A stretch of DNA of 64,000 nucleotides from Planctomycetota bacterium. Lineage in GTDB: Bacteria; Planctomycetota; GCA-002687715; CAIWVZ01. The notes under the pieces were generated by a model. The model saw only the letters and a list, made by a program, of their open reading frames with translations, did no database searches and was not told the origin of the DNA. This document shows positions 1 through 64,000 of this stretch, one piece after another. How positions within the stretch are numbered: the first letter of the stretch is position 1; each line of letters starts with the position of its first letter. Location of the stretch: the NCBI GenBank assembly GCA_044222185.1, contig JBGANV010000006.1, positions 224,001 to 288,000 on the forward strand, given 5' to 3'. The position numbers were made by a program, and so were the translations under genes.

Positions 1-40
1 TCCGGCGGGACGTTATCCTGCGCGCCTCGGAGGTGGCGCC

Positions 41-670
41 ATGAAGGGATCGACCGATCATGCGGATGTCGCCGGAATGAGCGACGACGCCGTCATGAAG
101 AAGACCGGCCGTGATTGGGCACAGTGGTTCCAGTTGCTCGACGCACGCGGTTGCGCGGCCATGACACACAAGCAGATCGTCGCCGTCGTTCACGAGGTGC
201 GAGACGTCGGATCGGGCTGGTGGGAGCAGATGATCACCGTGGCCTTCGAGCGCGCGCGCGGCCTCCGCGAAAAGCACCAGACGTCCCAGGGCTTCACGGC
301 CCAGATCAGTCGGACGCTCGCGGCATCGGCCCAGGTCGTGCACGACGCCTGGACGAAGACCGCGGTCCGCAAACGGTGGCTCGGTGGCGGCGAACTGCGC
401 ATCTCCAGCGCCACGTCGCCGAAATACGTGCGGGGCGAATGGGGCGCTGGCGGGCGGATCGAAGTCGTGCTCACGCCCAAGTCGCCGCGAAAGGTGCAGT
501 GCGCGGTGCAGCACAACCAACTCGCCAATGCGCGCGACGTTGCACGGTCCAAGGCCTCATGGGCCGATGCGTTGGCGGCGCTGAAGGCCATCGTCGAAGC
601 TCCCTCGCCCGCGCCACGCGCAAAGCGCGCGGGGCGACGTGCCCCCGCTCGGAAGCGAGGTCCGGCATGA
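41..670 (+). CDS. DUF4287-like N-terminus plus SRPBCC/START-like domain protein
   Basis: GGAGG RBS before ATG 41; 'DAVMKKTGRDWAQWFQLLD...GWWEQMITVAFERARG' typical of this family; C-terminal SRPBCC-like 'VHDAWT...RKRWL' and 'VQHNQL...SKASW'. Confidence 0.7.
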   Translation: MKGSTDHADVAGMSDDAVMKKTGRDWAQWFQLLDARGCAAMTHKQIVAVVHEVRDVGSGWWEQMITVAFERARGLREKHQTSQGFTAQISRTLAASAQVVHDAWTKTAVRKRWLGGGELRISSATSPKYVRGEWGAGGRIEVVLTPKSPRKVQCAVQHNQLANARDVARSKASWADALAALKAIVEAPSPAPRAKRAGRRAPARKRGPA

Positions 671-1278
671 CGGCGCTTCCGGGTGATGACCCGTCCCCGC
701 CGCTCGGCGGCGTGCGGTATCGCCTCGCAACCGAGGGCGACGCCGCGGCGATGCTGGCGATCTACGCCGATTACGTTCAGACGACGGTGATTTCGTTCGA
801 GATGGATCCTCCGGCAGTCGCCGAGTTCGCGTCGCGGGTGCGCGACGTCCTGAAGTACGCGCCGTGGATCGTGGCCGAGGATGGCGGCGCGATTCTCGGC
901 TACGCCTATGGCTCGCACTTCCGAACCCGGGCCGCATACCGGTGGACGATCGAGGTGACGGTCTACGTCGCTCGGGCCCACGTCGGCCGCGGGCTCGGAC
1001 GCAACCTGTACACGCGCCTGTTCCGGATCCTCGAGCTCCAGGGCTTCCAGATGCTCGTCGCGGGGATCACGCTGCCGAACGACGCGAGTGTCCGCCTCCA
1101 CGAGCGCATGGGATTTCGTCATGTCGGCGTCTATCGCGCCGTGGGGCACAAGTTCGGCGCCTGGCGCGACGTGGGTTGGTGGGAGCGCGCCCCCCAGTCG
1201 TTGCCGGATGCGCCGCCCGAGCCCCGTGGTCTCGCCGCAACGCTCGCGACGCCCGATGGCCGCGCAGCGTTGCGCTGA
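667..1278 (+). CDS. GNAT N-acetyltransferase, phosphinothricin/YncA-like
   Basis: ATGA overlap with upstream stop; motifs 'IYADYVQTTVISFE', 'RAAYRWTIEVTVYV', 'GRGLGRNLY', 'PNDASVRLHERMGF', 'GHKFGAWRDVGWW'. Confidence 0.9.
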   Translation: MTALPGDDPSPPLGGVRYRLATEGDAAAMLAIYADYVQTTVISFEMDPPAVAEFASRVRDVLKYAPWIVAEDGGAILGYAYGSHFRTRAAYRWTIEVTVYVARAHVGRGLGRNLYTRLFRILELQGFQMLVAGITLPNDASVRLHERMGFRHVGVYRAVGHKFGAWRDVGWWERAPQSLPDAPPEPRGLAATLATPDGRAALR

Positions 1279-1286
1279 CTCCGCTC

Positions 1287-1797
1287 GGAGCGCCAAGCTC
1301 CGCTTGGCCGGACCGGCAAGGCTCCAGCCTTGCCGCGAACGTCGACGGGTGATCATTCGCACCGATGCGTGTCGACGGCACATCGCACGTCGCTGCCCGC
1401 GAACGGCGTGAGGCGCCAATCCCGGCAGGGCTGGAGCCCTGCCAACCGGCCGCGTAGAACGCGGCGCTCCGGACCGGCAAGGCTCCAGCCTTGCCGCGAA
1501 CGTCGACGGGGTGATCATTCGCACCGATGCATGTCGACGGCACATCGCACGTCGCTGCCCGCGAACGGCGCGAGTCGCGAATCCCGGCAGGGCTGGAGCC
1601 CTGCCAACCGGCCGGGAGCGCCAAGCTCCGCTTGGCTGGACCGGCAAGGCTCCAGCCTTGCCGCGAACGTCGACGGGCGATCATTCGCACCGATGCGTGT
1701 CGACGGCACATCGCACGTCGCTGCCCGCGAACGGCGCGAGTCGCCGATCCCGGCAGGGCTGGAGCCCTGCCAACCGGCCGCGCGGAACGCGGCGCTT
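1287..1797. repeat. Three tandem ~160-167 bp units carrying REP-like hairpins (BIME-like cluster)
   Basis: Near-identical units start at 1310, 1471 and 1638; each opens with GGCAAGGCTCCAGCCTTGCC and closes with its near reverse complement GGCAGGGCTGGAGCCCTGCC; GGAGCGCCAAGCTCCGCTTGGC precedes units 1 and 3. Confidence 0.9.
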
Positions 1798-2294
1798 CGG
1801 TTGTCGGGATCGTCGATGCAACGATCTCGGGGAGCGCGGCATTCTTCATCCCCGAGCGGCCAACGGATCGTCTCGTGACGCCGCTCGAAGATTGGTCCTT
1901 GAGACCAGGACGGGGCCGGTGCCCGTACCGGTAAAACGGTGTGGGAACGTGGGTGGCGTCCGGGTCGTGCTGAAGGGGCACGGCTCGGAAGTCGAACGGG
2001 CGCCGGCCCGTCTTTCTTCTTGCGCGTTCACGCACGCGCGAACGCGGTTGGCGTGGGGGGCGGACCCCGGCGACCGGCAGGTGCCGCAGCTCCAATGCTC
2101 AGGCTGCGGCACCGGGCCATCGAAAACAGCGGGATCGGGCACGTTTGCCCGCGGGACGCGTGTTTTTCGACCGATCCGGTTCACTTCCGCAGCCGCTTTT
2201 TTCGATATCTCCCCTCGATTGGCCGGCCGTTGAGCCGACCTCGATCGGACCCGACGCCCACGCGGTGAACCCGCCGCCCAAGAAGGAGCGCGAA

Positions 2295-2906
2295 GTGGAA
2301 CGACGACCGTCGACACGCGATCGCGACCGAGAACTCGACCACTGCCTGCGAACCGCGGCACCGGCGCGCAACGTGCCGGCGACCGTCGCGCTCGTGGTGA
2401 TCGCCGTCGCGGCCGTGAGCGGGGTGCCTTTTCTCGCGCGAATCGAACCGTCCGTCGGCGCCGCGGTCGCGGATCAGATCACGCGCCCGGTTTGGGAGGG
2501 AACGCACGACGCGTCCTGGTCCGTCGCCGCGGCGGAGCCACCCGATCGGGCCTTCATGAGCGCGTCCCGTCACGACGTCGCGGGCGACGCGGCGGCGTGG
2601 GCGGGCATCCCTCAGCCGGGATGGATCGCTGAGCACCTGTTCGTCGTCAGCGTCGGCACCCCGGCGACCCACGATCCCATCCTCGCCTGGAGCCCCTCGG
2701 CCCCGATGACCGTCGCGCTTGGCTGCGTGCGAGTCGTGAAGGCCATCCCGTCCGGTGAGCCCGCCGATGACCTGGACGCGACGACGACGATCCTGGGAGC
2801 CTCGCCCGTGTTCCTCGCCGGGTTTCTCATCGAAGTGACGCGCCTCGACTTCGACGTGAATGGCGTGCTCGTCACGTCCGCCCAGGTCGACTGCAGCACG
2901 CTCTGA
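2295..2906 (+). CDS. Hypothetical membrane-anchored protein; C-terminus resembles the shared beta domain of neighbouring secreted proteins
   Basis: AAGGAG RBS before GTG 2295; hydrophobic 'VALVVIAVAAVSGVPFLA'; ends 'PVFLAGFLIEVTRLDFDVNGVLVTSAQVDCSTL'. Confidence 0.55.
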   Translation: MERRPSTRDRDRELDHCLRTAAPARNVPATVALVVIAVAAVSGVPFLARIEPSVGAAVADQITRPVWEGTHDASWSVAAAEPPDRAFMSASRHDVAGDAAAWAGIPQPGWIAEHLFVVSVGTPATHDPILAWSPSAPMTVALGCVRVVKAIPSGEPADDLDATTTILGASPVFLAGFLIEVTRLDFDVNGVLVTSAQVDCSTL

Positions 2907-2966
2907 GACCTCCGGGCCGCGCGGCGACACGAGGTGCGCGAAGCCGTGCACCGGCGGCTCCGCCAC

Positions 2967-2996
2967 TTGCGCACAGCGCGCAGCGCGGCCTATGCT
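2967..2996 (+). promoter_or_regulatory. Putative sigma70 promoter for the 3037 gene
   Basis: TTGCGC (2967-2972), 18 nt spacer, TATGCT (2991-2996), about 40 nt upstream of the start. Confidence 0.45.
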
Positions 2997-3036
2997 CATC
3001 GGCGCGGCGACGCCGACGTGCCGCGAGGAGGCCCCG

Positions 3037-4752
3037 ATGAGAACCGCCCGTCCTGCCCTCGTACTTGCCCGCGTCGTGATGGCGTTCCTGCCAATCACCG
3101 CGGGGTCGCTCTTCGGTCAGTCCGCGTGTCAGCAAACGCTGCCCGCAGGATGGGACGGGCTCGACGGTCCGGCGACCGTCGGCAATCCGTTCAACGTGAA
3201 CCTGTCGCAGAAGTGGCAGTACGTCTACGACTCGAGCAACTTCGTGATCCAGGCGCCGATCTCGATCACGCAGCTCTACGTTCGCGCCGCGCTCCCCGGT
3301 TTCACCGGACCTGGCGGGACGCTCAACAGCCTCGTCGTGACGATGGCGTCGTGTCCGTTCAACTTCGCGGCCGCGAGCGCAACGATGAGTGCGAACCTCG
3401 CGAGCGACGCGACCGTCATGCGGACGGGCGCATGGACGTCCGGGGCGATCGCCGCGGGCGGCAACACGGGAAGCTGGATCTCGCTGAACCTGACGACTCC
3501 GTTCAACTACAACCCGGCGCTCGGGCTCGATCTCGTCGTGCAGATCGAGCGCTGTGGCGGCGGGACCATCGGAACGAATACCGATCACGTGACCGGTGCG
3601 ACGAACGCGTCGCGTGTCGGATCCGGCAATAGTTGCGCGCCGATCAGCGGGGGCTCACCGACCGGCACCGTTTCGATCTTCCGGATCGACTACGTGGCGG
3701 GGACGCCGCGCTGGCAGGTGAACCAGCCCGCCGCGCATTTCGACATCGACGGCCAGACCAACGACGCATGCGCGGGACCGATATCGGCAACCCGCTGTGC
3801 GGGCGCGTCGATGACGGCGAACTTGACGAGCACGGCCGCGGCGTCGCCGTGGGATCTGGCGATCGCTCCCGGTTCAGGCGTTGCCGGCGGCGCGGGCGGA
3901 CTCGTTCTTCCCGGCGGCCAGGTCGTGAACGTGAACCTGGCTTCACCAGGCCTCACGTTCCTCCTCGGAGCCTCGTTCCAGACTCCGTTCATTCCGCTCA
4001 GTCTGCCGTTCACGTTCCCCGTCGCACCATTCGATCTCACCGCGCAGATGGTGCTGCTGACCCCGTCCGTCGCCGGGGGCATCGCTCTCAGCGCGGCGAA
4101 CGAAGTCCACATCGTGAGCGGAGGCGTGGTCCCCGGGCCGACCGCCGACGACAGCTTCGTGACGGTCGTACCGGCGCAGCCGCCCCTTCATTGCCCCGCC
4201 ACGCTGCCGTTCTTCGGTGTCAACTACACGCAGGTCCACGTGATCTCGAACGGCCGGATCATGTTCAACGTCGTCGATACGGACTACAGCCCGACGGTCG
4301 CCGAGGCCATCGCGGGGTCGCCGTTCGTCGGTGTGTGGTGCGACCTCGCGCCGCAGCAGGGCGGCTTGATCTCGATCACGATGCCGACCGCGAATCTGTT
4401 CCGTGTCACGTACGCGGGCGTGCCCTTCTACAACTCGCCGACGAACAATCCGACCTGGTACATCGAGCTCGACTCGTCCACGGGCGCGGTGACACTCAAC
4501 GGGTTCGGGGCATTCACCCAGTTCGTGCCGGCCGCGGGTACGGTCACGGATCAGTGGATCGGAATGAGCGTTGGCGGTGGCGTCGCGACGGACGCGGGAC
4601 AGACCACGTACACCCTCGGGCTCAGCCCGGGACCGTCGAATGCCACGGACATGATCTACCGCCTGGGGCTGGGAGGCACGCTCACGCCGGGCGTCATGTC
4701 GCTGATCTTCACGCCGAACTCCTTCGGCAATTACGACTGGACCGGGCTCTGA
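3037..4752 (+). CDS. Secreted three-domain protein, paralog 1 of 3 (C-terminal nidogen/NIDO-like region)
   Basis: GAGGAGG RBS; signal peptide ending SLFG|Q; collinear similarity to 49707 and 51600; 'LPFFGVNYTQVHVISNGRIMF...WCDLAP' is NIDO-like. Confidence 0.8.
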   Translation: MRTARPALVLARVVMAFLPITAGSLFGQSACQQTLPAGWDGLDGPATVGNPFNVNLSQKWQYVYDSSNFVIQAPISITQLYVRAALPGFTGPGGTLNSLVVTMASCPFNFAAASATMSANLASDATVMRTGAWTSGAIAAGGNTGSWISLNLTTPFNYNPALGLDLVVQIERCGGGTIGTNTDHVTGATNASRVGSGNSCAPISGGSPTGTVSIFRIDYVAGTPRWQVNQPAAHFDIDGQTNDACAGPISATRCAGASMTANLTSTAAASPWDLAIAPGSGVAGGAGGLVLPGGQVVNVNLASPGLTFLLGASFQTPFIPLSLPFTFPVAPFDLTAQMVLLTPSVAGGIALSAANEVHIVSGGVVPGPTADDSFVTVVPAQPPLHCPATLPFFGVNYTQVHVISNGRIMFNVVDTDYSPTVAEAIAGSPFVGVWCDLAPQQGGLISITMPTANLFRVTYAGVPFYNSPTNNPTWYIELDSSTGAVTLNGFGAFTQFVPAAGTVTDQWIGMSVGGGVATDAGQTTYTLGLSPGPSNATDMIYRLGLGGTLTPGVMSLIFTPNSFGNYDWTGL

Positions 4753-4766
4753 CCCGAGCCAGACCC

Positions 4767-5435
4767 GTGACCGATCTGCGTGCCGCCGCGCGCCGTCTCG
4801 CCAAGGAGTTCGGCGCGGCGCCACCGCCCTTCCCCAAGGGTCCGTTCGAGCTGATCCTCTGGGAGAACGTGGCCTACCTCGCCGACGACGAACGACGCCG
4901 CGAGGCATTCGATCTCCTGAAGGCGGAAGTTGGGACGAAGCCCGCCGAGATCCTGAAGGCGCCCGAACGCACGCTCCTCGCAGTGGCCGCACGCGGCATC
5001 GTTCCCGAGACGTTCGCGAAGAAGCTCCGCGATGCCGCACGGATCGCCGTCGACACGTTCGGCGGTGATCTGCGCCACGTCGTCCGAGGACCGCAGGCCG
5101 ACGCGAAACGCGCCCTCCGGAAGTTTCCCGGCATCGGGGAACCCGCCGCGGAGAAGATCCTGCTCTTCCTGAAGCTGCACGCTTTCCTCGCGCCGGACTC
5201 CAACGCTCTGCGCGTGATGGTCCGTCTGGGCGTCAGTCCGGAGAAGAAGTCGTATGGGCCGATGTACGCCGCGGCGCGCGCCGTGGCTGCCGAGCAGCTC
5301 GGCGACGACCTCGACCTCGTCTACGCCGCTCACGTCCACCTGCGACGCCTCGGGCAGGAGACGTGCAAGCGCACGAAGCCCGCGTGTCCACGATGTCCGC
5401 TGAGATCCATGTGTGCGTTTGCCGCTGGCACGTGA
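4767..5435 (+). CDS. HhH-GPD DNA glycosylase (endonuclease III superfamily) with 4Fe-4S motif
   Basis: 'PFELILWE', HhH 'LRKFPGIGEPAAEKIL', Asp in 'PDSNALR', C-terminal CKRTKPACPRCPLRSMC (CX6CX2CX5C). Confidence 0.85.
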   Translation: MTDLRAAARRLAKEFGAAPPPFPKGPFELILWENVAYLADDERRREAFDLLKAEVGTKPAEILKAPERTLLAVAARGIVPETFAKKLRDAARIAVDTFGGDLRHVVRGPQADAKRALRKFPGIGEPAAEKILLFLKLHAFLAPDSNALRVMVRLGVSPEKKSYGPMYAAARAVAAEQLGDDLDLVYAAHVHLRRLGQETCKRTKPACPRCPLRSMCAFAAGT

Positions 5436-5458
5436 ACCTCGATGAGCGGGAGAATCGG

Positions 5459-5905
5459 ATGTGTCTTCTTCGCGTGATGGGGGCCACGTTCGCGGCTGAC
5501 GACTGGCTCGCGCGCTCGGGGCTGCGGGCATGCGACGTGTTTCGGGCAGACGTGCCCGCGGATGGATCACGGGCGAAGCGCCACGGCCAGTCCGGCTTCA
5601 GCGTCGACGTCAGCAGGGAAGCTCTCGACGACCTTTCGCGTCAGGTCGCGGATGCCCTCGAGTTCGTGCGCCGCCATGACGCCGTTCTTCGCATGCTTTC
5701 GGCTGCGCCCGGCGTCGAGTGCTTCGCTCTCGATTTCGCTGTGCCCCTCGTGATCGACCGCAAGACCGTGTTCGCGCAGTTCGAACACTTCCCGGCCGAG
5801 CTGGTCTCGTCGGCCGGCGCGGTCGGGCTGTCCCTGACCCTCGCCATCTACCCGAGGGATCTGGCACGGCTCGCCGAGGATCTCACGACCGGCGGGTCGG
5901 CCTGA
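5459..5905 (+). CDS. Hypothetical protein, DUF4279-like
   Basis: 'CLLRVMGATFAADDWL...SGFSVDVS...LSRQVADALEFV...FPAELVSSAGAVGLSLTLAIY' pattern. Confidence 0.55.
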   Translation: MCLLRVMGATFAADDWLARSGLRACDVFRADVPADGSRAKRHGQSGFSVDVSREALDDLSRQVADALEFVRRHDAVLRMLSAAPGVECFALDFAVPLVIDRKTVFAQFEHFPAELVSSAGAVGLSLTLAIYPRDLARLAEDLTTGGSA

Positions 5906-6018
5906 CGGCCCCTGCCGCCGCGCGTCCGAGCCCGTTTGCCCGTACGCACCCGTCCCGCCGTGCGCGCCGTGCGCGCCGATCGACTCCGGCGCGCCTCACG
6001 CGCGCTGCTGCAGCGCGG

Positions 6019-6047
6019 GCGGCACGCGCGGAGGTCGCGCGTGCCGC
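6019..6047. terminator. GC-rich hairpin between convergent genes
   Basis: GCGGCACGCGCG-gaggt-CGCGCGTGCCGC, perfect 12 bp stem, no U-tract. Confidence 0.5.
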
Positions 6048-6057
6048 AGTGGAGGGC

Positions 6058-7755
6058 TCAGTGTCCCAGCACGAGGTGGAGGCCGTTCGTGAGTGCGAAC
6101 CCGTTCACTCCGGCGAGGAGCGCCTGCAAGTCGACCGGGAAGCAATCGAGTGCGGGGTCATTGGGGATCGTCGACGTGAACGACCAGGCGCCGGCGCCGT
6201 CCGTCGTCAACGTGAGGAAGATCAACATGCCACCTTGCTGCAGGTAGAGGGTGCAGGCACCGAACAGGGGCTGAGGCGTTCCGCCCGGGGGGCTCACCAA
6301 CAAGATGCCGGACGCATTCGGGTCGGCGCCCGTGATCGTCAGCGTGCCCGGCTGTCCGAGCAGCGGCAGCCCGCCGTTGAGCGTCGGCGGCACCGTGCCA
6401 CACGAAGTTCCGAACTGCTGCGACGCGGCGTCGTGATGGGAGATGGCGAGGGTGAACGGCCCACCGATCGACGTCGACCACGATCCCACGAAGAACGTGT
6501 ATGTCGTCAGAGGGTTCGCCGTGAACGTGACCTTCGACTGCACGCTGCACGTGTCGTCGTTGCAGGCCACTTCGGTGAATGCGCCGCACGTCCCCGAGTA
6601 GACGGTGACGAGCGTATCGAAGCCCGCAGCGCCGCCTTCAGTGGCGCACAGGCTCAACGTGACCGTGCGCGGGCACGTCGCCGGGTTCGTGTAGGTGTAC
6701 CAGATGTCGCGCCCGTGAGCGGCGCACGTCGACGTTGGGGCGTCGGTCGTGGCCGTCGTGTTGTTTCCAACCACGAGGCCATCAGTGACGGCGATGGGGG
6801 ATCCGCACGAGTCGTTGGGCGCGAGAACTCCGATCGTGATTGCACCGTTGGAGCTGCGTGCCTGCGCATCCGACACCGTGAACGGAACCGACAGCACGCT
6901 GGGCGGGGTTGCCGGCGGAATCGCCGCGATCAGCGTGAAGACGCCCGCCGGGCCCTCCGTCATCGGTTGGAGCGGTCCGCCACCCAGTGAAGTGGTATCG
7001 GCCACGACGGTGATCCCCGTGCTCGCCGGGTTCGCGCCCGGGCAGGCATTGACGGTGAGCGTGACGGGCGCGCCAGCGAGCGCCGCTGACGGCGACGCGG
7101 TGCCTGTGCCAACCGGCGGCGTCGATCCGGTCGACGTGTAGTGGACGCGGATGTTGGCGAGGCGGCCACCGGCCGTCGTGCTACCGAGATTGCCACCGAA
7201 CGGGCCGAGCGCCGTCGCGCTCCACGCCTTGCCGAATCCGATGATCACGCGGAGGTTCGCATCCTGGGTCAGCGTCTGGCCGACGTTCTGCGTTCCTGCC
7301 GTGCCGGTCGTGTAGTTCAGCGTCGTCGAGCTCGATCCGATGTTGACTGCGAAACCCTGCGTCGCGCCCGGTGCGATCGTCCTGCTGATGGCCGGATAGG
7401 GCGTGAGGATGTTGGACGCGCCGGTCGTCGACGTCCCGAGTGACGTGACGGTTCCCGAAGACGCAAGCGTCCATGCGGCTGCGGTCGACGCCACCGTGGT
7501 GTGCGTGCCGCCGGCCGTCACGTACCACGTCTGCACCGGCCACGTGCCCGGGTCGAGGTTCACGTCGAACCCGGTGATGGTCATCGTGTCCGTGGCCGAC
7601 AGGTTGACGAGATCGAACATCACGCCATTCTGGCCATTGCCACCCACGTTCGTGGTGAACAGCGTGAGTTCGCTGCTGCATTGCGCCAGCCCGATGGTCG
7701 ACGCGACGATGACGGCTGCGAGAACTCGTGCGAGGAAACACTTCTCGAATTGCAT
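6058..7755 (-). CDS. Secreted multidomain beta-rich protein with Cys-rich 'PNDxC...CNDDxC' module and C-terminal shared domain
   Basis: GGAGG RBS before ATG 7755; signal peptide GLA|Q; 'APNDSCGSPIAV', 'RDIWYTYT', 'FDTLVTVYSGTCG...ACNDDTC'; tail 'IPNDPALDCFPVDLQALL...FALTNGLHLVLGH'. Confidence 0.8.
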   Translation of the reverse strand: MQFEKCFLARVLAAVIVASTIGLAQCSSELTLFTTNVGGNGQNGVMFDLVNLSATDTMTITGFDVNLDPGTWPVQTWYVTAGGTHTTVASTAAAWTLASSGTVTSLGTSTTGASNILTPYPAISRTIAPGATQGFAVNIGSSSTTLNYTTGTAGTQNVGQTLTQDANLRVIIGFGKAWSATALGPFGGNLGSTTAGGRLANIRVHYTSTGSTPPVGTGTASPSAALAGAPVTLTVNACPGANPASTGITVVADTTSLGGGPLQPMTEGPAGVFTLIAAIPPATPPSVLSVPFTVSDAQARSSNGAITIGVLAPNDSCGSPIAVTDGLVVGNNTTATTDAPTSTCAAHGRDIWYTYTNPATCPRTVTLSLCATEGGAAGFDTLVTVYSGTCGAFTEVACNDDTCSVQSKVTFTANPLTTYTFFVGSWSTSIGGPFTLAISHHDAASQQFGTSCGTVPPTLNGGLPLLGQPGTLTITGADPNASGILLVSPPGGTPQPLFGACTLYLQQGGMLIFLTLTTDGAGAWSFTSTIPNDPALDCFPVDLQALLAGVNGFALTNGLHLVLGH

Positions 7756-7850
7756 GACACCCTCCAACACTTTCGCACTGCATGGGCGCGCCGCTCGCAA
7801 CGCGAGCCAGCCGCGCCAATTGAAACGACACGACGTCGTTACGGCGAAGC

Positions 7851-7880
7851 GGATTCCACTCAGGAATCCCGCCAAGTCAA
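7851..7880 (-). promoter_or_regulatory. Putative sigma70 promoter with overlapping inverted repeat
   Basis: Minus strand TTGACT-N16-TGGAAT; GGATTCC-N5-GGAATCC palindrome at 7851-7869 overlaps the spacer and -10. Confidence 0.45.
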
Positions 7881-8085
7881 GCGGCGTCTGCGGAATCGAG
7901 AGAACCGAGAATTCCGAGGCCGAGCCCCCTGCGGCGGTGTCGCATCGGCGGCAGTGTCTTCGTGATGGTTGCGAGCGTGATTTGGCAAACCCGGTGAACG
8001 AGGCGTTGCCTGCTCGCGTTCGGATCCGCCATTGGAGTGGTGACCGACGTCGTATTCGGGTGCGTCGCTGCGTCCTACGGCTGCA

Positions 8086-9624
8086 TCACAGCCCGGCCGA
8101 CAAGCGCCGGAAGTGATAGCCCATGATCGCCAGCTCCATCGCGTGAGCGAACTGGCTGGGGCGTTCGAGCAGGGTCGTCCAGAAGAACCGCCAGTACGCT
8201 CGGCGTCCCCGGTGGCGGGCGCCGAGGAGCCAGAGCGATTTGACGAATCCCCGGAAATCGGAAAGCGAGAGCCGAAGCCGTGGAGTTCGCTCCCGGTGGT
8301 TCTCGAGGAACGTCCGCACGCGCCGGTAGAACGCGCGCGGCTCGTAGAGCTTCACCATCAGCTCGCGATATCCGTTCAGGAGGAATTCGCGCCCCAGCCT
8401 GGGAACGAAGTTCAGCGAAGCCGGCGTATTGCTGCCGGCGCTCGGCGCTTCGATCCGCCCTTCGAGTTCCAGGCGCCGATGCAGCCGCGTGTGCGGGAGC
8501 GCGGTGAGCAAGCCCACCATCGCCGACACCACTCCCGATCGCTGGATGAAGTCGAACTGACGTTTGAAGATGTCGTGCGTGTCGCTGTCGAATCCCACGA
8601 TGAAGCCGCCCATGACTTCCATGCCGGCGCGTTGGATCGTTCGCACCGCCGCGACGAGATCCCTGTCGTTGTTCTGGAACTTGTTGCACTCGGCGAGGCT
8701 TTCGGCGACCGGCGTCTCGAGGCCGACGAAGACCTTCTTGAAGCCGGCACGCCGCATCAGCTCGCAGAGCTCGGGATCGTCCGCGAGGTTCACCGATGCT
8801 TCCGTCAGGAATCCCATGGCGGCACCGGTTTGCTGCCGCCACGCGATGATCGCGTGCAGGAGTGCCTTGGTCTTCTTCTTGTCACCGATGAAGTTGTCGT
8901 CGACGACGAAGACCATCGCCTTCCATCCCTGGATGCGTAACTCCTCGAGCTCGGCGACGAACTGATCGGGGCCCTTCGTGCGGGGGACGCGCCCGTTCAT
9001 CACGACGATGTCGCAGAACTCGCAGTCGTATGGGCAGCCCCGCGAGAACTGGGCTGGCATGGTGACGTAATGACGGAGGTCGATGAGGTCCCACCGGGGG
9101 ATGGGAACGTGCGCGAGGCTCGGGCGGGCTTCCGCGCGATACTCGCGACGGACGGAACCGCGGCGCATGTCGTCGATCAATGCGGGCATGAGTTCCTCGG
9201 CTTCGCCGACGACGACGTGGTCGACCTCGGGGAATTCAGCCCAGCCGGACATGAAGAGCGGACCCCCCGCGACCACGGGCCTTTTCGCGCGGCGTGCGCG
9301 CGCGGCGATCCGCAGCGCCGAATCCCTGTGAACGATCATGGCGCTCAGAAAGACGTAGTCCGCCCACGCGATGTCTTCGTCGCGCAGCGGGGTGACGTTC
9401 GTGTCGACGAGCTTCAGCTCCCAATCGCGCGGCAGCATCGCGGCGACCGTCAGGAGTCCCAACGGCGGGAACGCCGAGCGCCGCGCGACGAGGCGGAGCA
9501 CGTGACGGAAACTCCAGAACGTCTCCGGATTCTCGGGGTAGACCAGGAGGACACGGAGGGGAGCGGACGTCGTCGCCCGTTCGCCCAGGTCGATCCGTCG
9601 GGCTTCAGTGCAGTTCCCTTGCAT
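8086..9624 (-). CDS. B12-binding radical SAM protein with DUF4070-type C-terminus (class B methylase-like)
   Basis: 'PPLGLLTVAAMLP' B12-binding region; 'SRGCPYDCEFC' CxxxCxxC; 'VDDNFIG', 'GGFIVGFDSD'; start uncertain. Confidence 0.9.
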   Translation of the reverse strand: MQGNCTEARRIDLGERATTSAPLRVLLVYPENPETFWSFRHVLRLVARRSAFPPLGLLTVAAMLPRDWELKLVDTNVTPLRDEDIAWADYVFLSAMIVHRDSALRIAARARRAKRPVVAGGPLFMSGWAEFPEVDHVVVGEAEELMPALIDDMRRGSVRREYRAEARPSLAHVPIPRWDLIDLRHYVTMPAQFSRGCPYDCEFCDIVVMNGRVPRTKGPDQFVAELEELRIQGWKAMVFVVDDNFIGDKKKTKALLHAIIAWRQQTGAAMGFLTEASVNLADDPELCELMRRAGFKKVFVGLETPVAESLAECNKFQNNDRDLVAAVRTIQRAGMEVMGGFIVGFDSDTHDIFKRQFDFIQRSGVVSAMVGLLTALPHTRLHRRLELEGRIEAPSAGSNTPASLNFVPRLGREFLLNGYRELMVKLYEPRAFYRRVRTFLENHRERTPRLRLSLSDFRGFVKSLWLLGARHRGRRAYWRFFWTTLLERPSQFAHAMELAIMGYHFRRLSAGL

Positions 9625-10181
9625 TCCGTCGTCTCCAAGCGGCGCCGGCCGAGCACGATCGGAGGTTCCTCGATCGAGGTCGGCGCTCTGGTTCCCGGCG
9701 CGCGTCCGGTCGCCCCGGACGCGCGATCAGGGCACGCGTGACACGGACGGTCATCCCGATCTCTCGGAGATGGTACACGCGATCGATGGCGGCTGCGGTT
9801 CACGGCGGCGCAGGTCCACGGTGACGGACGCGCGCCGTTCCGTTGAGCCTTCGTCGCAGTCGCTGGACGATTGCCGGCGCCGTGGACATGGCGGCGCGCG
9901 TTCGAGGGGTGACGGGTTCGGGGTCGTGCCGCGCGGCCCGGATTCGGCGGTGCGATCTCAGGCGTGTCGGAGTGGTCCCGTGCGCCGAGGTCCAAAGTAG
10001 CTGAGGCCGTCGAGCACCTCCCCACGGGCGAACGCCTCGGTGGTTCTCGGCTCGCATGGCCACCGCGATCGGGCGGCGTGCGCTCGGCGACCGGGACGGC
10101 GCACGGTCCGAGTCGACCGGATCCCGACGCGCCTCCCGCAGCCCACGGCGTCTGCGTGTGCTGCGATAGACTGCACCGCCC

Positions 10182-10766
10182 ATGCTGGTCGGCGAACCGA
10201 AGTCATTTGCGATCGAGTCCGAAGTGACGGAGTTCGTGCCACACCGGAGCCAGATCGGGCTTGGCTGCTTCAACGTTCATGTCGCGGGGCACCGATTCGG
10301 AGTGATGGCGCCGGATGCGTCGATGCTCGGGTGTTCGTACGCGGAGGTCGGCCGGCGCTTGCAGCGGCGGGGAACCCATCGCGCCGCCGTCGCGTTCACG
10401 TGTTCGGCGGACTCGATCGCGACGCTGTGGATCGCGCATCGGTATCCGCCGGCACTCGTTGGCCCCGAGCCGACGCCGACCGAGGTCGACGCCGTCGCGG
10501 AGATGGTCGCGAATCACACGGATTGGGCACCCGACGGCGACGAAGCGTTCGACGACGGCAGTCACGTGCTTCAGTTCGATCTCGAGGAGAGCGTGCGACT
10601 GGTCGGGTTCCGCACCGACGGGACCTGGGCGCCGAGGGATGGCCTCGTCGCGGACGCCTGGATTCCGGCGGGCGACTACTACGAAGTCCTGCGCGAGTGG
10701 CGCGAGCGGTTCGAGCTCGCCTGGCTCCGCAACCTGCGCGGGAACCCGGACAGCGCCTCCCCGTGA
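10182..10766 (+). CDS. Immunity protein, Imm42-like
   Basis: 'MLVGEPKSFAIES...LGCFNVHVAGHRFGV..PDASMLGCS', 'DEAFDDGSHVLQFD...VRLVGF' match the Imm42 pattern as I recall it. Confidence 0.7.
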   Translation: MLVGEPKSFAIESEVTEFVPHRSQIGLGCFNVHVAGHRFGVMAPDASMLGCSYAEVGRRLQRRGTHRAAVAFTCSADSIATLWIAHRYPPALVGPEPTPTEVDAVAEMVANHTDWAPDGDEAFDDGSHVLQFDLEESVRLVGFRTDGTWAPRDGLVADAWIPAGDYYEVLREWRERFELAWLRNLRGNPDSASP

Positions 10767-11018
10767 GCGGCGGTGAGTCGTTGCCGGGCATGGTCAGGCG
10801 TGGTCTGGTCGAGCGACGCGGCGAAGCCTCGACGTCAGTGGACACTGGATCGACGCGGCGACGGCGGCGCCGCGACGCCTCCACGTTCGACGGTTGACCG
10901 ACCGGCAGGCCGGACCACGGGAGGGGCCGCCGGGTTCGGCAGTCGCCCCGGTGGCGGCCGGTTCGCGGTGGCGTCATTGCTTGCGCAGCGCCGCGGCGGC
11001 GCGCCCCGTGCGAAGGCC

Positions 11019-14000
11019 TCACTCCAACAGCAGCTCCCCGAACTGTGACGAGTCCTTCGTGCCCGTCAGGCCCGGTGTCCACTCGGTCGCGCCACGGTAG
11101 CCATCCCCGTCGTTGTCGTTCGCGATGAAGCCGAAGCCCAGGCGTGTGCCAGGCGTCAGCGTCACGCGGGGGAGGACCGTCGAGGGGACGACGAATTCGT
11201 AGACGATGTGGCCGTCGTCTCGCTTGACGATCCCCACGGGGGCGTCGACCACGCGCCCCGTCTTGCCGCCGTCACCGCCATACCAGCACCAGACGATGGG
11301 ACCTTCGATCGTCAGCGCGGCGCCGAACTCCAGATCGCGGGCGTCGTACCCCAGCGACGTCGACGGAGCGACGGAGACGGCGATCTGCACCGAGTCTCCC
11401 TTCCAGCACGAGGTGCCGATCTCGGGTTGACAGAACACGTCGTCCGTCACGTCGATGGCGACCGCGAGTCCCGTGGCGCCATAGCGGACGGCTCCGCGCA
11501 TGGACCCGAGCTTGCCCTGGACCGACGCGAACTCCTCCGGCGCCCAATCGGAGAGGTCCCCGTCGGCTTTCACCTTGTCGATGGTTGGTCTTGCGTGCAG
11601 CTCCGGCGCGACCGTGTACGCGACCGTCGTGGTCGCGCCCTCGCCGACTCGCGCACGCAGGTCTCCTCGCGTCGGTCCACCGGTGCGCGTGAGTTCGAAG
11701 TCGGTCGTCTGTACGGCGTGTCGCTCGTGGCGCACGGACGTCTGCCCGCCGCGCGTGACGGCGATCCCCCCCGGCGCCTCGATCGTCACGTCCGCGGCCG
11801 GTCCTTCACCGAGCGAGAGCGCGCTGACCGTGACCTTCGTCGGCTGACCGTCACGCAGCCGGATCCGATCGCCGCTGAATCGGAGGACCCGCTCTTCACG
11901 ACGCGTGACGATCCCGATGGTCTCGCCGTACGTGATCGTGCCGCCGGCGCAGAACCGCAGAAGCGCGAAGCTTGGCGGCAGGCGGTCGCCGACGTGAGCG
12001 TCCACGGTGATCGAGCCGCGCGGCGGGATCGTCAGCGTCCGGCGCCATGCGGGGACGTGGGGCCACGACACGAACGGCATGAGCCACGTCGCCACGCCCG
12101 TGATCGGCCCGTCGGTGAGGTTCTCGATCCGGGCGCGGATCTCGGTCCCCGCGACGGCGAGGGGCGCCGCGTTCTCGATCGCGACCACGGGCGCGTCGGC
12201 ACTCACGCCCGCGCAGACGGAGAACGAGCCCGTCACGGTGCGGCCCGATGGAATCGTCGCGATCACCGTGACGAGGGAGCGACCCGGCGGCGCGTCAGGC
12301 TTGCGGCGGAACTTCAGCGTGATGGTCTCGCGGCCCCCGGCGGCGACGCTCAGTGAGGATTTCGACAGCGTGACCTGAAGGTTCTGGGGTGCCTCCACCG
12401 CGAGAATCAGCTCCGCGCTTGCCTCCCGTCGGTCGTTCAGGACGTCGACGCTGACTGCGTGCTCGTCCGCGTCGTTCGCGTCGATCGCCAGGATGCCGTT
12501 CTTTGGCGACGGGACGACGCTGATCATCCCGTTGCCCGTGACGCCCTCCGCGAGATTCTCGCGCCAGTAAGCGGATGGACTGCGGTCGCCTTCCGTCGGG
12601 TCGAGCGATGGTGCATCGGCGTCGGCCTCGCGCGCGTCCAACTCGGCGAGCACGGTGACGACGGCGTTCGATCCGATGGGAACCTCCACGGCGTCGCCTT
12701 TCACCGTCAGCGATCGCAGTGGGGTCTCGAGCAGGTCCGTGATCCACACCTGCTTGAGCGGATGACGGAACGCGATCTTCGCCGTGTCGTCGCGCAGGCG
12801 GCTGTTCCAAAGCCGCAAGACGACCCGCTTCGGACCCGGTGCGGACGTGCGATGCTCCCATTTCGCTTCTGGATTGCCCGCAGCCTTCAACGCCTGAAGC
12901 AGGACGCCGCGGGGCTCGACGCGCACGAACTCGGCGCGCCGACCCAGGGGGCCTTCGTGCTTCGCCTCCAGTCGAGACAGCGCCGGTTGATTGAACGCCT
13001 GCGCATGCCACGGGAAGTCGGCCTCGCGCCAGTCGCCGAAGCCAAACTGGAGAGCGTAGTGGAACACGTGCGTGCCGTGCATCGTCTCGAAGGGTGCGCC
13101 GTCGGGAAGGCGTCGCGCGGGCGGATCGATCCAGAGTCCGGACGGCCAGCCCGTCGTGCTGCGAAGGAGGTTCAGCCCGAGCCCATGCACCTGGGAAACG
13201 TGTCCGGAGATGGCGCCGTTCGAGATCACGACCATGGACGTGGGCCCGACCGGATCCTGCATCCGGTCCCGCACGAGCCCGACGTCTTCGAGCTTCTCCA
13301 TGCGGATGACCTTCAAGTCGCCGGGAACGGCACTCTCCGGAAGCTCGTCGGCCGGTCCGACGAGGATGCGAAGCCCGGGATGGTCCGAATCGAGTTTCAG
13401 ATCTCCATAGCGGCGCGCCGTCGACCGCGTGATCGTGGACGTCACACCCGCACGCCCGAGTCGCCGCGCGATCGCGTTGGCGAGTTCCCATCGCTCGGCC
13501 GCCGCGGTGGACGCCACGACGATCTCGGCGATCGCCGGGGTCGCGGGCGAGCTCGCGAGCCCGAAGAATTGGCTGAACGTCTCGTCGAGAGTCCATGGGT
13601 CCTGTGAAACGTCGACGTCGCGGCTGAACGGACGCCCCACGATGGCCGCCGCCGTTTCGTAGATGGGTGCCGCTCCATCGGCGCGCAGGTTCGCGGCGAA
13701 CTCGGCCCGAAGGAGCTTGTCCTTGCCCTTCCAGTCGATGATCTCGGTCGTGAACTCGATGCGGGGGGCGTCGGGCGCGAGGCGGATGTGCTCGCGCTTG
13801 GTGAAGTCGGGATAGGTCGCGACGACGACGATCTCGTCGGGGTGCAACGGGTCAGGCGGTTGCACCACGGCCGGCACGTCGTTCGGCTCGTAGCGGCGGC
13901 CCGTCGTCGCGATGTGCCACGGGCCTTCGCCCTGGCCGGGGAGGATCGGGTACTCATCCAGTTCGACGATCCGGTTGCACGGACCGGACCAGATCGACTT

Positions 14001-15824
14001 TCCCGTCGGCTTCCAGACGACGTCTCTGACCAGCCCGCCCATTCGGGGCGTGACCACGAGCCGCAGCCAGAAGTTCTCGATCGTTCCGTCGCTTCCGGGC
14101 GGCGTCGGCGCGCTCGAGGGCGGGCTCACGACGAATCCCACCGCCGGCAGGTCGCTCACGAACGTGTCCGCGTCGGACGAACCAGTTCGCACCAGGCGAG
14201 TGGAGGCGCGTGGCGCTCCGAGCGTGTTCCACACGGCGAGCGCCGGCTGGCTCGACGCCGTGTCCATCCTCCCGCCGAGGTAACTCATCGCCCGCTCGCG
14301 GATCGACGCCGCGAGGTCCAGGCAGTCGTGATACGCCGCCATCACGTCCAGGTAGACCTGGTCGGACATGGATCCCGTGACGCCGTCGTGATGCGCGCAG
14401 AAGAGCAGCTGTCGCCAGCAGCGATCCAGCCCCAGCGAGGGATAGGGCGCCCCTTCGAGCCACGCGATCGTGGCCAGGATCTCGGCGTCGCGCAGCGTCG
14501 TCTCGCAGGCCCGGTTCGCGAGTTTCAGGTCGGCGAACGAGACCCCACAGCCAGTGTAGATCGGGTTCATGTCGCGCGTGATCGACGGCACGACGATCTT
14601 GCGGTCGGCCACCTCCTTGCGGACGGCAGCGAAGAACTCGTCGGGGCGATCGATCACGACCGTGGGGGACTCGTAGGTCGCGTTCCAGCGCTTGACGAGC
14701 GCACCCAGGTTGCGCATGGGGCGGATGAAGTCCGAGTGAAGCGGCAGCATCACGTGATGCGTGAGTGCGGGGCGCTTCAGGTCGTGAAACATGTCCGACA
14801 TCACGAGATCGCCGCGGCGGGGATCGTCCGGTGCGAGGTTCGTACCGCCGGCGAGCTGCGCGTATGCGTAGCCGTAATGGCCCGTCATGTAATGCGTGAG
14901 AACGCCCGTGCCGTCGGGTGAAACCCACTCGAACTCGGAAGGGAAGTTCACGAGGTCGCGCGCTATGCCCCACTGGTGGAACGGTCCGCGAGCGAAGGCG
15001 CCGGACGTATGGCCCGTCTGGGCCATGTACATGGGGAACGATGGATCGTGGCCGAACACGTCGCATTGCCAGAACACGCTCCCGTCGCCGCCGAGGACGT
15101 CGCGCTGGAACAGCGTTCCGTAGATTGCGTTGCGGGCGATCGCCTCGCCTGACACCAGCGTCGATTGGAGCTCGTTGTAGGTTCCGCCCACGAGCGCGGC
15201 GCGGCCGGAACGGATGGCGGCATGCAGCGCCTGGCGTCGATCCGGTCGGGCCTCCAGGAACGTCTTCAGGTAGGGGAGCTGGTGGAGGGCGACCTTGGCC
15301 GTGGAGTCTTCGTCGAGCAGCGCCAGGTACTCCTCGACGAGGCCGATGCCGGGCCCGTTCTGGGCGTCCTGGTAGCGGCCGTCTTCCACGTAGTGGGCCT
15401 GCGTGTTCCACCACACGGGGTCGAAATGGAACCCGGGGTTCAGATGCAGCGTCCAACCGCCGTCCGGAACCCCGTACTCGATGGAGCGTGACGTGACGTG
15501 GTCGCCTTCCGTGATCTCCGCGGTGGCCGTCGCGCGTCCATCCTTCGGCATGGGAACCGGGATCAGGAACCGGATGTCCGCCTGGTTCGGGTCAGGCTTC
15601 AGCTCGATCGGTTGCGCGGCGTCCGCGAGCACTCGGATGCGGCCGTCAGGCGACAGCGCGCGGCGGAGCTTCAGTTCGATGACTGCCGCCGGGCCACTGG
15701 CCGAGCGGGAGATGAGTTCCGTCGTCTTCAGATCGATCGGGCTCGAATCGCCTGGATTTTGAGCCGAAAGCGACACCAACGTGCACGCAGAGAACACGAG
15801 AGAACGCAGCGTGGGGGCAATCAT
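11019..15824 (-). CDS. Secreted GH38 alpha-mannosidase with NEW3-like Ig region and C-terminal CBM9-like sugar-binding domain
   Basis: Signal peptide LSA|Q; 'FHFDPVWWNTQ' Zn site; nucleophile region 'WQCDVFGHDP'; 'AHHDGVTGS'; tail 'DGDLSDW...VTDD...WKGDSVQIA...YEFVVP...ANDNDG'. Confidence 0.88.
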   Translation of the reverse strand: MIAPTLRSLVFSACTLVSLSAQNPGDSSPIDLKTTELISRSASGPAAVIELKLRRALSPDGRIRVLADAAQPIELKPDPNQADIRFLIPVPMPKDGRATATAEITEGDHVTSRSIEYGVPDGGWTLHLNPGFHFDPVWWNTQAHYVEDGRYQDAQNGPGIGLVEEYLALLDEDSTAKVALHQLPYLKTFLEARPDRRQALHAAIRSGRAALVGGTYNELQSTLVSGEAIARNAIYGTLFQRDVLGGDGSVFWQCDVFGHDPSFPMYMAQTGHTSGAFARGPFHQWGIARDLVNFPSEFEWVSPDGTGVLTHYMTGHYGYAYAQLAGGTNLAPDDPRRGDLVMSDMFHDLKRPALTHHVMLPLHSDFIRPMRNLGALVKRWNATYESPTVVIDRPDEFFAAVRKEVADRKIVVPSITRDMNPIYTGCGVSFADLKLANRACETTLRDAEILATIAWLEGAPYPSLGLDRCWRQLLFCAHHDGVTGSMSDQVYLDVMAAYHDCLDLAASIRERAMSYLGGRMDTASSQPALAVWNTLGAPRASTRLVRTGSSDADTFVSDLPAVGFVVSPPSSAPTPPGSDGTIENFWLRLVVTPRMGGLVRDVVWKPTGKSIWSGPCNRIVELDEYPILPGQGEGPWHIATTGRRYEPNDVPAVVQPPDPLHPDEIVVVATYPDFTKREHIRLAPDAPRIEFTTEIIDWKGKDKLLRAEFAANLRADGAAPIYETAAAIVGRPFSRDVDVSQDPWTLDETFSQFFGLASSPATPAIAEIVVASTAAAERWELANAIARRLGRAGVTSTITRSTARRYGDLKLDSDHPGLRILVGPADELPESAVPGDLKVIRMEKLEDVGLVRDRMQDPVGPTSMVVISNGAISGHVSQVHGLGLNLLRSTTGWPSGLWIDPPARRLPDGAPFETMHGTHVFHYALQFGFGDWREADFPWHAQAFNQPALSRLEAKHEGPLGRRAEFVRVEPRGVLLQALKAAGNPEAKWEHRTSAPGPKRVVLRLWNSRLRDDTAKIAFRHPLKQVWITDLLETPLRSLTVKGDAVEVPIGSNAVVTVLAELDAREADADAPSLDPTEGDRSPSAYWRENLAEGVTGNGMISVVPSPKNGILAIDANDADEHAVSVDVLNDRREASAELILAVEAPQNLQVTLSKSSLSVAAGGRETITLKFRRKPDAPPGRSLVTVIATIPSGRTVTGSFSVCAGVSADAPVVAIENAAPLAVAGTEIRARIENLTDGPITGVATWLMPFVSWPHVPAWRRTLTIPPRGSITVDAHVGDRLPPSFALLRFCAGGTITYGETIGIVTRREERVLRFSGDRIRLRDGQPTKVTVSALSLGEGPAADVTIEAPGGIAVTRGGQTSVRHERHAVQTTDFELTRTGGPTRGDLRARVGEGATTTVAYTVAPELHARPTIDKVKADGDLSDWAPEEFASVQGKLGSMRGAVRYGATGLAVAIDVTDDVFCQPEIGTSCWKGDSVQIAVSVAPSTSLGYDARDLEFGAALTIEGPIVWCWYGGDGGKTGRVVDAPVGIVKRDDGHIVYEFVVPSTVLPRVTLTPGTRLGFGFIANDNDGDGYRGATEWTPGLTGTKDSSQFGELLLE

Positions 15825-15939
15825 GATGGACCCTTCCGGGTTTTCTGGCCGCTCAGTTTGCACGGAAGCGTGCCGCCCTTCACGGTCGGAGCCCGGTTAC
15901 AATCCGCGCCTTCCATCAGGTCCACGAGAGCCACGCACC

Positions 15940-17013
15940 ATGCCGACCCCTGCCCGGTTCGCCCTCGTTCTACTCGTCACCATTTCCGCGCTCGCCCCCG
16001 CGCAGGTCGCGGCCAAGAACGGCATGCGCAAGGGCGAGTGGCGACCGAACGATGCTCCGCCTGGATGGAAGGTCTACACCATCGGGAACTATCAGTTCCA
16101 AAGCAACGCGACCGAGAAGGCGGTGAAGAAGGTCGGCGCCCACCTGAACGCCATGTTCAAGGTCTACATGGAGCGCTTCCCCACGGGGCGCACGATCACG
16201 AAGCAGTTCCCCGTGAAGATCTTCAAGGACCGCGACGGCTTCCTCGACTACGGCGCTCCTCCCATGGCTGCGGCGTATTACTCACCCGTCGACAAGGAGA
16301 TGGTTGGGTACGACACCGGCATGGTCGACGGCGAGATGACCAAGGGCGGAACGACCGGCAAGTCGATCCCCGGGCTCGAGGACCTGGAGCGCGCGCACAC
16401 CATGGACCTCATGGGAGTCATCGCGCACGAAGGGTGGCACCAGTACTTCCACTGGGTGTGCACGTCGAAGATCGCGTTCCCGTCCTGGTGCGACGAAGGT
16501 ATCGGAGAGTACTTCTACACGGCGCGCTTCAAGGACGGGAAGATCGAGCTCGGCGCGCCCAACACGATCCGCCTCGGGACGATCCAGTGGGCGATCAAGA
16601 AGCAGAAGTACATCCCGTTGAAGGACCTCGTCACCTTCGATCAGCAGAAGTACTACGCGCAGGCCGGACTGGCCTACGCCGAGGGCTGGTCGCTCGTCCA
16701 TTTCTGGAGCGAGCACCCTGATTACAAGAAGCAACGGCTCGTGTCGAAGTTCGTGACGACGTTCGCGGATCAACACTCCATCGACGAAGCCGTGAAGGCG
16801 ACGTTCACGAAGGTCGACTGGGAGAAGACCGAGAAGGACTGGAAGGCATGGGTCCTCGCCATGAAGTCGCCCGAAGACGCCGCCATGAAGAAGCTCGCCG
16901 AGATGTTCGGCAAGGACGTGGGCGATGACCCGACACCGACCGGTGCGAAGGAGAAGGACGGCGGCGAGCAGGCCCCGGAGTCCAAGCCTGCCGCCGATGA
17001 GAAGAAGCCGTAG
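15940..17013 (+). CDS. DUF1570-type secreted gluzincin metallopeptidase
   Basis: Signal peptide APA|Q; 'IAHEGWHQYF' HExxH plus 'WCDEGIGEYF'; 'YAEGWSLVHF'. Confidence 0.85.
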   Translation: MPTPARFALVLLVTISALAPAQVAAKNGMRKGEWRPNDAPPGWKVYTIGNYQFQSNATEKAVKKVGAHLNAMFKVYMERFPTGRTITKQFPVKIFKDRDGFLDYGAPPMAAAYYSPVDKEMVGYDTGMVDGEMTKGGTTGKSIPGLEDLERAHTMDLMGVIAHEGWHQYFHWVCTSKIAFPSWCDEGIGEYFYTARFKDGKIELGAPNTIRLGTIQWAIKKQKYIPLKDLVTFDQQKYYAQAGLAYAEGWSLVHFWSEHPDYKKQRLVSKFVTTFADQHSIDEAVKATFTKVDWEKTEKDWKAWVLAMKSPEDAAMKKLAEMFGKDVGDDPTPTGAKEKDGGEQAPESKPAADEKKP

Positions 17014-17037
17014 CCGGGGCGTGCACGCACGCGTTGC

Positions 17038-17511
17038 TCAGTCGCCGCGGATGGAAGGCGGCCAGAACGTGTCGACGAGGACGCGCAGCCGGCCGCTCGG
17101 CTCGCGTCGCCAGACGACGCTGAACTCGACGAACGAGATCGACTCGAGGCCCTGAGCGTTGCGCGTGGTCATGCGCGACCGTCCGCGCTGCACGAACAAG
17201 TCCTGGAACCCTTCCACGCCTAAGGTTTCGAGCTCCCAGGCCACCGGGTTGGCGATGCTGGCCCAGTAGGCGTCGATGGCCTGTCGGCCGGCGACGCGCA
17301 CGCCGTCCGCGCCGAGCAGGATTGCGTCGTCGGCATACACGGCTGCAACGGACTTCATGTCGCGTCTGGCGAAGTTCGCTTCCATCTGGCGGCAGACGGC
17401 GCCGATTTCATTCGCGACCGGGTTGGGCCGCGAATCACCGGACGTGCTGGCGCAGCCACAGAGCAGGACCACGAAACCAAGGGCGAAATGCGATGCGGGC
17501 GATAGGGACAT
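17038..17511 (-). CDS. SnoaL/DUF4440 (NTF2-like) lipoprotein
   Basis: Lipobox-like 'VVLLCGC'; 'AVYADDAILL...GRQAIDAYW', 'VVWRREPSG.LRVLVD'. Confidence 0.8.
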   Translation of the reverse strand: MSLSPASHFALGFVVLLCGCASTSGDSRPNPVANEIGAVCRQMEANFARRDMKSVAAVYADDAILLGADGVRVAGRQAIDAYWASIANPVAWELETLGVEGFQDLFVQRGRSRMTTRNAQGLESISFVEFSVVWRREPSGRLRVLVDTFWPPSIRGD

Positions 17512-17603
17512 CCGGGTCTCCAGGGATGCGGCTCTCGGAACTCTGCCGGCGTCGTCGTCGGCGCGGCGGATGATAGTCGCCGCGGCGCGACCGTGCGCGA
17601 GTT

Positions 17604-18599
17604 TCAATCCGGCCGGGATCGGCCGTCGGAATCGCGCGACAGGCTGCGATGCAGGACCACGAACGCGAGCACGAGTGCGCCCGCTACGATTCGCGTCCAC
17701 CACGAACTGAGGTTGCCCTGGAACGTGATGAGCGTTTGGACCAGCCCCAGGATCAGGACGCCGATGGCCGTGCCCACGACCGATCCGACTCCGCCCCGGA
17801 GCAGCGTGCCTCCGATCACGACGGCGGCGATCGCATCGAGTTCGAACCCCTTGCAGGCGGCTGGGTCGCCCGACTCCTGATAGAGGAGGAACAGGATTCC
17901 GGCGAGCGACGCGCAGGCGCCAGATACGACGTAGGTGCCGACGCGCGCCCGCCCCACGTCGACGCCGAGGAGACGCGCCGCCGCTTCGTCGGAGCCGACG
18001 GCGCGAACCGCGCGCCCGAAGCGAAGGTGCCCGAGGACGAAGGCCGCGAGCGCGAGGGCGGCCACGGCAACGTCGGCGATGATGGGAATCGTCGTCCCGT
18101 GCGGGCCAAGCGGGACGGACAGCGATGCGGTCTCGTTCAACGTCGTCGCGATGAACGGATGGCGGACGCCGAGCGACTGCGGGTACACGACGAACGCCAG
18201 GCCCCGCGCGGCGAACATGCCCGCCAGCGTGACCAGGAAGCCCGGGAGCCGGAACGCGTGGATCACGATCCCCTGCGCCAAGCCGAAAATCGCACCCGCT
18301 GCCAGCGCGACTCCCATGGCGGCGATGGGGTGCAATCCGTGGATCTCCACCAGCCGCGCCATGAGAATGCTCGTGAATGCGACCAGCGAGCCGACGGACA
18401 GGTCGATACCTCCGCCGAGGATGACGAACGTCATGCCGATGGCCGTGACGAGGAGGTACGAGTTGTCGACGACGAGGTTTCGAGTGACGCCGACCGACGC
18501 GAAGTTGGGATAGAGAATGGACCCGATCGCGAACGTCAGCAGCAGCACCAAGGCGCTGGCGACGACCGGATGCTCTCTCAGGAGGCGGAGGCGCGTCAT
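17604..18599 (-). CDS. yjfF: Sugar ABC transporter permease, YjfF-like (galactofuranose importer family)
   Basis: 'AIGMTFVILGGGIDLSVGS', 'FLVTLAGMFAARG', 'ELDAIAAVVIGGTLL.GGVG', 'GNLSSWWTRI'. Confidence 0.8.
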   Translation of the reverse strand: MTRLRLLREHPVVASALVLLLTFAIGSILYPNFASVGVTRNLVVDNSYLLVTAIGMTFVILGGGIDLSVGSLVAFTSILMARLVEIHGLHPIAAMGVALAAGAIFGLAQGIVIHAFRLPGFLVTLAGMFAARGLAFVVYPQSLGVRHPFIATTLNETASLSVPLGPHGTTIPIIADVAVAALALAAFVLGHLRFGRAVRAVGSDEAAARLLGVDVGRARVGTYVVSGACASLAGILFLLYQESGDPAACKGFELDAIAAVVIGGTLLRGGVGSVVGTAIGVLILGLVQTLITFQGNLSSWWTRIVAGALVLAFVVLHRSLSRDSDGRSRPD

Positions 18600-19612
18600 C
18601 GGGTCGCTCTCCGCATGCGCTGTGCGATGGACTCGCGAACGGCTGGCGACTGAATCATGCACACGGCGAGGACCGCGAGCGCTTTCGGGAGGGGCGCCAC
18701 GTCGGCGCTCACGTCGTTCAGGTAGAGCGTCTTCGTCAGCGTCTGGATGAACAGGGCTCCGAGTAGCGTCCCGACCAGGTTGAACCGGCCGCCCGTCAGG
18801 GCCGTTCCGCCGATGACCACGGCGAGGATCGCGTCGAGTTCCACGAACAGGCCCGCATTGTTCGCATCCGCAGCCTTGATGTAGGCGCACTCGACGAGGC
18901 CGGCGACACCGGCGAGAAGCCCGGCCGCGACGTAGGCGAAGGACTTGATCCGCCGATCGGAGAGCCCGGCCAGGCGCGCGGCCTCCGGGTTGTTTCCGAC
19001 GCTCTCGATGAACAGGCCCAGTGCGGTGTGCCGCGTGACCACCGCAACGATCGTCGCGATCCCGAGGGCGAGAGCCACCGGTGCCGGAAGTCCGAGCACG
19101 GGACTGTTCGCGAACGAAGCGAGGCCGTGATGCTCGAAGGTGATGATGAGGCCGGAGGTGACGAGTTGCGCGATGCCCCGACCGGCGACCATCAGCACGA
19201 GAGTGGCGACGATGGGCTGGATGCGCAGTCGCGTCACCAGGAGTCCGTTGCACGCGCCGCATGCGGCGGCTGCGCTGAGGGCCGCGAGGATGACGAGGGG
19301 AAACGGGAGCGCCGATTCCGTGACCAGCCGCGCTGCCACGGCGCCCGTGATGGCCATCACCGCGCCGACGGAGAGATCGACGCCGCCGGTCGCGACGACG
19401 AGGGTCATTCCCAGCGCGACGATCGCGATCTTCGCGCCGTGATTCAGGACGTCGATGATGGTCCCGAACAGGCGTCCATCACGGATCTCGACGGCGAAGA
19501 AGTGCGGAGACGCAACGGCGTTGACGAGGAGCAACGCGCCGAGCGCGAGACCTGGTGGGAGGAGCCGCCGGAGCGGGGAGAGATTCCGAACGGGCGCCGG
19601 GTCAGGTGCCAT
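18596..19612 (-). CDS. ytfT: Sugar ABC transporter permease, YtfT-like
   Basis: 'DGRLFGTIIDVL', 'GMTLVVATGGVDLSVGA', 'IQPIVATLVLMVAGRGIAQL', 'ADANNAGL..ELDAILAVVIGG'. Confidence 0.85.
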   Translation of the reverse strand: MAPDPAPVRNLSPLRRLLPPGLALGALLLVNAVASPHFFAVEIRDGRLFGTIIDVLNHGAKIAIVALGMTLVVATGGVDLSVGAVMAITGAVAARLVTESALPFPLVILAALSAAAACGACNGLLVTRLRIQPIVATLVLMVAGRGIAQLVTSGLIITFEHHGLASFANSPVLGLPAPVALALGIATIVAVVTRHTALGLFIESVGNNPEAARLAGLSDRRIKSFAYVAAGLLAGVAGLVECAYIKAADANNAGLFVELDAILAVVIGGTALTGGRFNLVGTLLGALFIQTLTKTLYLNDVSADVAPLPKALAVLAVCMIQSPAVRESIAQRMRRATR

Positions 19613-21158
19613 GTCCAGCCACCGTGTCCATCACCGCCTTGACCGAGATACCCTGACCGCCGAGCTCGCCGACCTGACGCCGATCGCGCAGGACGACGAG
19701 GCGGACACACGCGGCGACCAGCTCGTCGAGGTCCGAGCTGACGAGGAGGATCGCCATCCCGTCGGCCCGAAGCTGGCTGATCAGCCGGTGGATCTCCGCA
19801 CGGGCGCCGACGTCGATGCCCCGCGTCGGCTCGTCGAGGATGAGGAGGCGCGGCGACGTTGCCAGCCACCGCGCGAGGAGCGCTTTCTGTTGATTGCCGC
19901 CGGAAAGCCGCACGATCGGTGTCTCGGCACTGGGCGTCTTGATCCGCAAGGCCGCGATGAACCGATCGGCGAGCTCTCGCCGTTCGCGGCGCGTGAGCGG
20001 TCGGAGAGCGCCGCGTCGAGCCTGGAGCGCGAGCACGATGTTCTCGCGCACCGACAGATTGGGAATGAGCCCTTCGAGCCTGCGATCCTCCGGAGTCATC
20101 GCGATACCGTGGGCGATTGCATCGCGCGGACTGCGGAGCTGTACGGGGGTGCCATCGAGGGCCACCGACCCCGCATCGGCGCGGTCGGCGCCGAAGAGGA
20201 GGCGGGCGACCTCGGTGCGCCCCGAACCCAGGAGGCCCGCGAGCCCCACGGCTTCGCCGCGGCCGATCTGGATGTCGATTCCCGAAACGGATCCCGTGCG
20301 ACCGAGTCCTGTTGCGCGGAGGCGCGGAACCTGGTCCGGCGCACCGGCCGTGGGGTCGGAGGGGCGGACCGATGGTTCGGGCTTCTCCTCGCGGCCGATC
20401 ATCATGTGCACCAGCTCTCGTCGCGAGAGCGCGTGGACCGGCCGCGTTCCCACCGCCCGGCCGTCGCGCAGGACGGTGATCCGGTCGGCGACGGCGTAGA
20501 CCTGATCCAGGAAGTGTGTGACGAGGATGACGGACACGCCGGCGTCGCGGACGCGCCGCAGCGTCGCGAACAGGGCCTCGACCTCGGTGGAATCGAGACT
20601 CGACGTGGGCTCGTCGAGGATGAGCACTCGGGGTGACACGTCCAGTGCACGGGCGATCGCGACGAGCTGGCGGGTCGCGAGCGAGCAGGAGGCAAGCCGG
20701 AGGCTCACGTCGACCGTGATCCCGATCCGGGCCAGCGCCGCGGCGGCGCGCTTGCGCGCGAGCTTCCAGTCGATCCGCATGAACCGCATGGGCTCGCGTC
20801 CGATGGTGAGGTTCTCGGCGACGCTCAGGTCGCCGATCAGCGGAACCTCCTGGTGGACGATGCTGACGCCGCGGGCCTCGGCCTCGCGCGGCGACGCGGG
20901 CGCGAATGGGCGGCCGTCCAGTTCCATCCGTCCGGCCGTGGGCTGGTAGACGCCCGCCAGCAGCTTGATGAGCGTGCTCTTTCCGGCGCCGTTCTCGCCC
21001 ATCAGCGCGTGAATCTCGCCTGGTGCGATTCCCACCGACGCGCCGTCGAGTGCGAGGACGGAGTCGAACCGCATGGTGAGTCCGTCGACGCGCAGGCGGA
21101 GAGCCTCCGGCGCACGTGACGTCTCGTTCGAGCCGGTGACCGGGTGCAGATGTTCCAA
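19602..21158 (-). CDS. ytfR: Sugar ABC transporter ATP-binding protein with two ABC domains, YtfR-like
   Basis: 'GENGAGKST', 'LILDEPTSSLD', 'GLLGSGRTE', 'LSGGNQQK', 'DEPTRGIDVGA'; start uncertain. Confidence 0.85.
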   Translation of the reverse strand: MEHLHPVTGSNETSRAPEALRLRVDGLTMRFDSVLALDGASVGIAPGEIHALMGENGAGKSTLIKLLAGVYQPTAGRMELDGRPFAPASPREAEARGVSIVHQEVPLIGDLSVAENLTIGREPMRFMRIDWKLARKRAAAALARIGITVDVSLRLASCSLATRQLVAIARALDVSPRVLILDEPTSSLDSTEVEALFATLRRVRDAGVSVILVTHFLDQVYAVADRITVLRDGRAVGTRPVHALSRRELVHMMIGREEKPEPSVRPSDPTAGAPDQVPRLRATGLGRTGSVSGIDIQIGRGEAVGLAGLLGSGRTEVARLLFGADRADAGSVALDGTPVQLRSPRDAIAHGIAMTPEDRRLEGLIPNLSVRENIVLALQARRGALRPLTRRERRELADRFIAALRIKTPSAETPIVRLSGGNQQKALLARWLATSPRLLILDEPTRGIDVGARAEIHRLISQLRADGMAILLVSSDLDELVAACVRLVVLRDRRQVGELGGQGISVKAVMDTVAGHGT

Positions 21159-21434
21159 CGACGAGGGTCCTGTCGCGATCGGGCCGCCATGTCATGGCGG
21201 GCGCACAGCTTACCGCGGTGGCCACGTGCCGTCCGTGACCCGTGCTTGCGGCGGGGATTGCGAACGGCGACCTCGGCCGCCGGACCCCTCGCGCGCGCCG
21301 CTCCGTCCCATTCCGGATGGGTTTCGAGACCACGAGTCCTATCGTGCCCTGCTTCCTGTCGGGACTTCTTCCGGATCGTCCTACCCCACCCGTTCGATGC
21401 CGACAGGCTCGAAGGCTCTTCAAAGGAGGACCCC

Positions 21435-21956
21435 ATGAAGGTCAGTCAGCTCATGTGTCGCGACGTGGTTTGCTGCTCGAACTCGACCTCACTCGCCGAG
21501 CCTGCCCGCATCATGTGGGACTGCGACGTGGGGTTCGTTCCCGTGATCGACCCCGATTCCAAGGCGTTGAGCGGTGTCGTGACCGACCGCGACATCTGCA
21601 TGGCCGCGTACACGACGGGTCGGGCGCTGAATGACATCCCGGTCCGCGTTGCCATGCAGACGAACGTCTTCAGCTGCTCGGAAGCCGACGACATCGACCG
21701 CGTCCACACGATCATGCGCGAGCAGCAACTGCGCCGCGTGCCCGTCGTCGACGCGGACAACCACGTCATCGGCGTCGTGGGGCTGAACGATCTCGCGCGG
21801 CACGCGGATCGAACCGCCGTCGGCAGTCTGCGCGAGATGTTCTTGAAGACCGTCGCCGCGGTGTGCCACCCGCGACACGGCGTCGAGACGACTGAAGCCA
21901 AACCGGCGGTCCAGAAGCCCACGGCGCTCGGAGTTGCCGCCGCCCACGACAACTGA
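21435..21956 (+). CDS. CBS domain-pair protein
   Basis: AAGGAGG RBS; 'ARIMWDCDVGFVPV...GVVTDRDIC', 'MREQQLRRVPVVD'. Confidence 0.9.
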   Translation: MKVSQLMCRDVVCCSNSTSLAEPARIMWDCDVGFVPVIDPDSKALSGVVTDRDICMAAYTTGRALNDIPVRVAMQTNVFSCSEADDIDRVHTIMREQQLRRVPVVDADNHVIGVVGLNDLARHADRTAVGSLREMFLKTVAAVCHPRHGVETTEAKPAVQKPTALGVAAAHDN

Positions 21957-22163
21957 CGCCAGAAGCGGGGGGCCGAATTCATGGCTGCCGCACCCCCCGG
22001 GGGCGGGACCCGGGCCCCCCGAACGCGTGTCCGGTGTCGGGCCCACAGGCAGGCGCCGCAGCGGCAGATTTCCGGAGTAGACTCGCCCCAGGCGACGTTG
22101 GCCGGGGTCCTCAAATCACGTTCTTGCAGGAGCCTTTCGGCCCTCCGGCAGGCGATGTTGGTG

Positions 22164-22193
22164 TTGAATCCGCCGCCGCCCAGAACCTAGACT
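22164..22193 (+). promoter_or_regulatory. Putative sigma70 promoter for the 22244 gene
   Basis: TTGAAT (22164-22169), 18 nt spacer, TAGACT (22188-22193). Confidence 0.5.
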
Positions 22194-22243
22194 CCCCAGC
22201 CTGGCTTTTGCCGGTGTTTTCCTCCCTCAAGAAAGAGACGGTC

Positions 22244-23401
22244 ATGCAGAAAGTGAAGCACGTTGCCGCGGCAGCCGCGGCCCTGTTCGTCGTTTCATCG
22301 TTCGCGGTCGCGCAGAACGCTGAAATGCAGCACAAGGACGGAACGACGACGTTCACCACGCGCGGCGGCAACAACGCGGTTCCGGCTGGCGTCTACCAGC
22401 GTTATCCGGCCGACCAGATCTGCGGCGCGCAGACGCTGAAGTCGTTCGCGATGATCGTTCAGGACCAGGTTGCGACGACGGTCGAGAACTTCGTGATCAC
22501 CGTCCGCAGCAACGACGCCACCGGCCCGGCGACCGGGTCACCGGACATCACGGCGACGGGCATTCTCGGTTCGGCCACGTTCACCGGCGCATCCTTCGGC
22601 ACCACCGCGACCGCCGTCGCCGCGGTCGTGACGATCACGTTTGCTGGTGCTGGCATGCCGCTTCCGACCGCCGCGGCTGGCGCCGTGCCGGGTGATGACA
22701 TCTACTGCGGCGTCGATCTCCCGCAGACGACCGGAACGAATCCCGCATGGCCGACCGATGGCTGCTCGACGCACGCCAACGCGACGTCGGGGACGGACCT
22801 CGGAGAGCAGTTCCGCACGACCGCCGTCGGATACACCGGCGTCGCTGGCGTGATGGGATGCGGGTGGGGCGTCAACTACTCGACGGGCGTCAAGGCGCTC
22901 AGCGCCGGCAACCGTTCGTACAGCCCGGCGATCAAGCCCGGCCAGGACGTCCTTCAGCCGTTCGCCGACAACGCCGCGGTGTTCGTCGGTGGGACGACCG
23001 CAGGCACGAACCCGAACTTCGGGTACGCCGGCATCTTCCCTGACGTCGTGCGTGGCGACGGCTTCGGCCTCCGCCTCCGTTCGAACGCGCCGGTGGGATC
23101 GTCGGTCATCTTCGCGTTCGACTTCGTTTCCGGACCGCGCACGGGTCTGGGAGTGGACGGAGACCTCTGCCTGAACTTCGCCTCCCCGTCGCTCACGATC
23201 TTCCCGGTCACGCTGACGACGGTCGCTCCCGGTGCGTTGCCCCAGTACGGCACGTCGCACACGAGCGAACTGATCATTGGACCGTTCAGCGGCCTCGCGG
23301 GTATCGCTGGCGCCGGGAACATCTTCGGTCAGACCGGTACGATCGACGCGACGGCGACCGGTGGCGTTCGCCTCTCGACGCTGGCTCGCGCCAACTTCTG
23401 A
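22244..23401 (+). CDS. Secreted Gly/Thr/Ala-rich hypothetical protein (possible abundant surface protein)
   Basis: Signal peptide AVA|Q; own promoter and terminator; C-terminal 'NIFGQTGTIDATATGGVRLSTLARANF'. Confidence 0.75.
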   Translation: MQKVKHVAAAAAALFVVSSFAVAQNAEMQHKDGTTTFTTRGGNNAVPAGVYQRYPADQICGAQTLKSFAMIVQDQVATTVENFVITVRSNDATGPATGSPDITATGILGSATFTGASFGTTATAVAAVVTITFAGAGMPLPTAAAGAVPGDDIYCGVDLPQTTGTNPAWPTDGCSTHANATSGTDLGEQFRTTAVGYTGVAGVMGCGWGVNYSTGVKALSAGNRSYSPAIKPGQDVLQPFADNAAVFVGGTTAGTNPNFGYAGIFPDVVRGDGFGLRLRSNAPVGSSVIFAFDFVSGPRTGLGVDGDLCLNFASPSLTIFPVTLTTVAPGALPQYGTSHTSELIIGPFSGLAGIAGAGNIFGQTGTIDATATGGVRLSTLARANF

Positions 23402-23430
23402 TCGCCAGCTCGATTCATTTCGGTGCAGAC

Positions 23431-23471
23431 CCGGGCTTCGTCGCGGATGCGGCGAGGCCCGGTTCGTTTTT
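23431..23471 (+). terminator. Rho-independent terminator
   Basis: CCGGGCTTCGTCGC / GCGGCGAGGCCCGG stem with G-U pairs, followed by TTCGTTTTT. Confidence 0.75.
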
Positions 23472-23534
23472 CGGCGACTGGCGCCCGGTTCCCCGGTGCG
23501 GAGCCCAGTCGGCGATGGGGTACACTTCGAAACG

Positions 23535-23981
23535 ATGAACCGCACGTCATTGGTGTCCGTGGCCGCCATCCTTGCAGTCGCTGGAGTTGGCGCGTGGTTC
23601 CTGGCACGTCCGGGTCAGGACCTGCCCAAGGCCCTGATCATCACGGATGCTCCCGCACCGCTCGCGCGGCCCGACCGAGGTGCTCCACCGACGCGCCCGA
23701 GCGCGACGCCGGACCAGACCCCGGCGACGAAACCCGCGCCCCCATCCGTGGTCGCCAGCACGGCCAACGGTGCACGGGCCGCCGATTCCCCGCACCCGCC
23801 GGTGCACGACTACCTGCCGGATCGACGACCTGACGAGATCCTTCCGGACGGCACGCACGTCTACCACAACTACCCGTTCCAGCTGAAACAGCCGGACGGA
23901 ACGTACACGACGGTCCCCGTCACGGTCACCTTCAAGCCGATTGCGGCGTTGCCCGTCGAGCCGACCGACGGCGGGAAGTGA
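23535..23981 (+). CDS. Hypothetical membrane-anchored Pro-rich protein
   Basis: N-terminal TM 'LVSVAAILAVAGVGAWFLA', Pro/Thr linker, small C-terminal domain; TACACT 8 nt upstream of ATG. Confidence 0.65.
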   Translation: MNRTSLVSVAAILAVAGVGAWFLARPGQDLPKALIITDAPAPLARPDRGAPPTRPSATPDQTPATKPAPPSVVASTANGARAADSPHPPVHDYLPDRRPDEILPDGTHVYHNYPFQLKQPDGTYTTVPVTVTFKPIAALPVEPTDGGK

Positions 23982-24113
23982 TGCGGTCACTGGTCCGTGC
24001 GCGCGCGGTGAATCTGGCCGTGCCTGCCGCGACGTGTGCGCGCACGCCACCTTCGAGGCGTGGCGCGGTGGATTGAAGGTGTTCGACCAGGGACACCACG
24101 GCGTCGCAAGGCT

Positions 24114-27100
24114 TCAGTGATCCGTCCTGGTGCGAAGCGCGATCTTGGCCTTCGCTTCCGGCGCGGTGGCGCGCACCTCGAGGATCTCCGTCGCAGAGCT
24201 TCCGGCCGCGTTTCGCGCGACCAGCTCGTACCGTCCGACGGAAAGCGGGAACGCGAACTCCGCCGCCGCGTTCGCAGCCGGGAACACACCGAGGTCCCAC
24301 ACCGTGATGCCCGCGGCGTCCTTGACCTCGAGGTCGACCGGCCCCTCCCGGTCGGCCCGCGGCGCCGTGACCGTGACGGTGCACGGCACCCCGGGCTCGG
24401 GAGTGACGCTCATGCGCGTCGTCTCGTGCGCGCGGACCTCAGCCGAAACCACGAGCGGCGCGCATTCGGGGACGTTGACGCGGACGGAGTAGCTGCCCGC
24501 GGCGAGCCTGTAGGCGCGGTCGAGTTTCGGATCCGGCTCCGACTCGATCTTCACGCCATCGCGGGTGTAGACCGTGAGCCGCACGTTCGCCGCCGCGCGC
24601 GCGCTGACACCCGTGGCGTCGATCTTGAGCAGTCCGGTTTCTGGGAGCGTGATCGTTCCCAGATCCCAGGTTTCGTCCCGCTGGAGGTTGCGACGCGGGA
24701 TTCCGAGGCTCACACCGCCAGTTGCCGTGATCGCAATCCAGTACGTGCCGGCGAGGAGCGGCCCCACTCGGAACGCGCCGTCGGACGCTCCGGTGTGTGC
24801 CGTCTGCCCGATCGCCGGCTGATCGCGCCAGACGGTGACGTCCGCGCCCTCGACGGGGTGGCCGTCTCGCGTCACGATCCGACCGACGACGAACGACGAC
24901 GGCACATCCTTCGGCTCGAGGCTCACGTCGAGCCGTTCGGCGCTCGGCCTCACGCCATCCCGGGACCAGACGAGATTGCCGTCGAGTTCGACGCGGACGT
25001 TGAACGCCACGTCCTCGAGCCCGTGAAAGCCAAAGCTCCCGCTGGCGTCGGTGAACATCTCGGTCATCGCGCCGGGTCCCGATGCTCCAGGCCGCTCGAT
25101 CCGGACGGCGGCGCTCGGGACCGGGCGGCCGTCTTCGCGGCGCACCGCACCAGCGATCGACGCGTGCGTCGCGAGCTGGGGATTCCAGGTGACGCGGGCG
25201 CCGTCCTCGCCCGAAAGCGTGGCGGAAACGTGGCCCGCCGCACGGCCCTCGACCGCGACCGAGGCGGACCCTGGTCGGAGCCCCGGAAGCTCGAACGTTC
25301 CGTCAGCGGCGCATCGTGTTTCCTGGCACTCGAACGTCCCCGGAGTGCCGACGGAGACGACGCAGTCCTTGGGCGGCGATCCATCCGCCTGTGCGACACG
25401 CCCTGTGAGCGTCCATCCGCGGCTCAGCGTCATGTCGAGCGTGCGGACCTCGCCGACTCCGAGCGTGACGTCCTGCCGGACGACACCACGGCCGACCGCG
25501 CGAACCATCACACTCTGGAGGCGCGGTGACAGCCCGTCGACGCGGAAGCGACCTTCCGCGCTCGTCTGGGCGATCATGGGCGGAAAATCGCCGCAGTCGT
25601 GCCCGTCCGTCACGGTGAGGCGGCCCGGTGCGGCCGCGCCCACGCGGACGATGGCTCCGCTGATCGGCGTCCCCGTCTCGTCGATGACCCGCCCCGCGAG
25701 GCTCGCGCTCTTCCGACCCTGGAGGAGGATCGTGACGTCTGCGCGGTCGCCGCTGTGCCCTTTGACCGGCTCCCAGAATGCCGGCGTGTACCCCGGGGCG
25801 CGGGCGGTGAAGCTCTGGCCTTCGCCGACGTCGCGCAGGTGGAAGCGGCCCTCGCGATCCGCGGTCGCCACGTGGAACCACCGCTCGTAGGTCGTGGCGT
25901 AGCTCATGTACACGTCGGCACCCGGTACCGGCCCGAACGTCGGGTTCGACTCATCCCGGTCGTCGACACCCTCGACGGAGCCGTCGACGTCGATGCCCTT
26001 GGGGAGGTCCAACGTGGCAGTGACGTCGGCGCCCGATTCGAGCCGGATGGTCGTGTAGGCGTTGCTTCGATCGGCGTGGGCCGTGACGGTTCCCGGCGCC
26101 AGGTTCTCGAACACGAGCTTGCCGTCGGCGCCGGTGCGGCCGGCGGGAGACTCGGAGGACGAATTGGCCTGCCCGAATGCGACGGTCCACACGTTCACGC
26201 CGGCGGCCGGCGCGCCGTCGCGTGTCCAGCGGACGATCAGAGTGAGCTTTGCCGAGTTGGGGCGCGTTTGTGGCGTCTCACGGAACGGTAGGGGAACGAC
26301 AGCTGCCGGTGAGGCGTTTGCGCCAGGCGGCGCTTTGGGCGTGGCCGCCGTCTTCGGCCTCTCGGCGACGGCGTCGGTGGCGCCCGGTTCGTGTGCGGCC
26401 GTATTCGGGAGGGGATCCGTCGTGCGCTCCCGCGAGTTCCAGAACACGAACCCGCCGATCAGGAGAAGAACGCTCACGGCGGCGAGTTTCACTGGCGTAC
26501 TGAGCATGAGAACGATCTCCGCGCATGCGGCTGCGGTTGCAGCGACTCCCGCCGCGAGGCCCGCGGAATTCGCGGGCGCGGCAAGCGGGATCAGTCCCAG
26601 GCACCAGGCGTCGCGTTTGCCACCCGTCGACGCGTCGAGCCGAGCGCGGAGCTTCTCCAGCGCCCGGCGGTGGCGAGTGCGCACGGTCTCGACCGGGAGG
26701 CCGAGTCGCTTCGCCACCAACCGCGGCGGGAGGTTCTCGAAGTAGCGCAGGAGCATCACGTCGCGGTACGCGGGCTCGAGTTCGAGCACGGCGTCGACGA
26801 CGGTGCGCCTCAGCGATTCGCGCTCGACGACGGACGCCACCGAGGGCACGGCCTCTGGCGGCGCGACGATCGTCTCCCGTCGCTCCCGGCGCGACTCACG
26901 CACGCGGCGCTTGATCGACAAGTTGCGCGTGACCCGTGCGAGCCACGCGCTCAGCCGGCCGGACTGCGACGGCCCCGATTGGAGCGCCGCGAGCCAGGTT
27001 TGCTGAACGACGTCGTCCACGGCGTGCGCGTCGAACAAGAGACCGCGGGCCACCGCCCGGACGAAACCGTCATGGGCGAGCAACGCGACGAGGTCGATGG

Positions 27101-27116
27101 GGGTGGAGGGTTCCAT
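24114..27116 (-). CDS. ECF sigma-70 factor fused to a TM helix and periplasmic carboxypeptidase-regulatory-like repeats
   Basis: Sigma2 'VDDVVQQTWLAAL...AWLARVTRN'; sigma4 'LEPAYRDVMLLRYFE...VAKRLGLPVETVRTRHRRALEKLR'; TM 'AVSVLLLIGGFVFW'; repeated 'GRV.D..G.P..GA.V'. Confidence 0.9.
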   Translation of the reverse strand: MEPSTPIDLVALLAHDGFVRAVARGLLFDAHAVDDVVQQTWLAALQSGPSQSGRLSAWLARVTRNLSIKRRVRESRRERRETIVAPPEAVPSVASVVERESLRRTVVDAVLELEPAYRDVMLLRYFENLPPRLVAKRLGLPVETVRTRHRRALEKLRARLDASTGGKRDAWCLGLIPLAAPANSAGLAAGVAATAAACAEIVLMLSTPVKLAAVSVLLLIGGFVFWNSRERTTDPLPNTAAHEPGATDAVAERPKTAATPKAPPGANASPAAVVPLPFRETPQTRPNSAKLTLIVRWTRDGAPAAGVNVWTVAFGQANSSSESPAGRTGADGKLVFENLAPGTVTAHADRSNAYTTIRLESGADVTATLDLPKGIDVDGSVEGVDDRDESNPTFGPVPGADVYMSYATTYERWFHVATADREGRFHLRDVGEGQSFTARAPGYTPAFWEPVKGHSGDRADVTILLQGRKSASLAGRVIDETGTPISGAIVRVGAAAPGRLTVTDGHDCGDFPPMIAQTSAEGRFRVDGLSPRLQSVMVRAVGRGVVRQDVTLGVGEVRTLDMTLSRGWTLTGRVAQADGSPPKDCVVSVGTPGTFECQETRCAADGTFELPGLRPGSASVAVEGRAAGHVSATLSGEDGARVTWNPQLATHASIAGAVRREDGRPVPSAAVRIERPGASGPGAMTEMFTDASGSFGFHGLEDVAFNVRVELDGNLVWSRDGVRPSAERLDVSLEPKDVPSSFVVGRIVTRDGHPVEGADVTVWRDQPAIGQTAHTGASDGAFRVGPLLAGTYWIAITATGGVSLGIPRRNLQRDETWDLGTITLPETGLLKIDATGVSARAAANVRLTVYTRDGVKIESEPDPKLDRAYRLAAGSYSVRVNVPECAPLVVSAEVRAHETTRMSVTPEPGVPCTVTVTAPRADREGPVDLEVKDAAGITVWDLGVFPAANAAAEFAFPLSVGRYELVARNAAGSSATEILEVRATAPEAKAKIALRTRTDH

Positions 27117-27132
27117 GGGACTGCGGAGATCA

Positions 27133-27160
27133 AGTCCTCACGGATGGACGATACGGTTCA
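27133..27160 (-). promoter_or_regulatory. Putative ECF-type (autoregulatory) promoter
   Basis: Minus strand TGAACC-N17-GGACT ending about 16 nt upstream of the ECF start codon. Confidence 0.5.
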
Positions 27161-27405
27161 AATCGGGTTGCGAGGGGCAGCTCGCGAGAACCCGCGCGAG
27201 GCCGGTCGCGCTCCGGCGGAGCGCCCGTTCACGGCCGCCTCGGCCGGAACGGGCCGGATCGCCCCGCGTCCCGCGCGGTCCGGGGTGCGTCGCCTGCGTC
27301 GCGGTGCGGGATGTTCAACGCCTCATCGAGATCAGCCACGCTCTCCTCGGGCGCGGTCGCGCTTCGTTCCGAACCCTCCGACGGTGCGCACCCCCTCCGA
27401 CCGCA

Positions 27406-30400
27406 TCAGCGCGGATACACGACGAGCGATTCGGCGCCGTCGCGGATGGTGACGTGCGTGTCGACCTTGTCCTCGGGCCGGCAGGTGTCGATCCAAGTGC
27501 CCCCGGGAACCACGTAGACGTGCCACGTCCCCGGGGCGAGCCCCGTGATCTCGGCGTCGGACTGGTCGGCGCCGATGCGCCATTCGACGGCTTCCAGGCG
27601 TCGATCGCGCGGAATCAGACGGACGAAGAGGTCTCCGGGCAAGTTCTTTGGCCGGACGCTCACCTGCAATCGGATGGTGCCGCAGCGCTCCGTCGACGCG
27701 ACCGTTCCCAGATCGACGTCGTCGGATCCAGTGAGGTCGACGCCGTTCAATCGGATGGGCGGACGACCCGCGACCACGAACGTGAGTGACCGGGCTGCAG
27801 GGTCGAACCCACCGAACCACGCGCGGTCGCCGACCCTGTAGAGATCCCATCGATCGGAAACGTCCTCCGATGAAGCCTCTCGATGAGCGAGGACATACCC
27901 GACGACACGCGGGTCTGTAGCGACGAGCGGCGGCACGAAACGGACGTACGCGCGTCGATCCCATTCCATCTCGAGTACACACTTCTCGACTGGCGTCGTG
28001 ATCGTCGCCGTTCCGGACGAGGTCGCCGGCCGCAGGAGTGGATGGTGCGCCGTGACGGTCACGGGGGTGGTTCCTGGGAACCATTGACGAAACGAAAACT
28101 CCGGCGGGCCACCTGACGTCGGCGACTGGTGGAGCTCGGAGAACGAGCGTGAATCGCCCCGATGCGAAACGTCCAAGAGAGGCGGTGAGAGCGGGAATTC
28201 CGCCCAGTCGCCTGGCACGCGCACGCGGATCGCCTGCTGAAACGCACTCGAGAGGTCGAGCGTCGCCTCGACTTGCGGGTTGGACTCCGAGATGACCAGG
28301 ACGTCGGTGGCGATCCCGATCTCGTCATAGTGAACGCGGTAGCGGCCCGGACGGAGGCCGGTCCGAACTACCGTCGTCGCCGTGCGAGGTTTGGTCGAAT
28401 CGCGCTGACGCAGCCACTCGCTCTCGTGAGAGTCGTCAAGAAACTCGATCCGCGGCGACAATGGGACCGCGGTCGATCGAGGTTCGATCACGTGGACTGT
28501 CAGTGACGTGGTCGCCCAGATGCCGACCTGGGTGGGCTCGCGGCTCGGGAGCGTCGGTGTCACGTCTTGGCGGAAGCCAGATGTGGGATCGGAGAACCTG
28601 AACGAGTAGGACCCCGGCGCCCCGAGCATCCTGAGAGTGAGCTCGCCAAGACCCGGGTCTTCCGCCCACGCTGTGATGACGGCGTCCCCACCGACTGCGA
28701 GTTCGAGGGAGTGCGGAATCGCCGGCTTGCCGTCCACGGTTACGCGGAATCGCGCGGTGAGCTCCTCTCCTGGTGTCAGGGTGAGCGTTCCGTCGGGCGC
28801 CTCGATGGCGAACGACCCGCCGCGTAGCCACTGCGTCAGACCGCGTCGACCCGAACTCAACGCGATCCGGTGAGCCCCTGCGGGAAGGTCGGTGAACACG
28901 GCCGTGGCGTCGGGGCCGAGCTGCCGTTCGCACCGGAGGTTGGTACTGACCTCCGTCATCGACACGGTGATCGGGATCGCGGCGTCGCGAGGGAAGGACG
29001 CGACTCGAACGGTGACGCGGTGCGACGGCTCGAAGTGGATCGCCGGTCGAAGCCCCTGAGCGTCGGGGCCGGTCAGATTCGCCACGCGACCGTCTCGAGT
29101 GAGGGCGCGGCCGACGACGTCGTCGACCCGGCTTCCGGCGCCGTGCACGGGCGGCCGCCATCGGAGCGCCCCGTCTCGAATGAGTGCCGCCGGCGCTGCG
29201 GGTTGCGCTGCACGATCCCGTGAAGTCGTCGCGTCTGGCCATGCGAACCGCGGGATCACGCCATCCTTGTTCGCGACGACGACGAGACACGGAGCGTCTT
29301 TCAGGAGAACCTCGGGAGATCGCGCGTCGATGGGCCAAACCGTGGATGCATCCGATCCCGTCGAATCCAGCTCGATTCGGACTGGCGTCGTCGCCGGCAT
29401 CGGGACGAGGCGGGCCCGAGGTTCCAATCGCACGTCCGATGGCGTCGATGCTCGAACGAGGATCGGCGTGTGAGTGAGCGGACCGACGATCTGCGTTCGG
29501 CCGTTTGCGTCGGTGACGGGAGGCGACGGGAAGCCGAGGGCGCGAAGTCGGCGCAGAGTCATCCACGTCCTCGAGAGGTTCTGCGTGCTCACGTCGTCGG
29601 ACCCGTCCTCGCCCATGAGCATCGGCACCTCGCCCGGGTCGGGCCAGAGGACTTCGACGCGAGCCCCCACGACCGGCGTGGCGGAACGGCTCTCGACGAC
29701 TTGAACCGCGATGGGGACCGTCGGCTCGATCGGGATCGTGATCGGAGTCGCGATCGGTGTCGGCGCAGAGACGATGATCGACACCATGCCCCATCCAGAT
29801 CGGTCGGAGTACGCGGCGACGCGATGGACTCCTTCAGCCAGATCGCACACGTGCACGCCATCCTGGCCCGTCGTGCCCTGAGCCGTTGCATCCACGTGGA
29901 CGGTCGCGCTGCGGATTGGCCCGCCGTCGCGCAGAACCACGAGACGTGTCGGCACGAGCGGCGTCACGAGCGCAACGACGCCAACGTCCTGGCACCCGTC
30001 TTCGCCAGTGGGGTGACTCCGCTCGATCGTCACCCAGGCGGAGCCCGTGGCACGGTTGCCGGCTTGGAGCATGGTCGTTGCGGCCGCGTCGACTGTGGCG
30101 GCAGCGTCGGCGACGATCTCGAACGAACCATCTCGTGCGCTGACCGTCTCGCCCAGGGTCTGGGCGTCCGACAAAAGTCTGATCGGCGCGCCAGCCACGG
30201 GCCGACGACTTCGATCGACGACTCGCCCCGAGACGACGAGCTGGGCGCCCTCGTTCGGTAGGGGAGTCGGGAGGACGCGGATCGGTGCCGTCAGCTGGCC
30301 GTCGACAGGCCGCGGCTGCGGGCGCGATTCCGGCGGCGCCTCCAGGCCTCGTGAATGCATCAGTCCGACGTTCTCGTCGGGCGCGCATCGCGTAGCGAGC

Positions 30401-30459
30401 CACACGGCCGCAGCGGCCACGGCGACCACGATCCACGCGGTCCATCGGAAACGACGCAT
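27406..30459 (-). CDS. Membrane-anchored protein with carboxypeptidase-regulatory-like (prealbumin-fold) repeats
   Basis: N-terminal TM 'WIVVAVAAAAVWLA', Pro linker, 'SGRVVDRSRRPVAGAPI', 'PVVGARVEV', 'GLRPGRYRV', 'GLAPGTWHV'. Confidence 0.75.
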   Translation of the reverse strand: MRRFRWTAWIVVAVAAAAVWLATRCAPDENVGLMHSRGLEAPPESRPQPRPVDGQLTAPIRVLPTPLPNEGAQLVVSGRVVDRSRRPVAGAPIRLLSDAQTLGETVSARDGSFEIVADAAATVDAAATTMLQAGNRATGSAWVTIERSHPTGEDGCQDVGVVALVTPLVPTRLVVLRDGGPIRSATVHVDATAQGTTGQDGVHVCDLAEGVHRVAAYSDRSGWGMVSIIVSAPTPIATPITIPIEPTVPIAVQVVESRSATPVVGARVEVLWPDPGEVPMLMGEDGSDDVSTQNLSRTWMTLRRLRALGFPSPPVTDANGRTQIVGPLTHTPILVRASTPSDVRLEPRARLVPMPATTPVRIELDSTGSDASTVWPIDARSPEVLLKDAPCLVVVANKDGVIPRFAWPDATTSRDRAAQPAAPAALIRDGALRWRPPVHGAGSRVDDVVGRALTRDGRVANLTGPDAQGLRPAIHFEPSHRVTVRVASFPRDAAIPITVSMTEVSTNLRCERQLGPDATAVFTDLPAGAHRIALSSGRRGLTQWLRGGSFAIEAPDGTLTLTPGEELTARFRVTVDGKPAIPHSLELAVGGDAVITAWAEDPGLGELTLRMLGAPGSYSFRFSDPTSGFRQDVTPTLPSREPTQVGIWATTSLTVHVIEPRSTAVPLSPRIEFLDDSHESEWLRQRDSTKPRTATTVVRTGLRPGRYRVHYDEIGIATDVLVISESNPQVEATLDLSSAFQQAIRVRVPGDWAEFPLSPPLLDVSHRGDSRSFSELHQSPTSGGPPEFSFRQWFPGTTPVTVTAHHPLLRPATSSGTATITTPVEKCVLEMEWDRRAYVRFVPPLVATDPRVVGYVLAHREASSEDVSDRWDLYRVGDRAWFGGFDPAARSLTFVVAGRPPIRLNGVDLTGSDDVDLGTVASTERCGTIRLQVSVRPKNLPGDLFVRLIPRDRRLEAVEWRIGADQSDAEITGLAPGTWHVYVVPGGTWIDTCRPEDKVDTHVTIRDGAESLVVYPR

Positions 30460-30570
30460 GAGAGCCCGGAGGATAGTCGTTCCACCAGAGACGAGTCGAG
30501 GCGACTTGTGGCGAATCTCGACCCTGCGGCGCCGGCGGGCGCAAAGGCGAGGACGCGCCCCGCCGTCGCC

Positions 30571-31227
30571 TCAGCCCTTCGCGAAGATCGGACTCAGCGC
30601 AAGCTTCGCGCGACGAAGGAACGGCGTCGAGAGCGATGTCGACTGGCTGAACGTGCCGTGGGTTCGCCAGCGCGTGGGTTCGCGGACCAGCACGTCGATG
30701 GACGCCGTGGCGGGGTCGACGATCCAGAACTCGGGAAAGCCCATGCGGAAATAGAGCTCGCGTTTACGTCGTCGGTCGTGAGCCATGTTGCCGGGAGAGA
30801 GGATCTCGACGGCGAGGTCGGGCGCCCCATACATCCAATCCCGGATGCGGTCGCGGTGCTCTGGGCTCACGACGATGATGTCGGGCTGGACGACGTCCAC
30901 GTCGGAGAGGATGACGTCGAATGGCGCGAGGACCACGGTGCCGAGGCTGTTTCTTGCGGCCAGGCCATGAAGCGCCGTTGCAAGCCGAAGAAGGATCGTC
31001 TGGTGGTCGAACGTCGGCGACGGGCACATGAACTGCTGACCCCCGATGATCTCGCAGCGGACGTCCTCTGGCAGGCGCTGACGCATGCGCACGGTCCAGA
31101 GCTTCTCGGTGGTGGTGATCACGGGCGTAGCGTAGGTCCGGCGCCGAGTTCGGCGCAACGGGGCGTCCGAAGGTGTGACAGCCGTGCGTTGTTTCTTGAA
31201 TCGTCGACGTGTGGGCTTCGTGGCCAT
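30571..31227 (-). CDS. Uma2 family (DUF820) PD-(D/E)xK endonuclease-like protein
   Basis: 'EIIGG...PSP..DHQ', 'VVQPDIIVV', 'GAPDLAVEILSP', 'KRELY...GFPEFWIVDP'; start uncertain. Confidence 0.9.
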   Translation of the reverse strand: MATKPTRRRFKKQRTAVTPSDAPLRRTRRRTYATPVITTTEKLWTVRMRQRLPEDVRCEIIGGQQFMCPSPTFDHQTILLRLATALHGLAARNSLGTVVLAPFDVILSDVDVVQPDIIVVSPEHRDRIRDWMYGAPDLAVEILSPGNMAHDRRRKRELYFRMGFPEFWIVDPATASIDVLVREPTRWRTHGTFSQSTSLSTPFLRRAKLALSPIFAKG

Positions 31228-31371
31228 GGGCGAGCCGATCTCGGCCGATCGCGCGTCAGCGTACGGCGGCGGCGCGTCGCGACGCAACGGTGGGCGAGAA
31301 CAAACGAACCGGTTGCAACTTTTCGAACACCACGTCCCTCGCAAGACCGCGGCCATCACCGCGCCGCGCGC

Positions 31372-32721
31372 CTACAACCGCTCCACCCACACGCTCCGAT
31401 ACCGGACGCGATTGCCATGATCCTGCAACCGCAGCGGCCCCGGCTTCGACGACTCGGCTCCGCCAGCCGTCGTCGGCCCGTCGACCTCCGCGTCGTCGTG
31501 GATCTTGCGACCGTTCTGCCACACGGTGAGTCGCGCGTTCGCTGCCTTCTTTTCTGCGTCGCCCCATCGCGCGGCGCGGAAGACGATGTCGTAGGACTGC
31601 CACTCGCCGGGCTTCAGGCAGGCATTCACGCGCGGTGCATGTTTGCCGTAGATCGCGCCGCAGTCGTTGTCCTTCGAGACGAGCCCGAAGGAGTCGAGAA
31701 CCTGAACTTCGTAGCGATCCTGCAAGTAGACGCCACTGTTGCCGCGCGCCTGGCCCGTGTCCGAATCCGGGTGCTGCGGCACGCTGAATTCCACGTGCAC
31801 GCGGCAATCGCCGAACGTCTCCTGCGATAGGGCGTCACCGCTCCCGGCGACGACTTCGAGGGCGTCGTCGACGACCTTCCATGCGATCGGCTTCCCGTCC
31901 CGATTCACCATCGTCGAATGGCCGTGCCCATCCACGAGGACGACGGCGCCCTTTGGCGGTGCGGTGACCCACGCGTCCAACCCCGCGGCCCACGCGAGCC
32001 CACCTCCGACGTGCTTCAGGAATCTCTCGTCGCGCCACACGTCGTCGCGATGTCCGAGCGCGGTGTAGAACACCCGCCCCTTGCCGAACTGCCGACACCA
32101 CGCGGAGGCGTAGTCGCCGTCGGGCCGGGCTCCGAGCTTCGCGTCGATGGAATTCGTGTCGAGGGAAAGCAACCCACGTACGGCCGCGCGATCCCACGAC
32201 TTGAACTGGTAGATCTCGTCCGTGATCTCGAGAGCGTCGCCCAGGTGGCGCGTCGCGGGATGCGTCCCGTCGTCCACCTTCATGCGGACCTTCGTGTGCC
32301 ACGGGTGCCCGTTGAAGCTCGCGCCGATCATCTCCACGTAGTCGGGAAACTGGTACCAGGTGTCGGTCGCCGGGTGGATGCCGACGAACCCGCCTCCGTT
32401 CCACACGAAGTCGATCAGCGCGCGCTTGCCCGCGTCCGCCATCGGGAGCTCGCCCGTCGTGTAGAAGACGACGGCGGCGCACTTCGAGAGCCGCTCCGCC
32501 GTCACGTCGTCACACTGCTGCGTGGGGACGACGCGCAAGCGTTCGCCGGTCGTCGCCACGAGCTGCGATTCCGCGAGCGCTGGCTGATCCGGCGCCGGCC
32601 GCTTCACGACGTCGTGCGTGAATCCCGCCGAGTGCGTGAGCATGAGGACCTCGGGCTTCTGCGCGAACGACCCGCAGGTGACGACGGCGAGCACGGACAT
32701 GACGAGCGCGTGACGACTCAT
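31372..32721 (-). CDS. Secreted ThuA-like domain + DUF1080 (3-keto-disaccharide hydrolase family) fusion
   Basis: Signal peptide SFA|Q; ThuA 'GGGFVGIHPATD', 'GKGRVFYTALGH'; DUF1080 'GNSGVYLQDRYEVQVLDS', 'GEWQSYDI', 'GPLRLQDHG..VRYRSVW'. Confidence 0.88.
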   Translation of the reverse strand: MSRHALVMSVLAVVTCGSFAQKPEVLMLTHSAGFTHDVVKRPAPDQPALAESQLVATTGERLRVVPTQQCDDVTAERLSKCAAVVFYTTGELPMADAGKRALIDFVWNGGGFVGIHPATDTWYQFPDYVEMIGASFNGHPWHTKVRMKVDDGTHPATRHLGDALEITDEIYQFKSWDRAAVRGLLSLDTNSIDAKLGARPDGDYASAWCRQFGKGRVFYTALGHRDDVWRDERFLKHVGGGLAWAAGLDAWVTAPPKGAVVLVDGHGHSTMVNRDGKPIAWKVVDDALEVVAGSGDALSQETFGDCRVHVEFSVPQHPDSDTGQARGNSGVYLQDRYEVQVLDSFGLVSKDNDCGAIYGKHAPRVNACLKPGEWQSYDIVFRAARWGDAEKKAANARLTVWQNGRKIHDDAEVDGPTTAGGAESSKPGPLRLQDHGNRVRYRSVWVERL

Positions 32722-32740
32722 GGATGCGACCTCCGCGGGG

Positions 32741-32759
32741 ATCATATTCCCGGTACACT
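32741..32759. promoter_or_regulatory. Back-to-back -10 elements of the divergent DUF1080 genes
   Basis: TATGAT on minus strand (32741-32746) and TACACT on plus strand (32754-32759) within a 61 bp intergenic gap. Confidence 0.5.
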
Positions 32760-32782
32760 CGTCGCTCACACGGAGTTCCTTC

Positions 32783-34123
32783 ATGAGAATCCCCGCGGTT
32801 GCCGCGTTCGCGATCCCGTTCGTCCTCACTCTCTGCGCCGCCACCGTTCCGACGGCGGGCCAGGCGCCGGACCGGAAGTTCACGGACGACGCGTCGTTCA
32901 CGTCGCTGTTCGACGGCAAGTCGCTCACGGGCTGGGTCACGAAGGGCGGGCATTACGACGGCACCGCCAACTGGCGTGTCGAAGACGGCGCCATCACGGG
33001 GAGCGAGGGCGAGAATCACTCCGGCGGCCTCCTCTACACCGAGCGCAAGTACCACAGCTTCATCTTCGTGATGGACGCCCAGCTCGATTCCCCCTTCGAC
33101 TCCGGCGTGTTCCTGCGCATGGCGCCCCAGGGCAAGGGCGCGCAGGTCACCCTCGATTACCGCGACGACGGTGAGGTCGGCGCGATCTACGCCGATGCCT
33201 TCCTCGCGCACTGCCCGGCCGGGAAGGCCAAGTGGAAGAAGGACGCGTGGAACCACGTGGAGATCCGCTGCACCGGCCGCGACTACCACGTCGAGTTCTG
33301 GCTGAACGGCGAGCTCCTGACGGACTATCGCCTGCCCGCCGGCAGCTCGGGCTACGCGCCGACGGGGTTGATCGGCTTGCAGGTCCACGGCAATCGCAAC
33401 GATCCGCCAGGACGGAAGGCGCGCTTCAAGAACATCCGGATCCGAGAGCTCCCGACCTTCGACCCGGAGCTCTTCGAAGCCGACGTCCTCGGCACCCTCA
33501 AGCTCACGGAGAAGGGCACGGCCCTCGGTTGGAAGAGCCTGTTCGACGGCAGATCCATCGACGGGTGGGAAATGCACGGCGGAGGAGCGGGCGTCGACGT
33601 GGCCGACGGCACGATCCGCTTCGCGACGAAAGGCCCCACGGGCGATCTGCGAACGAAGGAGGATTTCCGGGATTTCGAGCTGCAGCTCGACTTCCGCATC
33701 GACCGCATGGCGAACAGCGGCGTGTTCCTGCGCGCCGCGCGAACGGACGAGAACCCCGCGTTCTCCGGCGGTGAGATCCAGATCCTGGACGACTTCAACT
33801 GGGAGTCGGTCTCCAAATCCACGCTGCGGCCCTACCAGTTCACGGGAAGCCTCTATGGCTCTTCCGCGGTCGCCGACCGCAGCGCGGTTCGGCCCCTGAA
33901 CACGTGGAACACCTACTTCATCCGTTATCAGGGCTCGCGGCTGCTCGTCGAGCTCAACGGCGTGAAGGTGCAGGATGCCGACACGTTCGAACTGCCCTCG
34001 TCCGAGAAGGCGTTCCGTGAGCGGGCCCCGTCAGGGTTCATCGGCCTTCAGCGTTACGCCTGCCAATGGGCTGGCGGCGAACACTACGCGTGGTTTCGCA
34101 ACCTCTTCGTCAGGAAGCTGTGA
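32783..34123 (+). CDS. Secreted tandem DUF1080 protein
   Basis: Two 'SLFDG.S..GW' starts, 'DSGVFLR' and 'NSGVFLR', 'GLIGLQVHG' and 'GFIGLQ', 'FKNIRIREL' and 'FRNLFVRKL'. Confidence 0.9.
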   Translation: MRIPAVAAFAIPFVLTLCAATVPTAGQAPDRKFTDDASFTSLFDGKSLTGWVTKGGHYDGTANWRVEDGAITGSEGENHSGGLLYTERKYHSFIFVMDAQLDSPFDSGVFLRMAPQGKGAQVTLDYRDDGEVGAIYADAFLAHCPAGKAKWKKDAWNHVEIRCTGRDYHVEFWLNGELLTDYRLPAGSSGYAPTGLIGLQVHGNRNDPPGRKARFKNIRIRELPTFDPELFEADVLGTLKLTEKGTALGWKSLFDGRSIDGWEMHGGGAGVDVADGTIRFATKGPTGDLRTKEDFRDFELQLDFRIDRMANSGVFLRAARTDENPAFSGGEIQILDDFNWESVSKSTLRPYQFTGSLYGSSAVADRSAVRPLNTWNTYFIRYQGSRLLVELNGVKVQDADTFELPSSEKAFRERAPSGFIGLQRYACQWAGGEHYAWFRNLFVRKL

Positions 34124-34225
34124 GACCGAGCCGGCGCGGCTCGCCTGGAAGAAAGGCGAACGGACGGAGGGCCGGCACCTCGCCCGCGTGCCGGCGGCGT
34201 CGCTCTCACCTATGATGGCCGCGCC

Positions 34226-35047
34226 ATGCCGCCCCGTCTTGCCGTGTGCTCCTGGTCGCTCCAGCCGACGTCGCCCGACGACCTCGCCTCCAAGCTCCGC
34301 GAATGCGGCGTCGCCAACGTCCAGATCGCGCTCGATCCGATCCGAACCGGTACGTGGAACCTGGACGACTTCCGCCGGGCCATGACCAAGGCCGGGATCA
34401 CGGTCGTGTCGGGCATGATGGCGATGAAGGCCGAGGACTATTCGACGCTCGAATCCATTCGCCGGACGGGTGGCGTGAGACCGGATGCGGACTGGCCCGA
34501 CAACCTTGCCGCTGCGGGCGCCGATGCGCGACTTGCCAGGGAACTCGGGCTTGCGCTCGTGACGTTCCACGCGGGGTTCATTCCCGAAGCGGACGGCACA
34601 GAGCGTCGCACGATCCTCGATCGAGTCCGCGCCATCGTGGACGTGTTCGCGCGGGAAGGCGTGCGCGTCGCGCTGGAGACGGGCCAGGAGACGGCCGAAT
34701 GCCTCGAGCATGCGCTCACGGCGCTGGGGCGCCCAACCGTCGGCGTGAACTTCGATCCCGCCAACATGATCCTCTACGGCATGGGGAATCCCGTGGAGGC
34801 ATTGGCCCGCCTTGCGCCATGGATCCGGCAGATCCACGTCAAGGACGCCGTGGCGACGGGAACTCCCGGAACCTGGGGCGAGGAGGTTCCCGTGGGTTCG
34901 GGAGCCGTCGATTGGCATGCGTTCTTCGACGTCGCCAGGCGCAAGTCGCTTGGCGTCGATCTTGCGATCGAGCGCGAAGCCGGAAGCCAGCGCATCACGG
35001 ACATCCGCACGGCCCGTCGACTGGTCGAATCCACTTGGACGGTCTGA
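34226..35047 (+). CDS. Sugar phosphate isomerase/epimerase (AP_endonuc_2 TIM barrel)
   Basis: 'ETGQE', 'VNFDPANMILYG', 'IHVKDA', 'EVPVGSGAVDW', 'AIERE'. Confidence 0.9.
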   Translation: MPPRLAVCSWSLQPTSPDDLASKLRECGVANVQIALDPIRTGTWNLDDFRRAMTKAGITVVSGMMAMKAEDYSTLESIRRTGGVRPDADWPDNLAAAGADARLARELGLALVTFHAGFIPEADGTERRTILDRVRAIVDVFAREGVRVALETGQETAECLEHALTALGRPTVGVNFDPANMILYGMGNPVEALARLAPWIRQIHVKDAVATGTPGTWGEEVPVGSGAVDWHAFFDVARRKSLGVDLAIEREAGSQRITDIRTARRLVESTWTV

Positions 35048-35048
35048 C

Positions 35049-36083
35049 ATGACGTCGACGAGAACCCTTGGCATCGGCGTGGTCGGATTCGGGCTCATGG
35101 GGCGGACTCACGCCGCCGCGTGGGAGGCGGCGCGCGCATCCGGACGGCCGTGCCGGCTCGTGGTCGTCTGCGACAGCAGCGCGGCGCGGCTCGTGCCGGG
35201 TGCCGAGGTTGCGGGCAACGTTCGCGGGCAATCGGGTGCGGCACGGCTCTTCGACCCGGCCGTCGTGCGGACGACGACGAATCCGGATGACGTCTTCCAC
35301 GATCCCGAGGTCGACGTCGTCTCCATCTGCACGCGCACGGCGACGCACGTCGAGCTGGCGGCAGCGGCGCTACGCGCAGGGAAGCACGTCCTCGTGGAAA
35401 AGCCCGTGGGGTTGACCGCCGACGACGTCGCGCCTCTGCGGACCGTCGCTTCACATGCCGGCACGCTGTGCATGCCCGCCCACTGCATGCGGTTCTGGCC
35501 CGGTTGGACGTGGCTCCGCGCCGCAATCCGCGATGGGCGGTTCGGATCCGTCCGCTCCGCCGTGTTCCAGCGGCTTGGGACGCCGCCCGCGTGGTCGCCC
35601 GAGTTCTACCGCGACTCGGCGCAGACCGGCGGCGCTCTCGTCGATCTGCACATCCACGACGTCGACTTCATCCGCTGGTGCTTCGGAGATCCGGTATCGG
35701 TCGTCTCGACCGGCACCCTCGATCACGTGACGACCTTCTATCGCTACGGTTCAAACGGGCCGTCGCACGTCGTCGCCGAGGGTGCGTGGGATCACGCCAT
35801 CGGGTTCGGGTTCCGGATGCGGTTCGTCGTGGCGTTCGAGCGTGCGACCGCCGACTTCGACCTGGGGCGCGATCCCAGGCTGGTCGTTTCGACGGAGGGC
35901 CAGGCGAGCGCCGTCGACCTGGAGCCCATCGCCGGTTATGACGGCGAAGTCCGACATCTGGCCGACGTCGTGCTCGGCCGGACGCGAAACCTCGACGTAA
36001 CCGTCGACGACGCGTGGGGCACGGCGCGGATACTCGATGCCGAGCGGGAAAGTCTCGCACGCGGCGCGGAGGTCGGGCTGTAA
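35049..36083 (+). CDS. Gfo/Idh/MocA family oxidoreductase
   Basis: 'IGVVGFGLMG..H', 'GKHVLVEKP', 'GGALVDLHIHDVD'. Confidence 0.9.
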   Translation: MTSTRTLGIGVVGFGLMGRTHAAAWEAARASGRPCRLVVVCDSSAARLVPGAEVAGNVRGQSGAARLFDPAVVRTTTNPDDVFHDPEVDVVSICTRTATHVELAAAALRAGKHVLVEKPVGLTADDVAPLRTVASHAGTLCMPAHCMRFWPGWTWLRAAIRDGRFGSVRSAVFQRLGTPPAWSPEFYRDSAQTGGALVDLHIHDVDFIRWCFGDPVSVVSTGTLDHVTTFYRYGSNGPSHVVAEGAWDHAIGFGFRMRFVVAFERATADFDLGRDPRLVVSTEGQASAVDLEPIAGYDGEVRHLADVVLGRTRNLDVTVDDAWGTARILDAERESLARGAEVGL

Positions 36084-36139
36084 GTCGACTCCGGAACACG
36101 CCGATCTTGGTGCGTCCGGGTCCGAGATGAACGAAGCCG

Positions 36140-38107
36140 ATGGCGAAATCACGACGAAACTCCGACAACGACGTGAAACGACTGATCGACGCCCTGTTGG
36201 CGGATCCGCCGGAGACCGCGTTCGACATCGAACGGCGGCTGAAGGGATTTGGCGTCGAGGCCGTGAGGCGCGACCTCGCCGACCGCCTCGCGAATCCGGA
36301 GCTGTCCGCGCACGACGCCACGACGGTCGAGGTCTTGTTGACCCACCTCGGGGCGGGTCGTCAGCACAAGCGACTCCTCGGGATCGCGAGTGATGAGCGC
36401 GTCGCGGGACATGCGCGGGCCGCCGCGATGCGCGTCGTCACCCACGACGCCGACGTCACGCCCGACGAGTTCGCGAAGCTGGCAGCGTCTCCTGCCATGG
36501 GGGAGATCGTCGAGGACTTCATGTCGAACATGGTGGCGGCGGCTGCGCGCGAGCCGGATGTCGCCGTCGTCGTCGCCGAGTTGCTGGAACAGCTCGAAGG
36601 CGACGTGCGAATGGACACGCTTCAGCGGCTCGAAGAGAAACGGCGTGCCGTCGGAGCGTCGGCCGCGTCCGTCTACAGCGAAGCTCTCGCCGTCACCGCG
36701 GATCCCCAGCTGCGCGCGTTCCTCCTCGACCGGCTCGTGGAGGAGGGCGGCGTGGAAGCGGTCGGCCTCCTGGAGGATCTGCGCAATTCCGCGAGCGACG
36801 CCGCCGTGCGCCACGAGTACCAGCGCGCGTTCCTTCGCATGAAGGCGGTGGATGCGGTCGGCGCTCAGCAGAAGGACTTCGCCAAGGGTCGTACGTTCGT
36901 GAGTTCGTGCGACGGTCAGGGGTCATTCATCCTGCTGGCGATCGTCGATCTACCCGAGGGCAAGCAGTCGCTCGCAGACCTGTGCATTCGTGCGTCGGCG
37001 GACATTCGCGACGGGTTCCTGTTGACGCGGGAGGACCCGTCGGTCATCCGCGGCGTCGTGGACCAGGTCCGATCGAAGACCGAACTCCTCCTTGTCCAGG
37101 GTGGGCTCGGGATGTCGCTCCGACTTCTCGAGGAGGCCCTCGCGCGTGCGACCGAGCGCCAGGAACCCCTTCCCCTGGAACTCCGGCCCGTGGTCGGCTT
37201 CTTTCAGCGGATCGTGGACGACGGCTTCAAGATCGTCGACGCCGTGCCGGATCCCGAACGCGTTCGTGTCGAAGACCTCGCCCCCGTACTTCGGCGCCCT
37301 TCGTTCTCCGCCTGGTTCTTCGACGCCGGCGATCTGCGCGGCCGCGGCGTGAAGCTCCCCCGCAGGGCGGGCCTGCCGTCCGCGAAGTGGGTCTCGGACG
37401 CCCTGGCGACGCTCGACATCCCGCCGATCCAGGATCGGCTCGTCGCGATGGCGCGTCACGCGAGCCGCATCGCGACCTGGGGCGGGAACGGGCGCGAGGC
37501 TGCGCTGTTCGCTGCCGCGGCCCGGGACGTTGCCGCCGAGTTCACGACCGCAGCCCTGCCGCGGATCATGCTCGAACGCTACTTCGCTCCCAGCGACGCG
37601 CTCCCCGATGACCCGGACTGGGCAGAACCGAGCCTGCGCCGCGCCGCACTGACGACGACCTTGTTCCAGGAGACGCGGCGTCCCCGCATGCGCGAACTCG
37701 CGCAACTGGACTTCATCCAAGCGGCGGCCGTCGCGCTCGACCGTGCCGTCGATGCGCTTCCTGGTGAAACGCGACTGCGGGAACCCGTGATGGGAGAGAT
37801 CGCGACTCAAGCGGGGCGATACGCGGCGGATGCCTTTCGGGCCCGCGACGGACAGGGAACCGGAAGCGGGCTCGCGAAGAAGGTGCGGGCGCTCGTGACC
37901 GACCTCTCGGGGCTGCCGCCGGTCGCGCTCGAGCAGGTGTCATCCGCGCTGACTCTTGCGCTCGAGGGATTCCGGAAGCTGGTGTGCACTCAGTGTCCCG
38001 TGCATTGTCTCGGCATGTCCCGCGAAGACGCGACCGCTTGGTTCTCGTCGGGAGAACATCCCGCGCCCGATGCGTTCTCCGCGTGGGCGATGTTGCTCGA
38101 AGTCTGA
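36140..38107 (+). CDS. Hypothetical protein, helical (HEAT-like) N-terminus and C-terminal CxxCPxxC motif
   Basis: 655 aa open frame with genome-like codon usage; 'SSCDGQGSF...ADLCIRA...RDGF'; 'VCTQCPVHCL...GEHP'. Confidence 0.7.
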   Translation: MAKSRRNSDNDVKRLIDALLADPPETAFDIERRLKGFGVEAVRRDLADRLANPELSAHDATTVEVLLTHLGAGRQHKRLLGIASDERVAGHARAAAMRVVTHDADVTPDEFAKLAASPAMGEIVEDFMSNMVAAAAREPDVAVVVAELLEQLEGDVRMDTLQRLEEKRRAVGASAASVYSEALAVTADPQLRAFLLDRLVEEGGVEAVGLLEDLRNSASDAAVRHEYQRAFLRMKAVDAVGAQQKDFAKGRTFVSSCDGQGSFILLAIVDLPEGKQSLADLCIRASADIRDGFLLTREDPSVIRGVVDQVRSKTELLLVQGGLGMSLRLLEEALARATERQEPLPLELRPVVGFFQRIVDDGFKIVDAVPDPERVRVEDLAPVLRRPSFSAWFFDAGDLRGRGVKLPRRAGLPSAKWVSDALATLDIPPIQDRLVAMARHASRIATWGGNGREAALFAAAARDVAAEFTTAALPRIMLERYFAPSDALPDDPDWAEPSLRRAALTTTLFQETRRPRMRELAQLDFIQAAAVALDRAVDALPGETRLREPVMGEIATQAGRYAADAFRARDGQGTGSGLAKKVRALVTDLSGLPPVALEQVSSALTLALEGFRKLVCTQCPVHCLGMSREDATAWFSSGEHPAPDAFSAWAMLLEV

Positions 38108-38293
38108 CGAGTTTGCGGACCCGCGGCGAGCGAAAACGCGCGACCGCGAAAGTGGCGCGTCATCCCTCACGCGCGATCCCGGCCGCCGTAGTTCCTGCCG
38201 ATGCGGGTCGAGTCCAACCCAGCCTGATTCAGCGCGCATCGACGACGGCTTCCGGGCATTCCCCCGCGCCGCCATCTCTCTGGAGGGATCGTC

Positions 38294-38692
38294 ATGACAC
38301 TGCGTCAAACCCTGGTGCTCGGGACCATCTTCGCCGCGCTCTTCACCACCACGACCGTCGCCCAGATCGCCGATGGCTTCGATCTCCGTCTCCGTGACTC
38401 GACGCGGATCGGCGAGAACCACGTCGGCATTCAGGGCGGCGCGGCGACGGCGATCCAATTCGACGTGCGCGAGGACGCCATCGTCGCCCTCTTCGCGGCG
38501 CGTGCGACCGCCGTGGGCGTTCCAGACCTCGACACGGTGCTCCTCCTCGACGTGCGGGCCATGCGTGCAGGCGACATCTACGCCATGCAACTGCGAGTGC
38601 CGCAGATCCAGGGAGAGTTCGTTCTGAAGGCGTTCATGCTCGTAGGCGACCAGCTCGCGCAGAGCGACCCACTGACCGTCCTGATCCGCTGA
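38294..38692 (+). CDS. Small secreted hypothetical protein (single beta domain)
   Basis: GGAGG RBS; signal peptide TVA|Q; ends 'RVPQIQGEFVLKAFMLVGDQLAQSDPLTVLIR'. Confidence 0.7.
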   Translation: MTLRQTLVLGTIFAALFTTTTVAQIADGFDLRLRDSTRIGENHVGIQGGAATAIQFDVREDAIVALFAARATAVGVPDLDTVLLLDVRAMRAGDIYAMQLRVPQIQGEFVLKAFMLVGDQLAQSDPLTVLIR

Positions 38693-38734
38693 ACGCGTCG
38701 GGTGCGATCTTCACGGGCGGGTAACATCCCGCCC

Positions 38735-40210
38735 GTGCGCGTGAAGTCACTCAAGTTCCTCTGGCTCGTCGTCGCCGTGTCAGTCTTCGCGGTGCTGCTC
38801 GCGGTCGACACTCCCATCGCGCACTTCGGCAAGTTCGAAGCGCGTCCCGCGCGGGCCGCTGCCGTCACTCTCCTGATGGCGATCCTCTGGCTCACCGAAG
38901 CCATTCCCATCTACCTGACGGCGTGCATCCCGCTCGTGCTCTTCCCGGCGCTCGGCGTCTTCGGCGGCTCGTTCGGTGACGAATGCGTCTCGACGGTGCG
39001 GCCGTACGTCGACGCCTACATCTTCCTGTTCATGGGCGGGATGTGCATCGCCGCCGCGATGCAGCAGTGGAACCTCCACCGGCGGCTCGCGCTCACCGTC
39101 ATGCGGGCGATCGGGACGGACCCCAAGCGCCTCCTGCTTGGCGTGCTGAGTTCGAGTGCGTTCATCTCGTTGTGGATCTCGAACACGGCGACCGCCGCCA
39201 TGATGGTCCCGATCGGCGTTGCGATCGTCGCGCAGTGCGAACGGCACGGAGGCGGCAGGCGGCTCGTGGAGTACGGCGCCGTCATCATGATGAGCATCGC
39301 CTACGGCTCGAACATCGGCGGGATCGGCACGAAGATCGGCACGGCACCGAACGCACAGTTCGCGCAGTTCATGTCCGGCATCGGCGTGGACGTCACGTTC
39401 AGCCGATTCATGGCCGTCGGTCTCCCGTTCGTCGCGCTTTTCATCCCGATCTCGTGGGCGGTGCTCTGGTGGTCGGGGAGGAGGGACGCGCCGCGCGGTC
39501 AGGTGGGCGCGGAAGCCGTCGCCGACGAGATCCGCAAGCTCGGTCCGATCCAGCGTGGCGAGTGGATCGTCCTATCCGTGTTCGTGGCGACGGCCGCGAT
39601 GTGGATCGGTGCCAAGCCCATCACCGAATGGCTCCAGCCGCGAGTGGCCGCGTTCAAGCTGACGAGCGCTCACGTCGAGGGCGGCATCGCCATGCTCGCG
39701 GCGTTCGTGTTGATGGCCTGGCCGGTGGGTGGACGACGGGCGCTCGACCTTCGCTCTCTGCGATTCGTGCCTTGGGAAACCCTGCTCCTCTTGGGTGGCG
39801 CGTTCTCCATGGCGAGCGGCGTGCAGTCCAGCGGGTTGTCGGACTGGATCGGCGATCGGCTCCACGTCCTGCGCGAACTGGGCCCGTTCCAACAGGTGCT
39901 GCTGGCGAGTGCGGCGACGGTCGCACTCTCGGCCGTCACTTCCAACACGGCGACGATCGGGGTCATGTTGTCGGTGCTGAAGGACTCGGTGTCGCCGGGG
40001 CACCTGACGACCGTGCTCTTCGCCGCGACGATCGCAAGTTCGTGCGACTTCATGCTGCCGGCGGGAACACCGCCCAACGCGATCGTGTTCGGCACGGGAT
40101 ACGTGACGATCCCCAAGATGGCGAAGACTGGGGCCGTGCTGGACCTGCTCGCGGCGGTCGTCGCCGCGGCGTGGTGCTGGATCAGCGTCTCGACGGTCTT
40201 CGGCGCGTGA
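38735..40210 (+). CDS. DASS/SLC13 sodium:dicarboxylate/sulfate symporter
   Basis: 'WLTEAIP', 'SLWISNTAT', 'IGGIGTKIGTAPN', 'TSNTAT', 'FMLPAGTPPNAIVFG'; GTG start chosen because TAACAT lies 7 nt upstream. Confidence 0.9.
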   Translation: MRVKSLKFLWLVVAVSVFAVLLAVDTPIAHFGKFEARPARAAAVTLLMAILWLTEAIPIYLTACIPLVLFPALGVFGGSFGDECVSTVRPYVDAYIFLFMGGMCIAAAMQQWNLHRRLALTVMRAIGTDPKRLLLGVLSSSAFISLWISNTATAAMMVPIGVAIVAQCERHGGGRRLVEYGAVIMMSIAYGSNIGGIGTKIGTAPNAQFAQFMSGIGVDVTFSRFMAVGLPFVALFIPISWAVLWWSGRRDAPRGQVGAEAVADEIRKLGPIQRGEWIVLSVFVATAAMWIGAKPITEWLQPRVAAFKLTSAHVEGGIAMLAAFVLMAWPVGGRRALDLRSLRFVPWETLLLLGGAFSMASGVQSSGLSDWIGDRLHVLRELGPFQQVLLASAATVALSAVTSNTATIGVMLSVLKDSVSPGHLTTVLFAATIASSCDFMLPAGTPPNAIVFGTGYVTIPKMAKTGAVLDLLAAVVAAAWCWISVSTVFGA

Positions 40211-40258
40211 GGCCGATGCGGCGCGTCCGCACGGCCGCCGCGCGGACGGCCCGCCCGG

Positions 40259-41047
40259 TCACGGCAGGATGCAGGTACTGATGGGGTTCGTCACCTTCGG
40301 GAAGCCGAGGGCGTCGATGATCCCCACCTGGAAGTGGAGGGGGAGCCCAACGATCTGCGGGATGTTGGGGATGAAGCACGACAGGTTGGTCGCCACGCCC
40401 AGGACGTCCAGGTTGCCCTGGAAGTTCGCGAACAGGAACGGATCCGGCGTCGGGAAGGAGAGCGTGAAGAGGATGTCCGGGTCGAGAGCGACGAACACGG
40501 GCGGGAACGAGATCCCGACCTCGGTCGTGATGGAGCCCGCTGCGAAGTACGGCATGTAGGCATCAGCGGCCGAGCTGACGTCCATCGTCATGGTCTGGCC
40601 CACGTGTGGCTGCGCGGTGACCGTCAGGAGCGGCGACGTGCTCGCGGCGGCGCGCACGGTGAACGGCGCCCATGACGTGCTGTACGACGCGGCCCCGACC
40701 GCCTTGTACTGGACCTTCAGGTAGTAGAGGCCCGATGACGCGTTCGTCGGGACGGCCTGAGTGTCGGTCGCGGACGCTCCGGCGGCCACCGTGATGGCGT
40801 TGAAGCCGCAGAAGCCCAGAGGCCACGGCGCGACCGGCCCGGCGGGGGTTCCCGAGTGGACCGTCGTGAAGAGACAGCTCGATGGGAATTGGAACCCGGC
40901 GCCGGAGATGTCCGTCACGGTGAGGGTGACGGTCTGGCCGGGCGCCACCGGGTCCGGCGAGATCGTCGAGCAGATGGTCTGAGCGCCGGCGACGGCGCAG
41001 ATGGCGGCGAACACGAGAGCGTGGGTGAACGAGCGATGCAGTTTCAT
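40259..41047 (-). CDS. Secreted two-domain hypothetical protein with C-terminal shared domain
   Basis: Signal peptide AGA|Q; Ig-like N-domain 'PDPVAPGQTVTLTV'; tail 'FQGNLDVLG...IPNIPQIVGLPLHFQVGIIDALGFPKVTNPISTCILP'. Confidence 0.75.
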   Translation of the reverse strand: MKLHRSFTHALVFAAICAVAGAQTICSTISPDPVAPGQTVTLTVTDISGAGFQFPSSCLFTTVHSGTPAGPVAPWPLGFCGFNAITVAAGASATDTQAVPTNASSGLYYLKVQYKAVGAASYSTSWAPFTVRAAASTSPLLTVTAQPHVGQTMTMDVSSAADAYMPYFAAGSITTEVGISFPPVFVALDPDILFTLSFPTPDPFLFANFQGNLDVLGVATNLSCFIPNIPQIVGLPLHFQVGIIDALGFPKVTNPISTCILP

Positions 41048-41191
41048 GGGATCCTCCGGGATGGCGCGAGCCCGGAGTCTACACGGAACACCCGGCGGCC
41101 GAGCGAGGGTCTCGGATCACGCGACCGGAGGGTTCGCCCAGGTGGTTTTGCGGGTTCCCGATACACTGCGCCGCCCTCGCGAGGCCTCTCC

Positions 41192-42361
41192 ATGAAGAAA
41201 CCAACACGATCCGCCGCAACCTCTCCGTTGGGAATCGGACTCATCGGGCAGAAGTTCATGGGCCGAGCGCACAGCAACGCCTGGGGGCAGGTGAACCGCT
41301 TCTTCGCGCTCCCTCGGCGCGCGGAGCTCGCGGTCGTCGCCGGACGTGATGGCGCGGAACTCGCCGGTTTCGCCGAGCGGTTCGGGTGGAAGCGCCACAC
41401 GACGGATTGGCGCACGCTCGCAGCGGACGCCTCCGTCGACCTCGTGGACGTGTCCACTCCCAACGACCTCCACGCGGAGCCCGCGATCGCCATGCTCGAG
41501 GCGGGGAAACACGTCGCATGCGAGAAACCTCTCGCGGGAACCCTCGACCACGCGAGGGCCATGCGCGACGCCGCGCGGAAGGCCCGCCGCTGTCGCACGT
41601 TCGTCTGGTTCAATTATCGGAGGGCGCCCGCCGTCGGGCTGGCGTGGAGGCTCGTCCGCGAGGGACGACTCGGAAAGATCCTCCACGTGAGAGCTCGATA
41701 CCTCCAGTCCTGGGGCGGCCCGAAGACTCCGTCCTCGTGGCGATTTCAGAAGGCGCGTGCAGGCTCGGGCGCCCACGGCGACCTCAACGCGCACATCGTG
41801 GACCTCGCCCGCTTTCTCACGGGCGACGAGATCGCGGAGATCCACGGTGCCGTCGCGCGCACGTTCGTCCACGAACGCGCGAACCCCGACGGTCGCGGCC
41901 GCACGAAGAGCGACGTCGACGACTGCGTGGCGTTCGTCGCGAGCTTCGCAGGCGGCGCCACCGCGACGTTCGAGGCGACGCGCCTCGCGCACGGACACCT
42001 GAACGACAACACCATCGAGCTGAACGGGGAGAAGGGATCGGTGCGGTTTTCGTTCGAGGACATGAACGTGCTGTGGTTCTGTGACGCGGCGGACGAACCC
42101 CGCGAGGGCGGATGGCGGCGCGTCATGTGTACGGCGGCCGGGCAGCACCCCTACGTGGCGAACTGGTGGCCCGACGGCCACGTGATCGGCTACGAGCACG
42201 GGTTCGTGAATATGGCGGCCGACATCGTCCGTGTCCTCTGCGGAAGCGAGCCGGAGTTGCCGCTCCCGGACTTCGCCGACGCCTTCGAAACGGCGCGGGT
42301 TCTCGAAGCCGCGCTTCGATCGGCACGCGAGCGCAAGGCCGTTCGGCTGCGCGACGTCTGA
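41192..42361 (+). CDS. Gfo/Idh/MocA oxidoreductase (glycoside 3-dehydrogenase / levoglucosan dehydrogenase-like clade)
   Basis: 'IGLIGQKFMGRAHSNAW', 'GKHVACEKPLA', 'FNYRRAPA', 'AGSGAHGDLNAHIVD', 'WWPDGHVIGYEH'. Confidence 0.88.
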   Translation: MKKPTRSAATSPLGIGLIGQKFMGRAHSNAWGQVNRFFALPRRAELAVVAGRDGAELAGFAERFGWKRHTTDWRTLAADASVDLVDVSTPNDLHAEPAIAMLEAGKHVACEKPLAGTLDHARAMRDAARKARRCRTFVWFNYRRAPAVGLAWRLVREGRLGKILHVRARYLQSWGGPKTPSSWRFQKARAGSGAHGDLNAHIVDLARFLTGDEIAEIHGAVARTFVHERANPDGRGRTKSDVDDCVAFVASFAGGATATFEATRLAHGHLNDNTIELNGEKGSVRFSFEDMNVLWFCDAADEPREGGWRRVMCTAAGQHPYVANWWPDGHVIGYEHGFVNMAADIVRVLCGSEPELPLPDFADAFETARVLEAALRSARERKAVRLRDV

Positions 42362-42541
42362 CGGGCGCGGGTTCTGCGATGTCGGCCGGCGGCGGCCTCG
42401 CCAGCCGGCCACGCCAAACTTCAGCGGCGACGCCGCTTCGTCCGATGTACCTCCTGACACCGGTTTCCGATGTCACCTGAAGAGGGACCCCGTGCGGCGT
42501 GCCACCGAGCCCGTCGGCGGGCCGGTGTCCGAAGGAAACCC

Positions 42542-45457
42542 ATGTCGCACAGAACGCACACGCTCCGCCTCGGCGTGCTGCTCGCGGTCCTGACGTCCCT
42601 ACCGCTCTCCGCCCAAGCGCCCATGGCGGGCACCTACACGGTCGATTCGGCCCAGCCTGCCGGCACGACGAATTTCCCGACGCTGGCCTCCTGCGTCGCG
42701 GCGCTCACGTCGCGCGGCGTCAGCGCTCCCGTGACGGTCGACCTCATCCAGAACACGCCGGCCGACTTCACGACGTCGACACAATGGCGATTGCTCCAGA
42801 GCGCTGGCATCAACGCCTTCGGAGGCGCAGCGATCCTCGTGCTCGACCAGTTCCCAGGGGTTTCGGCCACGAATCGCGTGACGTTCCGCACGGGATCCCT
42901 CAGCCCGATCAGGCCCGTCGTGTTCGATTGCAGCGTGCACTCGGTCGGTGTCGGCGTGTTCTTCCAGGGCGCCGATTACGTGACGATCGAGGACATCGAG
43001 ATCAAGGGCGCGGCATACGACGGGATCATGCTCTATGGCGAAACGGGCATGTTCACGACGAACCTGGCGAACGCCGCCATGGACCACTGCTGGATTCGCC
43101 GCTGCCGCATCCACGATTGCGCCGGGACGGCGATCACCCTCTATGGCAATCCCTATCAGCCCGGGTTCACGCGCATAGAGAACAACTTCTTCTGGAACAA
43201 CATGAAGAACTGCGCGGGGCCGCTGACGAACTTCGGACGGTTCGGGCACATCTCCGGCAGGCGCAATCACGACGTGCAGATCGTCCACAATTCGTTCTAT
43301 CAGGACGTCACGATGCAGACGCTTCCGGGCGGTCTGACGCCGTGCATGATCGGTTCCAACAACTCGAGCGGTACCGCCTATGCCCTCTGCTCGGGTAACG
43401 CGTTCCAGATCGCAGGGTCCGGGACGACGGTCCCCGGGGGCTTCTATCGCTGGTACACGCAGGGTGCGATCACGAACGTCCCCTCGAGCGGCACCGGATA
43501 CGCCACGGGAACGCTTCTCGGCCACGGCCGCAACTTCTACTTCAACACGTCCGGCGGAACGACTTTCGCGATCGTCGGGTCGACGACGGTGGCGGATCTG
43601 CTCGGCTATCAAACGCTGACGACGCTCGACGCGAACTCGCAGGCGGTCGATCCCCAGTTCGCGGTGCCGTCGACGGGCAACCTGGACCTCGCGACCCAGG
43701 CGTCCCCCGCGGTCGATCAGGGAGTCACCGGACTCGGGATCACGGTCGACATCCATGGATCGCCGCGAATCGGCACCGCGCCCGACGTGGGCGCGATGGA
43801 AGCGCGGCCGCCGGTCCTCACCGCCAGTTTCGGAGCGAACGTCACGTCCGGGCAGTGCCCGCTGACGGTGAACTTCGCCGATCAATCGACGACCGGCGGA
43901 GGCCCCGCGGTCACCTCGTGGCAGTGGGCCTTCGACGGCGATGGGACCACACAGGCTACGACGTCGAATCCCACGTGGACGTTCACGCATACGGGGACCT
44001 ATTCAGTCAGTCTCGTGGTGTCGGACGGGACACAGACGGCCTCGCGGATCCGTACCAATTACATCGTCGTGTCGGACTCCACCGGACCGGTGTTCTCGGG
44101 ATGCCCCACGGGGCCGGTGCTTGCGCCAGCGAACCAGCCGAACTGCGCGGCCACCGTCACGTGGCCGCCGATCACGGCGAGCGATGGATGCGGGACCGTC
44201 ACGCTGACGTCGACGCATCAACCCGGCTCGCTGTTCCCACTCGGCACCACGCCCGTCACCTACACGGCTGTCGACAACCTCGCGCACGTCTCGACGTGCA
44301 CGTTCGACGTGACCGTGACGTCCGTGCAGCCGGCGATCGCAGTGCAGCCGCTCAATCGGCTTTTGTGCGTCGGTTCCACCGGCACGATCTCCGTGACGGC
44401 GGCCGCCGCAGGCCCTCCGCCCACCTACCAGTGGAAACGCGGGGGAGTGGCAATCCCGGGTGCGACGCAGTCCGTACTCACGATTTCCAACGCGACGACC
44501 GCCGACAGTGGTTCCTATACCGTGGTGCTCGACAACGGTTGCGGGACCATCACGAGCAACGCGGCGACCGTCTCCGTCCTCACCGGCCCGGTGATCACGC
44601 AAGGCCCGGTCAATGACATGCCGTGTGCAGGGACGCAGGTCATCCTCTCCGTCCAGGCGACCAGTCCTTCGCCGTTGTCGTATCAGTGGCGTCGCAACGG
44701 GGTCGTGATCGCGGGGTTGGACTCGCCGATACTCACGATCCCGAACGCGTTGGTCACGGACTCCGGGATCTTCGACGTCACGGTCAGCGACGTCTGCTCC
44801 TCGACCACGAGTCAGCCCGCGCTCATCCAGATCACTGCACCTCCGGCGATCGCAGCGCAGCCGCTTCCTGTGACGAGCTACCCGGGAGTGCCCGCGAGCA
44901 TCAGCGTCTCGGCCGCGAGTACCGTTCCAGTGACCTACCAGTGGCGGCAGAATGGGACGCCCATTCCGGGTGCAACCCAACCGGCGTACGTGATCGGGCG
45001 GTTGGTTCCGGCGGACGCCGGCATGTACGACGTGGTCGTCACGAACTCGTGTGGTTCGGTCACGAGCCAGGCCGTCCCGCTTTCGGTGACTCCGTTCACG
45101 CTCACGATCGATCAGCAACCCGGCCCTCACTCGGTCCACATCCATCACACGGGCGGGATCCCGTACATCGAGTACCTGTGCGCCGTCTCCTTCCACGCGG
45201 CGAATCAGACCCAGCCCGGGCAGGGACCCTGGTTCGGTCTCTTCATCGACCCAGGCGAACTCGTGACGGAGATCTTCGCCGCCGGACCTCCGTTCGTGGG
45301 ATTCCTCGACGCGAACGGAGACGCCGACTTCGCGACGCCTCCATTCACGATCACCCCCAATCTGTGGGGCACCCCGGTCTGGTGCGTCACGATCATGGGC
45401 GATTCGTTCTCGGCAGTCGTGTACGGCGCATCGAACATCGCCACGATGGCGCTGTGA
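42542..45457 (+). CDS. Large secreted protein: right-handed beta-helix + PKD + HYR + three Ig-like domains + C-terminal shared domain
   Basis: Signal peptide LSA|Q; 'GTYTV...NFPTL', 'DIHGSPR...PDVGAME'; PKD 'VNFADQS...SWQWAFDGDG...NPTWTF..TGTYSVSL'; HYR 'PGSLFPLGTTPVTYTAVD'; three 'YQW.R/Q.G..I.G...D.G.Y/F.V.V' repeats. Confidence 0.85.
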   Translation: MSHRTHTLRLGVLLAVLTSLPLSAQAPMAGTYTVDSAQPAGTTNFPTLASCVAALTSRGVSAPVTVDLIQNTPADFTTSTQWRLLQSAGINAFGGAAILVLDQFPGVSATNRVTFRTGSLSPIRPVVFDCSVHSVGVGVFFQGADYVTIEDIEIKGAAYDGIMLYGETGMFTTNLANAAMDHCWIRRCRIHDCAGTAITLYGNPYQPGFTRIENNFFWNNMKNCAGPLTNFGRFGHISGRRNHDVQIVHNSFYQDVTMQTLPGGLTPCMIGSNNSSGTAYALCSGNAFQIAGSGTTVPGGFYRWYTQGAITNVPSSGTGYATGTLLGHGRNFYFNTSGGTTFAIVGSTTVADLLGYQTLTTLDANSQAVDPQFAVPSTGNLDLATQASPAVDQGVTGLGITVDIHGSPRIGTAPDVGAMEARPPVLTASFGANVTSGQCPLTVNFADQSTTGGGPAVTSWQWAFDGDGTTQATTSNPTWTFTHTGTYSVSLVVSDGTQTASRIRTNYIVVSDSTGPVFSGCPTGPVLAPANQPNCAATVTWPPITASDGCGTVTLTSTHQPGSLFPLGTTPVTYTAVDNLAHVSTCTFDVTVTSVQPAIAVQPLNRLLCVGSTGTISVTAAAAGPPPTYQWKRGGVAIPGATQSVLTISNATTADSGSYTVVLDNGCGTITSNAATVSVLTGPVITQGPVNDMPCAGTQVILSVQATSPSPLSYQWRRNGVVIAGLDSPILTIPNALVTDSGIFDVTVSDVCSSTTSQPALIQITAPPAIAAQPLPVTSYPGVPASISVSAASTVPVTYQWRQNGTPIPGATQPAYVIGRLVPADAGMYDVVVTNSCGSVTSQAVPLSVTPFTLTIDQQPGPHSVHIHHTGGIPYIEYLCAVSFHAANQTQPGQGPWFGLFIDPGELVTEIFAAGPPFVGFLDANGDADFATPPFTITPNLWGTPVWCVTIMGDSFSAVVYGASNIATMAL

Positions 45458-45568
45458 CCGGCGTGCAGGACGCGGGTATGCCGCGTCTCGCGGAGATCAC
45501 CGGCTTCGGGTACGCTTTGCGGCCCCGTGAGCGGCGGTCGCCGGCTCCGCGGGATGCGAGGTCACGCG

Positions 45569-46624
45569 ATGCCACGTCCCGTCACGTTGTTCACCGGCCA
45601 GTGGGCGGATCTGCCGATCGAGCAGCTCTGCAAGAAGGCGAAGGCGTTCGGCTTCGACGGACTGGAGCTGGCCTGCTGGGGTGACCATTTCGACGTCCCG
45701 CGGGCGCTCGCCGACCCGGCGTGGATCAAGCGGCAGTGGGACGTCCTGCAGTCGCACGGGCTCGACTGCTTCGCGATCTCCAATCACCTCGTCGGCCAGG
45801 CCGTCTGCGATCGGATCGACGAGCGGCACAAGGCGATCTTGCCGGATCGGATCTGGGGCGACGGCTCGCCCGAGGCCGTGCGCCAGCGTGCGGCCGCCGA
45901 AATGAAGGACACGGCTCGCGCGGCCCGCAAGTTCTTCGACGCGGCTCCGCCCCGAGTGAAGGACGTCCTGCGGCGCACCGGTCGCACCGTCGTCGTCGGG
46001 TTCACCGGCAGCAGCATCTGGCCTCTGCTCTATTCGTTCCCACCGAATCGCCCAGGGCAGATCGACGCCGGGTTCGAGGATTTCGGCCGGCGCTGGGGAG
46101 ACATCCTCGCCACGTTCGATTCCGTCGGCGTCAGCTTCGCGCTCGAGGTCCATCCCACCGAGATCGCGTTCGACATCGCGTCGACACGCCGCGCGCTCGA
46201 TGCCATCGGCAACCACCCGCGGTTCGGCTTCAACTTCGACCCGTCGCACTTCGGTTACCAGGGCGTCGATTACCTGGGCTTCCTCCGTGAATTCGGGACG
46301 CGCGTCTTCAACGTTCACGTGAAGGACGTGTGGTGGTCGGATCGACCCATGGAGATCGGGGTGTTCGGCGGGCACCAGGAGTTCGGAGTCGACGGCCGGT
46401 TCTGGGACTTCCGCTCTCCGGGCCGCGGACGCATCGATTTCGAGGGCATCATTCGCCTGCTCAACCACGCGCGTTACGAAGGGCCACTGTCCGTCGAATG
46501 GGAAGACCCCATGATGGATCGCGAATTCGGCGCGACGGACTCCGTGCAGTTCGTGCGCGCCTTGGATTTCCCCAGATCCGGACGGGCATTCGACGCCGCG
46601 TTCTCGGAAGGGAAGAGCACATAG
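45569..46624 (+). CDS. Sugar phosphate isomerase/epimerase (AP_endonuc_2), '[10 protein letters not shown]' clade
   Basis: '[12 protein letters not shown]', '[13 protein letters not shown]', '[12 protein letters not shown]', 'FNFDPSH', 'VHVKD', 'LSVEWED'. Confidence 0.9.
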
Positions 46625-46704
46625 GTCCGCGGGTTCGCTGGAACGACTCGCCGGCCGCGACGCGGGACCAAGGACGCGCCACGCAACGAAAGATGGAATC
46701 GCGC

Positions 46705-48006
46705 ATGCAACGATCACCGACCGTTCGCCTCTCGATCATGATGTTCCTGCAGTACGCCGTGTGGGGGGCGTGGCTTCCGACGGCCGGCCTGTATCTCACG
46801 TCGCCCAAGGCGTCGGGGGGACTTGGATTCGAGCAGGGCGACCTGGGGATGATCCTGGGGATTGCAGGGGCGATCGGGGCCATCGCCGCGCCTTTCATCG
46901 CAGGACAGTTCGCCGACCGGTACTTCGCGACCGAGCGGTTCATGGCCGTCGTCCTGGCTCTCGGTGGCGTCGTGAACTGGGTCCTCGCGTCCCAGACCTC
47001 GGTGTCGTCGTGGCTGTGGCTGTCGGTCGTCTACAGCGTCCTCTACATGCCGACGCTGGCGCTGTCGAACTCGATGGCCTTCGCCAATCTGACGGACTCG
47101 GAGCGGGACTTCCCCAAGGTCCGCATCTGGGGAACGATCGGCTGGATCGCAGCGAGCTGGGCATTCCCCATGATCTGGATGCAGACGGGGCTCCACGGCC
47201 AGGCCCTGCCGCCGTTCATCAAAGGCGTCGATCGCCCGGACGCGATCGCGCAGATCGCCAACTCGCTTCGCTTCTCGGGCGGCCTGGCCCTGTTCTATGC
47301 CGTGTTCTGTCTGGCGCTCCCACACACTCCGCCCAAGCGCGACGCCGTCGAGCCGTTGGCGTTCAAGCGAGCCTTGGGGTTGCTCGCGCGCCCGTCGTTC
47401 GCGGTCCTCGTCGCGACGAGTCTCCTCATCAGCGTCATCCACAACATCTACTTCATGCAGACGAGCTCGTTCCTCCCGACGCTCGGCCTGGACAAGGGCA
47501 CCGTCGGACCGGCGATGACGATCGGGCAGTTCGCGGAGATCGGCGTCATGGCGCTGCTGGGGATGATGCTCAAGCGGCTCGGAGCGAAGGGGGTCATCGC
47601 GATCGGGATCGGTGCCTACGTCCTGCGCTACGCGATCTGGTCGCAGACCTCGTTGCCGATGGAGATCCTCGTCGCCAGCCAAGCGCTGCACGGCGTGTGC
47701 TACGCGTGCTTCTTCGCTGCCGCGTACATCTACGTCGACCGCATCGCGCCGGTGGACGTGCGACACTCCGCGCAAACCGTGTTCGGCATCCTCATTCTGG
47801 GTGCGGGCCCCGTCGTCGGTGGCTGGTTGAATGGCAAGCTCGCGGGCCAGTATCCGGCTGCGGGTGTCGAGGGTGCAACGCAGGCCATCGATTACTCACC
47901 GTTCTGGCTCTTTCTCGCGGGGATTGCTGCCTTCGCGTTCCTGTTCTTCCTCCTCCTTTTTCGCGACGAATCGCAGCCCGCTTCCGACACGTCCGCGCCT
48001 GCGTGA
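46705..48006 (+). CDS. MFS transporter, nucleoside:H+ symporter (NupG/YegT) family
   Basis: 'RLSIMMFLQYAVWGAW', 'GQFADRYF..ER', 'YMPTLALSNS', 'FPKVRIWGTIGWI', 'LHGVCY'; alternative ATG at 46693. Confidence 0.88.
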   Translation: MQRSPTVRLSIMMFLQYAVWGAWLPTAGLYLTSPKASGGLGFEQGDLGMILGIAGAIGAIAAPFIAGQFADRYFATERFMAVVLALGGVVNWVLASQTSVSSWLWLSVVYSVLYMPTLALSNSMAFANLTDSERDFPKVRIWGTIGWIAASWAFPMIWMQTGLHGQALPPFIKGVDRPDAIAQIANSLRFSGGLALFYAVFCLALPHTPPKRDAVEPLAFKRALGLLARPSFAVLVATSLLISVIHNIYFMQTSSFLPTLGLDKGTVGPAMTIGQFAEIGVMALLGMMLKRLGAKGVIAIGIGAYVLRYAIWSQTSLPMEILVASQALHGVCYACFFAAAYIYVDRIAPVDVRHSAQTVFGILILGAGPVVGGWLNGKLAGQYPAAGVEGATQAIDYSPFWLFLAGIAAFAFLFFLLLFRDESQPASDTSAPA

Positions 48007-48206
48007 ATCCGACCGCGGACGTCGGGTTTCTCGCGGCCCTGCGCGCCGCAGCGGTTCGGAATCACATCCTGGAAGAACGCCGCGACGTGCGCCGTCCAAG
48101 CACGTCGATACCTTCAAGACACATTCCGTGATTCGCCGATGATGCGGGAACCAGGCAATGGTTTCACGGCTGTGGCGCGGCTCCGTCGCCACGGGAGGCG
48201 GTCACG

Positions 48207-49331
48207 ATGTTCACGTTCTTTCGACGACTGAAGGATTCTTGCGACGTCCTGCGCCTTCGACGAAAGGCGCGTCGCAATCCGGCGCCGAGGACCGTGATCG
48301 ACCTCTGCCGCGGCCTCGACCGCGCAGGACGTGGCGCCGAAGCGCTCGACGTGGCGCGGATGGGTGCGGCGAGATTCCCGCATTCCATCGAGCTCGAAGA
48401 CGTCCTACGCGAGGCTTGGGCCCGTCACGGGGCGGTTGCCGTCGCCATCCTGAAGGCCAAGGCGCAGACGATGCCGACGACGGCGGCCTTCGAGGTCCTC
48501 GTGCGCGCCGAGATCGACGCGGGTCTCGTGGAAGACGCGATCGCCGACGCGGTGCGGATGGTCGAACAGTTTCCCGATCAGGCACGATCGCACGCCATGG
48601 TCGGCTTCGCCTTCCAGGCCCGCTTCCGGCGGGAGCATCTGTCGAAAGACGGTGAGCGTGCGCTCGCGGCGTTCAAGCGGGCGACGGAGATGGATCGCAC
48701 GTCGTTCGAGGCGCGCCGAGCCCTCGCCGCCGCGTACGCTCACATCGGCGCGACGAGCCAGGCCATGTTCCACCTGCTGCTCGCGCTCGAGCAGCGTTCG
48801 ACGGACCCCGAATTGCGCGCGCTGTTCCTCCAACTCAAAGGCAAGCCGTTCGAGAGGCGGCCGGAAAACGAGCTCCTCTGGGAAGCCGAGGTGCTCGACG
48901 AGTCGCGATTGGATCATCGCAGTCTCGCACTCGACGCGGAGCAGCTGTCGGAGGTCACGAGCTGCATCGCGAAGACGACCGCGATCGACGGCGTGAAGAG
49001 CATCGCTCTGTGCCACCACAAGCTCGAGATCGTCGCCGACGCGCGACACGCGCCGCGCAGGGTGGACGGGCGAGGTGACCGCCACGTCGAGATGGCGCAC
49101 ACGTTGCGCCAGGCCGCATCGACGGCGGCGAAGCGACTCGGATTCGGAGCCTTCCACGAACTCGACATGACGATGCAGGGACGCCGACTCGTAGCGCTTG
49201 GTGCCGGCCCGACCGTCGTCATGCTCGAACTCGATCCGCGCGCTGCGGCGGATGCCGTCATCGATGGCATGCGGGACGACCTGGGACGGTGGACTGCGGA
49301 TGCGCACCGGGCCATGGAATGGGGCCGCTGA
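48207..49331 (+). CDS. TPR-repeat protein with C-terminal Roadblock/LC7 (MglB-like) domain
   Basis: GGAGG RBS; TPR-like helices 'ALAAFKRATEMDRTSFEARRALAAAYAHIG...AMFHLLLALEQ'; tail 'IDGVKSIAL...AAKRLGFGAFHELDMTMQGRRLVAL'. Confidence 0.65.
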   Translation: MFTFFRRLKDSCDVLRLRRKARRNPAPRTVIDLCRGLDRAGRGAEALDVARMGAARFPHSIELEDVLREAWARHGAVAVAILKAKAQTMPTTAAFEVLVRAEIDAGLVEDAIADAVRMVEQFPDQARSHAMVGFAFQARFRREHLSKDGERALAAFKRATEMDRTSFEARRALAAAYAHIGATSQAMFHLLLALEQRSTDPELRALFLQLKGKPFERRPENELLWEAEVLDESRLDHRSLALDAEQLSEVTSCIAKTTAIDGVKSIALCHHKLEIVADARHAPRRVDGRGDRHVEMAHTLRQAASTAAKRLGFGAFHELDMTMQGRRLVALGAGPTVVMLELDPRAAADAVIDGMRDDLGRWTADAHRAMEWGR

Positions 49332-49505
49332 AAGTCCGATGACGTCGATCCTCCCGTCGCGCCAGGCGCGCTGACGAGCCCGTCTGCAACTCCTTCGGCG
49401 GCAGCGCCGACCGCGGATTGGAAAAAACCCGCGAGTGCCCCGACACCGCTGCCCGATCCGCGCACTTCACACACCGTTGGCGCGGCGCCGCAGCGCAGAA
49501 TCCTC

Positions 49506-49534
49506 TTGCACTTTCCGGAGGCCCTCCCTACGCT
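49506..49534 (+). promoter_or_regulatory. Putative sigma70 promoter for the paralog pair
   Basis: TTGCAC-N17-TACGCT, about 170 nt upstream of ATG 49707. Confidence 0.55.
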
Positions 49535-49706
49535 CACGCCAAGTCCCGCGGGAATCACGTCGTCGTGAGCGCCGCGGCGTTGGCCTGCTGCGTGCAGGCG
49601 GTGAAGCGTGCGTCGTTCTCCCGGTGAAGCGTTCGATCGATCGACCGTCGTGTGCCCCGCCATCGGCGTGCCGATCGACGTCCATGAGGAGCGTCGAGAC
49701 AGCAAC

Positions 49707-51434
49707 ATGAAGCGTCACACATCATTTGCCGTTGTCGCGATCGTCGTCGGATTCCTACTCCCGACATCCGCCCTCGCCCAGGTGCAGTGCTCACAGACGC
49801 TGCCGAACGGATACATGAACGTGGACGGACCCACGTTCCTCGGGAACCCGTTCAACTCGACCTCGGCCCAGAAGTGGCAATGGGTGTACGACTCCTCGCA
49901 CTTCCTCGCGCAGGGGCCAATCACCATCACGGATATCGCGGTGCGCCCCACGTCACCCACGGTGACAGCAGCCGCGACGACGTTCTCGAGCTTCAAGGTC
50001 CGGCTGGGATCGAGCCCGAACAACTACACGCTCGCCTCGCAGAGCGCCACGTTCGCGAACAACCTCACGACCAACCAGGTGCTCGCCTACAACGGCGTTT
50101 GGAGTACGGGAGTGATCACGGCATCGGCGGGAACGACGGCCAACTGGATCCAGTTCGGCCTCACGACGCCGTTCACGTTCAACCCCGGCTTGGGACAGGA
50201 CCTCGTCGTCCAGGTCGAGAAGTGCTCGAGCGCTTCGGCGCAATTCCAGCTCGATGCCATCAGCGGGGCCTCGGGGACGGTCGGCGGCAACTCCTACGGA
50301 AACACCTCGGCATGCACCGCGGCGTCGCGCAGCACGTCCTACAACGAAACGTGCCCGATCATCAAAGTCGACTACTCGCAGAACCTGACGCCGAATTGGC
50401 AGCTCAATTCGCCCCAGTGCGACATGAACATCAACGGCGTGCAGAATTCCGCGTGCTCGGGTGGTCCCATTGCCGTGAACATCTGCCCCGGCCAGTCCGG
50501 CACGGTGAACCTCTCGACGTCGTTGACGTTCCCGCCGTTCGACCTGCTGGTGACGTTGGGGCAGCCGGTTCCGTTGGGCGGCGGTGGATTCACGACGACG
50601 CACGGCCAGATCGTCAACATGAACCTCGCGGATCCGACGCTGTTCCTGCTGAACGGTGGGGCGTTCCAGCCGCTCCCAAGCTTCTCGTTGCCGGTGACCC
50701 TGGCGGCCGTCGGCGGGTTCTCCGCGCAGATGATCGTTCTCGATGCGACCCATCCGGACTCCTTCCGTCTGTCCGCGGCGAATCGCCTCGCCGCAGTGGC
50801 CCCGTTCGTCGCGGGCCCCGTTGGTGACGACACCTACGTCTCCGTCGTGACGGGCGGACCGGCCGTCTGCGGGCCAGCGTCGTTCACCTACTACGGCGTC
50901 GCGTACACCACCGTCAACGTCCAGTCGAACGGACGGCTGATGTGGGGTGGCGCCGGGATCACGAACGACATCACGCCCAGCAACACGTTGGCGCTCACCC
51001 AGAATCCGGCTGCGGGCGCGTGGGTCGACCTGTCGCCGCCGGCTGGCGGTTTGATCACGATCAACTCGCCCGGTCCCGGGCTGTTGCGTGCGAGCTGGTC
51101 GAGTGTGCCGTACTTCAATCAGCAGGCACTCGTGACGAACTGGTACATCGAGCTCGATGCGACGACCGGTGCGATCACGATCTCGGGACTCGCGAACTTC
51201 CCCGTGCACCCGACGGCCGCGAACATGTGGCTCGGCGTGAGCGCAGGCCAGTTCGGGCCGGCGACCGATGGTGGCGCGATCACCTATGCGCTCGGCGGCC
51301 CCACGGCGGGCCCACCGGGGCTGCTCGACATGGTCTATGCCTACGGACCGACGGGCACACTCACCCCGGGTATCAACACGCTCATCTTCACGCCCAACGG
51401 GTTGGGCAACTACAACTACACGGCGCTGCCGTGA
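49707..51434 (+). CDS. Secreted three-domain protein, paralog 2 of 3
   Basis: Signal peptide ALA|Q; 'TLPNGY..VDGP..LGNPFN...QKWQWVYDSSHF'; 'YYGVAY..VNVQSNGRLM'; ends 'FTPNGLGNYNYTALP'. Confidence 0.8.
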   Translation: MKRHTSFAVVAIVVGFLLPTSALAQVQCSQTLPNGYMNVDGPTFLGNPFNSTSAQKWQWVYDSSHFLAQGPITITDIAVRPTSPTVTAAATTFSSFKVRLGSSPNNYTLASQSATFANNLTTNQVLAYNGVWSTGVITASAGTTANWIQFGLTTPFTFNPGLGQDLVVQVEKCSSASAQFQLDAISGASGTVGGNSYGNTSACTAASRSTSYNETCPIIKVDYSQNLTPNWQLNSPQCDMNINGVQNSACSGGPIAVNICPGQSGTVNLSTSLTFPPFDLLVTLGQPVPLGGGGFTTTHGQIVNMNLADPTLFLLNGGAFQPLPSFSLPVTLAAVGGFSAQMIVLDATHPDSFRLSAANRLAAVAPFVAGPVGDDTYVSVVTGGPAVCGPASFTYYGVAYTTVNVQSNGRLMWGGAGITNDITPSNTLALTQNPAAGAWVDLSPPAGGLITINSPGPGLLRASWSSVPYFNQQALVTNWYIELDATTGAITISGLANFPVHPTAANMWLGVSAGQFGPATDGGAITYALGGPTAGPPGLLDMVYAYGPTGTLTPGINTLIFTPNGLGNYNYTALP

Positions 51435-51441
51435 GACGCTT

Positions 51442-51462
51442 CGGCCGCGAGGTTCGCGGCCG
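51442..51462 (+). terminator. Hairpin just after the paralog 2 stop
   Basis: CGGCCGCGA-ggt-TCGCGGCCG, 9 bp stem, weak U-tract. Confidence 0.45.
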
Positions 51463-51599
51463 GTGGTTCCCATAACGGAGTGCTTTTGCTTTTGGTGTTT
51501 CCTGCGCAGTGGCGTGATGGCCGGCAACATGGATCCCCATCCAGTTGGCGTGTCGCAACGGCTCGCAGGTTTGTGAGATGTGTGGAGGTCAACAGGATC

Positions 51600-53360
51600 A
51601 TGAAGGTTCAGAATTTGGCGCTCGTTGCCGTCGCGACCCTCGCGGTTGCCGGCGGAGTCTTCGGACAGTGCGTCGAGCAGAGTCTGCCGGCGGGGTATGA
51701 GACGTACACCGCGAACTACATCACGGGGACGCCGTTCGGCGGCACGGCCGATCAGCACGTGCAGTTCATCTGCGATTCGTCAGAGTTCGCGGCCAGCGGC
51801 CCGGTCGTGATCAAGGAGGTCTACGTCCGCGTGTTCGATGCGAACACGGGCGGTTTCTATCCGAGCGTCGAAGTGAGCCTCGCTTCGGCCGTGAACGACT
51901 ACGACAACACGGCGGCGAACATGCTCAGTTTCGCGGGCAACATGGGGCCCGACCTGACGCTGGTCCGCCCGGCGGCAGCGTTCAACCCTGGTCCGCAGCC
52001 CGGCCAGCGTTTCGTTCCGCTCGGGATCCAGAACACCTTCATCTACAACCCGACGCTCGGCAACGACTTCCTCGTCGACATCAAGCGTTGCGGCGCCGGC
52101 ACTCCGTGGACGCACCCGACGTTCGCCGGCAACGTCCTCGACGCGAAGGGCCCGACGACTCCGATCCGCATGCGCCGCTACAGCCTCACGGCGACGACGG
52201 CCTGCACGACGGGCTTGGCTCCGACGACGAACCAGAGCGACTTCTGCGCCGTCCTCCTCGTCTCCTACTACCCGGTCGGCAGCCCGCAGGCCGAGTGGCA
52301 GGTCAACACGGCGAACGCCAGCTTCGACCTCGATGGCAACGGCTTCAACCGTCCCTGCGGCGGCGCCATCGACGTGACCCGGTACTCGAACCAGCCGATC
52401 AATGCGAACCTCAACAGCGCGCTCCTCGGCAACCCGTGGGATCTGGCGTTCGGGTTCGGCTTCGGCGTCCCGGCCAGCGCCGGCGGATTCACGCTCGCGA
52501 ACGGCGATGTGGTGAACGTCGACCTGCTCTCGGCCCCGAGCTTCCTGCTCGGCCTCACATTTGCCGTCCCGTTCTCGGCGACGACCTTGCCTTTCGCCCT
52601 CCCGGCGCCGATCACGCTCGACCTCTATGCGCAGATGGTGATGCTGAACCCGGCAACGGCCGGCGGATTCAATCTCAGCGCCCTCACGCAGCTCCACCTG
52701 CAACCGTCGCAGGCAGTGTTCCCGGGACCGGCCGGCGATGACGAAGCGCTGAGCGTTCCGCTCTGGGCCGTCGGTGGCGCTCCGCTGTCGATCCCGTTCT
52801 ATGGCGTGAACTACAACACGTTCAACTTGATCTCGAACGGCCGCATCATGTTCGGCACGCCGAACACGAACTGCTGCCCGGGCACGACGCAGGCGACTGC
52901 GGCGACGGCCGCGCTCGCGGATTCGGCGTTCGCTGCCGTCGCGTGGTGTGACATGAACCCGTCGATCGGCGGGAACATCACGGTGACGAGCCCGGGTGCG
53001 GGCCAGGTTGCCGCGCACTGGTCGAACGTTCCGTACTTCGGGAACCCGACGACGTCGAACACGTTCGACCTCATCGTGGATGCCGTGGCGAACACCGTGC
53101 AGTTCAACTACACGGCGTTGCAGGCGTTCCCGTCGGCCCCGAGCACCTCGCCAGAGCAGTTCATCGGCGTGTCGGCCGGTGTGGGCGTGGCGACGGACCA
53201 GGGCGCGACCACGTTCGCCGTCGGCGGACCGATCACCGGCCCGGCCAACAACGGCATGGTCTATCAGTGGGCGGTGAACGGCCCGACGATCACCGGCATC
53301 CAGTCGATCATCTTCACGTGGAACACCGTGTCGAATCAGTACGACTGGGTTGCGTTCTGA
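51600..53360 (+). CDS. Secreted three-domain protein, paralog 3 of 3
   Basis: Signal peptide VFG|Q; 'SLPAGY...GTPF...VQFICDSSEF'; 'EWQVN...FDLDG'; 'IPFYGVNYNTFNLISNGRIMFG'; 'AWCDMNP'; ends 'NQYDWVAF'. Confidence 0.8.
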   Translation: MKVQNLALVAVATLAVAGGVFGQCVEQSLPAGYETYTANYITGTPFGGTADQHVQFICDSSEFAASGPVVIKEVYVRVFDANTGGFYPSVEVSLASAVNDYDNTAANMLSFAGNMGPDLTLVRPAAAFNPGPQPGQRFVPLGIQNTFIYNPTLGNDFLVDIKRCGAGTPWTHPTFAGNVLDAKGPTTPIRMRRYSLTATTACTTGLAPTTNQSDFCAVLLVSYYPVGSPQAEWQVNTANASFDLDGNGFNRPCGGAIDVTRYSNQPINANLNSALLGNPWDLAFGFGFGVPASAGGFTLANGDVVNVDLLSAPSFLLGLTFAVPFSATTLPFALPAPITLDLYAQMVMLNPATAGGFNLSALTQLHLQPSQAVFPGPAGDDEALSVPLWAVGGAPLSIPFYGVNYNTFNLISNGRIMFGTPNTNCCPGTTQATAATAALADSAFAAVAWCDMNPSIGGNITVTSPGAGQVAAHWSNVPYFGNPTTSNTFDLIVDAVANTVQFNYTALQAFPSAPSTSPEQFIGVSAGVGVATDQGATTFAVGGPITGPANNGMVYQWAVNGPTITGIQSIIFTWNTVSNQYDWVAF

Positions 53361-53652
53361 TCTGAACTGATCGCGGTTGGGTCGACGGCGCTGCCGTCGG
53401 CCTGGGCTCGGGCGCGCGCGTTCGCCGCGCCGCCGGCCCATCGAACGACCGCGGGCGACGGGTCGATCTCATCGACGCGTCTTCGCGGTAAGCGCATGCG
53501 ATACCGGGATGGGTGTCGCGACTGTGGTCGAGAAGCGTGTTCTTGCCTCAGTGAACCTCCTGACGGCCGTGACGGCGTGTTGCCGGCGCGGCCGTCGCCT
53601 TTCGATGGAGGTTCGTTCCGCGAGCGTGTGCGGCGCCCGAACTCCGCCGCGG

Positions 53653-54225
53653 TCACTCCGCGGGATCTTCTTCCTTCACCGGCATCACGACGACGACTCC
53701 GACGACGCGGTCGTACCACGTCTGCGCGAGCCGCGAGCGGTTCATGTCCAGCGTGACGAGCAAGGGGACGACGATCACCGCATACTCCGTCGTCATTGCG
53801 ACCACGAGATGTGCGACGCGGAGAAGCTCGCGCCCGAGCGCCGCTCGGTATCGGGGGAAATCGCCCGTCCCGACCTCGCGGACCGACAAGTGGAACATCG
53901 CCTTGCCGGGGGTCGAGCCGTGACGCGCGACCTGCGCCGCGAAGGCGAAGGGAACCAGGAGAACGGTGACGGCTGCCGCCAGGAGCCCGGGCACGAGTTC
54001 CACGGGGACCTGGGGCGTTTCATCCGCCGCCAGCGGGCGATCGTCGTCCGTCGCAGGCGGATCGGTGAGGAGGCTGCGGATCTGCGGCAGCCCGCGGCCG
54101 GACACGAGCATGAGAGCCAGCAGGGCGGCACAGAGCAGCAGCGTTCCGTCGATGGCGAGGGCCATCAAGCGGGGGATCGGGCCGGCGGGCCTGACCTGCG
54201 TCGAGGTTGTGGAGGATGCGTTCAA
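53653..54225 (-). CDS. RDD family membrane protein
   Basis: 'RLMALAIDG', 'GSTPGKAMFHLSV', 'QTWYDRVVGVVVV'; overlaps the ispH stop. Confidence 0.8.
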   Translation of the reverse strand: MNASSTTSTQVRPAGPIPRLMALAIDGTLLLCAALLALMLVSGRGLPQIRSLLTDPPATDDDRPLAADETPQVPVELVPGLLAAAVTVLLVPFAFAAQVARHGSTPGKAMFHLSVREVGTGDFPRYRAALGRELLRVAHLVVAMTTEYAVIVVPLLVTLDMNRSRLAQTWYDRVVGVVVVMPVKEEDPAE

Positions 54226-55157
54226 GCGTGGGCGTCGGCGAGTTCCGAGGGAAGTGGGAAGTGCACGTTTTCCTCGATCACGACGCGTTCTTCAACGTCG
54301 TCCACACCAAACCGCGCTCGTAGCTCGTCGACGACTCCCGCCACGAGATGCTCTGGGGCCGACGCCCCGGACGAGACGCCGACGCACCCCACGTCGGAGA
54401 ACCAGCGGGCGTCGATCGCCGTGCGATCCTCGATGAGGTAGGCGCGAGCGCCCGCGGCGGCGGCGACCTCTTGCAGGCGCCTGCTGTTCGAGCTGTTCGC
54501 CGAACCGATCACGAGGATCACCTGTGCCTCCTGCGCGAGCAGGCGCACGGCGGCCTGTCGGTTCTGCGTCGCGTAGCAGATGTCGTCACTGGCGGGGACG
54601 CGCGCCGATGGGAAACGTCGCCGGATCGCGTCGATCACGACGGCCGCTTCGTCCACCGAAAGCGTCGTCTGCGTCGCGATCGCCAACGGCGTGTCCGCGG
54701 GCAGCTGAAGTCGATCCACGTCCGCCACGTTGGAGACGACCAGCGTGTCGTTCGGGGCCTCGCCGACGACGCCCTCGACTTCCTCGTGGCCGTCGTGACC
54801 GATGAGCAGGATCGTGAACCGATCACGGGCGAAGCGCTGGACTTCCAGGTGAACCTTCGTGACGAGCGGGCACGTGGCGTCGATCACGCGCAAGCCGCGC
54901 ACCTCGGCCTCGGCGCGGACCGCAGGAGCGACTCCGTGCGCGGCGAACACCGTCACGGAGCCGGGCGGGATCTCATCCAGCCCGTCGACGAACACGGCGC
55001 CGGCCTGGGCGAGTTCAGCGACGACGGCGCGGTTGTGCACGATCTCCTTCCGCACGTAGACCGGCGGCCCGAAGCGGTCGAGCGTTCGCCTGACGATTTC
55101 GACGGCGCGCTCGACGCCAGCGCAGAACCCGCGCGGTCTTGCCAGCAGGATCTTCAT
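54222..55157 (-). CDS. ispH: 4-hydroxy-3-methylbut-2-enyl diphosphate reductase
   Basis: 'PRGFCAGVERA', 'EIVHN', 'AHGV', 'IDATCPLVTKVH', 'DICYATQNRQ', 'NSSNS', 'GASAPE'. Confidence 0.97.
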   Translation of the reverse strand: MKILLARPRGFCAGVERAVEIVRRTLDRFGPPVYVRKEIVHNRAVVAELAQAGAVFVDGLDEIPPGSVTVFAAHGVAPAVRAEAEVRGLRVIDATCPLVTKVHLEVQRFARDRFTILLIGHDGHEEVEGVVGEAPNDTLVVSNVADVDRLQLPADTPLAIATQTTLSVDEAAVVIDAIRRRFPSARVPASDDICYATQNRQAAVRLLAQEAQVILVIGSANSSNSRRLQEVAAAAGARAYLIEDRTAIDARWFSDVGCVGVSSGASAPEHLVAGVVDELRARFGVDDVEERVVIEENVHFPLPSELADAHA

Positions 55158-55316
55158 CTTCGGTGGCGGGCGCCAGCCGTTACGGGTGATCCCTCATCCG
55201 GGCATCCTGGGGGAGTCGTCAGACGGCCCGCCGTGCCGTGTGCGACCTCGACGGCTTGACGGACGCCGTTCGGGGCGGACGATGGGGAGCGAAACGCGCT
55301 TTGCGGAAGAAGAGCC

Positions 55317-56495
55317 ATGGAACATCGATTTCGATACGGCGTCATCGGCGCTGGCATGCAGGGATGCGCAGCAGGGTACGACCTCCTCGTGAACGGGGAG
55401 GGCGTCGAGGTGTCGTTCTTCGATCGGGATCGTGCGGTTGCTGAAGCGGCGGCGCGACGCGTCAATACACTCATCGGTCAGGAACGCGCTCGCGGTTTAG
55501 CCGTCGATGGGCAGGATGAGGCGGGGCTGGCTCGCGCGTTCGCGGGGTTGAGCGGCGTGCTCTCCGCGGTGCCCTACCACCTGAATCCGACCGTGGCTCG
55601 TGCGTCCATCGCGGCTGGAGCCTGCTTCAACGATCTGGGAGGGAACACCGCCATCGTCCGCGAGGAGCTTGCTCTCGACGCGGCGGCGCGCGCGAAGGGA
55701 GTGAGCGTCGTTCCGGACTGCGGACTCGCTCCGGGGCTCGGGAACACGCTGGCGGCGTGGCTCATCGAGACGATGGACGACCCCGTTCACGTTCACATTC
55801 GCTGTGGCGGACTGCCGCAGTCGCCCCGACCGCCACTGGGTTACAAGCTCGTCTTCAACATCGGCGGTCTGACGAACGAGTACATGGGCGAGGCCGAGTT
55901 CCTCCGTGACGGGCGACTCGTCCGCGTACCGACGCTGTCGGAAGGGGAGGTCATCTCGTTCCCGGCTCCCGTCGGTCAGGCGGAAGCCTGGGTCACCTCC
56001 GGCGGTACCTCGACCGCACCCGCCACGTTCGCGGGCCGCCTGCAAACGTACGACTACAAGACGGTGCGGTACCCGGGGCATTTCGACCGCATCAAGACCA
56101 TGGCGGATCTGGGCCTCCTGGATACGGCGCCCGTGGTGGTACGGGGGCAGCCCGTCGTTCCGCGGGAACTCTTCCACGCGGTGGCCGGATCGAAACTGTC
56201 CTTTCCCGACGATCGCGACCTGGTCGTCATGCGCGTCACGTGCATCGGCCGGCACGCAGGTCGTGCCGTCCGTCGCACCGTCGACCTTCTCGACTTCCAC
56301 GACGAGCGAACGGGATTCACGGCGATGGAGCGGACGACGGCATTTCCGGCCGCCGCAGTCCTGCACTTCCAGGTCTCGAAGCGCGTCCGGCCGGGTGCGA
56401 CGACCCCCGAGCGCGACCTGCCGTTCGACGAGTACGTGGACGCCGTCCGTGCACGGGGGCTGTCCCTGGAGGAGACGGTCGTCGAGGGAGCTTGA
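55317..56495 (+). CDS. Saccharopine dehydrogenase / lysine 6-dehydrogenase family oxidoreductase
   Basis: 'GAGMQG', 'DLGGN', 'PDCGLAPG', 'GGLPQ.P.PPL.YKL.F...GL.NEY', 'YKT.RYPGH', 'TAMERTT'. Confidence 0.9.
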   Translation: MEHRFRYGVIGAGMQGCAAGYDLLVNGEGVEVSFFDRDRAVAEAAARRVNTLIGQERARGLAVDGQDEAGLARAFAGLSGVLSAVPYHLNPTVARASIAAGACFNDLGGNTAIVREELALDAAARAKGVSVVPDCGLAPGLGNTLAAWLIETMDDPVHVHIRCGGLPQSPRPPLGYKLVFNIGGLTNEYMGEAEFLRDGRLVRVPTLSEGEVISFPAPVGQAEAWVTSGGTSTAPATFAGRLQTYDYKTVRYPGHFDRIKTMADLGLLDTAPVVVRGQPVVPRELFHAVAGSKLSFPDDRDLVVMRVTCIGRHAGRAVRRTVDLLDFHDERTGFTAMERTTAFPAAAVLHFQVSKRVRPGATTPERDLPFDEYVDAVRARGLSLEETVVEGA

Positions 56496-56501
56496 CCGCC
56501 G

Positions 56502-57908
56502 TCAGGGCGTCGCGAGGGCGGCTGCGATCGCGCGCGTGAACGACGCCAACGACGGATCCCGCGCCCCCATGACGAGCACGCAATCGCCCGGACGTGCGTC
56601 CCGGCGCAGGATCGGCAGCCAGTCCTCGCGCCGCGCGAGGTAGCTGGCGTTGGCGCCGAGGCGAGTGACGTCGTCACACAGGTCCCGCGAAGAGATGTCC
56701 TTCGTCGCCGTGCCGCCGGCGTAGAAGATCTCCCCGAGGAACACGTGGTCCGCCGCGCGCAGCCCCGTGGCGAACGCCTGCACGAGGTCGCGTCGCATGA
56801 AACGCGTGGGCCCGAAGCCGTGCGGCTGGAAGAACGCCAGCACGCGCTCGGACCGCAGCTGCGCCGTGGCGATGGCCGCTGCGACCTTCGCCGGGTTGTG
56901 CGCGAAATCATCGATCACGTCGATTCCACGCGGCCGGCCCACGACTTCGAATCGTCGCGCCACGCCGCGGAAGGTTGCAAGCGTCGACGCACAGGCGGGC
57001 AGGTCGGCGCCGACGGCATGGCAGGCGGCCAGCGCGGCCAGCGCGTTGAGGACGTTGTGTCGGCCCGGGATCGGCAACCTCACGTCCAGCCCCCGAACGA
57101 CGAACCGGCATTCGTCCTGGCGCAGATCCAGCCGCGTCGCCTGCCACTCGCAGCGTTCGCCGAAGCCGAACGTCACGGCGTCGGGACGTAGCTCATCCAG
57201 GTTCTGGTCCTCGCCGAGGACGCACGCTTCGCTGATCTGGCGCCGGAATCGGTGGAACACGGGCGCGATCGCCTCGGGTTCGTCGTGATCCCGCTGGAGG
57301 TTCAGGATCACCCCCACGGCCGGCCAGTAGTGGATCAGGCTCTTGTCGCTCTCATCCGCTTCGATCACGAGCGGCCCGCGTCCGGGCCAGCAGTTCCCGC
57401 GGTGGCCGCCGTCCTGGAGCGCCCGAAGCTCGCCGCCGGTGATCACGGCCGGATCCAGGCCGGCGCCCCGCAGCGCCTCGAAGATCATGGCGGTGACCGT
57501 GGACTTCCCGCTCGTGCCCGTCACGGCGATGGTCCGTCGCGCGCGCACGTGACCGGCGAGGAGTTCGGAACGGTGCGCGATCGGGACTCCTCGATCGATG
57601 GCGCGCGCGACGTCGGCGATCGTGGGCTCGACCGCGGTGGACACGACCACCAGATCGGCGCCATCGACGCCCGAGCCATCCTGCGGGTGGATCCGGACCC
57701 CGAGGGACTCACACCGCAGCTGCTCGTCGCTGCCCGAGGATCGATCGAAGCTGCGGTCGCTGCCGGACGTGGCGCCCCCGGTCATGGCGCGGAGATGCGC
57801 GAGCGCGCTCATGCCGGCGCCGCCGACCCCGACGAAGTGAACCCGAAGAGTCGGCTCGCGAAGCACGCGATCGACGAGGAGGGTGCTGGCCTGGATCGGG
57901 TCCGACAT
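56502..57908 (-). CDS. murC: UDP-N-acetylmuramate--L-alanine ligase (MurC/Mpl-like)
   Basis: 'HFVGVGGAGMSALA', 'SGSD', 'VTGTSGKSTVT', 'IEADESD', 'PGRHNVLNA', 'FRGVARRF', 'DDFAHNP', 'FQPH'. Confidence 0.85.
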   Translation of the reverse strand: MSDPIQASTLLVDRVLREPTLRVHFVGVGGAGMSALAHLRAMTGGATSGSDRSFDRSSGSDEQLRCESLGVRIHPQDGSGVDGADLVVVSTAVEPTIADVARAIDRGVPIAHRSELLAGHVRARRTIAVTGTSGKSTVTAMIFEALRGAGLDPAVITGGELRALQDGGHRGNCWPGRGPLVIEADESDKSLIHYWPAVGVILNLQRDHDEPEAIAPVFHRFRRQISEACVLGEDQNLDELRPDAVTFGFGERCEWQATRLDLRQDECRFVVRGLDVRLPIPGRHNVLNALAALAACHAVGADLPACASTLATFRGVARRFEVVGRPRGIDVIDDFAHNPAKVAAAIATAQLRSERVLAFFQPHGFGPTRFMRRDLVQAFATGLRAADHVFLGEIFYAGGTATKDISSRDLCDDVTRLGANASYLARREDWLPILRRDARPGDCVLVMGARDPSLASFTRAIAAALATP

Positions 57909-58085
57909 GGGCCGTCCATTGTTGCGGATGTACGTTCCGACCCCAACGATGGGTGGCTGTTGTATCCGCGTGACTGAGACCGAGGGTGATTCGACGGAGC
58001 GAGGCTCTGCGGCAATCGCACCCTTGATCGCGTGACGGCGGCGAGCGACGATGCGCCCCCACGTTTTCGTGAGATCACCCATTTC

Positions 58086-58877
58086 GTGACGTCTTCGCTG
58101 CGCATTCTGGTCCCCCTTCCCGAGTGCAAGGCGCCCGGCGGTCGTGACGGCTGCACGCTGCAAACGCGCCGCGGTGCACTGCGCAGCCGACATGCCCGGG
58201 TTGCCGTGCATCGATCCAAGGCCGTTTCTGCGTTTCGGGCCGCGATGAACGGGCCCCAGGCACTGAAGGTCCTCTGTTTGTCGGGCGCCCCGTTCCAGGC
58301 CGCGCTCCGCATCAATCGGGACTTCGACCGCTGCAACCTCGCGACGGCGCTCGAACGGAACTCCGCGTCGTTCTGCGACGTTCTCGCCGTCGACACCTTG
58401 GCGGCGGAGGCGCGGCGGCGCCTCGAGCGCCAGCTCCTGTTCATCTGTCCGCTCCTCGGGCTCGTCGGTCCGTCCGACCTCGTTCCCGATTACCGCTGCC
58501 CGATCGGGGCGCGCCTCCCGGGCGTGGGGTCGCTGCACAAGTTCTGGAAACAGCCGATGACGGAGACGCTCAATCGGCTGTGTCGCGACCGCATCGTGGT
58601 CTCGTTCCTCCCGGCCCGCCTGCGCGCGCTGTGGGAGCCCGATGGCCGGTGCCTCCAGATCGTCACCATGCGCTTCTACCGCCACGACTCCGAGAACGTC
58701 GTCGGCGAGACCGCGGCCGTGCCGCGGCTGACGGCGGAGGCGGTGAAGTTCATCACCGAGCAGGACGCGCGGACCATCGCCGACCTGACACGCTTCCATT
58801 CGTCGGATGGCCACTCCTACTGCGCCGCGCACAGCGAGACGTCGGACGAGGTCCGGCATCTGAGCTTCGTACGATGA
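58086..58877 (+). CDS. Divergent YaaA/DUF328-like protein
   Basis: 'ILVPLPECKAPGG', 'LLFICPLLGLVGPSDLVPDYRCPIG..LPGVGSLHKFWK' align with YaaA family blocks; start uncertain (58032 or 58086). Confidence 0.65.
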   Translation: MTSSLRILVPLPECKAPGGRDGCTLQTRRGALRSRHARVAVHRSKAVSAFRAAMNGPQALKVLCLSGAPFQAALRINRDFDRCNLATALERNSASFCDVLAVDTLAAEARRRLERQLLFICPLLGLVGPSDLVPDYRCPIGARLPGVGSLHKFWKQPMTETLNRLCRDRIVVSFLPARLRALWEPDGRCLQIVTMRFYRHDSENVVGETAAVPRLTAEAVKFITEQDARTIADLTRFHSSDGHSYCAAHSETSDEVRHLSFVR

Positions 58878-58881
58878 CCTG

Positions 58882-59526
58882 ATGGCTGTCGACGTCCTCT
58901 TCGAAGACGACGCGCTCGTCGTGATCAGCAAGCCGTCCGGCATGCTGTCGGTCCCCTCGCCGGGCGCTACGGGAACCACCGTGACGCAAGCCCTCGCGTC
59001 ATTGGGAATCCGCGCCCGGCCGGTCCATCGCCTCGATCGCGACGTCTCCGGTGCCATGCTGCTCGCCAAGACCGATGCCGTCGGTGCCCGTCTGGAGGAG
59101 GCGTTTCGCGCGCGCGCCGTGACCAAGACTTACTGGGCCCTCGTGCAGGGGCGGTTGCGCCCCCCCGGCGGGACGTTCAATTACCCGATCCTGGACGAGG
59201 GATCCCACGCGCGCGTGTCACCGCGCGGGAAACCGGCGACGACACGCTTCCGCGTCGTTCACACCTATCGCACGACGACGGAGGTCGAGATCGACCTGCT
59301 CACGGGCCGCTACAACCAGATCCGTCTTCATTTCGCTCACGCCGGGTTCCCGTTGGTAGGCGAGCGAAAGTATGCGTTCGGGCGCGGCGCACCGCTGAAG
59401 TTCAAGCGGGTGGCGCTCCACTCGATCGGCCTCGAATTCACGCATCCGCTGACGGGCGCGAAGATGTCGTTTGCGGCACCTCTCCCGGCGGATCTGGCCG
59501 AGCTGCGCGAGCGCGCAGCACTCTGA
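58882..59526 (+). CDS. RluA family pseudouridine synthase
   Basis: 'KPSGMLS', 'VHRLDRDVSG', 'KTYWAL', 'TGRYNQIRLHFA..G.PLVGE.KY', 'ALHS'. Confidence 0.92.
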   Translation: MAVDVLFEDDALVVISKPSGMLSVPSPGATGTTVTQALASLGIRARPVHRLDRDVSGAMLLAKTDAVGARLEEAFRARAVTKTYWALVQGRLRPPGGTFNYPILDEGSHARVSPRGKPATTRFRVVHTYRTTTEVEIDLLTGRYNQIRLHFAHAGFPLVGERKYAFGRGAPLKFKRVALHSIGLEFTHPLTGAKMSFAAPLPADLAELRERAAL

Positions 59527-59540
59527 AGGATCTGGCCGGG

Positions 59541-61718
59541 CTACCGGGCCCCGCGACGGAACTGGCGATATCCGACGGTGCGCGGCGCGGGTGATTCGCT
59601 CCTGGCCGGCTTCTTCCCCACGCTCGACGCAGGCTTGGACATCTCGTCTTCCGCAGGCAGCGTCTGCTCGCGGTCGCGGTATCCCGTGAACGCATCCCAG
59701 TCCGCGGTGCGGCCCGCCGGCCCCGCCGCAGGCGCGCGTCCGAGGGACTCGCCACGTTGCGCGCGGTCCTGTGGACGCTGACCCTTCTCGTGCGTGAACT
59801 TTCCGAAGTCGGAGTTGGCCCGCGCCCGGCGGGCCTGTACGGCCTCGGCCGGTGCAGTGGCCGGAATGAGCGCGTCGCACCCGTTCCCGATCAAGTCGGG
59901 GCGCCCCGCGAGCTCCAGCGCCTGGCGAACCTCGAAGTAATTCTCCGGCTTGAAGAACTGCATGAGCGCGCGCTGCATGCGGCGATCGCGCAAGTTGCGC
60001 GCGACTGCCACGGGCTCGAGCGTGTGCGGATCGAGGCCCGTGTAGTACATGGCCGTCGCCAGGTCCATGGGAGATGGGATGAAGTCCTGGACCTGGCGTG
60101 GCCGGTAGCCGTTGCGTTTGAGGAATACGGCCAGCTCGATCATCGCGGCGAGGTCCGAGCCCGGGTGGCTCGCGATGAAATAGGGGACGAGATACTGCTC
60201 GCGGCCCGCGCGGGCGCTCGCCGCCTCGAAGGCCTCGGAGAACGCTTCGAAGTCCGACTGCGCCGGCTTCTTCATCCGCTTCAGCACTTCCGCGGAGACG
60301 TGCTCCGGCGCGACCTTCAGATGTCCGCCGACGTGGTGGCGGACGAGCTCGTCGAGGTACTCGGGAGAGCGTCGCGCGAGGTCCATCCGGACTCCGCTGG
60401 CGATGTTCACCTTCTTCACGCCGGCTGCATTGCGGGCGCGGCGCATGAGGTCGATCAGTGGCCCGTGATCCGTGCCGAGCAGCTTGCAGACCGTCGGGTA
60501 GACGCAGGACAGGCGCCGGCATTTCGCCTCGACCTCCGGCCTGGTGCAGCGGAGCTTGTACATGTTCGCCGTCGGGCCGCCGAGGTCCGAGACGACGCCG
60601 GTGTATCCGGGTTCGCCGTCCAGGGACTCGATCTCCCGAATGATCGAATCCTCCGAGCGCCACTGGATCGTCCGTCCCTGATGGGTCGTGATCGAGCAGA
60701 AGGTGCAGCCAGCGAAACACCCTCGCATGATCGTCACGCTGCTGCGCATCATCTCCTCGGCGGGGATCGGCTTCGGATAGCCGGGATGAGCGCGGCGCAC
60801 GTAGGGCAGGTCGTAGATCCGGTCCATCTCCGGTACCGAGAGTGGAAGCACCGGAGGGTTCTGCACGACCCGACGGTCACCGTGCCTCTGCACGATGCGG
60901 CGGGCGTTGAACGGGTTCGATTCGACGTGCATCGCCATCGTCGCCTTCGCGAACGTGGTCTTGTCCGCCTTCATCTCCTCGAAAGACGGGATCTCCCGCG
61001 TGTCGTCGGGCGGCGTCCCGGAGGCACGCATGCCGCGGGTGAACGGCGGAACGGTCTCGGATCTGCCGAGCAGGTAGGCGACGCCGCGCATGTCCCGGAG
61101 GTCCTTCGCCGTTTCGCCGGACGCGAGTCGCAGCGCGATCTCGACGATCGGCTTCTCACCCATGCCGAAGACGAGGAGGTCGGCCTTGCTGGACACCAGG
61201 ATCGACGGACGGACCGTGTCGCTCCAGTAGTCGTAGTGAGCGAATCGGCGGAGCGAGGCCTCGACGCCGCCGACGACGACGGGGACGTCGGGGAAGGCCT
61301 CGCCGCATCGCTGCGCGTACACCGCGGTGGCACGGTCTGGGCGTTTCCCTGCCTCACCGCCTGGCGAGTACGCGTCGTCCGAACGCGGGCGCCGATTGGC
61401 GGTGTAGTGGTTGATCATCGAGTCCATGTTCCCGGCGGAAACTCCGAAGAAGAGCCGTGGACGTCCGAACGCGCGGAATGCGTCGGCACTCCTCCAGTCG
61501 GGCTGGGAGAGGATTGCGACGCGGAATCCGTGCGACTCGAGGACCCGCCCCAGGATCGCCATGGCGAACGATGGGTGGTCGATGTACGCGTCCCCGGTGA
61601 CGATCAGCACGTCGATTGCATCCCATCCGCGAGCCTCGACTTCGCGAGGAGTCATGGGAAGGAACCGAGCGAGCGGATCAGACTCGACGGACGGTGAGTT
61701 GCGCTTTCGTGAGGACAC
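59541..61718 (-). CDS. ygiQ: YgiQ family radical SAM protein
   Basis: 'GDAYIDHPSF', 'AGNMDSMINHYT', 'GGVEASLRR.AHYDYW', 'RGCFAGCTFCSI', 'LKVAPEH', 'PYFIASHPG', 'QVQDFIP'; start uncertain. Confidence 0.93.
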   Translation of the reverse strand: MSSRKRNSPSVESDPLARFLPMTPREVEARGWDAIDVLIVTGDAYIDHPSFAMAILGRVLESHGFRVAILSQPDWRSADAFRAFGRPRLFFGVSAGNMDSMINHYTANRRPRSDDAYSPGGEAGKRPDRATAVYAQRCGEAFPDVPVVVGGVEASLRRFAHYDYWSDTVRPSILVSSKADLLVFGMGEKPIVEIALRLASGETAKDLRDMRGVAYLLGRSETVPPFTRGMRASGTPPDDTREIPSFEEMKADKTTFAKATMAMHVESNPFNARRIVQRHGDRRVVQNPPVLPLSVPEMDRIYDLPYVRRAHPGYPKPIPAEEMMRSSVTIMRGCFAGCTFCSITTHQGRTIQWRSEDSIIREIESLDGEPGYTGVVSDLGGPTANMYKLRCTRPEVEAKCRRLSCVYPTVCKLLGTDHGPLIDLMRRARNAAGVKKVNIASGVRMDLARRSPEYLDELVRHHVGGHLKVAPEHVSAEVLKRMKKPAQSDFEAFSEAFEAASARAGREQYLVPYFIASHPGSDLAAMIELAVFLKRNGYRPRQVQDFIPSPMDLATAMYYTGLDPHTLEPVAVARNLRDRRMQRALMQFFKPENYFEVRQALELAGRPDLIGNGCDALIPATAPAEAVQARRARANSDFGKFTHEKGQRPQDRAQRGESLGRAPAAGPAGRTADWDAFTGYRDREQTLPAEDEMSKPASSVGKKPARSESPAPRTVGYRQFRRGAR

Positions 61719-61770
61719 GAGGCCGCGATCGTAACAGGCGACGGTGGGCCGTGCGGCACGACGAACAGGG

Positions 61771-61819
61771 TTGACGCCACCCGGACTCGATGCATCATTC
61801 AATCAAACGTTTGTTTGAA
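61771..61819 (+). promoter_or_regulatory. TetR promoter with palindromic operator
   Basis: TTGACG at 61771-61776; AT-rich near-perfect palindrome TTCAATCAAACGTTTGTTTGAA (61798-61819) immediately before the ATG. Confidence 0.75.
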
Positions 61820-62533
61820 ATGAAGACCCAGAGCGACATGGCGAAGGCGCGGCGGCGGGCGCCGGGGCCCAGGAAGAACAGGATCGCGCCCGGCCCGGCC
61901 GGCGGCGAGGAGACGCGCATGCGGCTGCTCAGCTCCGGCGGGGAGCTGTTCGCGGCCCGCGGATTCGACGGCGTGTCCGTTCGCGAGATCTGCTCGCGAG
62001 CGAAAGCCAACGTCGCGGCGGTCGCCTACCACTTCGGAAACAAGGAGGGACTGTACGCCGAGGCACTCCGCCACGGAGCCGGACTGGTCCTGTCCCGAAT
62101 CCGATCGGGGACGCGATCGGTGGAGCCTGATCCGGTGCGCCGCCTGGAGCGTCACGTGACCGTCCTCGCGAACGCGCTGCTCTCGCCGGACAACCCGGCC
62201 TGGACGACGCGCCTCATGATGCGCGAGCTCGCGAGCCCGACGATGGCGCTCGGACGGATCGTCGACGAGGTCGCCCGCCCGAACTTCGACGCCGTTCGAC
62301 ATTGCATCGCCCAACTGCTCCACCGCTCGCCGGAGTCGAGGACGGTGGCCCTGCACACGTTCAGCGTCATCGGGCAGTGCCTGCACTACCGGCACACGGC
62401 TCCGGTGACCTTGGCGCTGCTCGGGTGGAAGTCCTACCCGACGGGCTTCGCCGACCAGGTCGCGGCCCACGTCGTGTCCGTCACGCTACGTGCCCTCGGA
62501 TACGCGCCGTCCGGCGGTGAGGAGGCCTCGTGA
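61820..62533 (+). CDS. TetR family regulator, CecR/DUF1956-like
   Basis: 'TRMRLL..GGELFA.RGFDGVSVREIC..AKANVAAVAYHFGNKEGLY'; 'LMMRELASPT', 'FSVIGQC'. Confidence 0.9.
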   Translation: MKTQSDMAKARRRAPGPRKNRIAPGPAGGEETRMRLLSSGGELFAARGFDGVSVREICSRAKANVAAVAYHFGNKEGLYAEALRHGAGLVLSRIRSGTRSVEPDPVRRLERHVTVLANALLSPDNPAWTTRLMMRELASPTMALGRIVDEVARPNFDAVRHCIAQLLHRSPESRTVALHTFSVIGQCLHYRHTAPVTLALLGWKSYPTGFADQVAAHVVSVTLRALGYAPSGGEEAS

Positions 62534-63654
62534 TCGGTATCGCCCTGAAGATGCTCGCGCGCGATCGGACGAAGTTCTTCTCGATCGTGATCGGTCTGTC
62601 CTTCTCCGTCATGCTGATCGTCGAGCAGGGCTCGATCTTCACGGGCATCCTCCGTCGGACGGGTGCCGTGATGATCGACACCTCGGGTATCGACCTGTGG
62701 GTCTACGATCGCCGCGTGCGGAACCACGACGACCTGCGGGCTCTGAAGGACACCGAGCTCTACCGCGTCCGATCGGTGCCCGGCGTCGAGTGGGCCGTGC
62801 GCTACTTCAAGGGCCAGGCCCGCGCCAAGCGATTGAACGGTGATTACGAGAACGTCATGGTCCTCGGGCTGGACGACGCCACGCTCGTCGGCGCGCCGGT
62901 GACGATGATCGAGGGACGGATCTCGGACCTCTCACGGCGCGACTCGGTGATCCTGGACGTTGCCGGCGCGAAGAAGATGGGTGGCGTCACCGTCGGCGAG
63001 GAACTCCAGTTCAACGATCACCGCGCGGTCGTCGTGGGACTGTGCGAGGTCACGCGGAACTTCCAGTCGCTTCCCGTCGTCTACACGCGCTACACGCAGG
63101 CGGTCGGTTTCGTGCCGTCCGAGCGGAGCACCCTGTCTGCGATCCTCGCGAAGGTGACGGCCGGGTCGGATCTTCCCACGATCCAACGGGCCATCACGCA
63201 GGAGACGGATCTCGCCGCCGACACGCCCAAGGAGTTCCGCTGGAAGACCGTGCTGTACGTCCTGAAGAACACGGGAATCGCCATCAACTTCGGGGTGACC
63301 GTGCTGCTCGGCCTGGTGGTCGGCGCGGCGATTTCGGGGCAGACCTTCTACACGTTCGCCGTCGACAACCTGAAGCAGTTCGGTGCGCTGAAAGCCATGG
63401 GTGCCTCCGACATCACCCTCGCCGGAATGATCTTCGTCCAGGCGTTCACCGTCGCCGGGCTCGGATACGGGATCGGGGTAGGCATCGCGTCGTTCTTCAC
63501 CCGCCTGGCTGGTCCGAACGGTCAACTGCCGAGCTTCATGACGCCGCACCTGCTGGGGATCGCCGCCGTGGCGGTCTTCGTCCTCTGCCTGGTCGCCGGC
63601 CTCATCGCGTTGCGCAAGGTGAGACAGGTCGAACCGGCGATCGTCTTCCGGTGA
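62530..63654 (+). CDS. ABC exporter permease (FtsX/MacB, DevC-like)
   Basis: GTGA overlap with tetR; 'IALKML..DR.KF', 'QTFYTF..DNLKQFGALKAMG', 'LRKVRQVEPAIVFR'. Confidence 0.88.
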   Translation: MIGIALKMLARDRTKFFSIVIGLSFSVMLIVEQGSIFTGILRRTGAVMIDTSGIDLWVYDRRVRNHDDLRALKDTELYRVRSVPGVEWAVRYFKGQARAKRLNGDYENVMVLGLDDATLVGAPVTMIEGRISDLSRRDSVILDVAGAKKMGGVTVGEELQFNDHRAVVVGLCEVTRNFQSLPVVYTRYTQAVGFVPSERSTLSAILAKVTAGSDLPTIQRAITQETDLAADTPKEFRWKTVLYVLKNTGIAINFGVTVLLGLVVGAAISGQTFYTFAVDNLKQFGALKAMGASDITLAGMIFVQAFTVAGLGYGIGVGIASFFTRLAGPNGQLPSFMTPHLLGIAAVAVFVLCLVAGLIALRKVRQVEPAIVFR

Positions 63655-63659
63655 TCCCC

Positions 63660-64000
63660 ATGGCTTCCTCGGACGTGATGACCTCGGTCGTTCGACTGCG
63701 CGGCGTCTCGAAGACGTTCGGCGAGGGCGGAGCGTCCGTGCGGGCACTCCGCGGCGTCGACCTGGAGATCCCGGGAGGCAACCTCTTCATGGTCGTCGGG
63801 CCGTCCGGCTGCGGGAAGACGACTCTCGTTTCGGTGATCGCTGGCACTCTGGATGCGGACGAAGGCGAGGTCGAGGTCCTGGGCGAGCGCCTGGATGGCA
63901 TGTCGCGCGGGGAGAAGACGCGGTTTCGGCGGAGGAACGTGGGGTTCATCTTCCAGCAGTACAACCTCCTGCCGGGGCTGACGGCCGCGGAAAATGCAGC
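63660..64000 (+). CDS. ABC transporter ATP-binding protein (MacB/LolD-like), truncated by the window edge
   Basis: Translated by eye: 'VRLRGVSKTFGEG...ALRGVDLEI...GPSGCGKTTL...RRNVGFIFQQYNLLP'. Confidence 0.9.
   Translation, partial: MASSDVMTSVVRLRGVSKTFGEGGASVRALRGVDLEIPGGNLFMVVGPSGCGKTTLVSVIAGTLDADEGEVEVLGERLDGMSRGEKTRFRRRNVGFIFQQYNLLPGLTAAENA

Follow-up and report, generated by a model that had tools for sequence, protein, structure and literature searches.

An undescribed C-terminal beta-rich domain family on signal-peptide proteins, with a possible role in surface sorting or anchoring

Results

Genes of the window and their tails

The window, by which we mean the whole 64,000-nucleotide stretch of DNA analysed, contains nine ORFs (A to I, Table 1) that a sequence-only reading had proposed as up to nine unrelated exported proteins sharing one domain. 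Six-frame translation recovered all nine of the peptides quoted in its support (9/9) as exact matches in the places given for them. Six of these abut a stop codon, in the ORFs ending at 2906 (+), 6058 (-), 23401 (+), 38692 (+), 40259 (-) and 45457 (+), and the other three are internal, 212-219 residues short of the stop, in the paralogous ORFs 2860-4752, 49605-51434 and 51435-53360 (B, H and I). On direct reading, a signal-peptide-like start is present in eight of the nine ORFs but is absent from ORF A.

Protein C comprises a signal peptide, an N-terminal domain without assignment, a PPC/GBD-like domain with an 'ND.C' motif and the C-terminal domain, and an identical 565-aa protein is present in the database as P0001. 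Protein F has a signal peptide, a small N-terminal domain and a divergent C-terminal domain. The passenger of G is made up of a beta-helix, choice_anch_Q, PKD, HYR and three Ig_3 domains. Compared directly with one another, the nine tails gave no significant BLASTP match, and Smith-Waterman alignment with 200 shuffles placed none of the 36 tail pairs above chance except those of the three paralogs; among the 36 pairs tested, the shuffle counts were 66/200 for C-F, 37/200 for F-G and 1/200 for D-E.

Table 1. Positions of the genes, domains and tails discussed, in window coordinates.
Feature	Position	Strand	Remarks
Gene C	6058..7755	-	565 aa; GC3 0.82
Canonical C-terminal domain of C	6061..6423	-	121 aa; all family hallmarks; ends Gly-x-stop
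Gene F	40259..41047	-	262 aa; GC3 0.90; database entry P0152
Divergent C-terminal domain of F	40262..40651	-	residues ~133-262; family HMM
Putative degenerate internal copy, B (gene ~3037-4752)	3802..4116	+	alignment and architecture
Putative degenerate internal copy, H (gene 49707-51434)	50454..50801, approximate	+	architecture
Putative degenerate internal copy, I (gene 51600-53360)	52362..52715, approximate	+	shuffle test, phmmer
Tail of G (gene 42542-45457)	45092..45454	+	possible very divergent copy
Tail of D (gene 22244-23401)	23012..23398	+	no test run supports membership
Small secreted protein E	38294..38692	+	no test run supports membership
ORF A	2145..2906	+	no test run supports membership; no signal peptide, gene status uncertain

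The tail of protein C belongs to a large family

A phmmer search with the 121-aa tail of C against 1.84e9 cluster representatives (clusters at 50% identity) returned 281 representatives at E<=1e-3, 54 of them at E<=1e-10. A family HMM was built from 141 of these relatives. Positions were counted on the best 150 of the 281 matches, 144 of which the HMM recovers: the domain lies at the C-terminus in 138/144 members, and none (0/144) carries two copies. The other six of the 144 (P0053, P0091, P0110, P0113, P0129 and P0132) have it internally, straight after the signal peptide, or with 19 further residues behind it. A signal-peptide pattern, written as a crude regular expression, was passed by 72 of the 92 full-length members. 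These counts bear out the arrangement proposed from the sequence, in which the domain closes signal-peptide proteins with unrelated passengers, as in type IX secretion system (T9SS) cargo.

The end point of the domain is itself conserved. In 111 of the 120 members having the conserved Gly120, the stop falls exactly one residue later, and the last residue among 126 terminal members is Y in 26, F in 16, T in 15 and L in 12. The family hallmarks are C8 (125 of 141 sequences), P20, G23, C57 (131), G78 (139), W80 (113), P87 (132), Q100 (139), [TS]112-N113 and G120-x-COOH; T74 and D75 are present in 116 and 101 of the 141, respectively. Two motifs pointed out in the sequence-only reading, 'TDGAG.W' and 'F.G.LD..G.A', coincide with the hallmark T74-D75-x-x-G78-x-W80.

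The domain is covered by no sequence match in Pfam, NCBIfam or the PDB. For C and F, no Pfam or NCBIfam family covered it at E<=0.01, a PDB sequence search with the family profile returned antibody noise only (E>0.4), and full-text literature searches found no published description of such a domain. The postulated domain, conserved, rich in beta structure and about 120 residues long, exists, with the C tail as its seed, and as judged by sequence comparison it is a large family undescribed in Pfam and NCBIfam. Other routes to it yielded little: a word-index search with the C tail found only two relatives, the C tail alone gave 156 pattern sites and no relatives in genome contigs, and a six-member alignment searched against those contigs led to four Phycisphaerales/Phycisphaerae MAG loci in which the N-terminal passenger was matched and the domain was found in none. 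The family is apparently carried by Planctomycetota: in the ESM Atlas, where few members have a record, this phylum is the most frequent one. As the Atlas is the one basis for this, we do not adopt the term 'lineage-specific' given to the domain in the sequence-only reading.

The passengers are diverse. Thirty-one Pfam families are represented among the 92 full-length members, none of them in more than 14; GBD_T9SS_assoc is found in 14, FG-GAP in seven, and DUF7948, MopE, SBBP and PPC in three each. NCBIfam models identified choice_anch_X in eight of the 92, HAF_rpt in three, and CoaZ and choice_anch_J in one each. The domain is more conserved than its passengers in the two closest relatives of C, P0002 and P0003, with tail identities of 69% and 65% vs 38% and 23% for the passengers.

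Predicted fold of the domain

An AlphaFold2 model of the C tail (pLDDT 96.9, pTM 0.88) is an all-beta sandwich with 11 DSSP strands in 121 aa, and we are confident in predicting a compact, Ig-like fold of about 120 residues. Its Foldseek neighbours in the PDB are generic Ig-like structures with a best TM of ~0.5, including LPMO/CBM33 chitin-binding proteins, FnIII domains and superoxide reductase.

Protein F is a divergent member

The family HMM was scanned over all 673 six-frame window ORFs of >=50 aa. It matched C at E 1.1e-47 (profile positions 2-128) and F at E 2.2e-4 (16.3 bits; profile positions 11-120, 110 of 128); the next-best of the 673 ORFs, at E 0.52, is noise. The score of F was reached by 0/300 shuffles, its alignment to the family by hhalign has P=1.6e-4, and a search with F as query finds family members in their C-terminal domains (best E 7.5e-4). 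A narrow HMM made from three C-tail sequences gave F just 5 bits. Protein F retains P20, G23, G78, P87, Q100 and T112-N113, and has neither of the paired cysteines, nor W80, nor the terminal Gly. Since the Cys pair and Gly-x end are missing from F, any recognition motif built on them would not be universal. A weak choice_anch_U match to F (E 0.0021) lies below the curated cut-off. We conclude that the family exists and that C and F both belong to it, a joint statement we hold to be nearly certain; of the nine proteins proposed to share the domain, only these two pass a statistical test.

Putative internal copies in the paralogs B, H and I

The closing strands of the domain had also been noted inside the three paralogs. 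An alignment of B, H and I runs in register with the family profile over 94 columns (hhalign, P=0.042), and the domains that flank the segment are those flanking canonical copies in P0064, P0023 and P0132. Taken singly, the I segment was equalled by 4/300 shuffles, that of H by 27/300 (not significant alone) and that of B by 152/300. When searched by phmmer against 150 proteins, the I segment matched P0138 (E 0.0026) and P0034 (E 0.01) in their C-terminal domains. The segments keep Q100 and little else; W80, the terminal Gly and both cysteines are gone. We describe them as decayed internal copies mainly on the grounds of domain architecture. The loss of hallmarks from internal copies agrees with a constraint that depends on the terminal position. 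Together with the six non-terminal members among 144, the segments of B, H and I also show that the fold does not depend on a free C-terminus.

The tails of G, D, E and A

The tail of G is a possible, very divergent copy. Its last ~50 residues fall in family register by hmmalign, with D75, G78, Pro-Asn and Ser-Asn kept, and its passenger is homologous to P0004 (E 2.6e-73), a protein that ends in a canonical copy. Against the family HMM the G tail scored 1.8 bits, which 22/300 shuffles reached, and its single-sequence AF2 model, at a pLDDT of 37, is uninformative.

None of the methods applied (family HMM, shuffles, hhalign and hmmalign) supports D, E or A as carriers, contrary to the original proposal. 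The likeness of these three tails, and possibly of that of G, is probably the generic one of beta-rich secreted proteins, with alternating hydrophobic residues, Gly/Pro turns and a final strand, rather than that of domain copies. Several results agree with this reading: pairwise tail scores are at chance level, the family HMM yields only 0.6-1.8 bits (matched by 22-54/300 shuffles, with 41/300 for D and 54/300 for A) and no alignment at all to E, and hmmalign places hardly any residue of D, E or A. By hhalign, everything besides F and the B/H/I alignment has P>=0.16, the values for D, E, A and G spanning 0.16-0.35 (D 0.35, E 0.30, and A 0.16 over 14 columns). A profile to which F had been added recruited no further window ORF. 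What speaks against it is the register of the last ~50 residues of G and the canonical copy that ends P0004, and also that word-index searches with the G and F tails returned only G and F themselves, leaving no relatives for profile building.

Discussion

Comparison with known sorting systems

The closest parallel in layout is the type A CTD of the T9SS (Por_Secre_tail). Both have a Sec signal peptide, unrelated passengers and, at the extreme C-terminus, a single Ig-like sandwich (for the new domain, as predicted by the model), and GBD_T9SS_assoc, SBBP, GEVED and choice-of-anchor passengers are common to both. A conserved C-terminal strand or motif is likewise found in both; in the T9SS CTD, 'motif C-t.' is a conserved C-terminal motif needed for export (PMC11285876). 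The same paper describes that CTD as compact and Ig-like, its seven strands forming a 3+4 sandwich, whereas the new domain is longer, at ~120 aa with 11 DSSP strands in the model, and differs also in its conserved Cys pair and fixed Gly-x end. No Pfam or NCBIfam family of any kind matched the six tails scanned at E<=10, Por_Secre_tail/TIGR04183 is absent from the 25 of 31 Pfam families and 12 of 12 NCBIfam families listed for the 92 full-length members, and no T9SS CTD chain is among the 50 Foldseek matches listed. Judged by its sequence, the new domain is not a T9SS CTD.

The carriers differ as well. A survey of 2016 found the T9SS only in Bacteroidetes (PMC4793230), unlike the apparently planctomycetal carriers of the new domain (few Atlas members with a record). 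Among the 39 window ORFs scanned, no known secretion or sortase component was matched, including the T9SS core proteins SprA, PorV, PorU and GldKLMN, in agreement with the earlier remark that the window holds no visible secretion machinery. To our knowledge, Planctomycetota lack a T9SS.

Short C-terminal sorting tags (PEP-CTERM/exosortase, LPXTG and GlyGly-CTERM) resemble the new domain in their C-terminal position on signal-peptide proteins. Choice-of-anchor and HAF-repeat passengers are linked to such short tags, and both occur in the new family. The tags combine a short motif with a transmembrane helix and a basic tail, whereas the new domain is a folded, ~120-aa beta structure; its tails close with beta strands, a hydrophobic helix is absent, and NCBIfam gives no match.

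Proposed role and alternatives

That the domain is nearly always terminal, on unrelated secreted proteins, suggests an as yet unrecognised surface-sorting or anchoring function, and by analogy the domain could plausibly act as the T9SS CTD does. Our leading reading is that the domain may be a targeting or retention module acting after Sec export, to which we give a probability of roughly 40-45%. The protein would be exported by its N-terminal signal peptide, and the domain would fold in the periplasm, where the two conserved cysteines probably pair as a disulfide. A hypothetical envelope component would then recognise the conserved face and the fixed ...L-x-L-G-x-COOH end, and might either move the passenger across the outer membrane or keep it on the cell surface. 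We are more doubtful of a wider version, in which Planctomycetota would have an unrecognised system for outer-membrane export or for attachment to the surface, with the domain as its cargo tag. Such a system would be a functional counterpart of the T9SS, made from unrelated parts and with dozens of substrates per genome. Within these 64 kb, the copies are those of C and F, plus the three apparently decayed ones of B, H and I.

A terminal domain on mixed passengers would also be expected of a terminal binding module. The domain could be a glycan-binding or Ig-like stalk that binds or spaces, tethering the protein to some substrate or to a surface polymer of the cell itself, with no dedicated machinery, and the generic Ig-like fold, whose PDB neighbours at TM ~0.5 include LPMO/CBM33, FnIII and superoxide reductase, would suit such a part. 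Conserved W80, Q100 and N113 could line a ligand site, and internal and N-terminal copies do occur, in the family and (internally) in B, H and I. Tandem arrangement and mixed positions are usual for general-purpose Ig or CBM modules, yet no member here has two copies and 138/144 are terminal, and the exact end one residue after Gly120 (111/120) likewise argues against a simple binding module. Its passengers are mostly not carbohydrate-active enzymes. NCBIfam 'choice-of-anchor' domains are by definition those found upstream of alternative C-terminal sorting signals, so their presence among the passengers suggests that the domain occupies a sorting-signal position. On balance, we consider a binding or spacer module without machinery unlikely, though a serious alternative to sorting or anchoring. 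A polymerisation or assembly domain, in which edge strands would pair, the fixed C-terminal strand acting as donor, and so join subunits into a fibre or surface layer, was put forward in the sequence-only reading and would suit the conserved last strand and end point and the exposed edge strands of the beta-sandwich model, but it is very improbable, as such mixed passengers do not fit one polymer and tandem or paired genes were not seen.

How the many large surface and secreted proteins of Planctomycetota pass the outer membrane is poorly understood. For this question the domain, borne by signal-peptide proteins with passengers of kinds that have known anchors elsewhere, offers a concrete handle: a profile can list its candidate cargo set genome by genome, and the family permits phylogenetic profiling for partner genes. 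Even were the domain no more than a binding module, the 281 or more clusters (at 50% identity) that lack a Pfam or NCBIfam model would merit both a model and a name.

Tandem-repeat proteins resembling part of the domain

Six tandem-repeat proteins (P0008, P0012, P0060, P0079, P0095 and P0096) among the candidate members were rejected, as the family HMM misses all six, and were excluded from the positional counts. Weak matches over the region of the T-D-x-x-G-x-W hairpin link the domain to Prealbumin-like, CarboxypepD_reg and SdrD_B Ig-like repeats, which unlike it are tandem and internal. In the single-sequence phmmer search, the six proteins were picked up through many weak, individually insignificant stretches at positions ~47-104, the part of the domain that contains this hairpin. 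In the five of them scanned, all but P0008, Pfam assigns SdrD_B, CarboxypepD_reg, Big_13 and TIG.

Candidate proteins and their setting

The window has a G+C content of 66-70% throughout, and genes were called by third-position G+C. Its recognisable genes (DUF1570, ThuA, 3-keto-disaccharide hydrolase, GFO/IDH/MocA oxidoreductases and xylose-isomerase-like TIM barrels) are typical of Planctomycetota, which is also the commonest phylum in the nearest ESM Atlas clusters of the C-terminal tails of proteins F and C (6-18 members per cluster with known phylum). The sequence-only reading had proposed a T9SS-like C-terminal sorting domain shared by up to nine exported proteins, A-I. All nine quoted peptides were found in the window; six run right up to a stop codon, and those of B, H and I lie 212-219 residues upstream of the stop. 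Direct reading revealed a signal-peptide-like N-terminal segment in B-I and none in A. Pfam and NCBIfam gave no assignment for A-F, H or I, F having a sub-threshold choice_anch_U match, and identified Beta_helix, choice_anch_Q, PKD, HYR and three Ig_3 domains in G. In pairwise comparison, the tails were no more similar than shuffled sequences.

Window positions of the nine candidate proteins
Protein	Position	Strand
A	2145-2906	+
B	~3037-4752	+
C	6058-7755	-
D	22244-23401	+
E	38294-38692	+
F	40259-41047	-
G	42542-45457	+
H	49707-51434	+
I	51600-53360	+

A C-terminal domain family

Using the 121 C-terminal residues of C as query, phmmer recovered 281 proteins at E<=1e-3 from 1.84 billion representatives, of which 54 reach E<=1e-10 and 3 reach E<=1e-30; family counts rest on the best 150 of these 281. 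Among the 150 are six tandem-repeat proteins scoring via many weak stretches (SdrD_B, CarboxypepD_reg, Big_13 and TIG in the five scanned by Pfam), which were rejected as members; because the family HMM matched none of the six, they were left out of the counts. The domain is C-terminal in 138 of the remaining 144, and none carries two copies. Among single-stretch phmmer alignments, 109/145 stop 0-1 residue short of the protein end and 126/145 within 5. Gly120 is kept in 120 of 141 aligned domains, and in 111 of those 120 the chain stops exactly one residue later. Other hallmarks among the 141 are C8 (125), P20 (128), G23 (133), C57 (131), G78 (139), W80 (113), P87 (132), Q100 (139), [T/S]112 (137) and N113 (113). 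The canonical copy directly follows the signal peptide or is internal in relatives P0091, P0110, P0113, P0129 and P0132, and in P0053 it is followed by 19 further residues. The two closest relatives of C share 69% and 65% identity with it in this domain versus 38% and 23% in the passenger. We conclude from these sequence comparisons that the domain at the end of C represents a genuine family.

Export and passengers were surveyed in 92 members from the best 150 (Met start, at least 200 aa, with the six repeat and five internal-copy proteins excluded), of which 72 pass a crude signal-peptide pattern. The hits are thus strongly C-terminal and mostly in signal-peptide proteins, as the sequence-only reading had anticipated. 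Pfam recognised 31 families among the 92 (GBD_T9SS_assoc in 14, FG-GAP in 7, and DUF7948, MopE, SBBP and PPC in 3 each) and NCBIfam choice_anch_X (8), HAF_rpt (3), ELWxxDGT_rpt (2), CoaZ (1) and choice_anch_J (1); the passengers are unrelated to one another. No model in either library covers the C-terminal domain itself. Before its terminal domain, C has a domain (residues ~310-440) with the pattern 'ND.C ... CNDD', which is repeated 1-3 times in many members (e.g., P0038, P0057 and P0010) and corresponds to the GBD_T9SS_assoc and PPC matches in 14 and 3 of the 92, respectively; C itself has no Pfam match.

Membership within the window

We searched all 673 six-frame window ORFs of at least 50 aa with the family HMM. 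C matched at E 1.1e-47 and F at E 2.2e-4 (16.3 bits, profile positions 11-120), the third-best match being noise (E 0.52). None of 300 shuffles attained the F score, hhalign joined the F tail to the family (P=1.6e-4, 108 columns), and F as query returned reciprocal matches to members' C-terminal domains (best E 7.5e-4, among 150 proteins). F keeps P20, G23, G78, P87, Q100 and T-N; the Cys pair, W80 and the terminal Gly are absent. These results identify F as a divergent family member. Adding F to the profile recruited no further window ORF.

The last ~50 residues of G fall in family register by hmmalign, with a score (1.8 bits) attained by 22/300 shuffles. Database search found no relatives of the G tail, and its AlphaFold2 (AF2) model, from a single sequence only, has a pLDDT of 37. 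The PKD/HYR/Ig passenger of G is homologous to P0004 (E 2.6e-73), a protein with a canonical copy at its C-terminal end; this is suggestive of possible membership. D, E and A gained no support from hhalign, shuffle control or hmmalign, and their tails are best regarded as chance resemblances.

For the internal segments of B, H and I, hhalign of their alignment against the family gave P=0.042 with 94 columns in register, and the segment scores were attained by 4/300 (I), 27/300 (H) and 152/300 (B) shuffles. Taken by itself this sequence evidence is weak, and domain architecture makes the stronger case. B and H share a homologous N-domain with P0023 and P0064 (phmmer E 1e-18 to 1e-23; HMM 8e-34 and 5e-29). 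In P0064 it leads straight into a canonical copy, which MAFFT aligns with the segment inside B, H and I. The C-terminal ~200-aa domain of these three proteins is homologous to the region following the internal canonical copy of P0132 (E 6.6e-16). Since the domains on either side of the segment are ones that in other proteins lie next to canonical copies, we read it as a putative decayed copy. The three proteins are paralogs, and their N-domain is common to P0023 and P0064; the C-terminal domain, with an 'FYG...SNG' motif, also occurs in P0132, P0112 and, weakly, P0003. Neither has a Pfam or NCBIfam model.

The proposed nine-protein domain was therefore a real observation but overcounted: it stands as canonical and terminal in C, divergent and terminal in F, and, by our reading, decayed and internal in B, H and I; G is a borderline case with a possible copy, and D, E and A have none.

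Fold, comparison with T9SS and possible function

AF2 modelled the C tail from a 43-sequence alignment as all beta (11 DSSP strands, pLDDT 96.9, pTM 0.88), agreeing with the beta-rich domain first proposed. Foldseek against the PDB found nothing beyond generic Ig-like sandwiches (the Nir2 C-terminal domain, superoxide reductase, LPMO/CBP21 and FnIII, at TM ~0.5); the 50 matches listed include no T9SS CTD chain. The family profile matched no PDB sequence, six tails had no Pfam match even at E<=10, and a full-text literature search found no published description of such a domain. With Pfam and NCBIfam as the libraries compared, the family appears undescribed.

As first noticed, the layout matches that of T9SS cargo: a signal peptide is followed by passengers of mixed kinds, and a single Ig-like domain, its final strand conserved, closes the protein. 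Export by the T9SS requires the C-terminal motif (PMC11285876). The family domain differs, however, in having no T9SS CTD sequence match, in being bigger than the seven-strand T9SS CTD and in its own hallmarks, and a 2016 survey detected T9SS in Bacteroidetes only (PMC4793230).

The placement of the domain in the family's sequences is what a sorting or anchoring domain would show, and by analogy we infer such a function. 'Choice-of-anchor' domains are those that elsewhere precede known anchors, and their presence among the passengers would point the same way. A terminal binding module is a serious rival, somewhat favoured by the internal copies, whereas the lack of tandem copies among members and the fixed end point speak for a signal. 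No secretion machinery was seen among the 39 window ORFs scanned, in line with the sequence-only reading, and genome-contig scans found no locus with the family domain. Four Phycisphaerales/Phycisphaerae MAG contigs (L001-L004) show that the family's galactose-binding-like passenger domain is present in these genomes; the terminal domain is absent from these 12-kb loci.

Other features of the window

In a 1000-aa ORF (24114-27116, minus strand), an ECF sigma-70 factor with region 2 at residues 15-76 and region 4 at 106-156 is joined to five CarboxypepD_reg repeats, a long Ig-like extension. A GH38 alpha-mannosidase of 1614 aa (11019-15863, minus) has a CBM9-like domain at its C-terminus. A member of the Imm42 immunity-protein family (E 3.6e-8) lies at 10182-10766 (plus), with no recognised toxin gene adjoining it. 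The 874-aa MurC ORF (56502-59126, minus) has no ligase domain before residue ~429; translation probably starts further downstream, or else the protein carries an N-terminal extension with no assigned domain. AT skew at 16001-20000 (+0.17) is far higher than in the remaining window; the stretch overlaps minus-strand ABC-transporter permease genes, and the skew probably reflects the codon composition of membrane-protein genes.

Follow-up and report, generated by a model that had tools for sequence, protein, structure and literature searches.

An uncultured lineage of Planctomycetota probably follows a Q-rule like that of Bacteroidota, with Sec export and cleavage by signal peptidase I (SPI), a Gln at +1 held by selection, and capping of this residue by a glutaminyl cyclase for stability. 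In Bacteroidota, a +1 Gln lets the cell cap the new N-terminus against degradation (PMC5837995; PMC10653852). The Gln-first observation is confirmed in the window, that is, the whole 64,000-nucleotide stretch of DNA analyzed. Its host, judged from the letters to be a probable planctomycete by the first-pass annotation, is an uncultured member of the Planctomycetota according to the NCBI names of homologues and the Atlas clusters, and is not a member of the Bacteroidota (the named homologues are Planctomycetota, and the GC content is 68%).

Glutamine at the predicted cleavage sites

The first-pass annotation had reported, from sites chosen by eye, Gln directly after the signal-peptide cleavage site in 12 of 12 secreted proteins. 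All twelve motifs are in frame, its coordinates correspond to ATG start codons, and the Gln is found at residue 21-28 of the precursors. Cleavage sites were scored again with a home-made predictor, which considers the residues upstream of the cut and ignores +1; it is not SignalP, its weights were set by the author, it is crude and admits false positives, and its lipobox rule, start window and Pro exclusion were altered after the window had been seen. Applied to the 45 called genes, it returned exactly the same twelve SPI substrates, plus one lipoprotein. The claim holds in a plausible-site form: a site with +1 Gln lies no more than 2 score units from the best one in 12/12 proteins (1.9 such sites per protein), and it is itself the best in 8/12, or in 9/12 once cuts ahead of a Pro are disallowed. 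None of E, D, N, K, R and H occurs at such a plausible site in any protein (0/12 each); the lack of Asn or Glu substitution would fit a Gln-specific chemistry. Furthermore, the first D/E/K/R/Q/N/H residue past the hydrophobic core is Gln in all twelve, although Gln makes up 15% of these residues and 3.5% of mature residues in the set. When the 40 residues starting at the first polar position after the core were shuffled 3,000 times, the maxima reached were 4/12 (best site), 6/12 (any site) and 9/12 (first polar residue).

Eight of the proteins have the Gln at their blind best site (a slash marks the cut): two secreted proteins of no known family at 6058..7755 (- strand; GLA/Q, Gln codon 7681-7683) and 22244..23401 (+; AVA/Q, 22313-22315), a GH38 alpha-mannosidase-like protein with a CBM9-like tail (11019..15824, -; LSA/Q, 15759-15761), a DUF1570 protein (15940..17013, +; APA/Q, 16003-16005), a ThuA plus DUF1080 (3-keto-disaccharide hydrolase) protein (31372..32721, -; SFA/Q, 32659-32661), a small secreted protein of 132 aa (38294..38692, +; TVA/Q, 38363-38365), a secreted protein of 262 aa (40259..41047, -; AGA/Q, 40979-40981), whose single homologue obtained, P0245, reads ALPS/Q, and a secreted surface protein (49707..51434, +; ALA/Q, 49779-49781). 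In the beta-helix, PKD, HYR and Ig-repeat surface protein (42542..45457, +; LSA/Q, 42614-42616), AQA/P scores higher but would place Pro at +1. Cleavage sites predicted elsewhere had been named beforehand as grounds against the claim, and in three cases the blind optimum does fall off the Gln, whose site ranks lower while remaining plausible: the beta-rich surface protein at 3037..4752 (+; SLFG/Q, 3118-3120; AGS/L 6.2 vs. 5.8 at the Gln), which has no family match in Pfam or NCBIfam, the tandem DUF1080 protein at 32783..34123 (+; TAG/Q, 32861-32863, the least certain site; best LCA/A), and the protein at 51600..53360 (+; VFG/Q, 51666-51668; AVA/G 7.9 vs. 7.3 at the Gln). As the proteins starting at 3037, 49707 and 51600 are paralogues, the set amounts to 10 BLASTP families rather than 12. 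The earlier argument that paralogy is an insufficient explanation stands, and the pattern recurs among homologues; Gln in 10/10 families has a probability of 0.001 if the true rate is 0.5.

The predicted lipoprotein (DUF4440/SnoaL; 17038..17511, -) carries an LCGC lipobox with Cys as the +1 residue and is exempt from the rule, like the lipoproteins of Bacteroidota. Three ORFs absent from the earlier set are possible counter-examples, with N-terminal hydrophobic stretches ending W/F-L-A-(T)-R and lacking Gln at the boundary: 23535..23981 (+; to GAWFLAR), a CarboxypepD_reg protein at 27406..30459 (-; to VWLATR), and 2373..2906 (+; start uncertain; to PFLAR). The first two are probably uncleaved anchors, and the third looks like one. 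Since they score 9.1, 6.9 and 8.5, respectively, above the predictor threshold of 6, the worst case becomes 12/15 genes, or 10/13 by family (95% interval 0.46-0.95). A 186-nt repeat at 1287-1800 occurs in a single place, and was therefore discarded as a genome-wide probe.

Using the same code, the controls gave 1/12 in E. coli, 3/13 in Azospirillum (68% GC), 2/10 in Bradyrhizobium and 3/22 in Actinomycetota (9/57 pooled). Bacteroidota-labelled loci reached only 8/13, and Prevotella alone 5/8 at the best site; L051, labelled Bacteroidales and included in those 13 rows, carries planctomycete-like proteins. Taken alone, the first-polar-residue statistic can mislead and was not accepted as evidence: in E. 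coli this residue is Gln in 6/12 proteins, yet +1 is Gln in 0/12.

Homologues and other lineages

The Bacteroidetes-type pattern, with Gln at +1 of most SPI substrates, is found in the window and in three homologue sets, whose rows are mutually related, so that their counts are not independent. Among DUF1570 homologues, [AGS]Q follows the hydrophobic core in 108/113; Gln occupies the best site in 22 and a plausible one in 27 of the nearest 28 SPI proteins, and in 40 and 63, respectively, of the 75 farther ones. This Gln lies 5-16 residues upstream of the first conserved motif and is followed by 17 different +2 residues. The 49707 family, with the window's own two rows left out, includes 119 SPI proteins (90 best, 114 plausible); with both rows included, Gln is in the majority in 21/21 unrelated N-terminal families. 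In the ThuA family, the first-polar Gln is situated 3-45 residues ahead of the domain. Linkers and +2 residues are variable, and Gln thus tracks the cleavage site; as A/G/S occupies +2 in only 23/108 (DUF1570) and 22/114 (49707 family), most of these Gln residues cannot stand at -2 in an A-Q-A site. The ThuA family also separates two groups, with [AGS]Q in 32/35 rows outside the clade of Poly30 and in 31/80 inside it; the window protein falls outside the 88-row clade holding Poly30, in a FastTree phylogeny of one gene with a long outgroup branch. Judged from these sequences, proteins close to the window's branch seem to keep the rule almost strictly, those of the clade with Poly30 less so.

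A GTDB scan of 601 stretches provided at least eight loci with a full-length ThuA orthologue, none of which, among the matches listed, adjoins the window's protein in the tree; their NCBI ranks end at the phylum. The unbiased flanking genes of eight such loci gave 12/28, lower than the window, and under a stricter filter two loci that do not belong to the Poly30 clade, L008 and L012, gave only 2/5. Plausible-site Gln was found in 14/33 flanking genes of Planctomycetia, while Phycisphaerae gave 5/13; small samples of other phyla gave 17/32 (Acidobacteriota), 7/14 (Gemmatirosa) and 7/18 (Poribacteria). The trait is thus not unique to this lineage, as the Acidobacteriota, Gemmatirosa and Planctomycetia samples are Gln-rich as well. 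A broader reading, which we consider conceivable but somewhat short of probable, is that the Q-rule is shared by, or separately evolved in, several distant diderm lineages, being near-strict here (at least 90% of SPI substrates, and hence stricter than the average in Bacteroidetes), relaxed in the Poly30 clade, and present as enrichment in Vicinamibacteria, Gemmatimonadota and Poribacteria. If so, cyclase-dependent N-terminal capping would serve envelope quality control in general, and the strength of this pathway could be read from genomes and compared with cyclase type and periplasmic peptidase load.

Proposed capping mechanism and alternative readings

The likeliest mechanism, by analogy with Bacteroidetes, would be pyroglutamate capping by a glutaminyl cyclase. 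Sec would export the precursors, and signal peptidase I is predicted to cut after A/G/S at -1; selection would hold Gln first in unrelated mature enzymes and surface proteins, a step that shows as a sequence pattern in the window and the three homologue sets, with lipoproteins retaining their Cys; a periplasm-facing cyclase, of type I or II, would then convert Gln into pyroglutamate, and the blocked N-terminus would shield the exported proteins from amino- and dipeptidyl-peptidases. The Gln cap would be a stability device, rather than a sorting signal. Type I glutaminyl cyclases are beta-propellers (PF05096). Type II enzymes are M28-like, such as PgQC, TfQC and PiQC (PMC7948796). No cyclase turned up when 44 proteins of the window were scanned against Pfam, nor when the window and all fetched loci, of which some 0.5 Mb are Planctomycetota-labelled, were searched by tblastn with two type II enzymes from Bacteroidia and for type I motifs; as this covers little of any single genome, the result speaks neither for nor against the presence of the gene. 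The Bacteroidia type II query, reached via E. coli YfbL and plasmid records, matches PDB 6qro at E 1e-98, and no planctomycete relative of it was found among plasmids.

The tie to T9SS-type cargo drawn by the first-pass annotation is not supported. Some window proteins do resemble such cargo in their Sec signal peptide, +1 Gln and Ig-like or beta-helix repeats; on the other hand, they differ in having no match to the C-terminal sorting domain (CTD) and in a module that is mostly internal and resembles generic Ig folds only. The NCBIfam and Pfam libraries contain T9SS CTD models, and none matches the 12 proteins in NCBIfam (E 0.1) or Pfam (E 0.001), nor eight of them at E 1; T9SS machinery is also absent from the window's genes. 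Residues 226-367 of the 49707 protein model as an Ig-like beta-sandwich, for which fold searches returned generic Ig-like matches with Z up to 7.2, none reaching 8 and no T9SS CTD among those listed; the module is internal in 118/124 matches. A common C-terminal module in the proteins starting at 7755, 22244, 38294, 41047 and 42542 remained unconfirmed, as only 22244 scored (E 0.002). It is hard to credit that Gln or pyroglutamate at the N-terminus marks proteins for sorting to the surface by a T9SS-like route: several of the twelve proteins are beta-rich and adhesin-like, and some of the C-termini resemble one another on inspection, but besides the missing CTD matches and the internal module, Gln is also found on likely periplasmic enzymes, and sorting in Bacteroidetes is not governed by this mark (PMC5837995; PMC10653852).

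The remaining alternatives concern the bias itself. An artefact of cuts chosen by eye beside a Gln, the true ones lying elsewhere (e.g., with Gln at -2), would agree with the three optima off the Gln and with the E. coli contrast between first polar and +1 residues; it is highly improbable, given that the blind scorer prefers the cut before Gln for 8-9 of the twelve proteins, against a shuffle maximum of 4, and that +2 is mostly other than A/G/S. Also unlikely, though less remote, is that no lineage rule exists, and that the window and the chosen families merely sit at the high end of a moderate Gln enrichment (30-50%) of many diderms. The Planctomycetia, Acidobacteriota, Gemmatirosa and Poribacteria samples fall in line with it, as does the 2018 survey, a continuum from 2% to 77% with a Spirochaete mean near 0.20 (PMC5837995); moreover, the worst case of 10/13 families shows no clear difference by Fisher's test, with p 0.05 against Planctomycetia and p 0.19 against Acidobacteriota. 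Set against it are the low probability of 10/10 families at a rate of 0.5, the Gln majority throughout the N-terminal families of the 49707 set, and the fall between clades within the single ThuA family. Slightly more weight, while still in the unlikely range, goes to a real Gln bias with no dedicated cyclase, whether SPI prefers Gln at P1', cyclization proceeds slowly by itself, or free Gln is a poor aminopeptidase substrate. A lineage-specific peptidase preference would likewise yield the ThuA contrast, and the cyclase search fits this account; against it, SPI is permissive at +1 except for Pro. Spontaneous, phosphate-assisted cyclization is on record, but mass spectrometry of five Bacteroidetes found Gln cyclized and never free (PMC5837995), and most bacteria are described as having cyclases (PMC10653852). 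Capping by a cyclase remains the preferred reading.

Relation to known Q-rule systems

We regard the finding as an established rule met in a further phylum; it extends a known pathway rather than describing a new mechanism. Planctomycetota are absent from the text and supplements of the 2018 survey (PMC5837995), and our literature search, whose coverage left out most subscription journals, returned no report of a Q-rule in this phylum, nor one of pyroglutamate at its mature N-termini. The novelty implied earlier for a rule outside Bacteroidota is overstated, since high non-Bacteroidetes Q-values were already recorded in PMC5837995 and several phyla are Gln-enriched here. The 2023 paper considers the rule exclusive to Bacteroidetes and attributes it to heavy periplasmic proteolysis (PMC10653852); a second, unrelated phylum, together with strict and loose clades within one family, makes this explanation testable by comparative genomics. 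If the rule applies, these uncultured planctomycetes should have blocked N-termini and a cyclase, which is of relevance for proteomics, cleavage-site prediction and the expression of their enzymes. Selective drugs against bacteroidal cyclases are being sought, and the breadth of bacterial dependence on them is of practical interest.

As in Bacteroidetes, Gln stands directly past the predicted SPI site in most unrelated substrates, lipoproteins are exempt and there is no single destination. Unlike there, the host is a planctomycete and the rule is seen as a sequence pattern, whereas cyclase, pyroglutamate and essentiality have been demonstrated in Bacteroidetes; a cyclase gene with an intact active site, usually for a lipoprotein, is one of the criteria for a rule of that type. 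Cyclization and stabilization of Gln were demonstrated in Porphyromonas gingivalis (PMC5837995; PMC10653852), the only species where the cyclase was found essential and Gln-to-Asn variants less stable (PMC10653852). The proposed mechanism would require a bacterial cyclase, neither type of which appears in the window or fetched loci. A Bacteroidetes-type rule calls for a Q-value of more than about 48%, computed over the genome by SignalP/LipoP, while our figures cover the window and homologue sets; the mean for Bacteroidetes is 71%, and the bias found here with a different predictor may be stricter. High Q-values outside the phylum as then defined were seen in 2018 in Ignavibacterium album (77%), Chloroherpeton thalassium (55%) and four cyanobacteria (40-67%) (PMC5837995). 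Those outliers, like the present case, lie outside Bacteroidetes, but they are single species, whereas here the pattern extends over a whole lineage and hundreds of homologues. Most of them belong to the FCB group, and Planctomycetota to the PVC group.

Glutamine after predicted cleavage sites in the window

A strong, non-paralogous bias toward Gln at predicted signal peptidase I (SPI) sites is found in the window and in homologues of related planctomycetes, and it is strongest around the window's branch. The first-pass annotation had placed Gln directly after the signal peptide (+1) in 12 of 12 secreted proteins (named by start codon: 3037, 7755, 15824, 15940, 22244, 32721, 32783, 38294, 41047, 42542, 49707, and 51600), a reading that is borne out, as all 12 motifs are in frame, with Gln 21-28 residues past the listed ATG codons. 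The annotation took the pattern for a Bacteroidota-like Q-rule in a planctomycete, with exported proteins capped by pyroglutamate. Cleavage was predicted, in place of SignalP, with a home-written scorer that reads only residues upstream of the cut, its weights set by the author after the A-X-A rule. Its first pass missed 32721 and called 15824 a lipoprotein; the start window was then widened, the lipobox rule tightened and, at a later stage, sites before Pro excluded, all three changes postdating sight of the window. The adjusted scorer recovers the same 12 SPI substrates among 45 called genes, plus one lipoprotein. Gln follows the best-scoring site in 8/12 (9/12 with sites before Pro excluded) and a plausible site (≤2 units from the best) in 12/12, a position where E, D, N, K, R, and H never occur; 3,000 shuffles gave maxima of 4/12 and 6/12, respectively. 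Three ORFs absent from the first-pass set (23535, 30459, and ~2373) have a hydrophobic N-terminus and lack the Gln; they look like anchors, yet pass the scorer; with them included, the range is 12/12 to 12/15 proteins, or 10/10 to 10/13 families (95% lower bounds of 0.69 and 0.46).

The claim that paralogy is not the cause also stands. BLASTP grouping sorts the 12 proteins into 10 families, the paralogues being 3037, 49707, and 51600, and Pfam assigns one each to GH38, DUF1570, ThuA+DUF1080, tandem DUF1080, and Ig/PKD/beta-helix, leaving seven without a family. Homologues of 49707 carry 21 unrelated N-terminal domain families (window's own rows included), with a Gln majority in 21/21, and at the best site in 16 of them.

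Homologues and relatives of the host

Homologue rows within one family are kin, and the following counts are not independent trials. The DUF1570 set (homologues of 15940) comprised 119 matches, 16 of which were unclassified, weak or lipoprotein calls; Gln occupied the best site in 22/28 and a plausible site in 27/28 of the nearest SPI proteins, against 40/75 and 63/75 of the farther ones. The 49707 family comprised 150 representatives at 50% identity, two of them the window's own; the 148 others gave 119 SPI calls (90 of them with Gln at the best site and 114 with it at a plausible one), 22 without signal (mostly fragments), and seven weak or lipoprotein calls. By a fixed pattern, [AGS]Q lies past the hydrophobic core in 108/113 DUF1570 homologues (six rows dropped), with Gln 5-16 residues ahead of the first conserved motif and 17 different residues following it. 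A/G/S is rare at +2 (23/108 DUF1570, 22/114 49707 family), which in most cases rules Gln out as the central residue of an A-Q-A site; since linker length and +2 residue both vary, it is the cut, rather than a position in the fold, that Gln appears to track. The sole homologue of 41047 has ALPS-Q at the predicted cut, after S.

The ThuA set (homologues of 32721) yielded 103 SPI calls out of 119, with Gln at the best site in 39 and a plausible site in 53. Splitting its tree (four rows dropped) gave [AGS]Q in 32/35 rows outside the clade holding Poly30 vs. 31/80 inside, where a linker Gln is present in 57/80, often preceded by L, V or P; by eye, the five rows closest to the window protein all have an A-Q cut. 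Many Poly30-clade signal peptides (P0013, P0027, P0046, P0053, P0059, and other rows) are very short and charge-poor; they finish on L-Q, V-Q or P-Q and lack an A-X-A site ahead of Gln, so that this clade may have signal peptides of an unusual kind. The window's own ThuA protein falls outside the 88-row clade containing Poly30 (FastTree, one gene). Poly30, which we take to be a member of OM190, is among the named homologues (50% identity), all from Planctomycetota or Planctomycetes MAGs, and Planctomycetota is the commonest phylum in the Atlas clusters of the 49707 family.

Controls, mechanism and alternatives

Identical scorer code was run on GTDB comparison loci and named records; the resulting values (Gln at best site, at plausible site, of total) are all underestimates, because the sets hold false positives. 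They were 0, 1 of 12 for E. coli; 3, 3 of 13 for Azospirillum; 1, 2 of 10 for Bradyrhizobium; 3, 3 of 22 for Actinomycetota; 2, 4 of 18 for Rokubacteria/Methylomirabilota; 2, 2 of 9 for Verrucomicrobiota; 5, 8 of 13 for Bacteroidota-labelled loci; 5, 7 of 14 for Gemmatirosa; 10, 17 of 32 for Acidobacteriota; 6, 7 of 18 for Poribacteria; 10, 14 of 33 for Planctomycetia; 5, 5 of 13 for Phycisphaerae; 4, 6 of 16 for unplaced Planctomycetota; 9, 12 of 28 for eight full-length ThuA orthologue loci (among the matches listed); and 3, 4 of 6 for other or unnamed loci. Window GC is 68%; Azospirillum has equal GC, so high GC alone is insufficient for the pattern. Nor is the trait peculiar to the window's lineage, since Acidobacteriota, Gemmatirosa, and Poribacteria are also enriched. 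Clear Sec/SPI proteins of Gemmatirosa (loci L085, L087) and Vicinamibacteria (Acidobacteriota loci L017-L078) mostly have Gln past the signal peptide, and the 2018 survey mentions neither phylum (PMC5837995). Locus L051, titled Bacteroidales bacterium and counted in the Bacteroidota-labelled set, encodes proteins very similar to ones from the Gemmataceae loci L068 and L074 and is probably misbinned or mislabelled.

In the survey, which covers Chlorobi, Spirochaetes, Chlamydiae, and Cyanobacteria, the mean Bacteroidetes Q-value is 71%, outliers reach up to 77%, and Planctomycetes are nowhere named in text or supplements (PMC5837995). A later paper demonstrates stabilization and essentiality, and calls the Q-rule exclusive to Bacteroidetes (PMC10653852), a claim that the planctomycete bias contradicts, adding no new chemistry. 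No report of a Q-rule in Planctomycetota was found in the literature searched, mainly outside subscription journals. We think it probable that SPI cuts directly before Gln at the predicted sites, that a glutaminyl cyclase would convert the new N-terminal Gln to pyroglutamate, and that the capped terminus would be protected from aminopeptidases. This would work like the Bacteroidetes Q-rule, full membership of which would take a cyclase and pyroglutamate peptides.

A Gln bias without a dedicated cyclase is unlikely, if the foremost alternative. Pfam found no cyclase among the window's genes; two Bacteroidia type II probes matched, in the window and all loci, only the loci they came from and M28 peptidases that are unrelated; and type I motifs matched neither window nor any locus. 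This search covered ~0.5 Mb of Planctomycetota-labelled loci scattered over many genomes, a small share of each. Cyclases are described in most bacteria (PMC10653852), so their presence alone would be weak support. Slightly less likely still is that the enrichment is of the ordinary, moderate sort and that the window happens to show its upper range: flanking genes in other Planctomycetota have Gln at ~40% (2/5 for L008 and L012 when filtered more strictly), and the window, its three anchors counted, shows no clear difference from Planctomycetia (p 0.05) or Acidobacteriota (p 0.19), but a difference from Proteobacteria plus Actinomycetota (p 4e-5). An artefact, against which the shuffles stand, is very improbable. 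Equally remote is N-terminal Gln as a sorting signal; in Bacteroidetes, pyroglutamate modification does not steer sorting (PMC5837995).

Shared modules and other features

The proposed tie to T9SS-type cargo finds no support: Pfam and NCBIfam profile searches matched no T9SS CTD model in the 12 proteins, and the module common to 3037, 49707, and 51600 (50382-50807, +) is internal in 118/124 matches. It is modeled with confidence as an all-beta, Ig-like beta-sandwich (pLDDT 95.5), and among the fold matches listed there is nothing beyond generic Ig folds (Z 7.2 at best, with rmsd 4.2 and 112 aligned). This unnamed module has 650 representatives at E 0.001 and is fused behind ~21 different N-terminal domains, usually upstream of a NIDO-like region. 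By eye, 6058-7755, 22244-23401, 38294-38692, 40259-41047, and 42542-45457 have alike C-terminal ends (P..L.G.....Q......G...SN...L), possibly a terminal module peculiar to the lineage; a search with an HMM built on the 49707 module picked up just 22244 (E 0.002) and a single protein of locus L010 (E 0.019).

Elsewhere, three REP/BIME-like 186-nt repeat units whose short palindromes alternate in orientation lie at 1287-1800, in the intergenic stretch past a GNAT gene. A lone Imm42 immunity-protein match (10182-10766, +; E 4e-8) has no adjoining toxin gene recognised by Pfam, and a sugar ABC transporter ATPase with two permeases (17604-21158, -) has no adjoining substrate-binding protein gene. 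A 1,000-aa fusion (24114-27116, -) joins an ECF sigma factor, a hydrophobic segment, and five CarboxypepD_reg domains, adjoining a probably anchored CarboxypepD_reg protein (27406-30459). Finally, a dispersed sugar-catabolism cluster (31372-48006), comprising ThuA, DUF1080, two TIM-barrel isomerases, two GFO oxidoreductases, and a nucleoside:H+ symporter, is broken up by unrelated secreted proteins.
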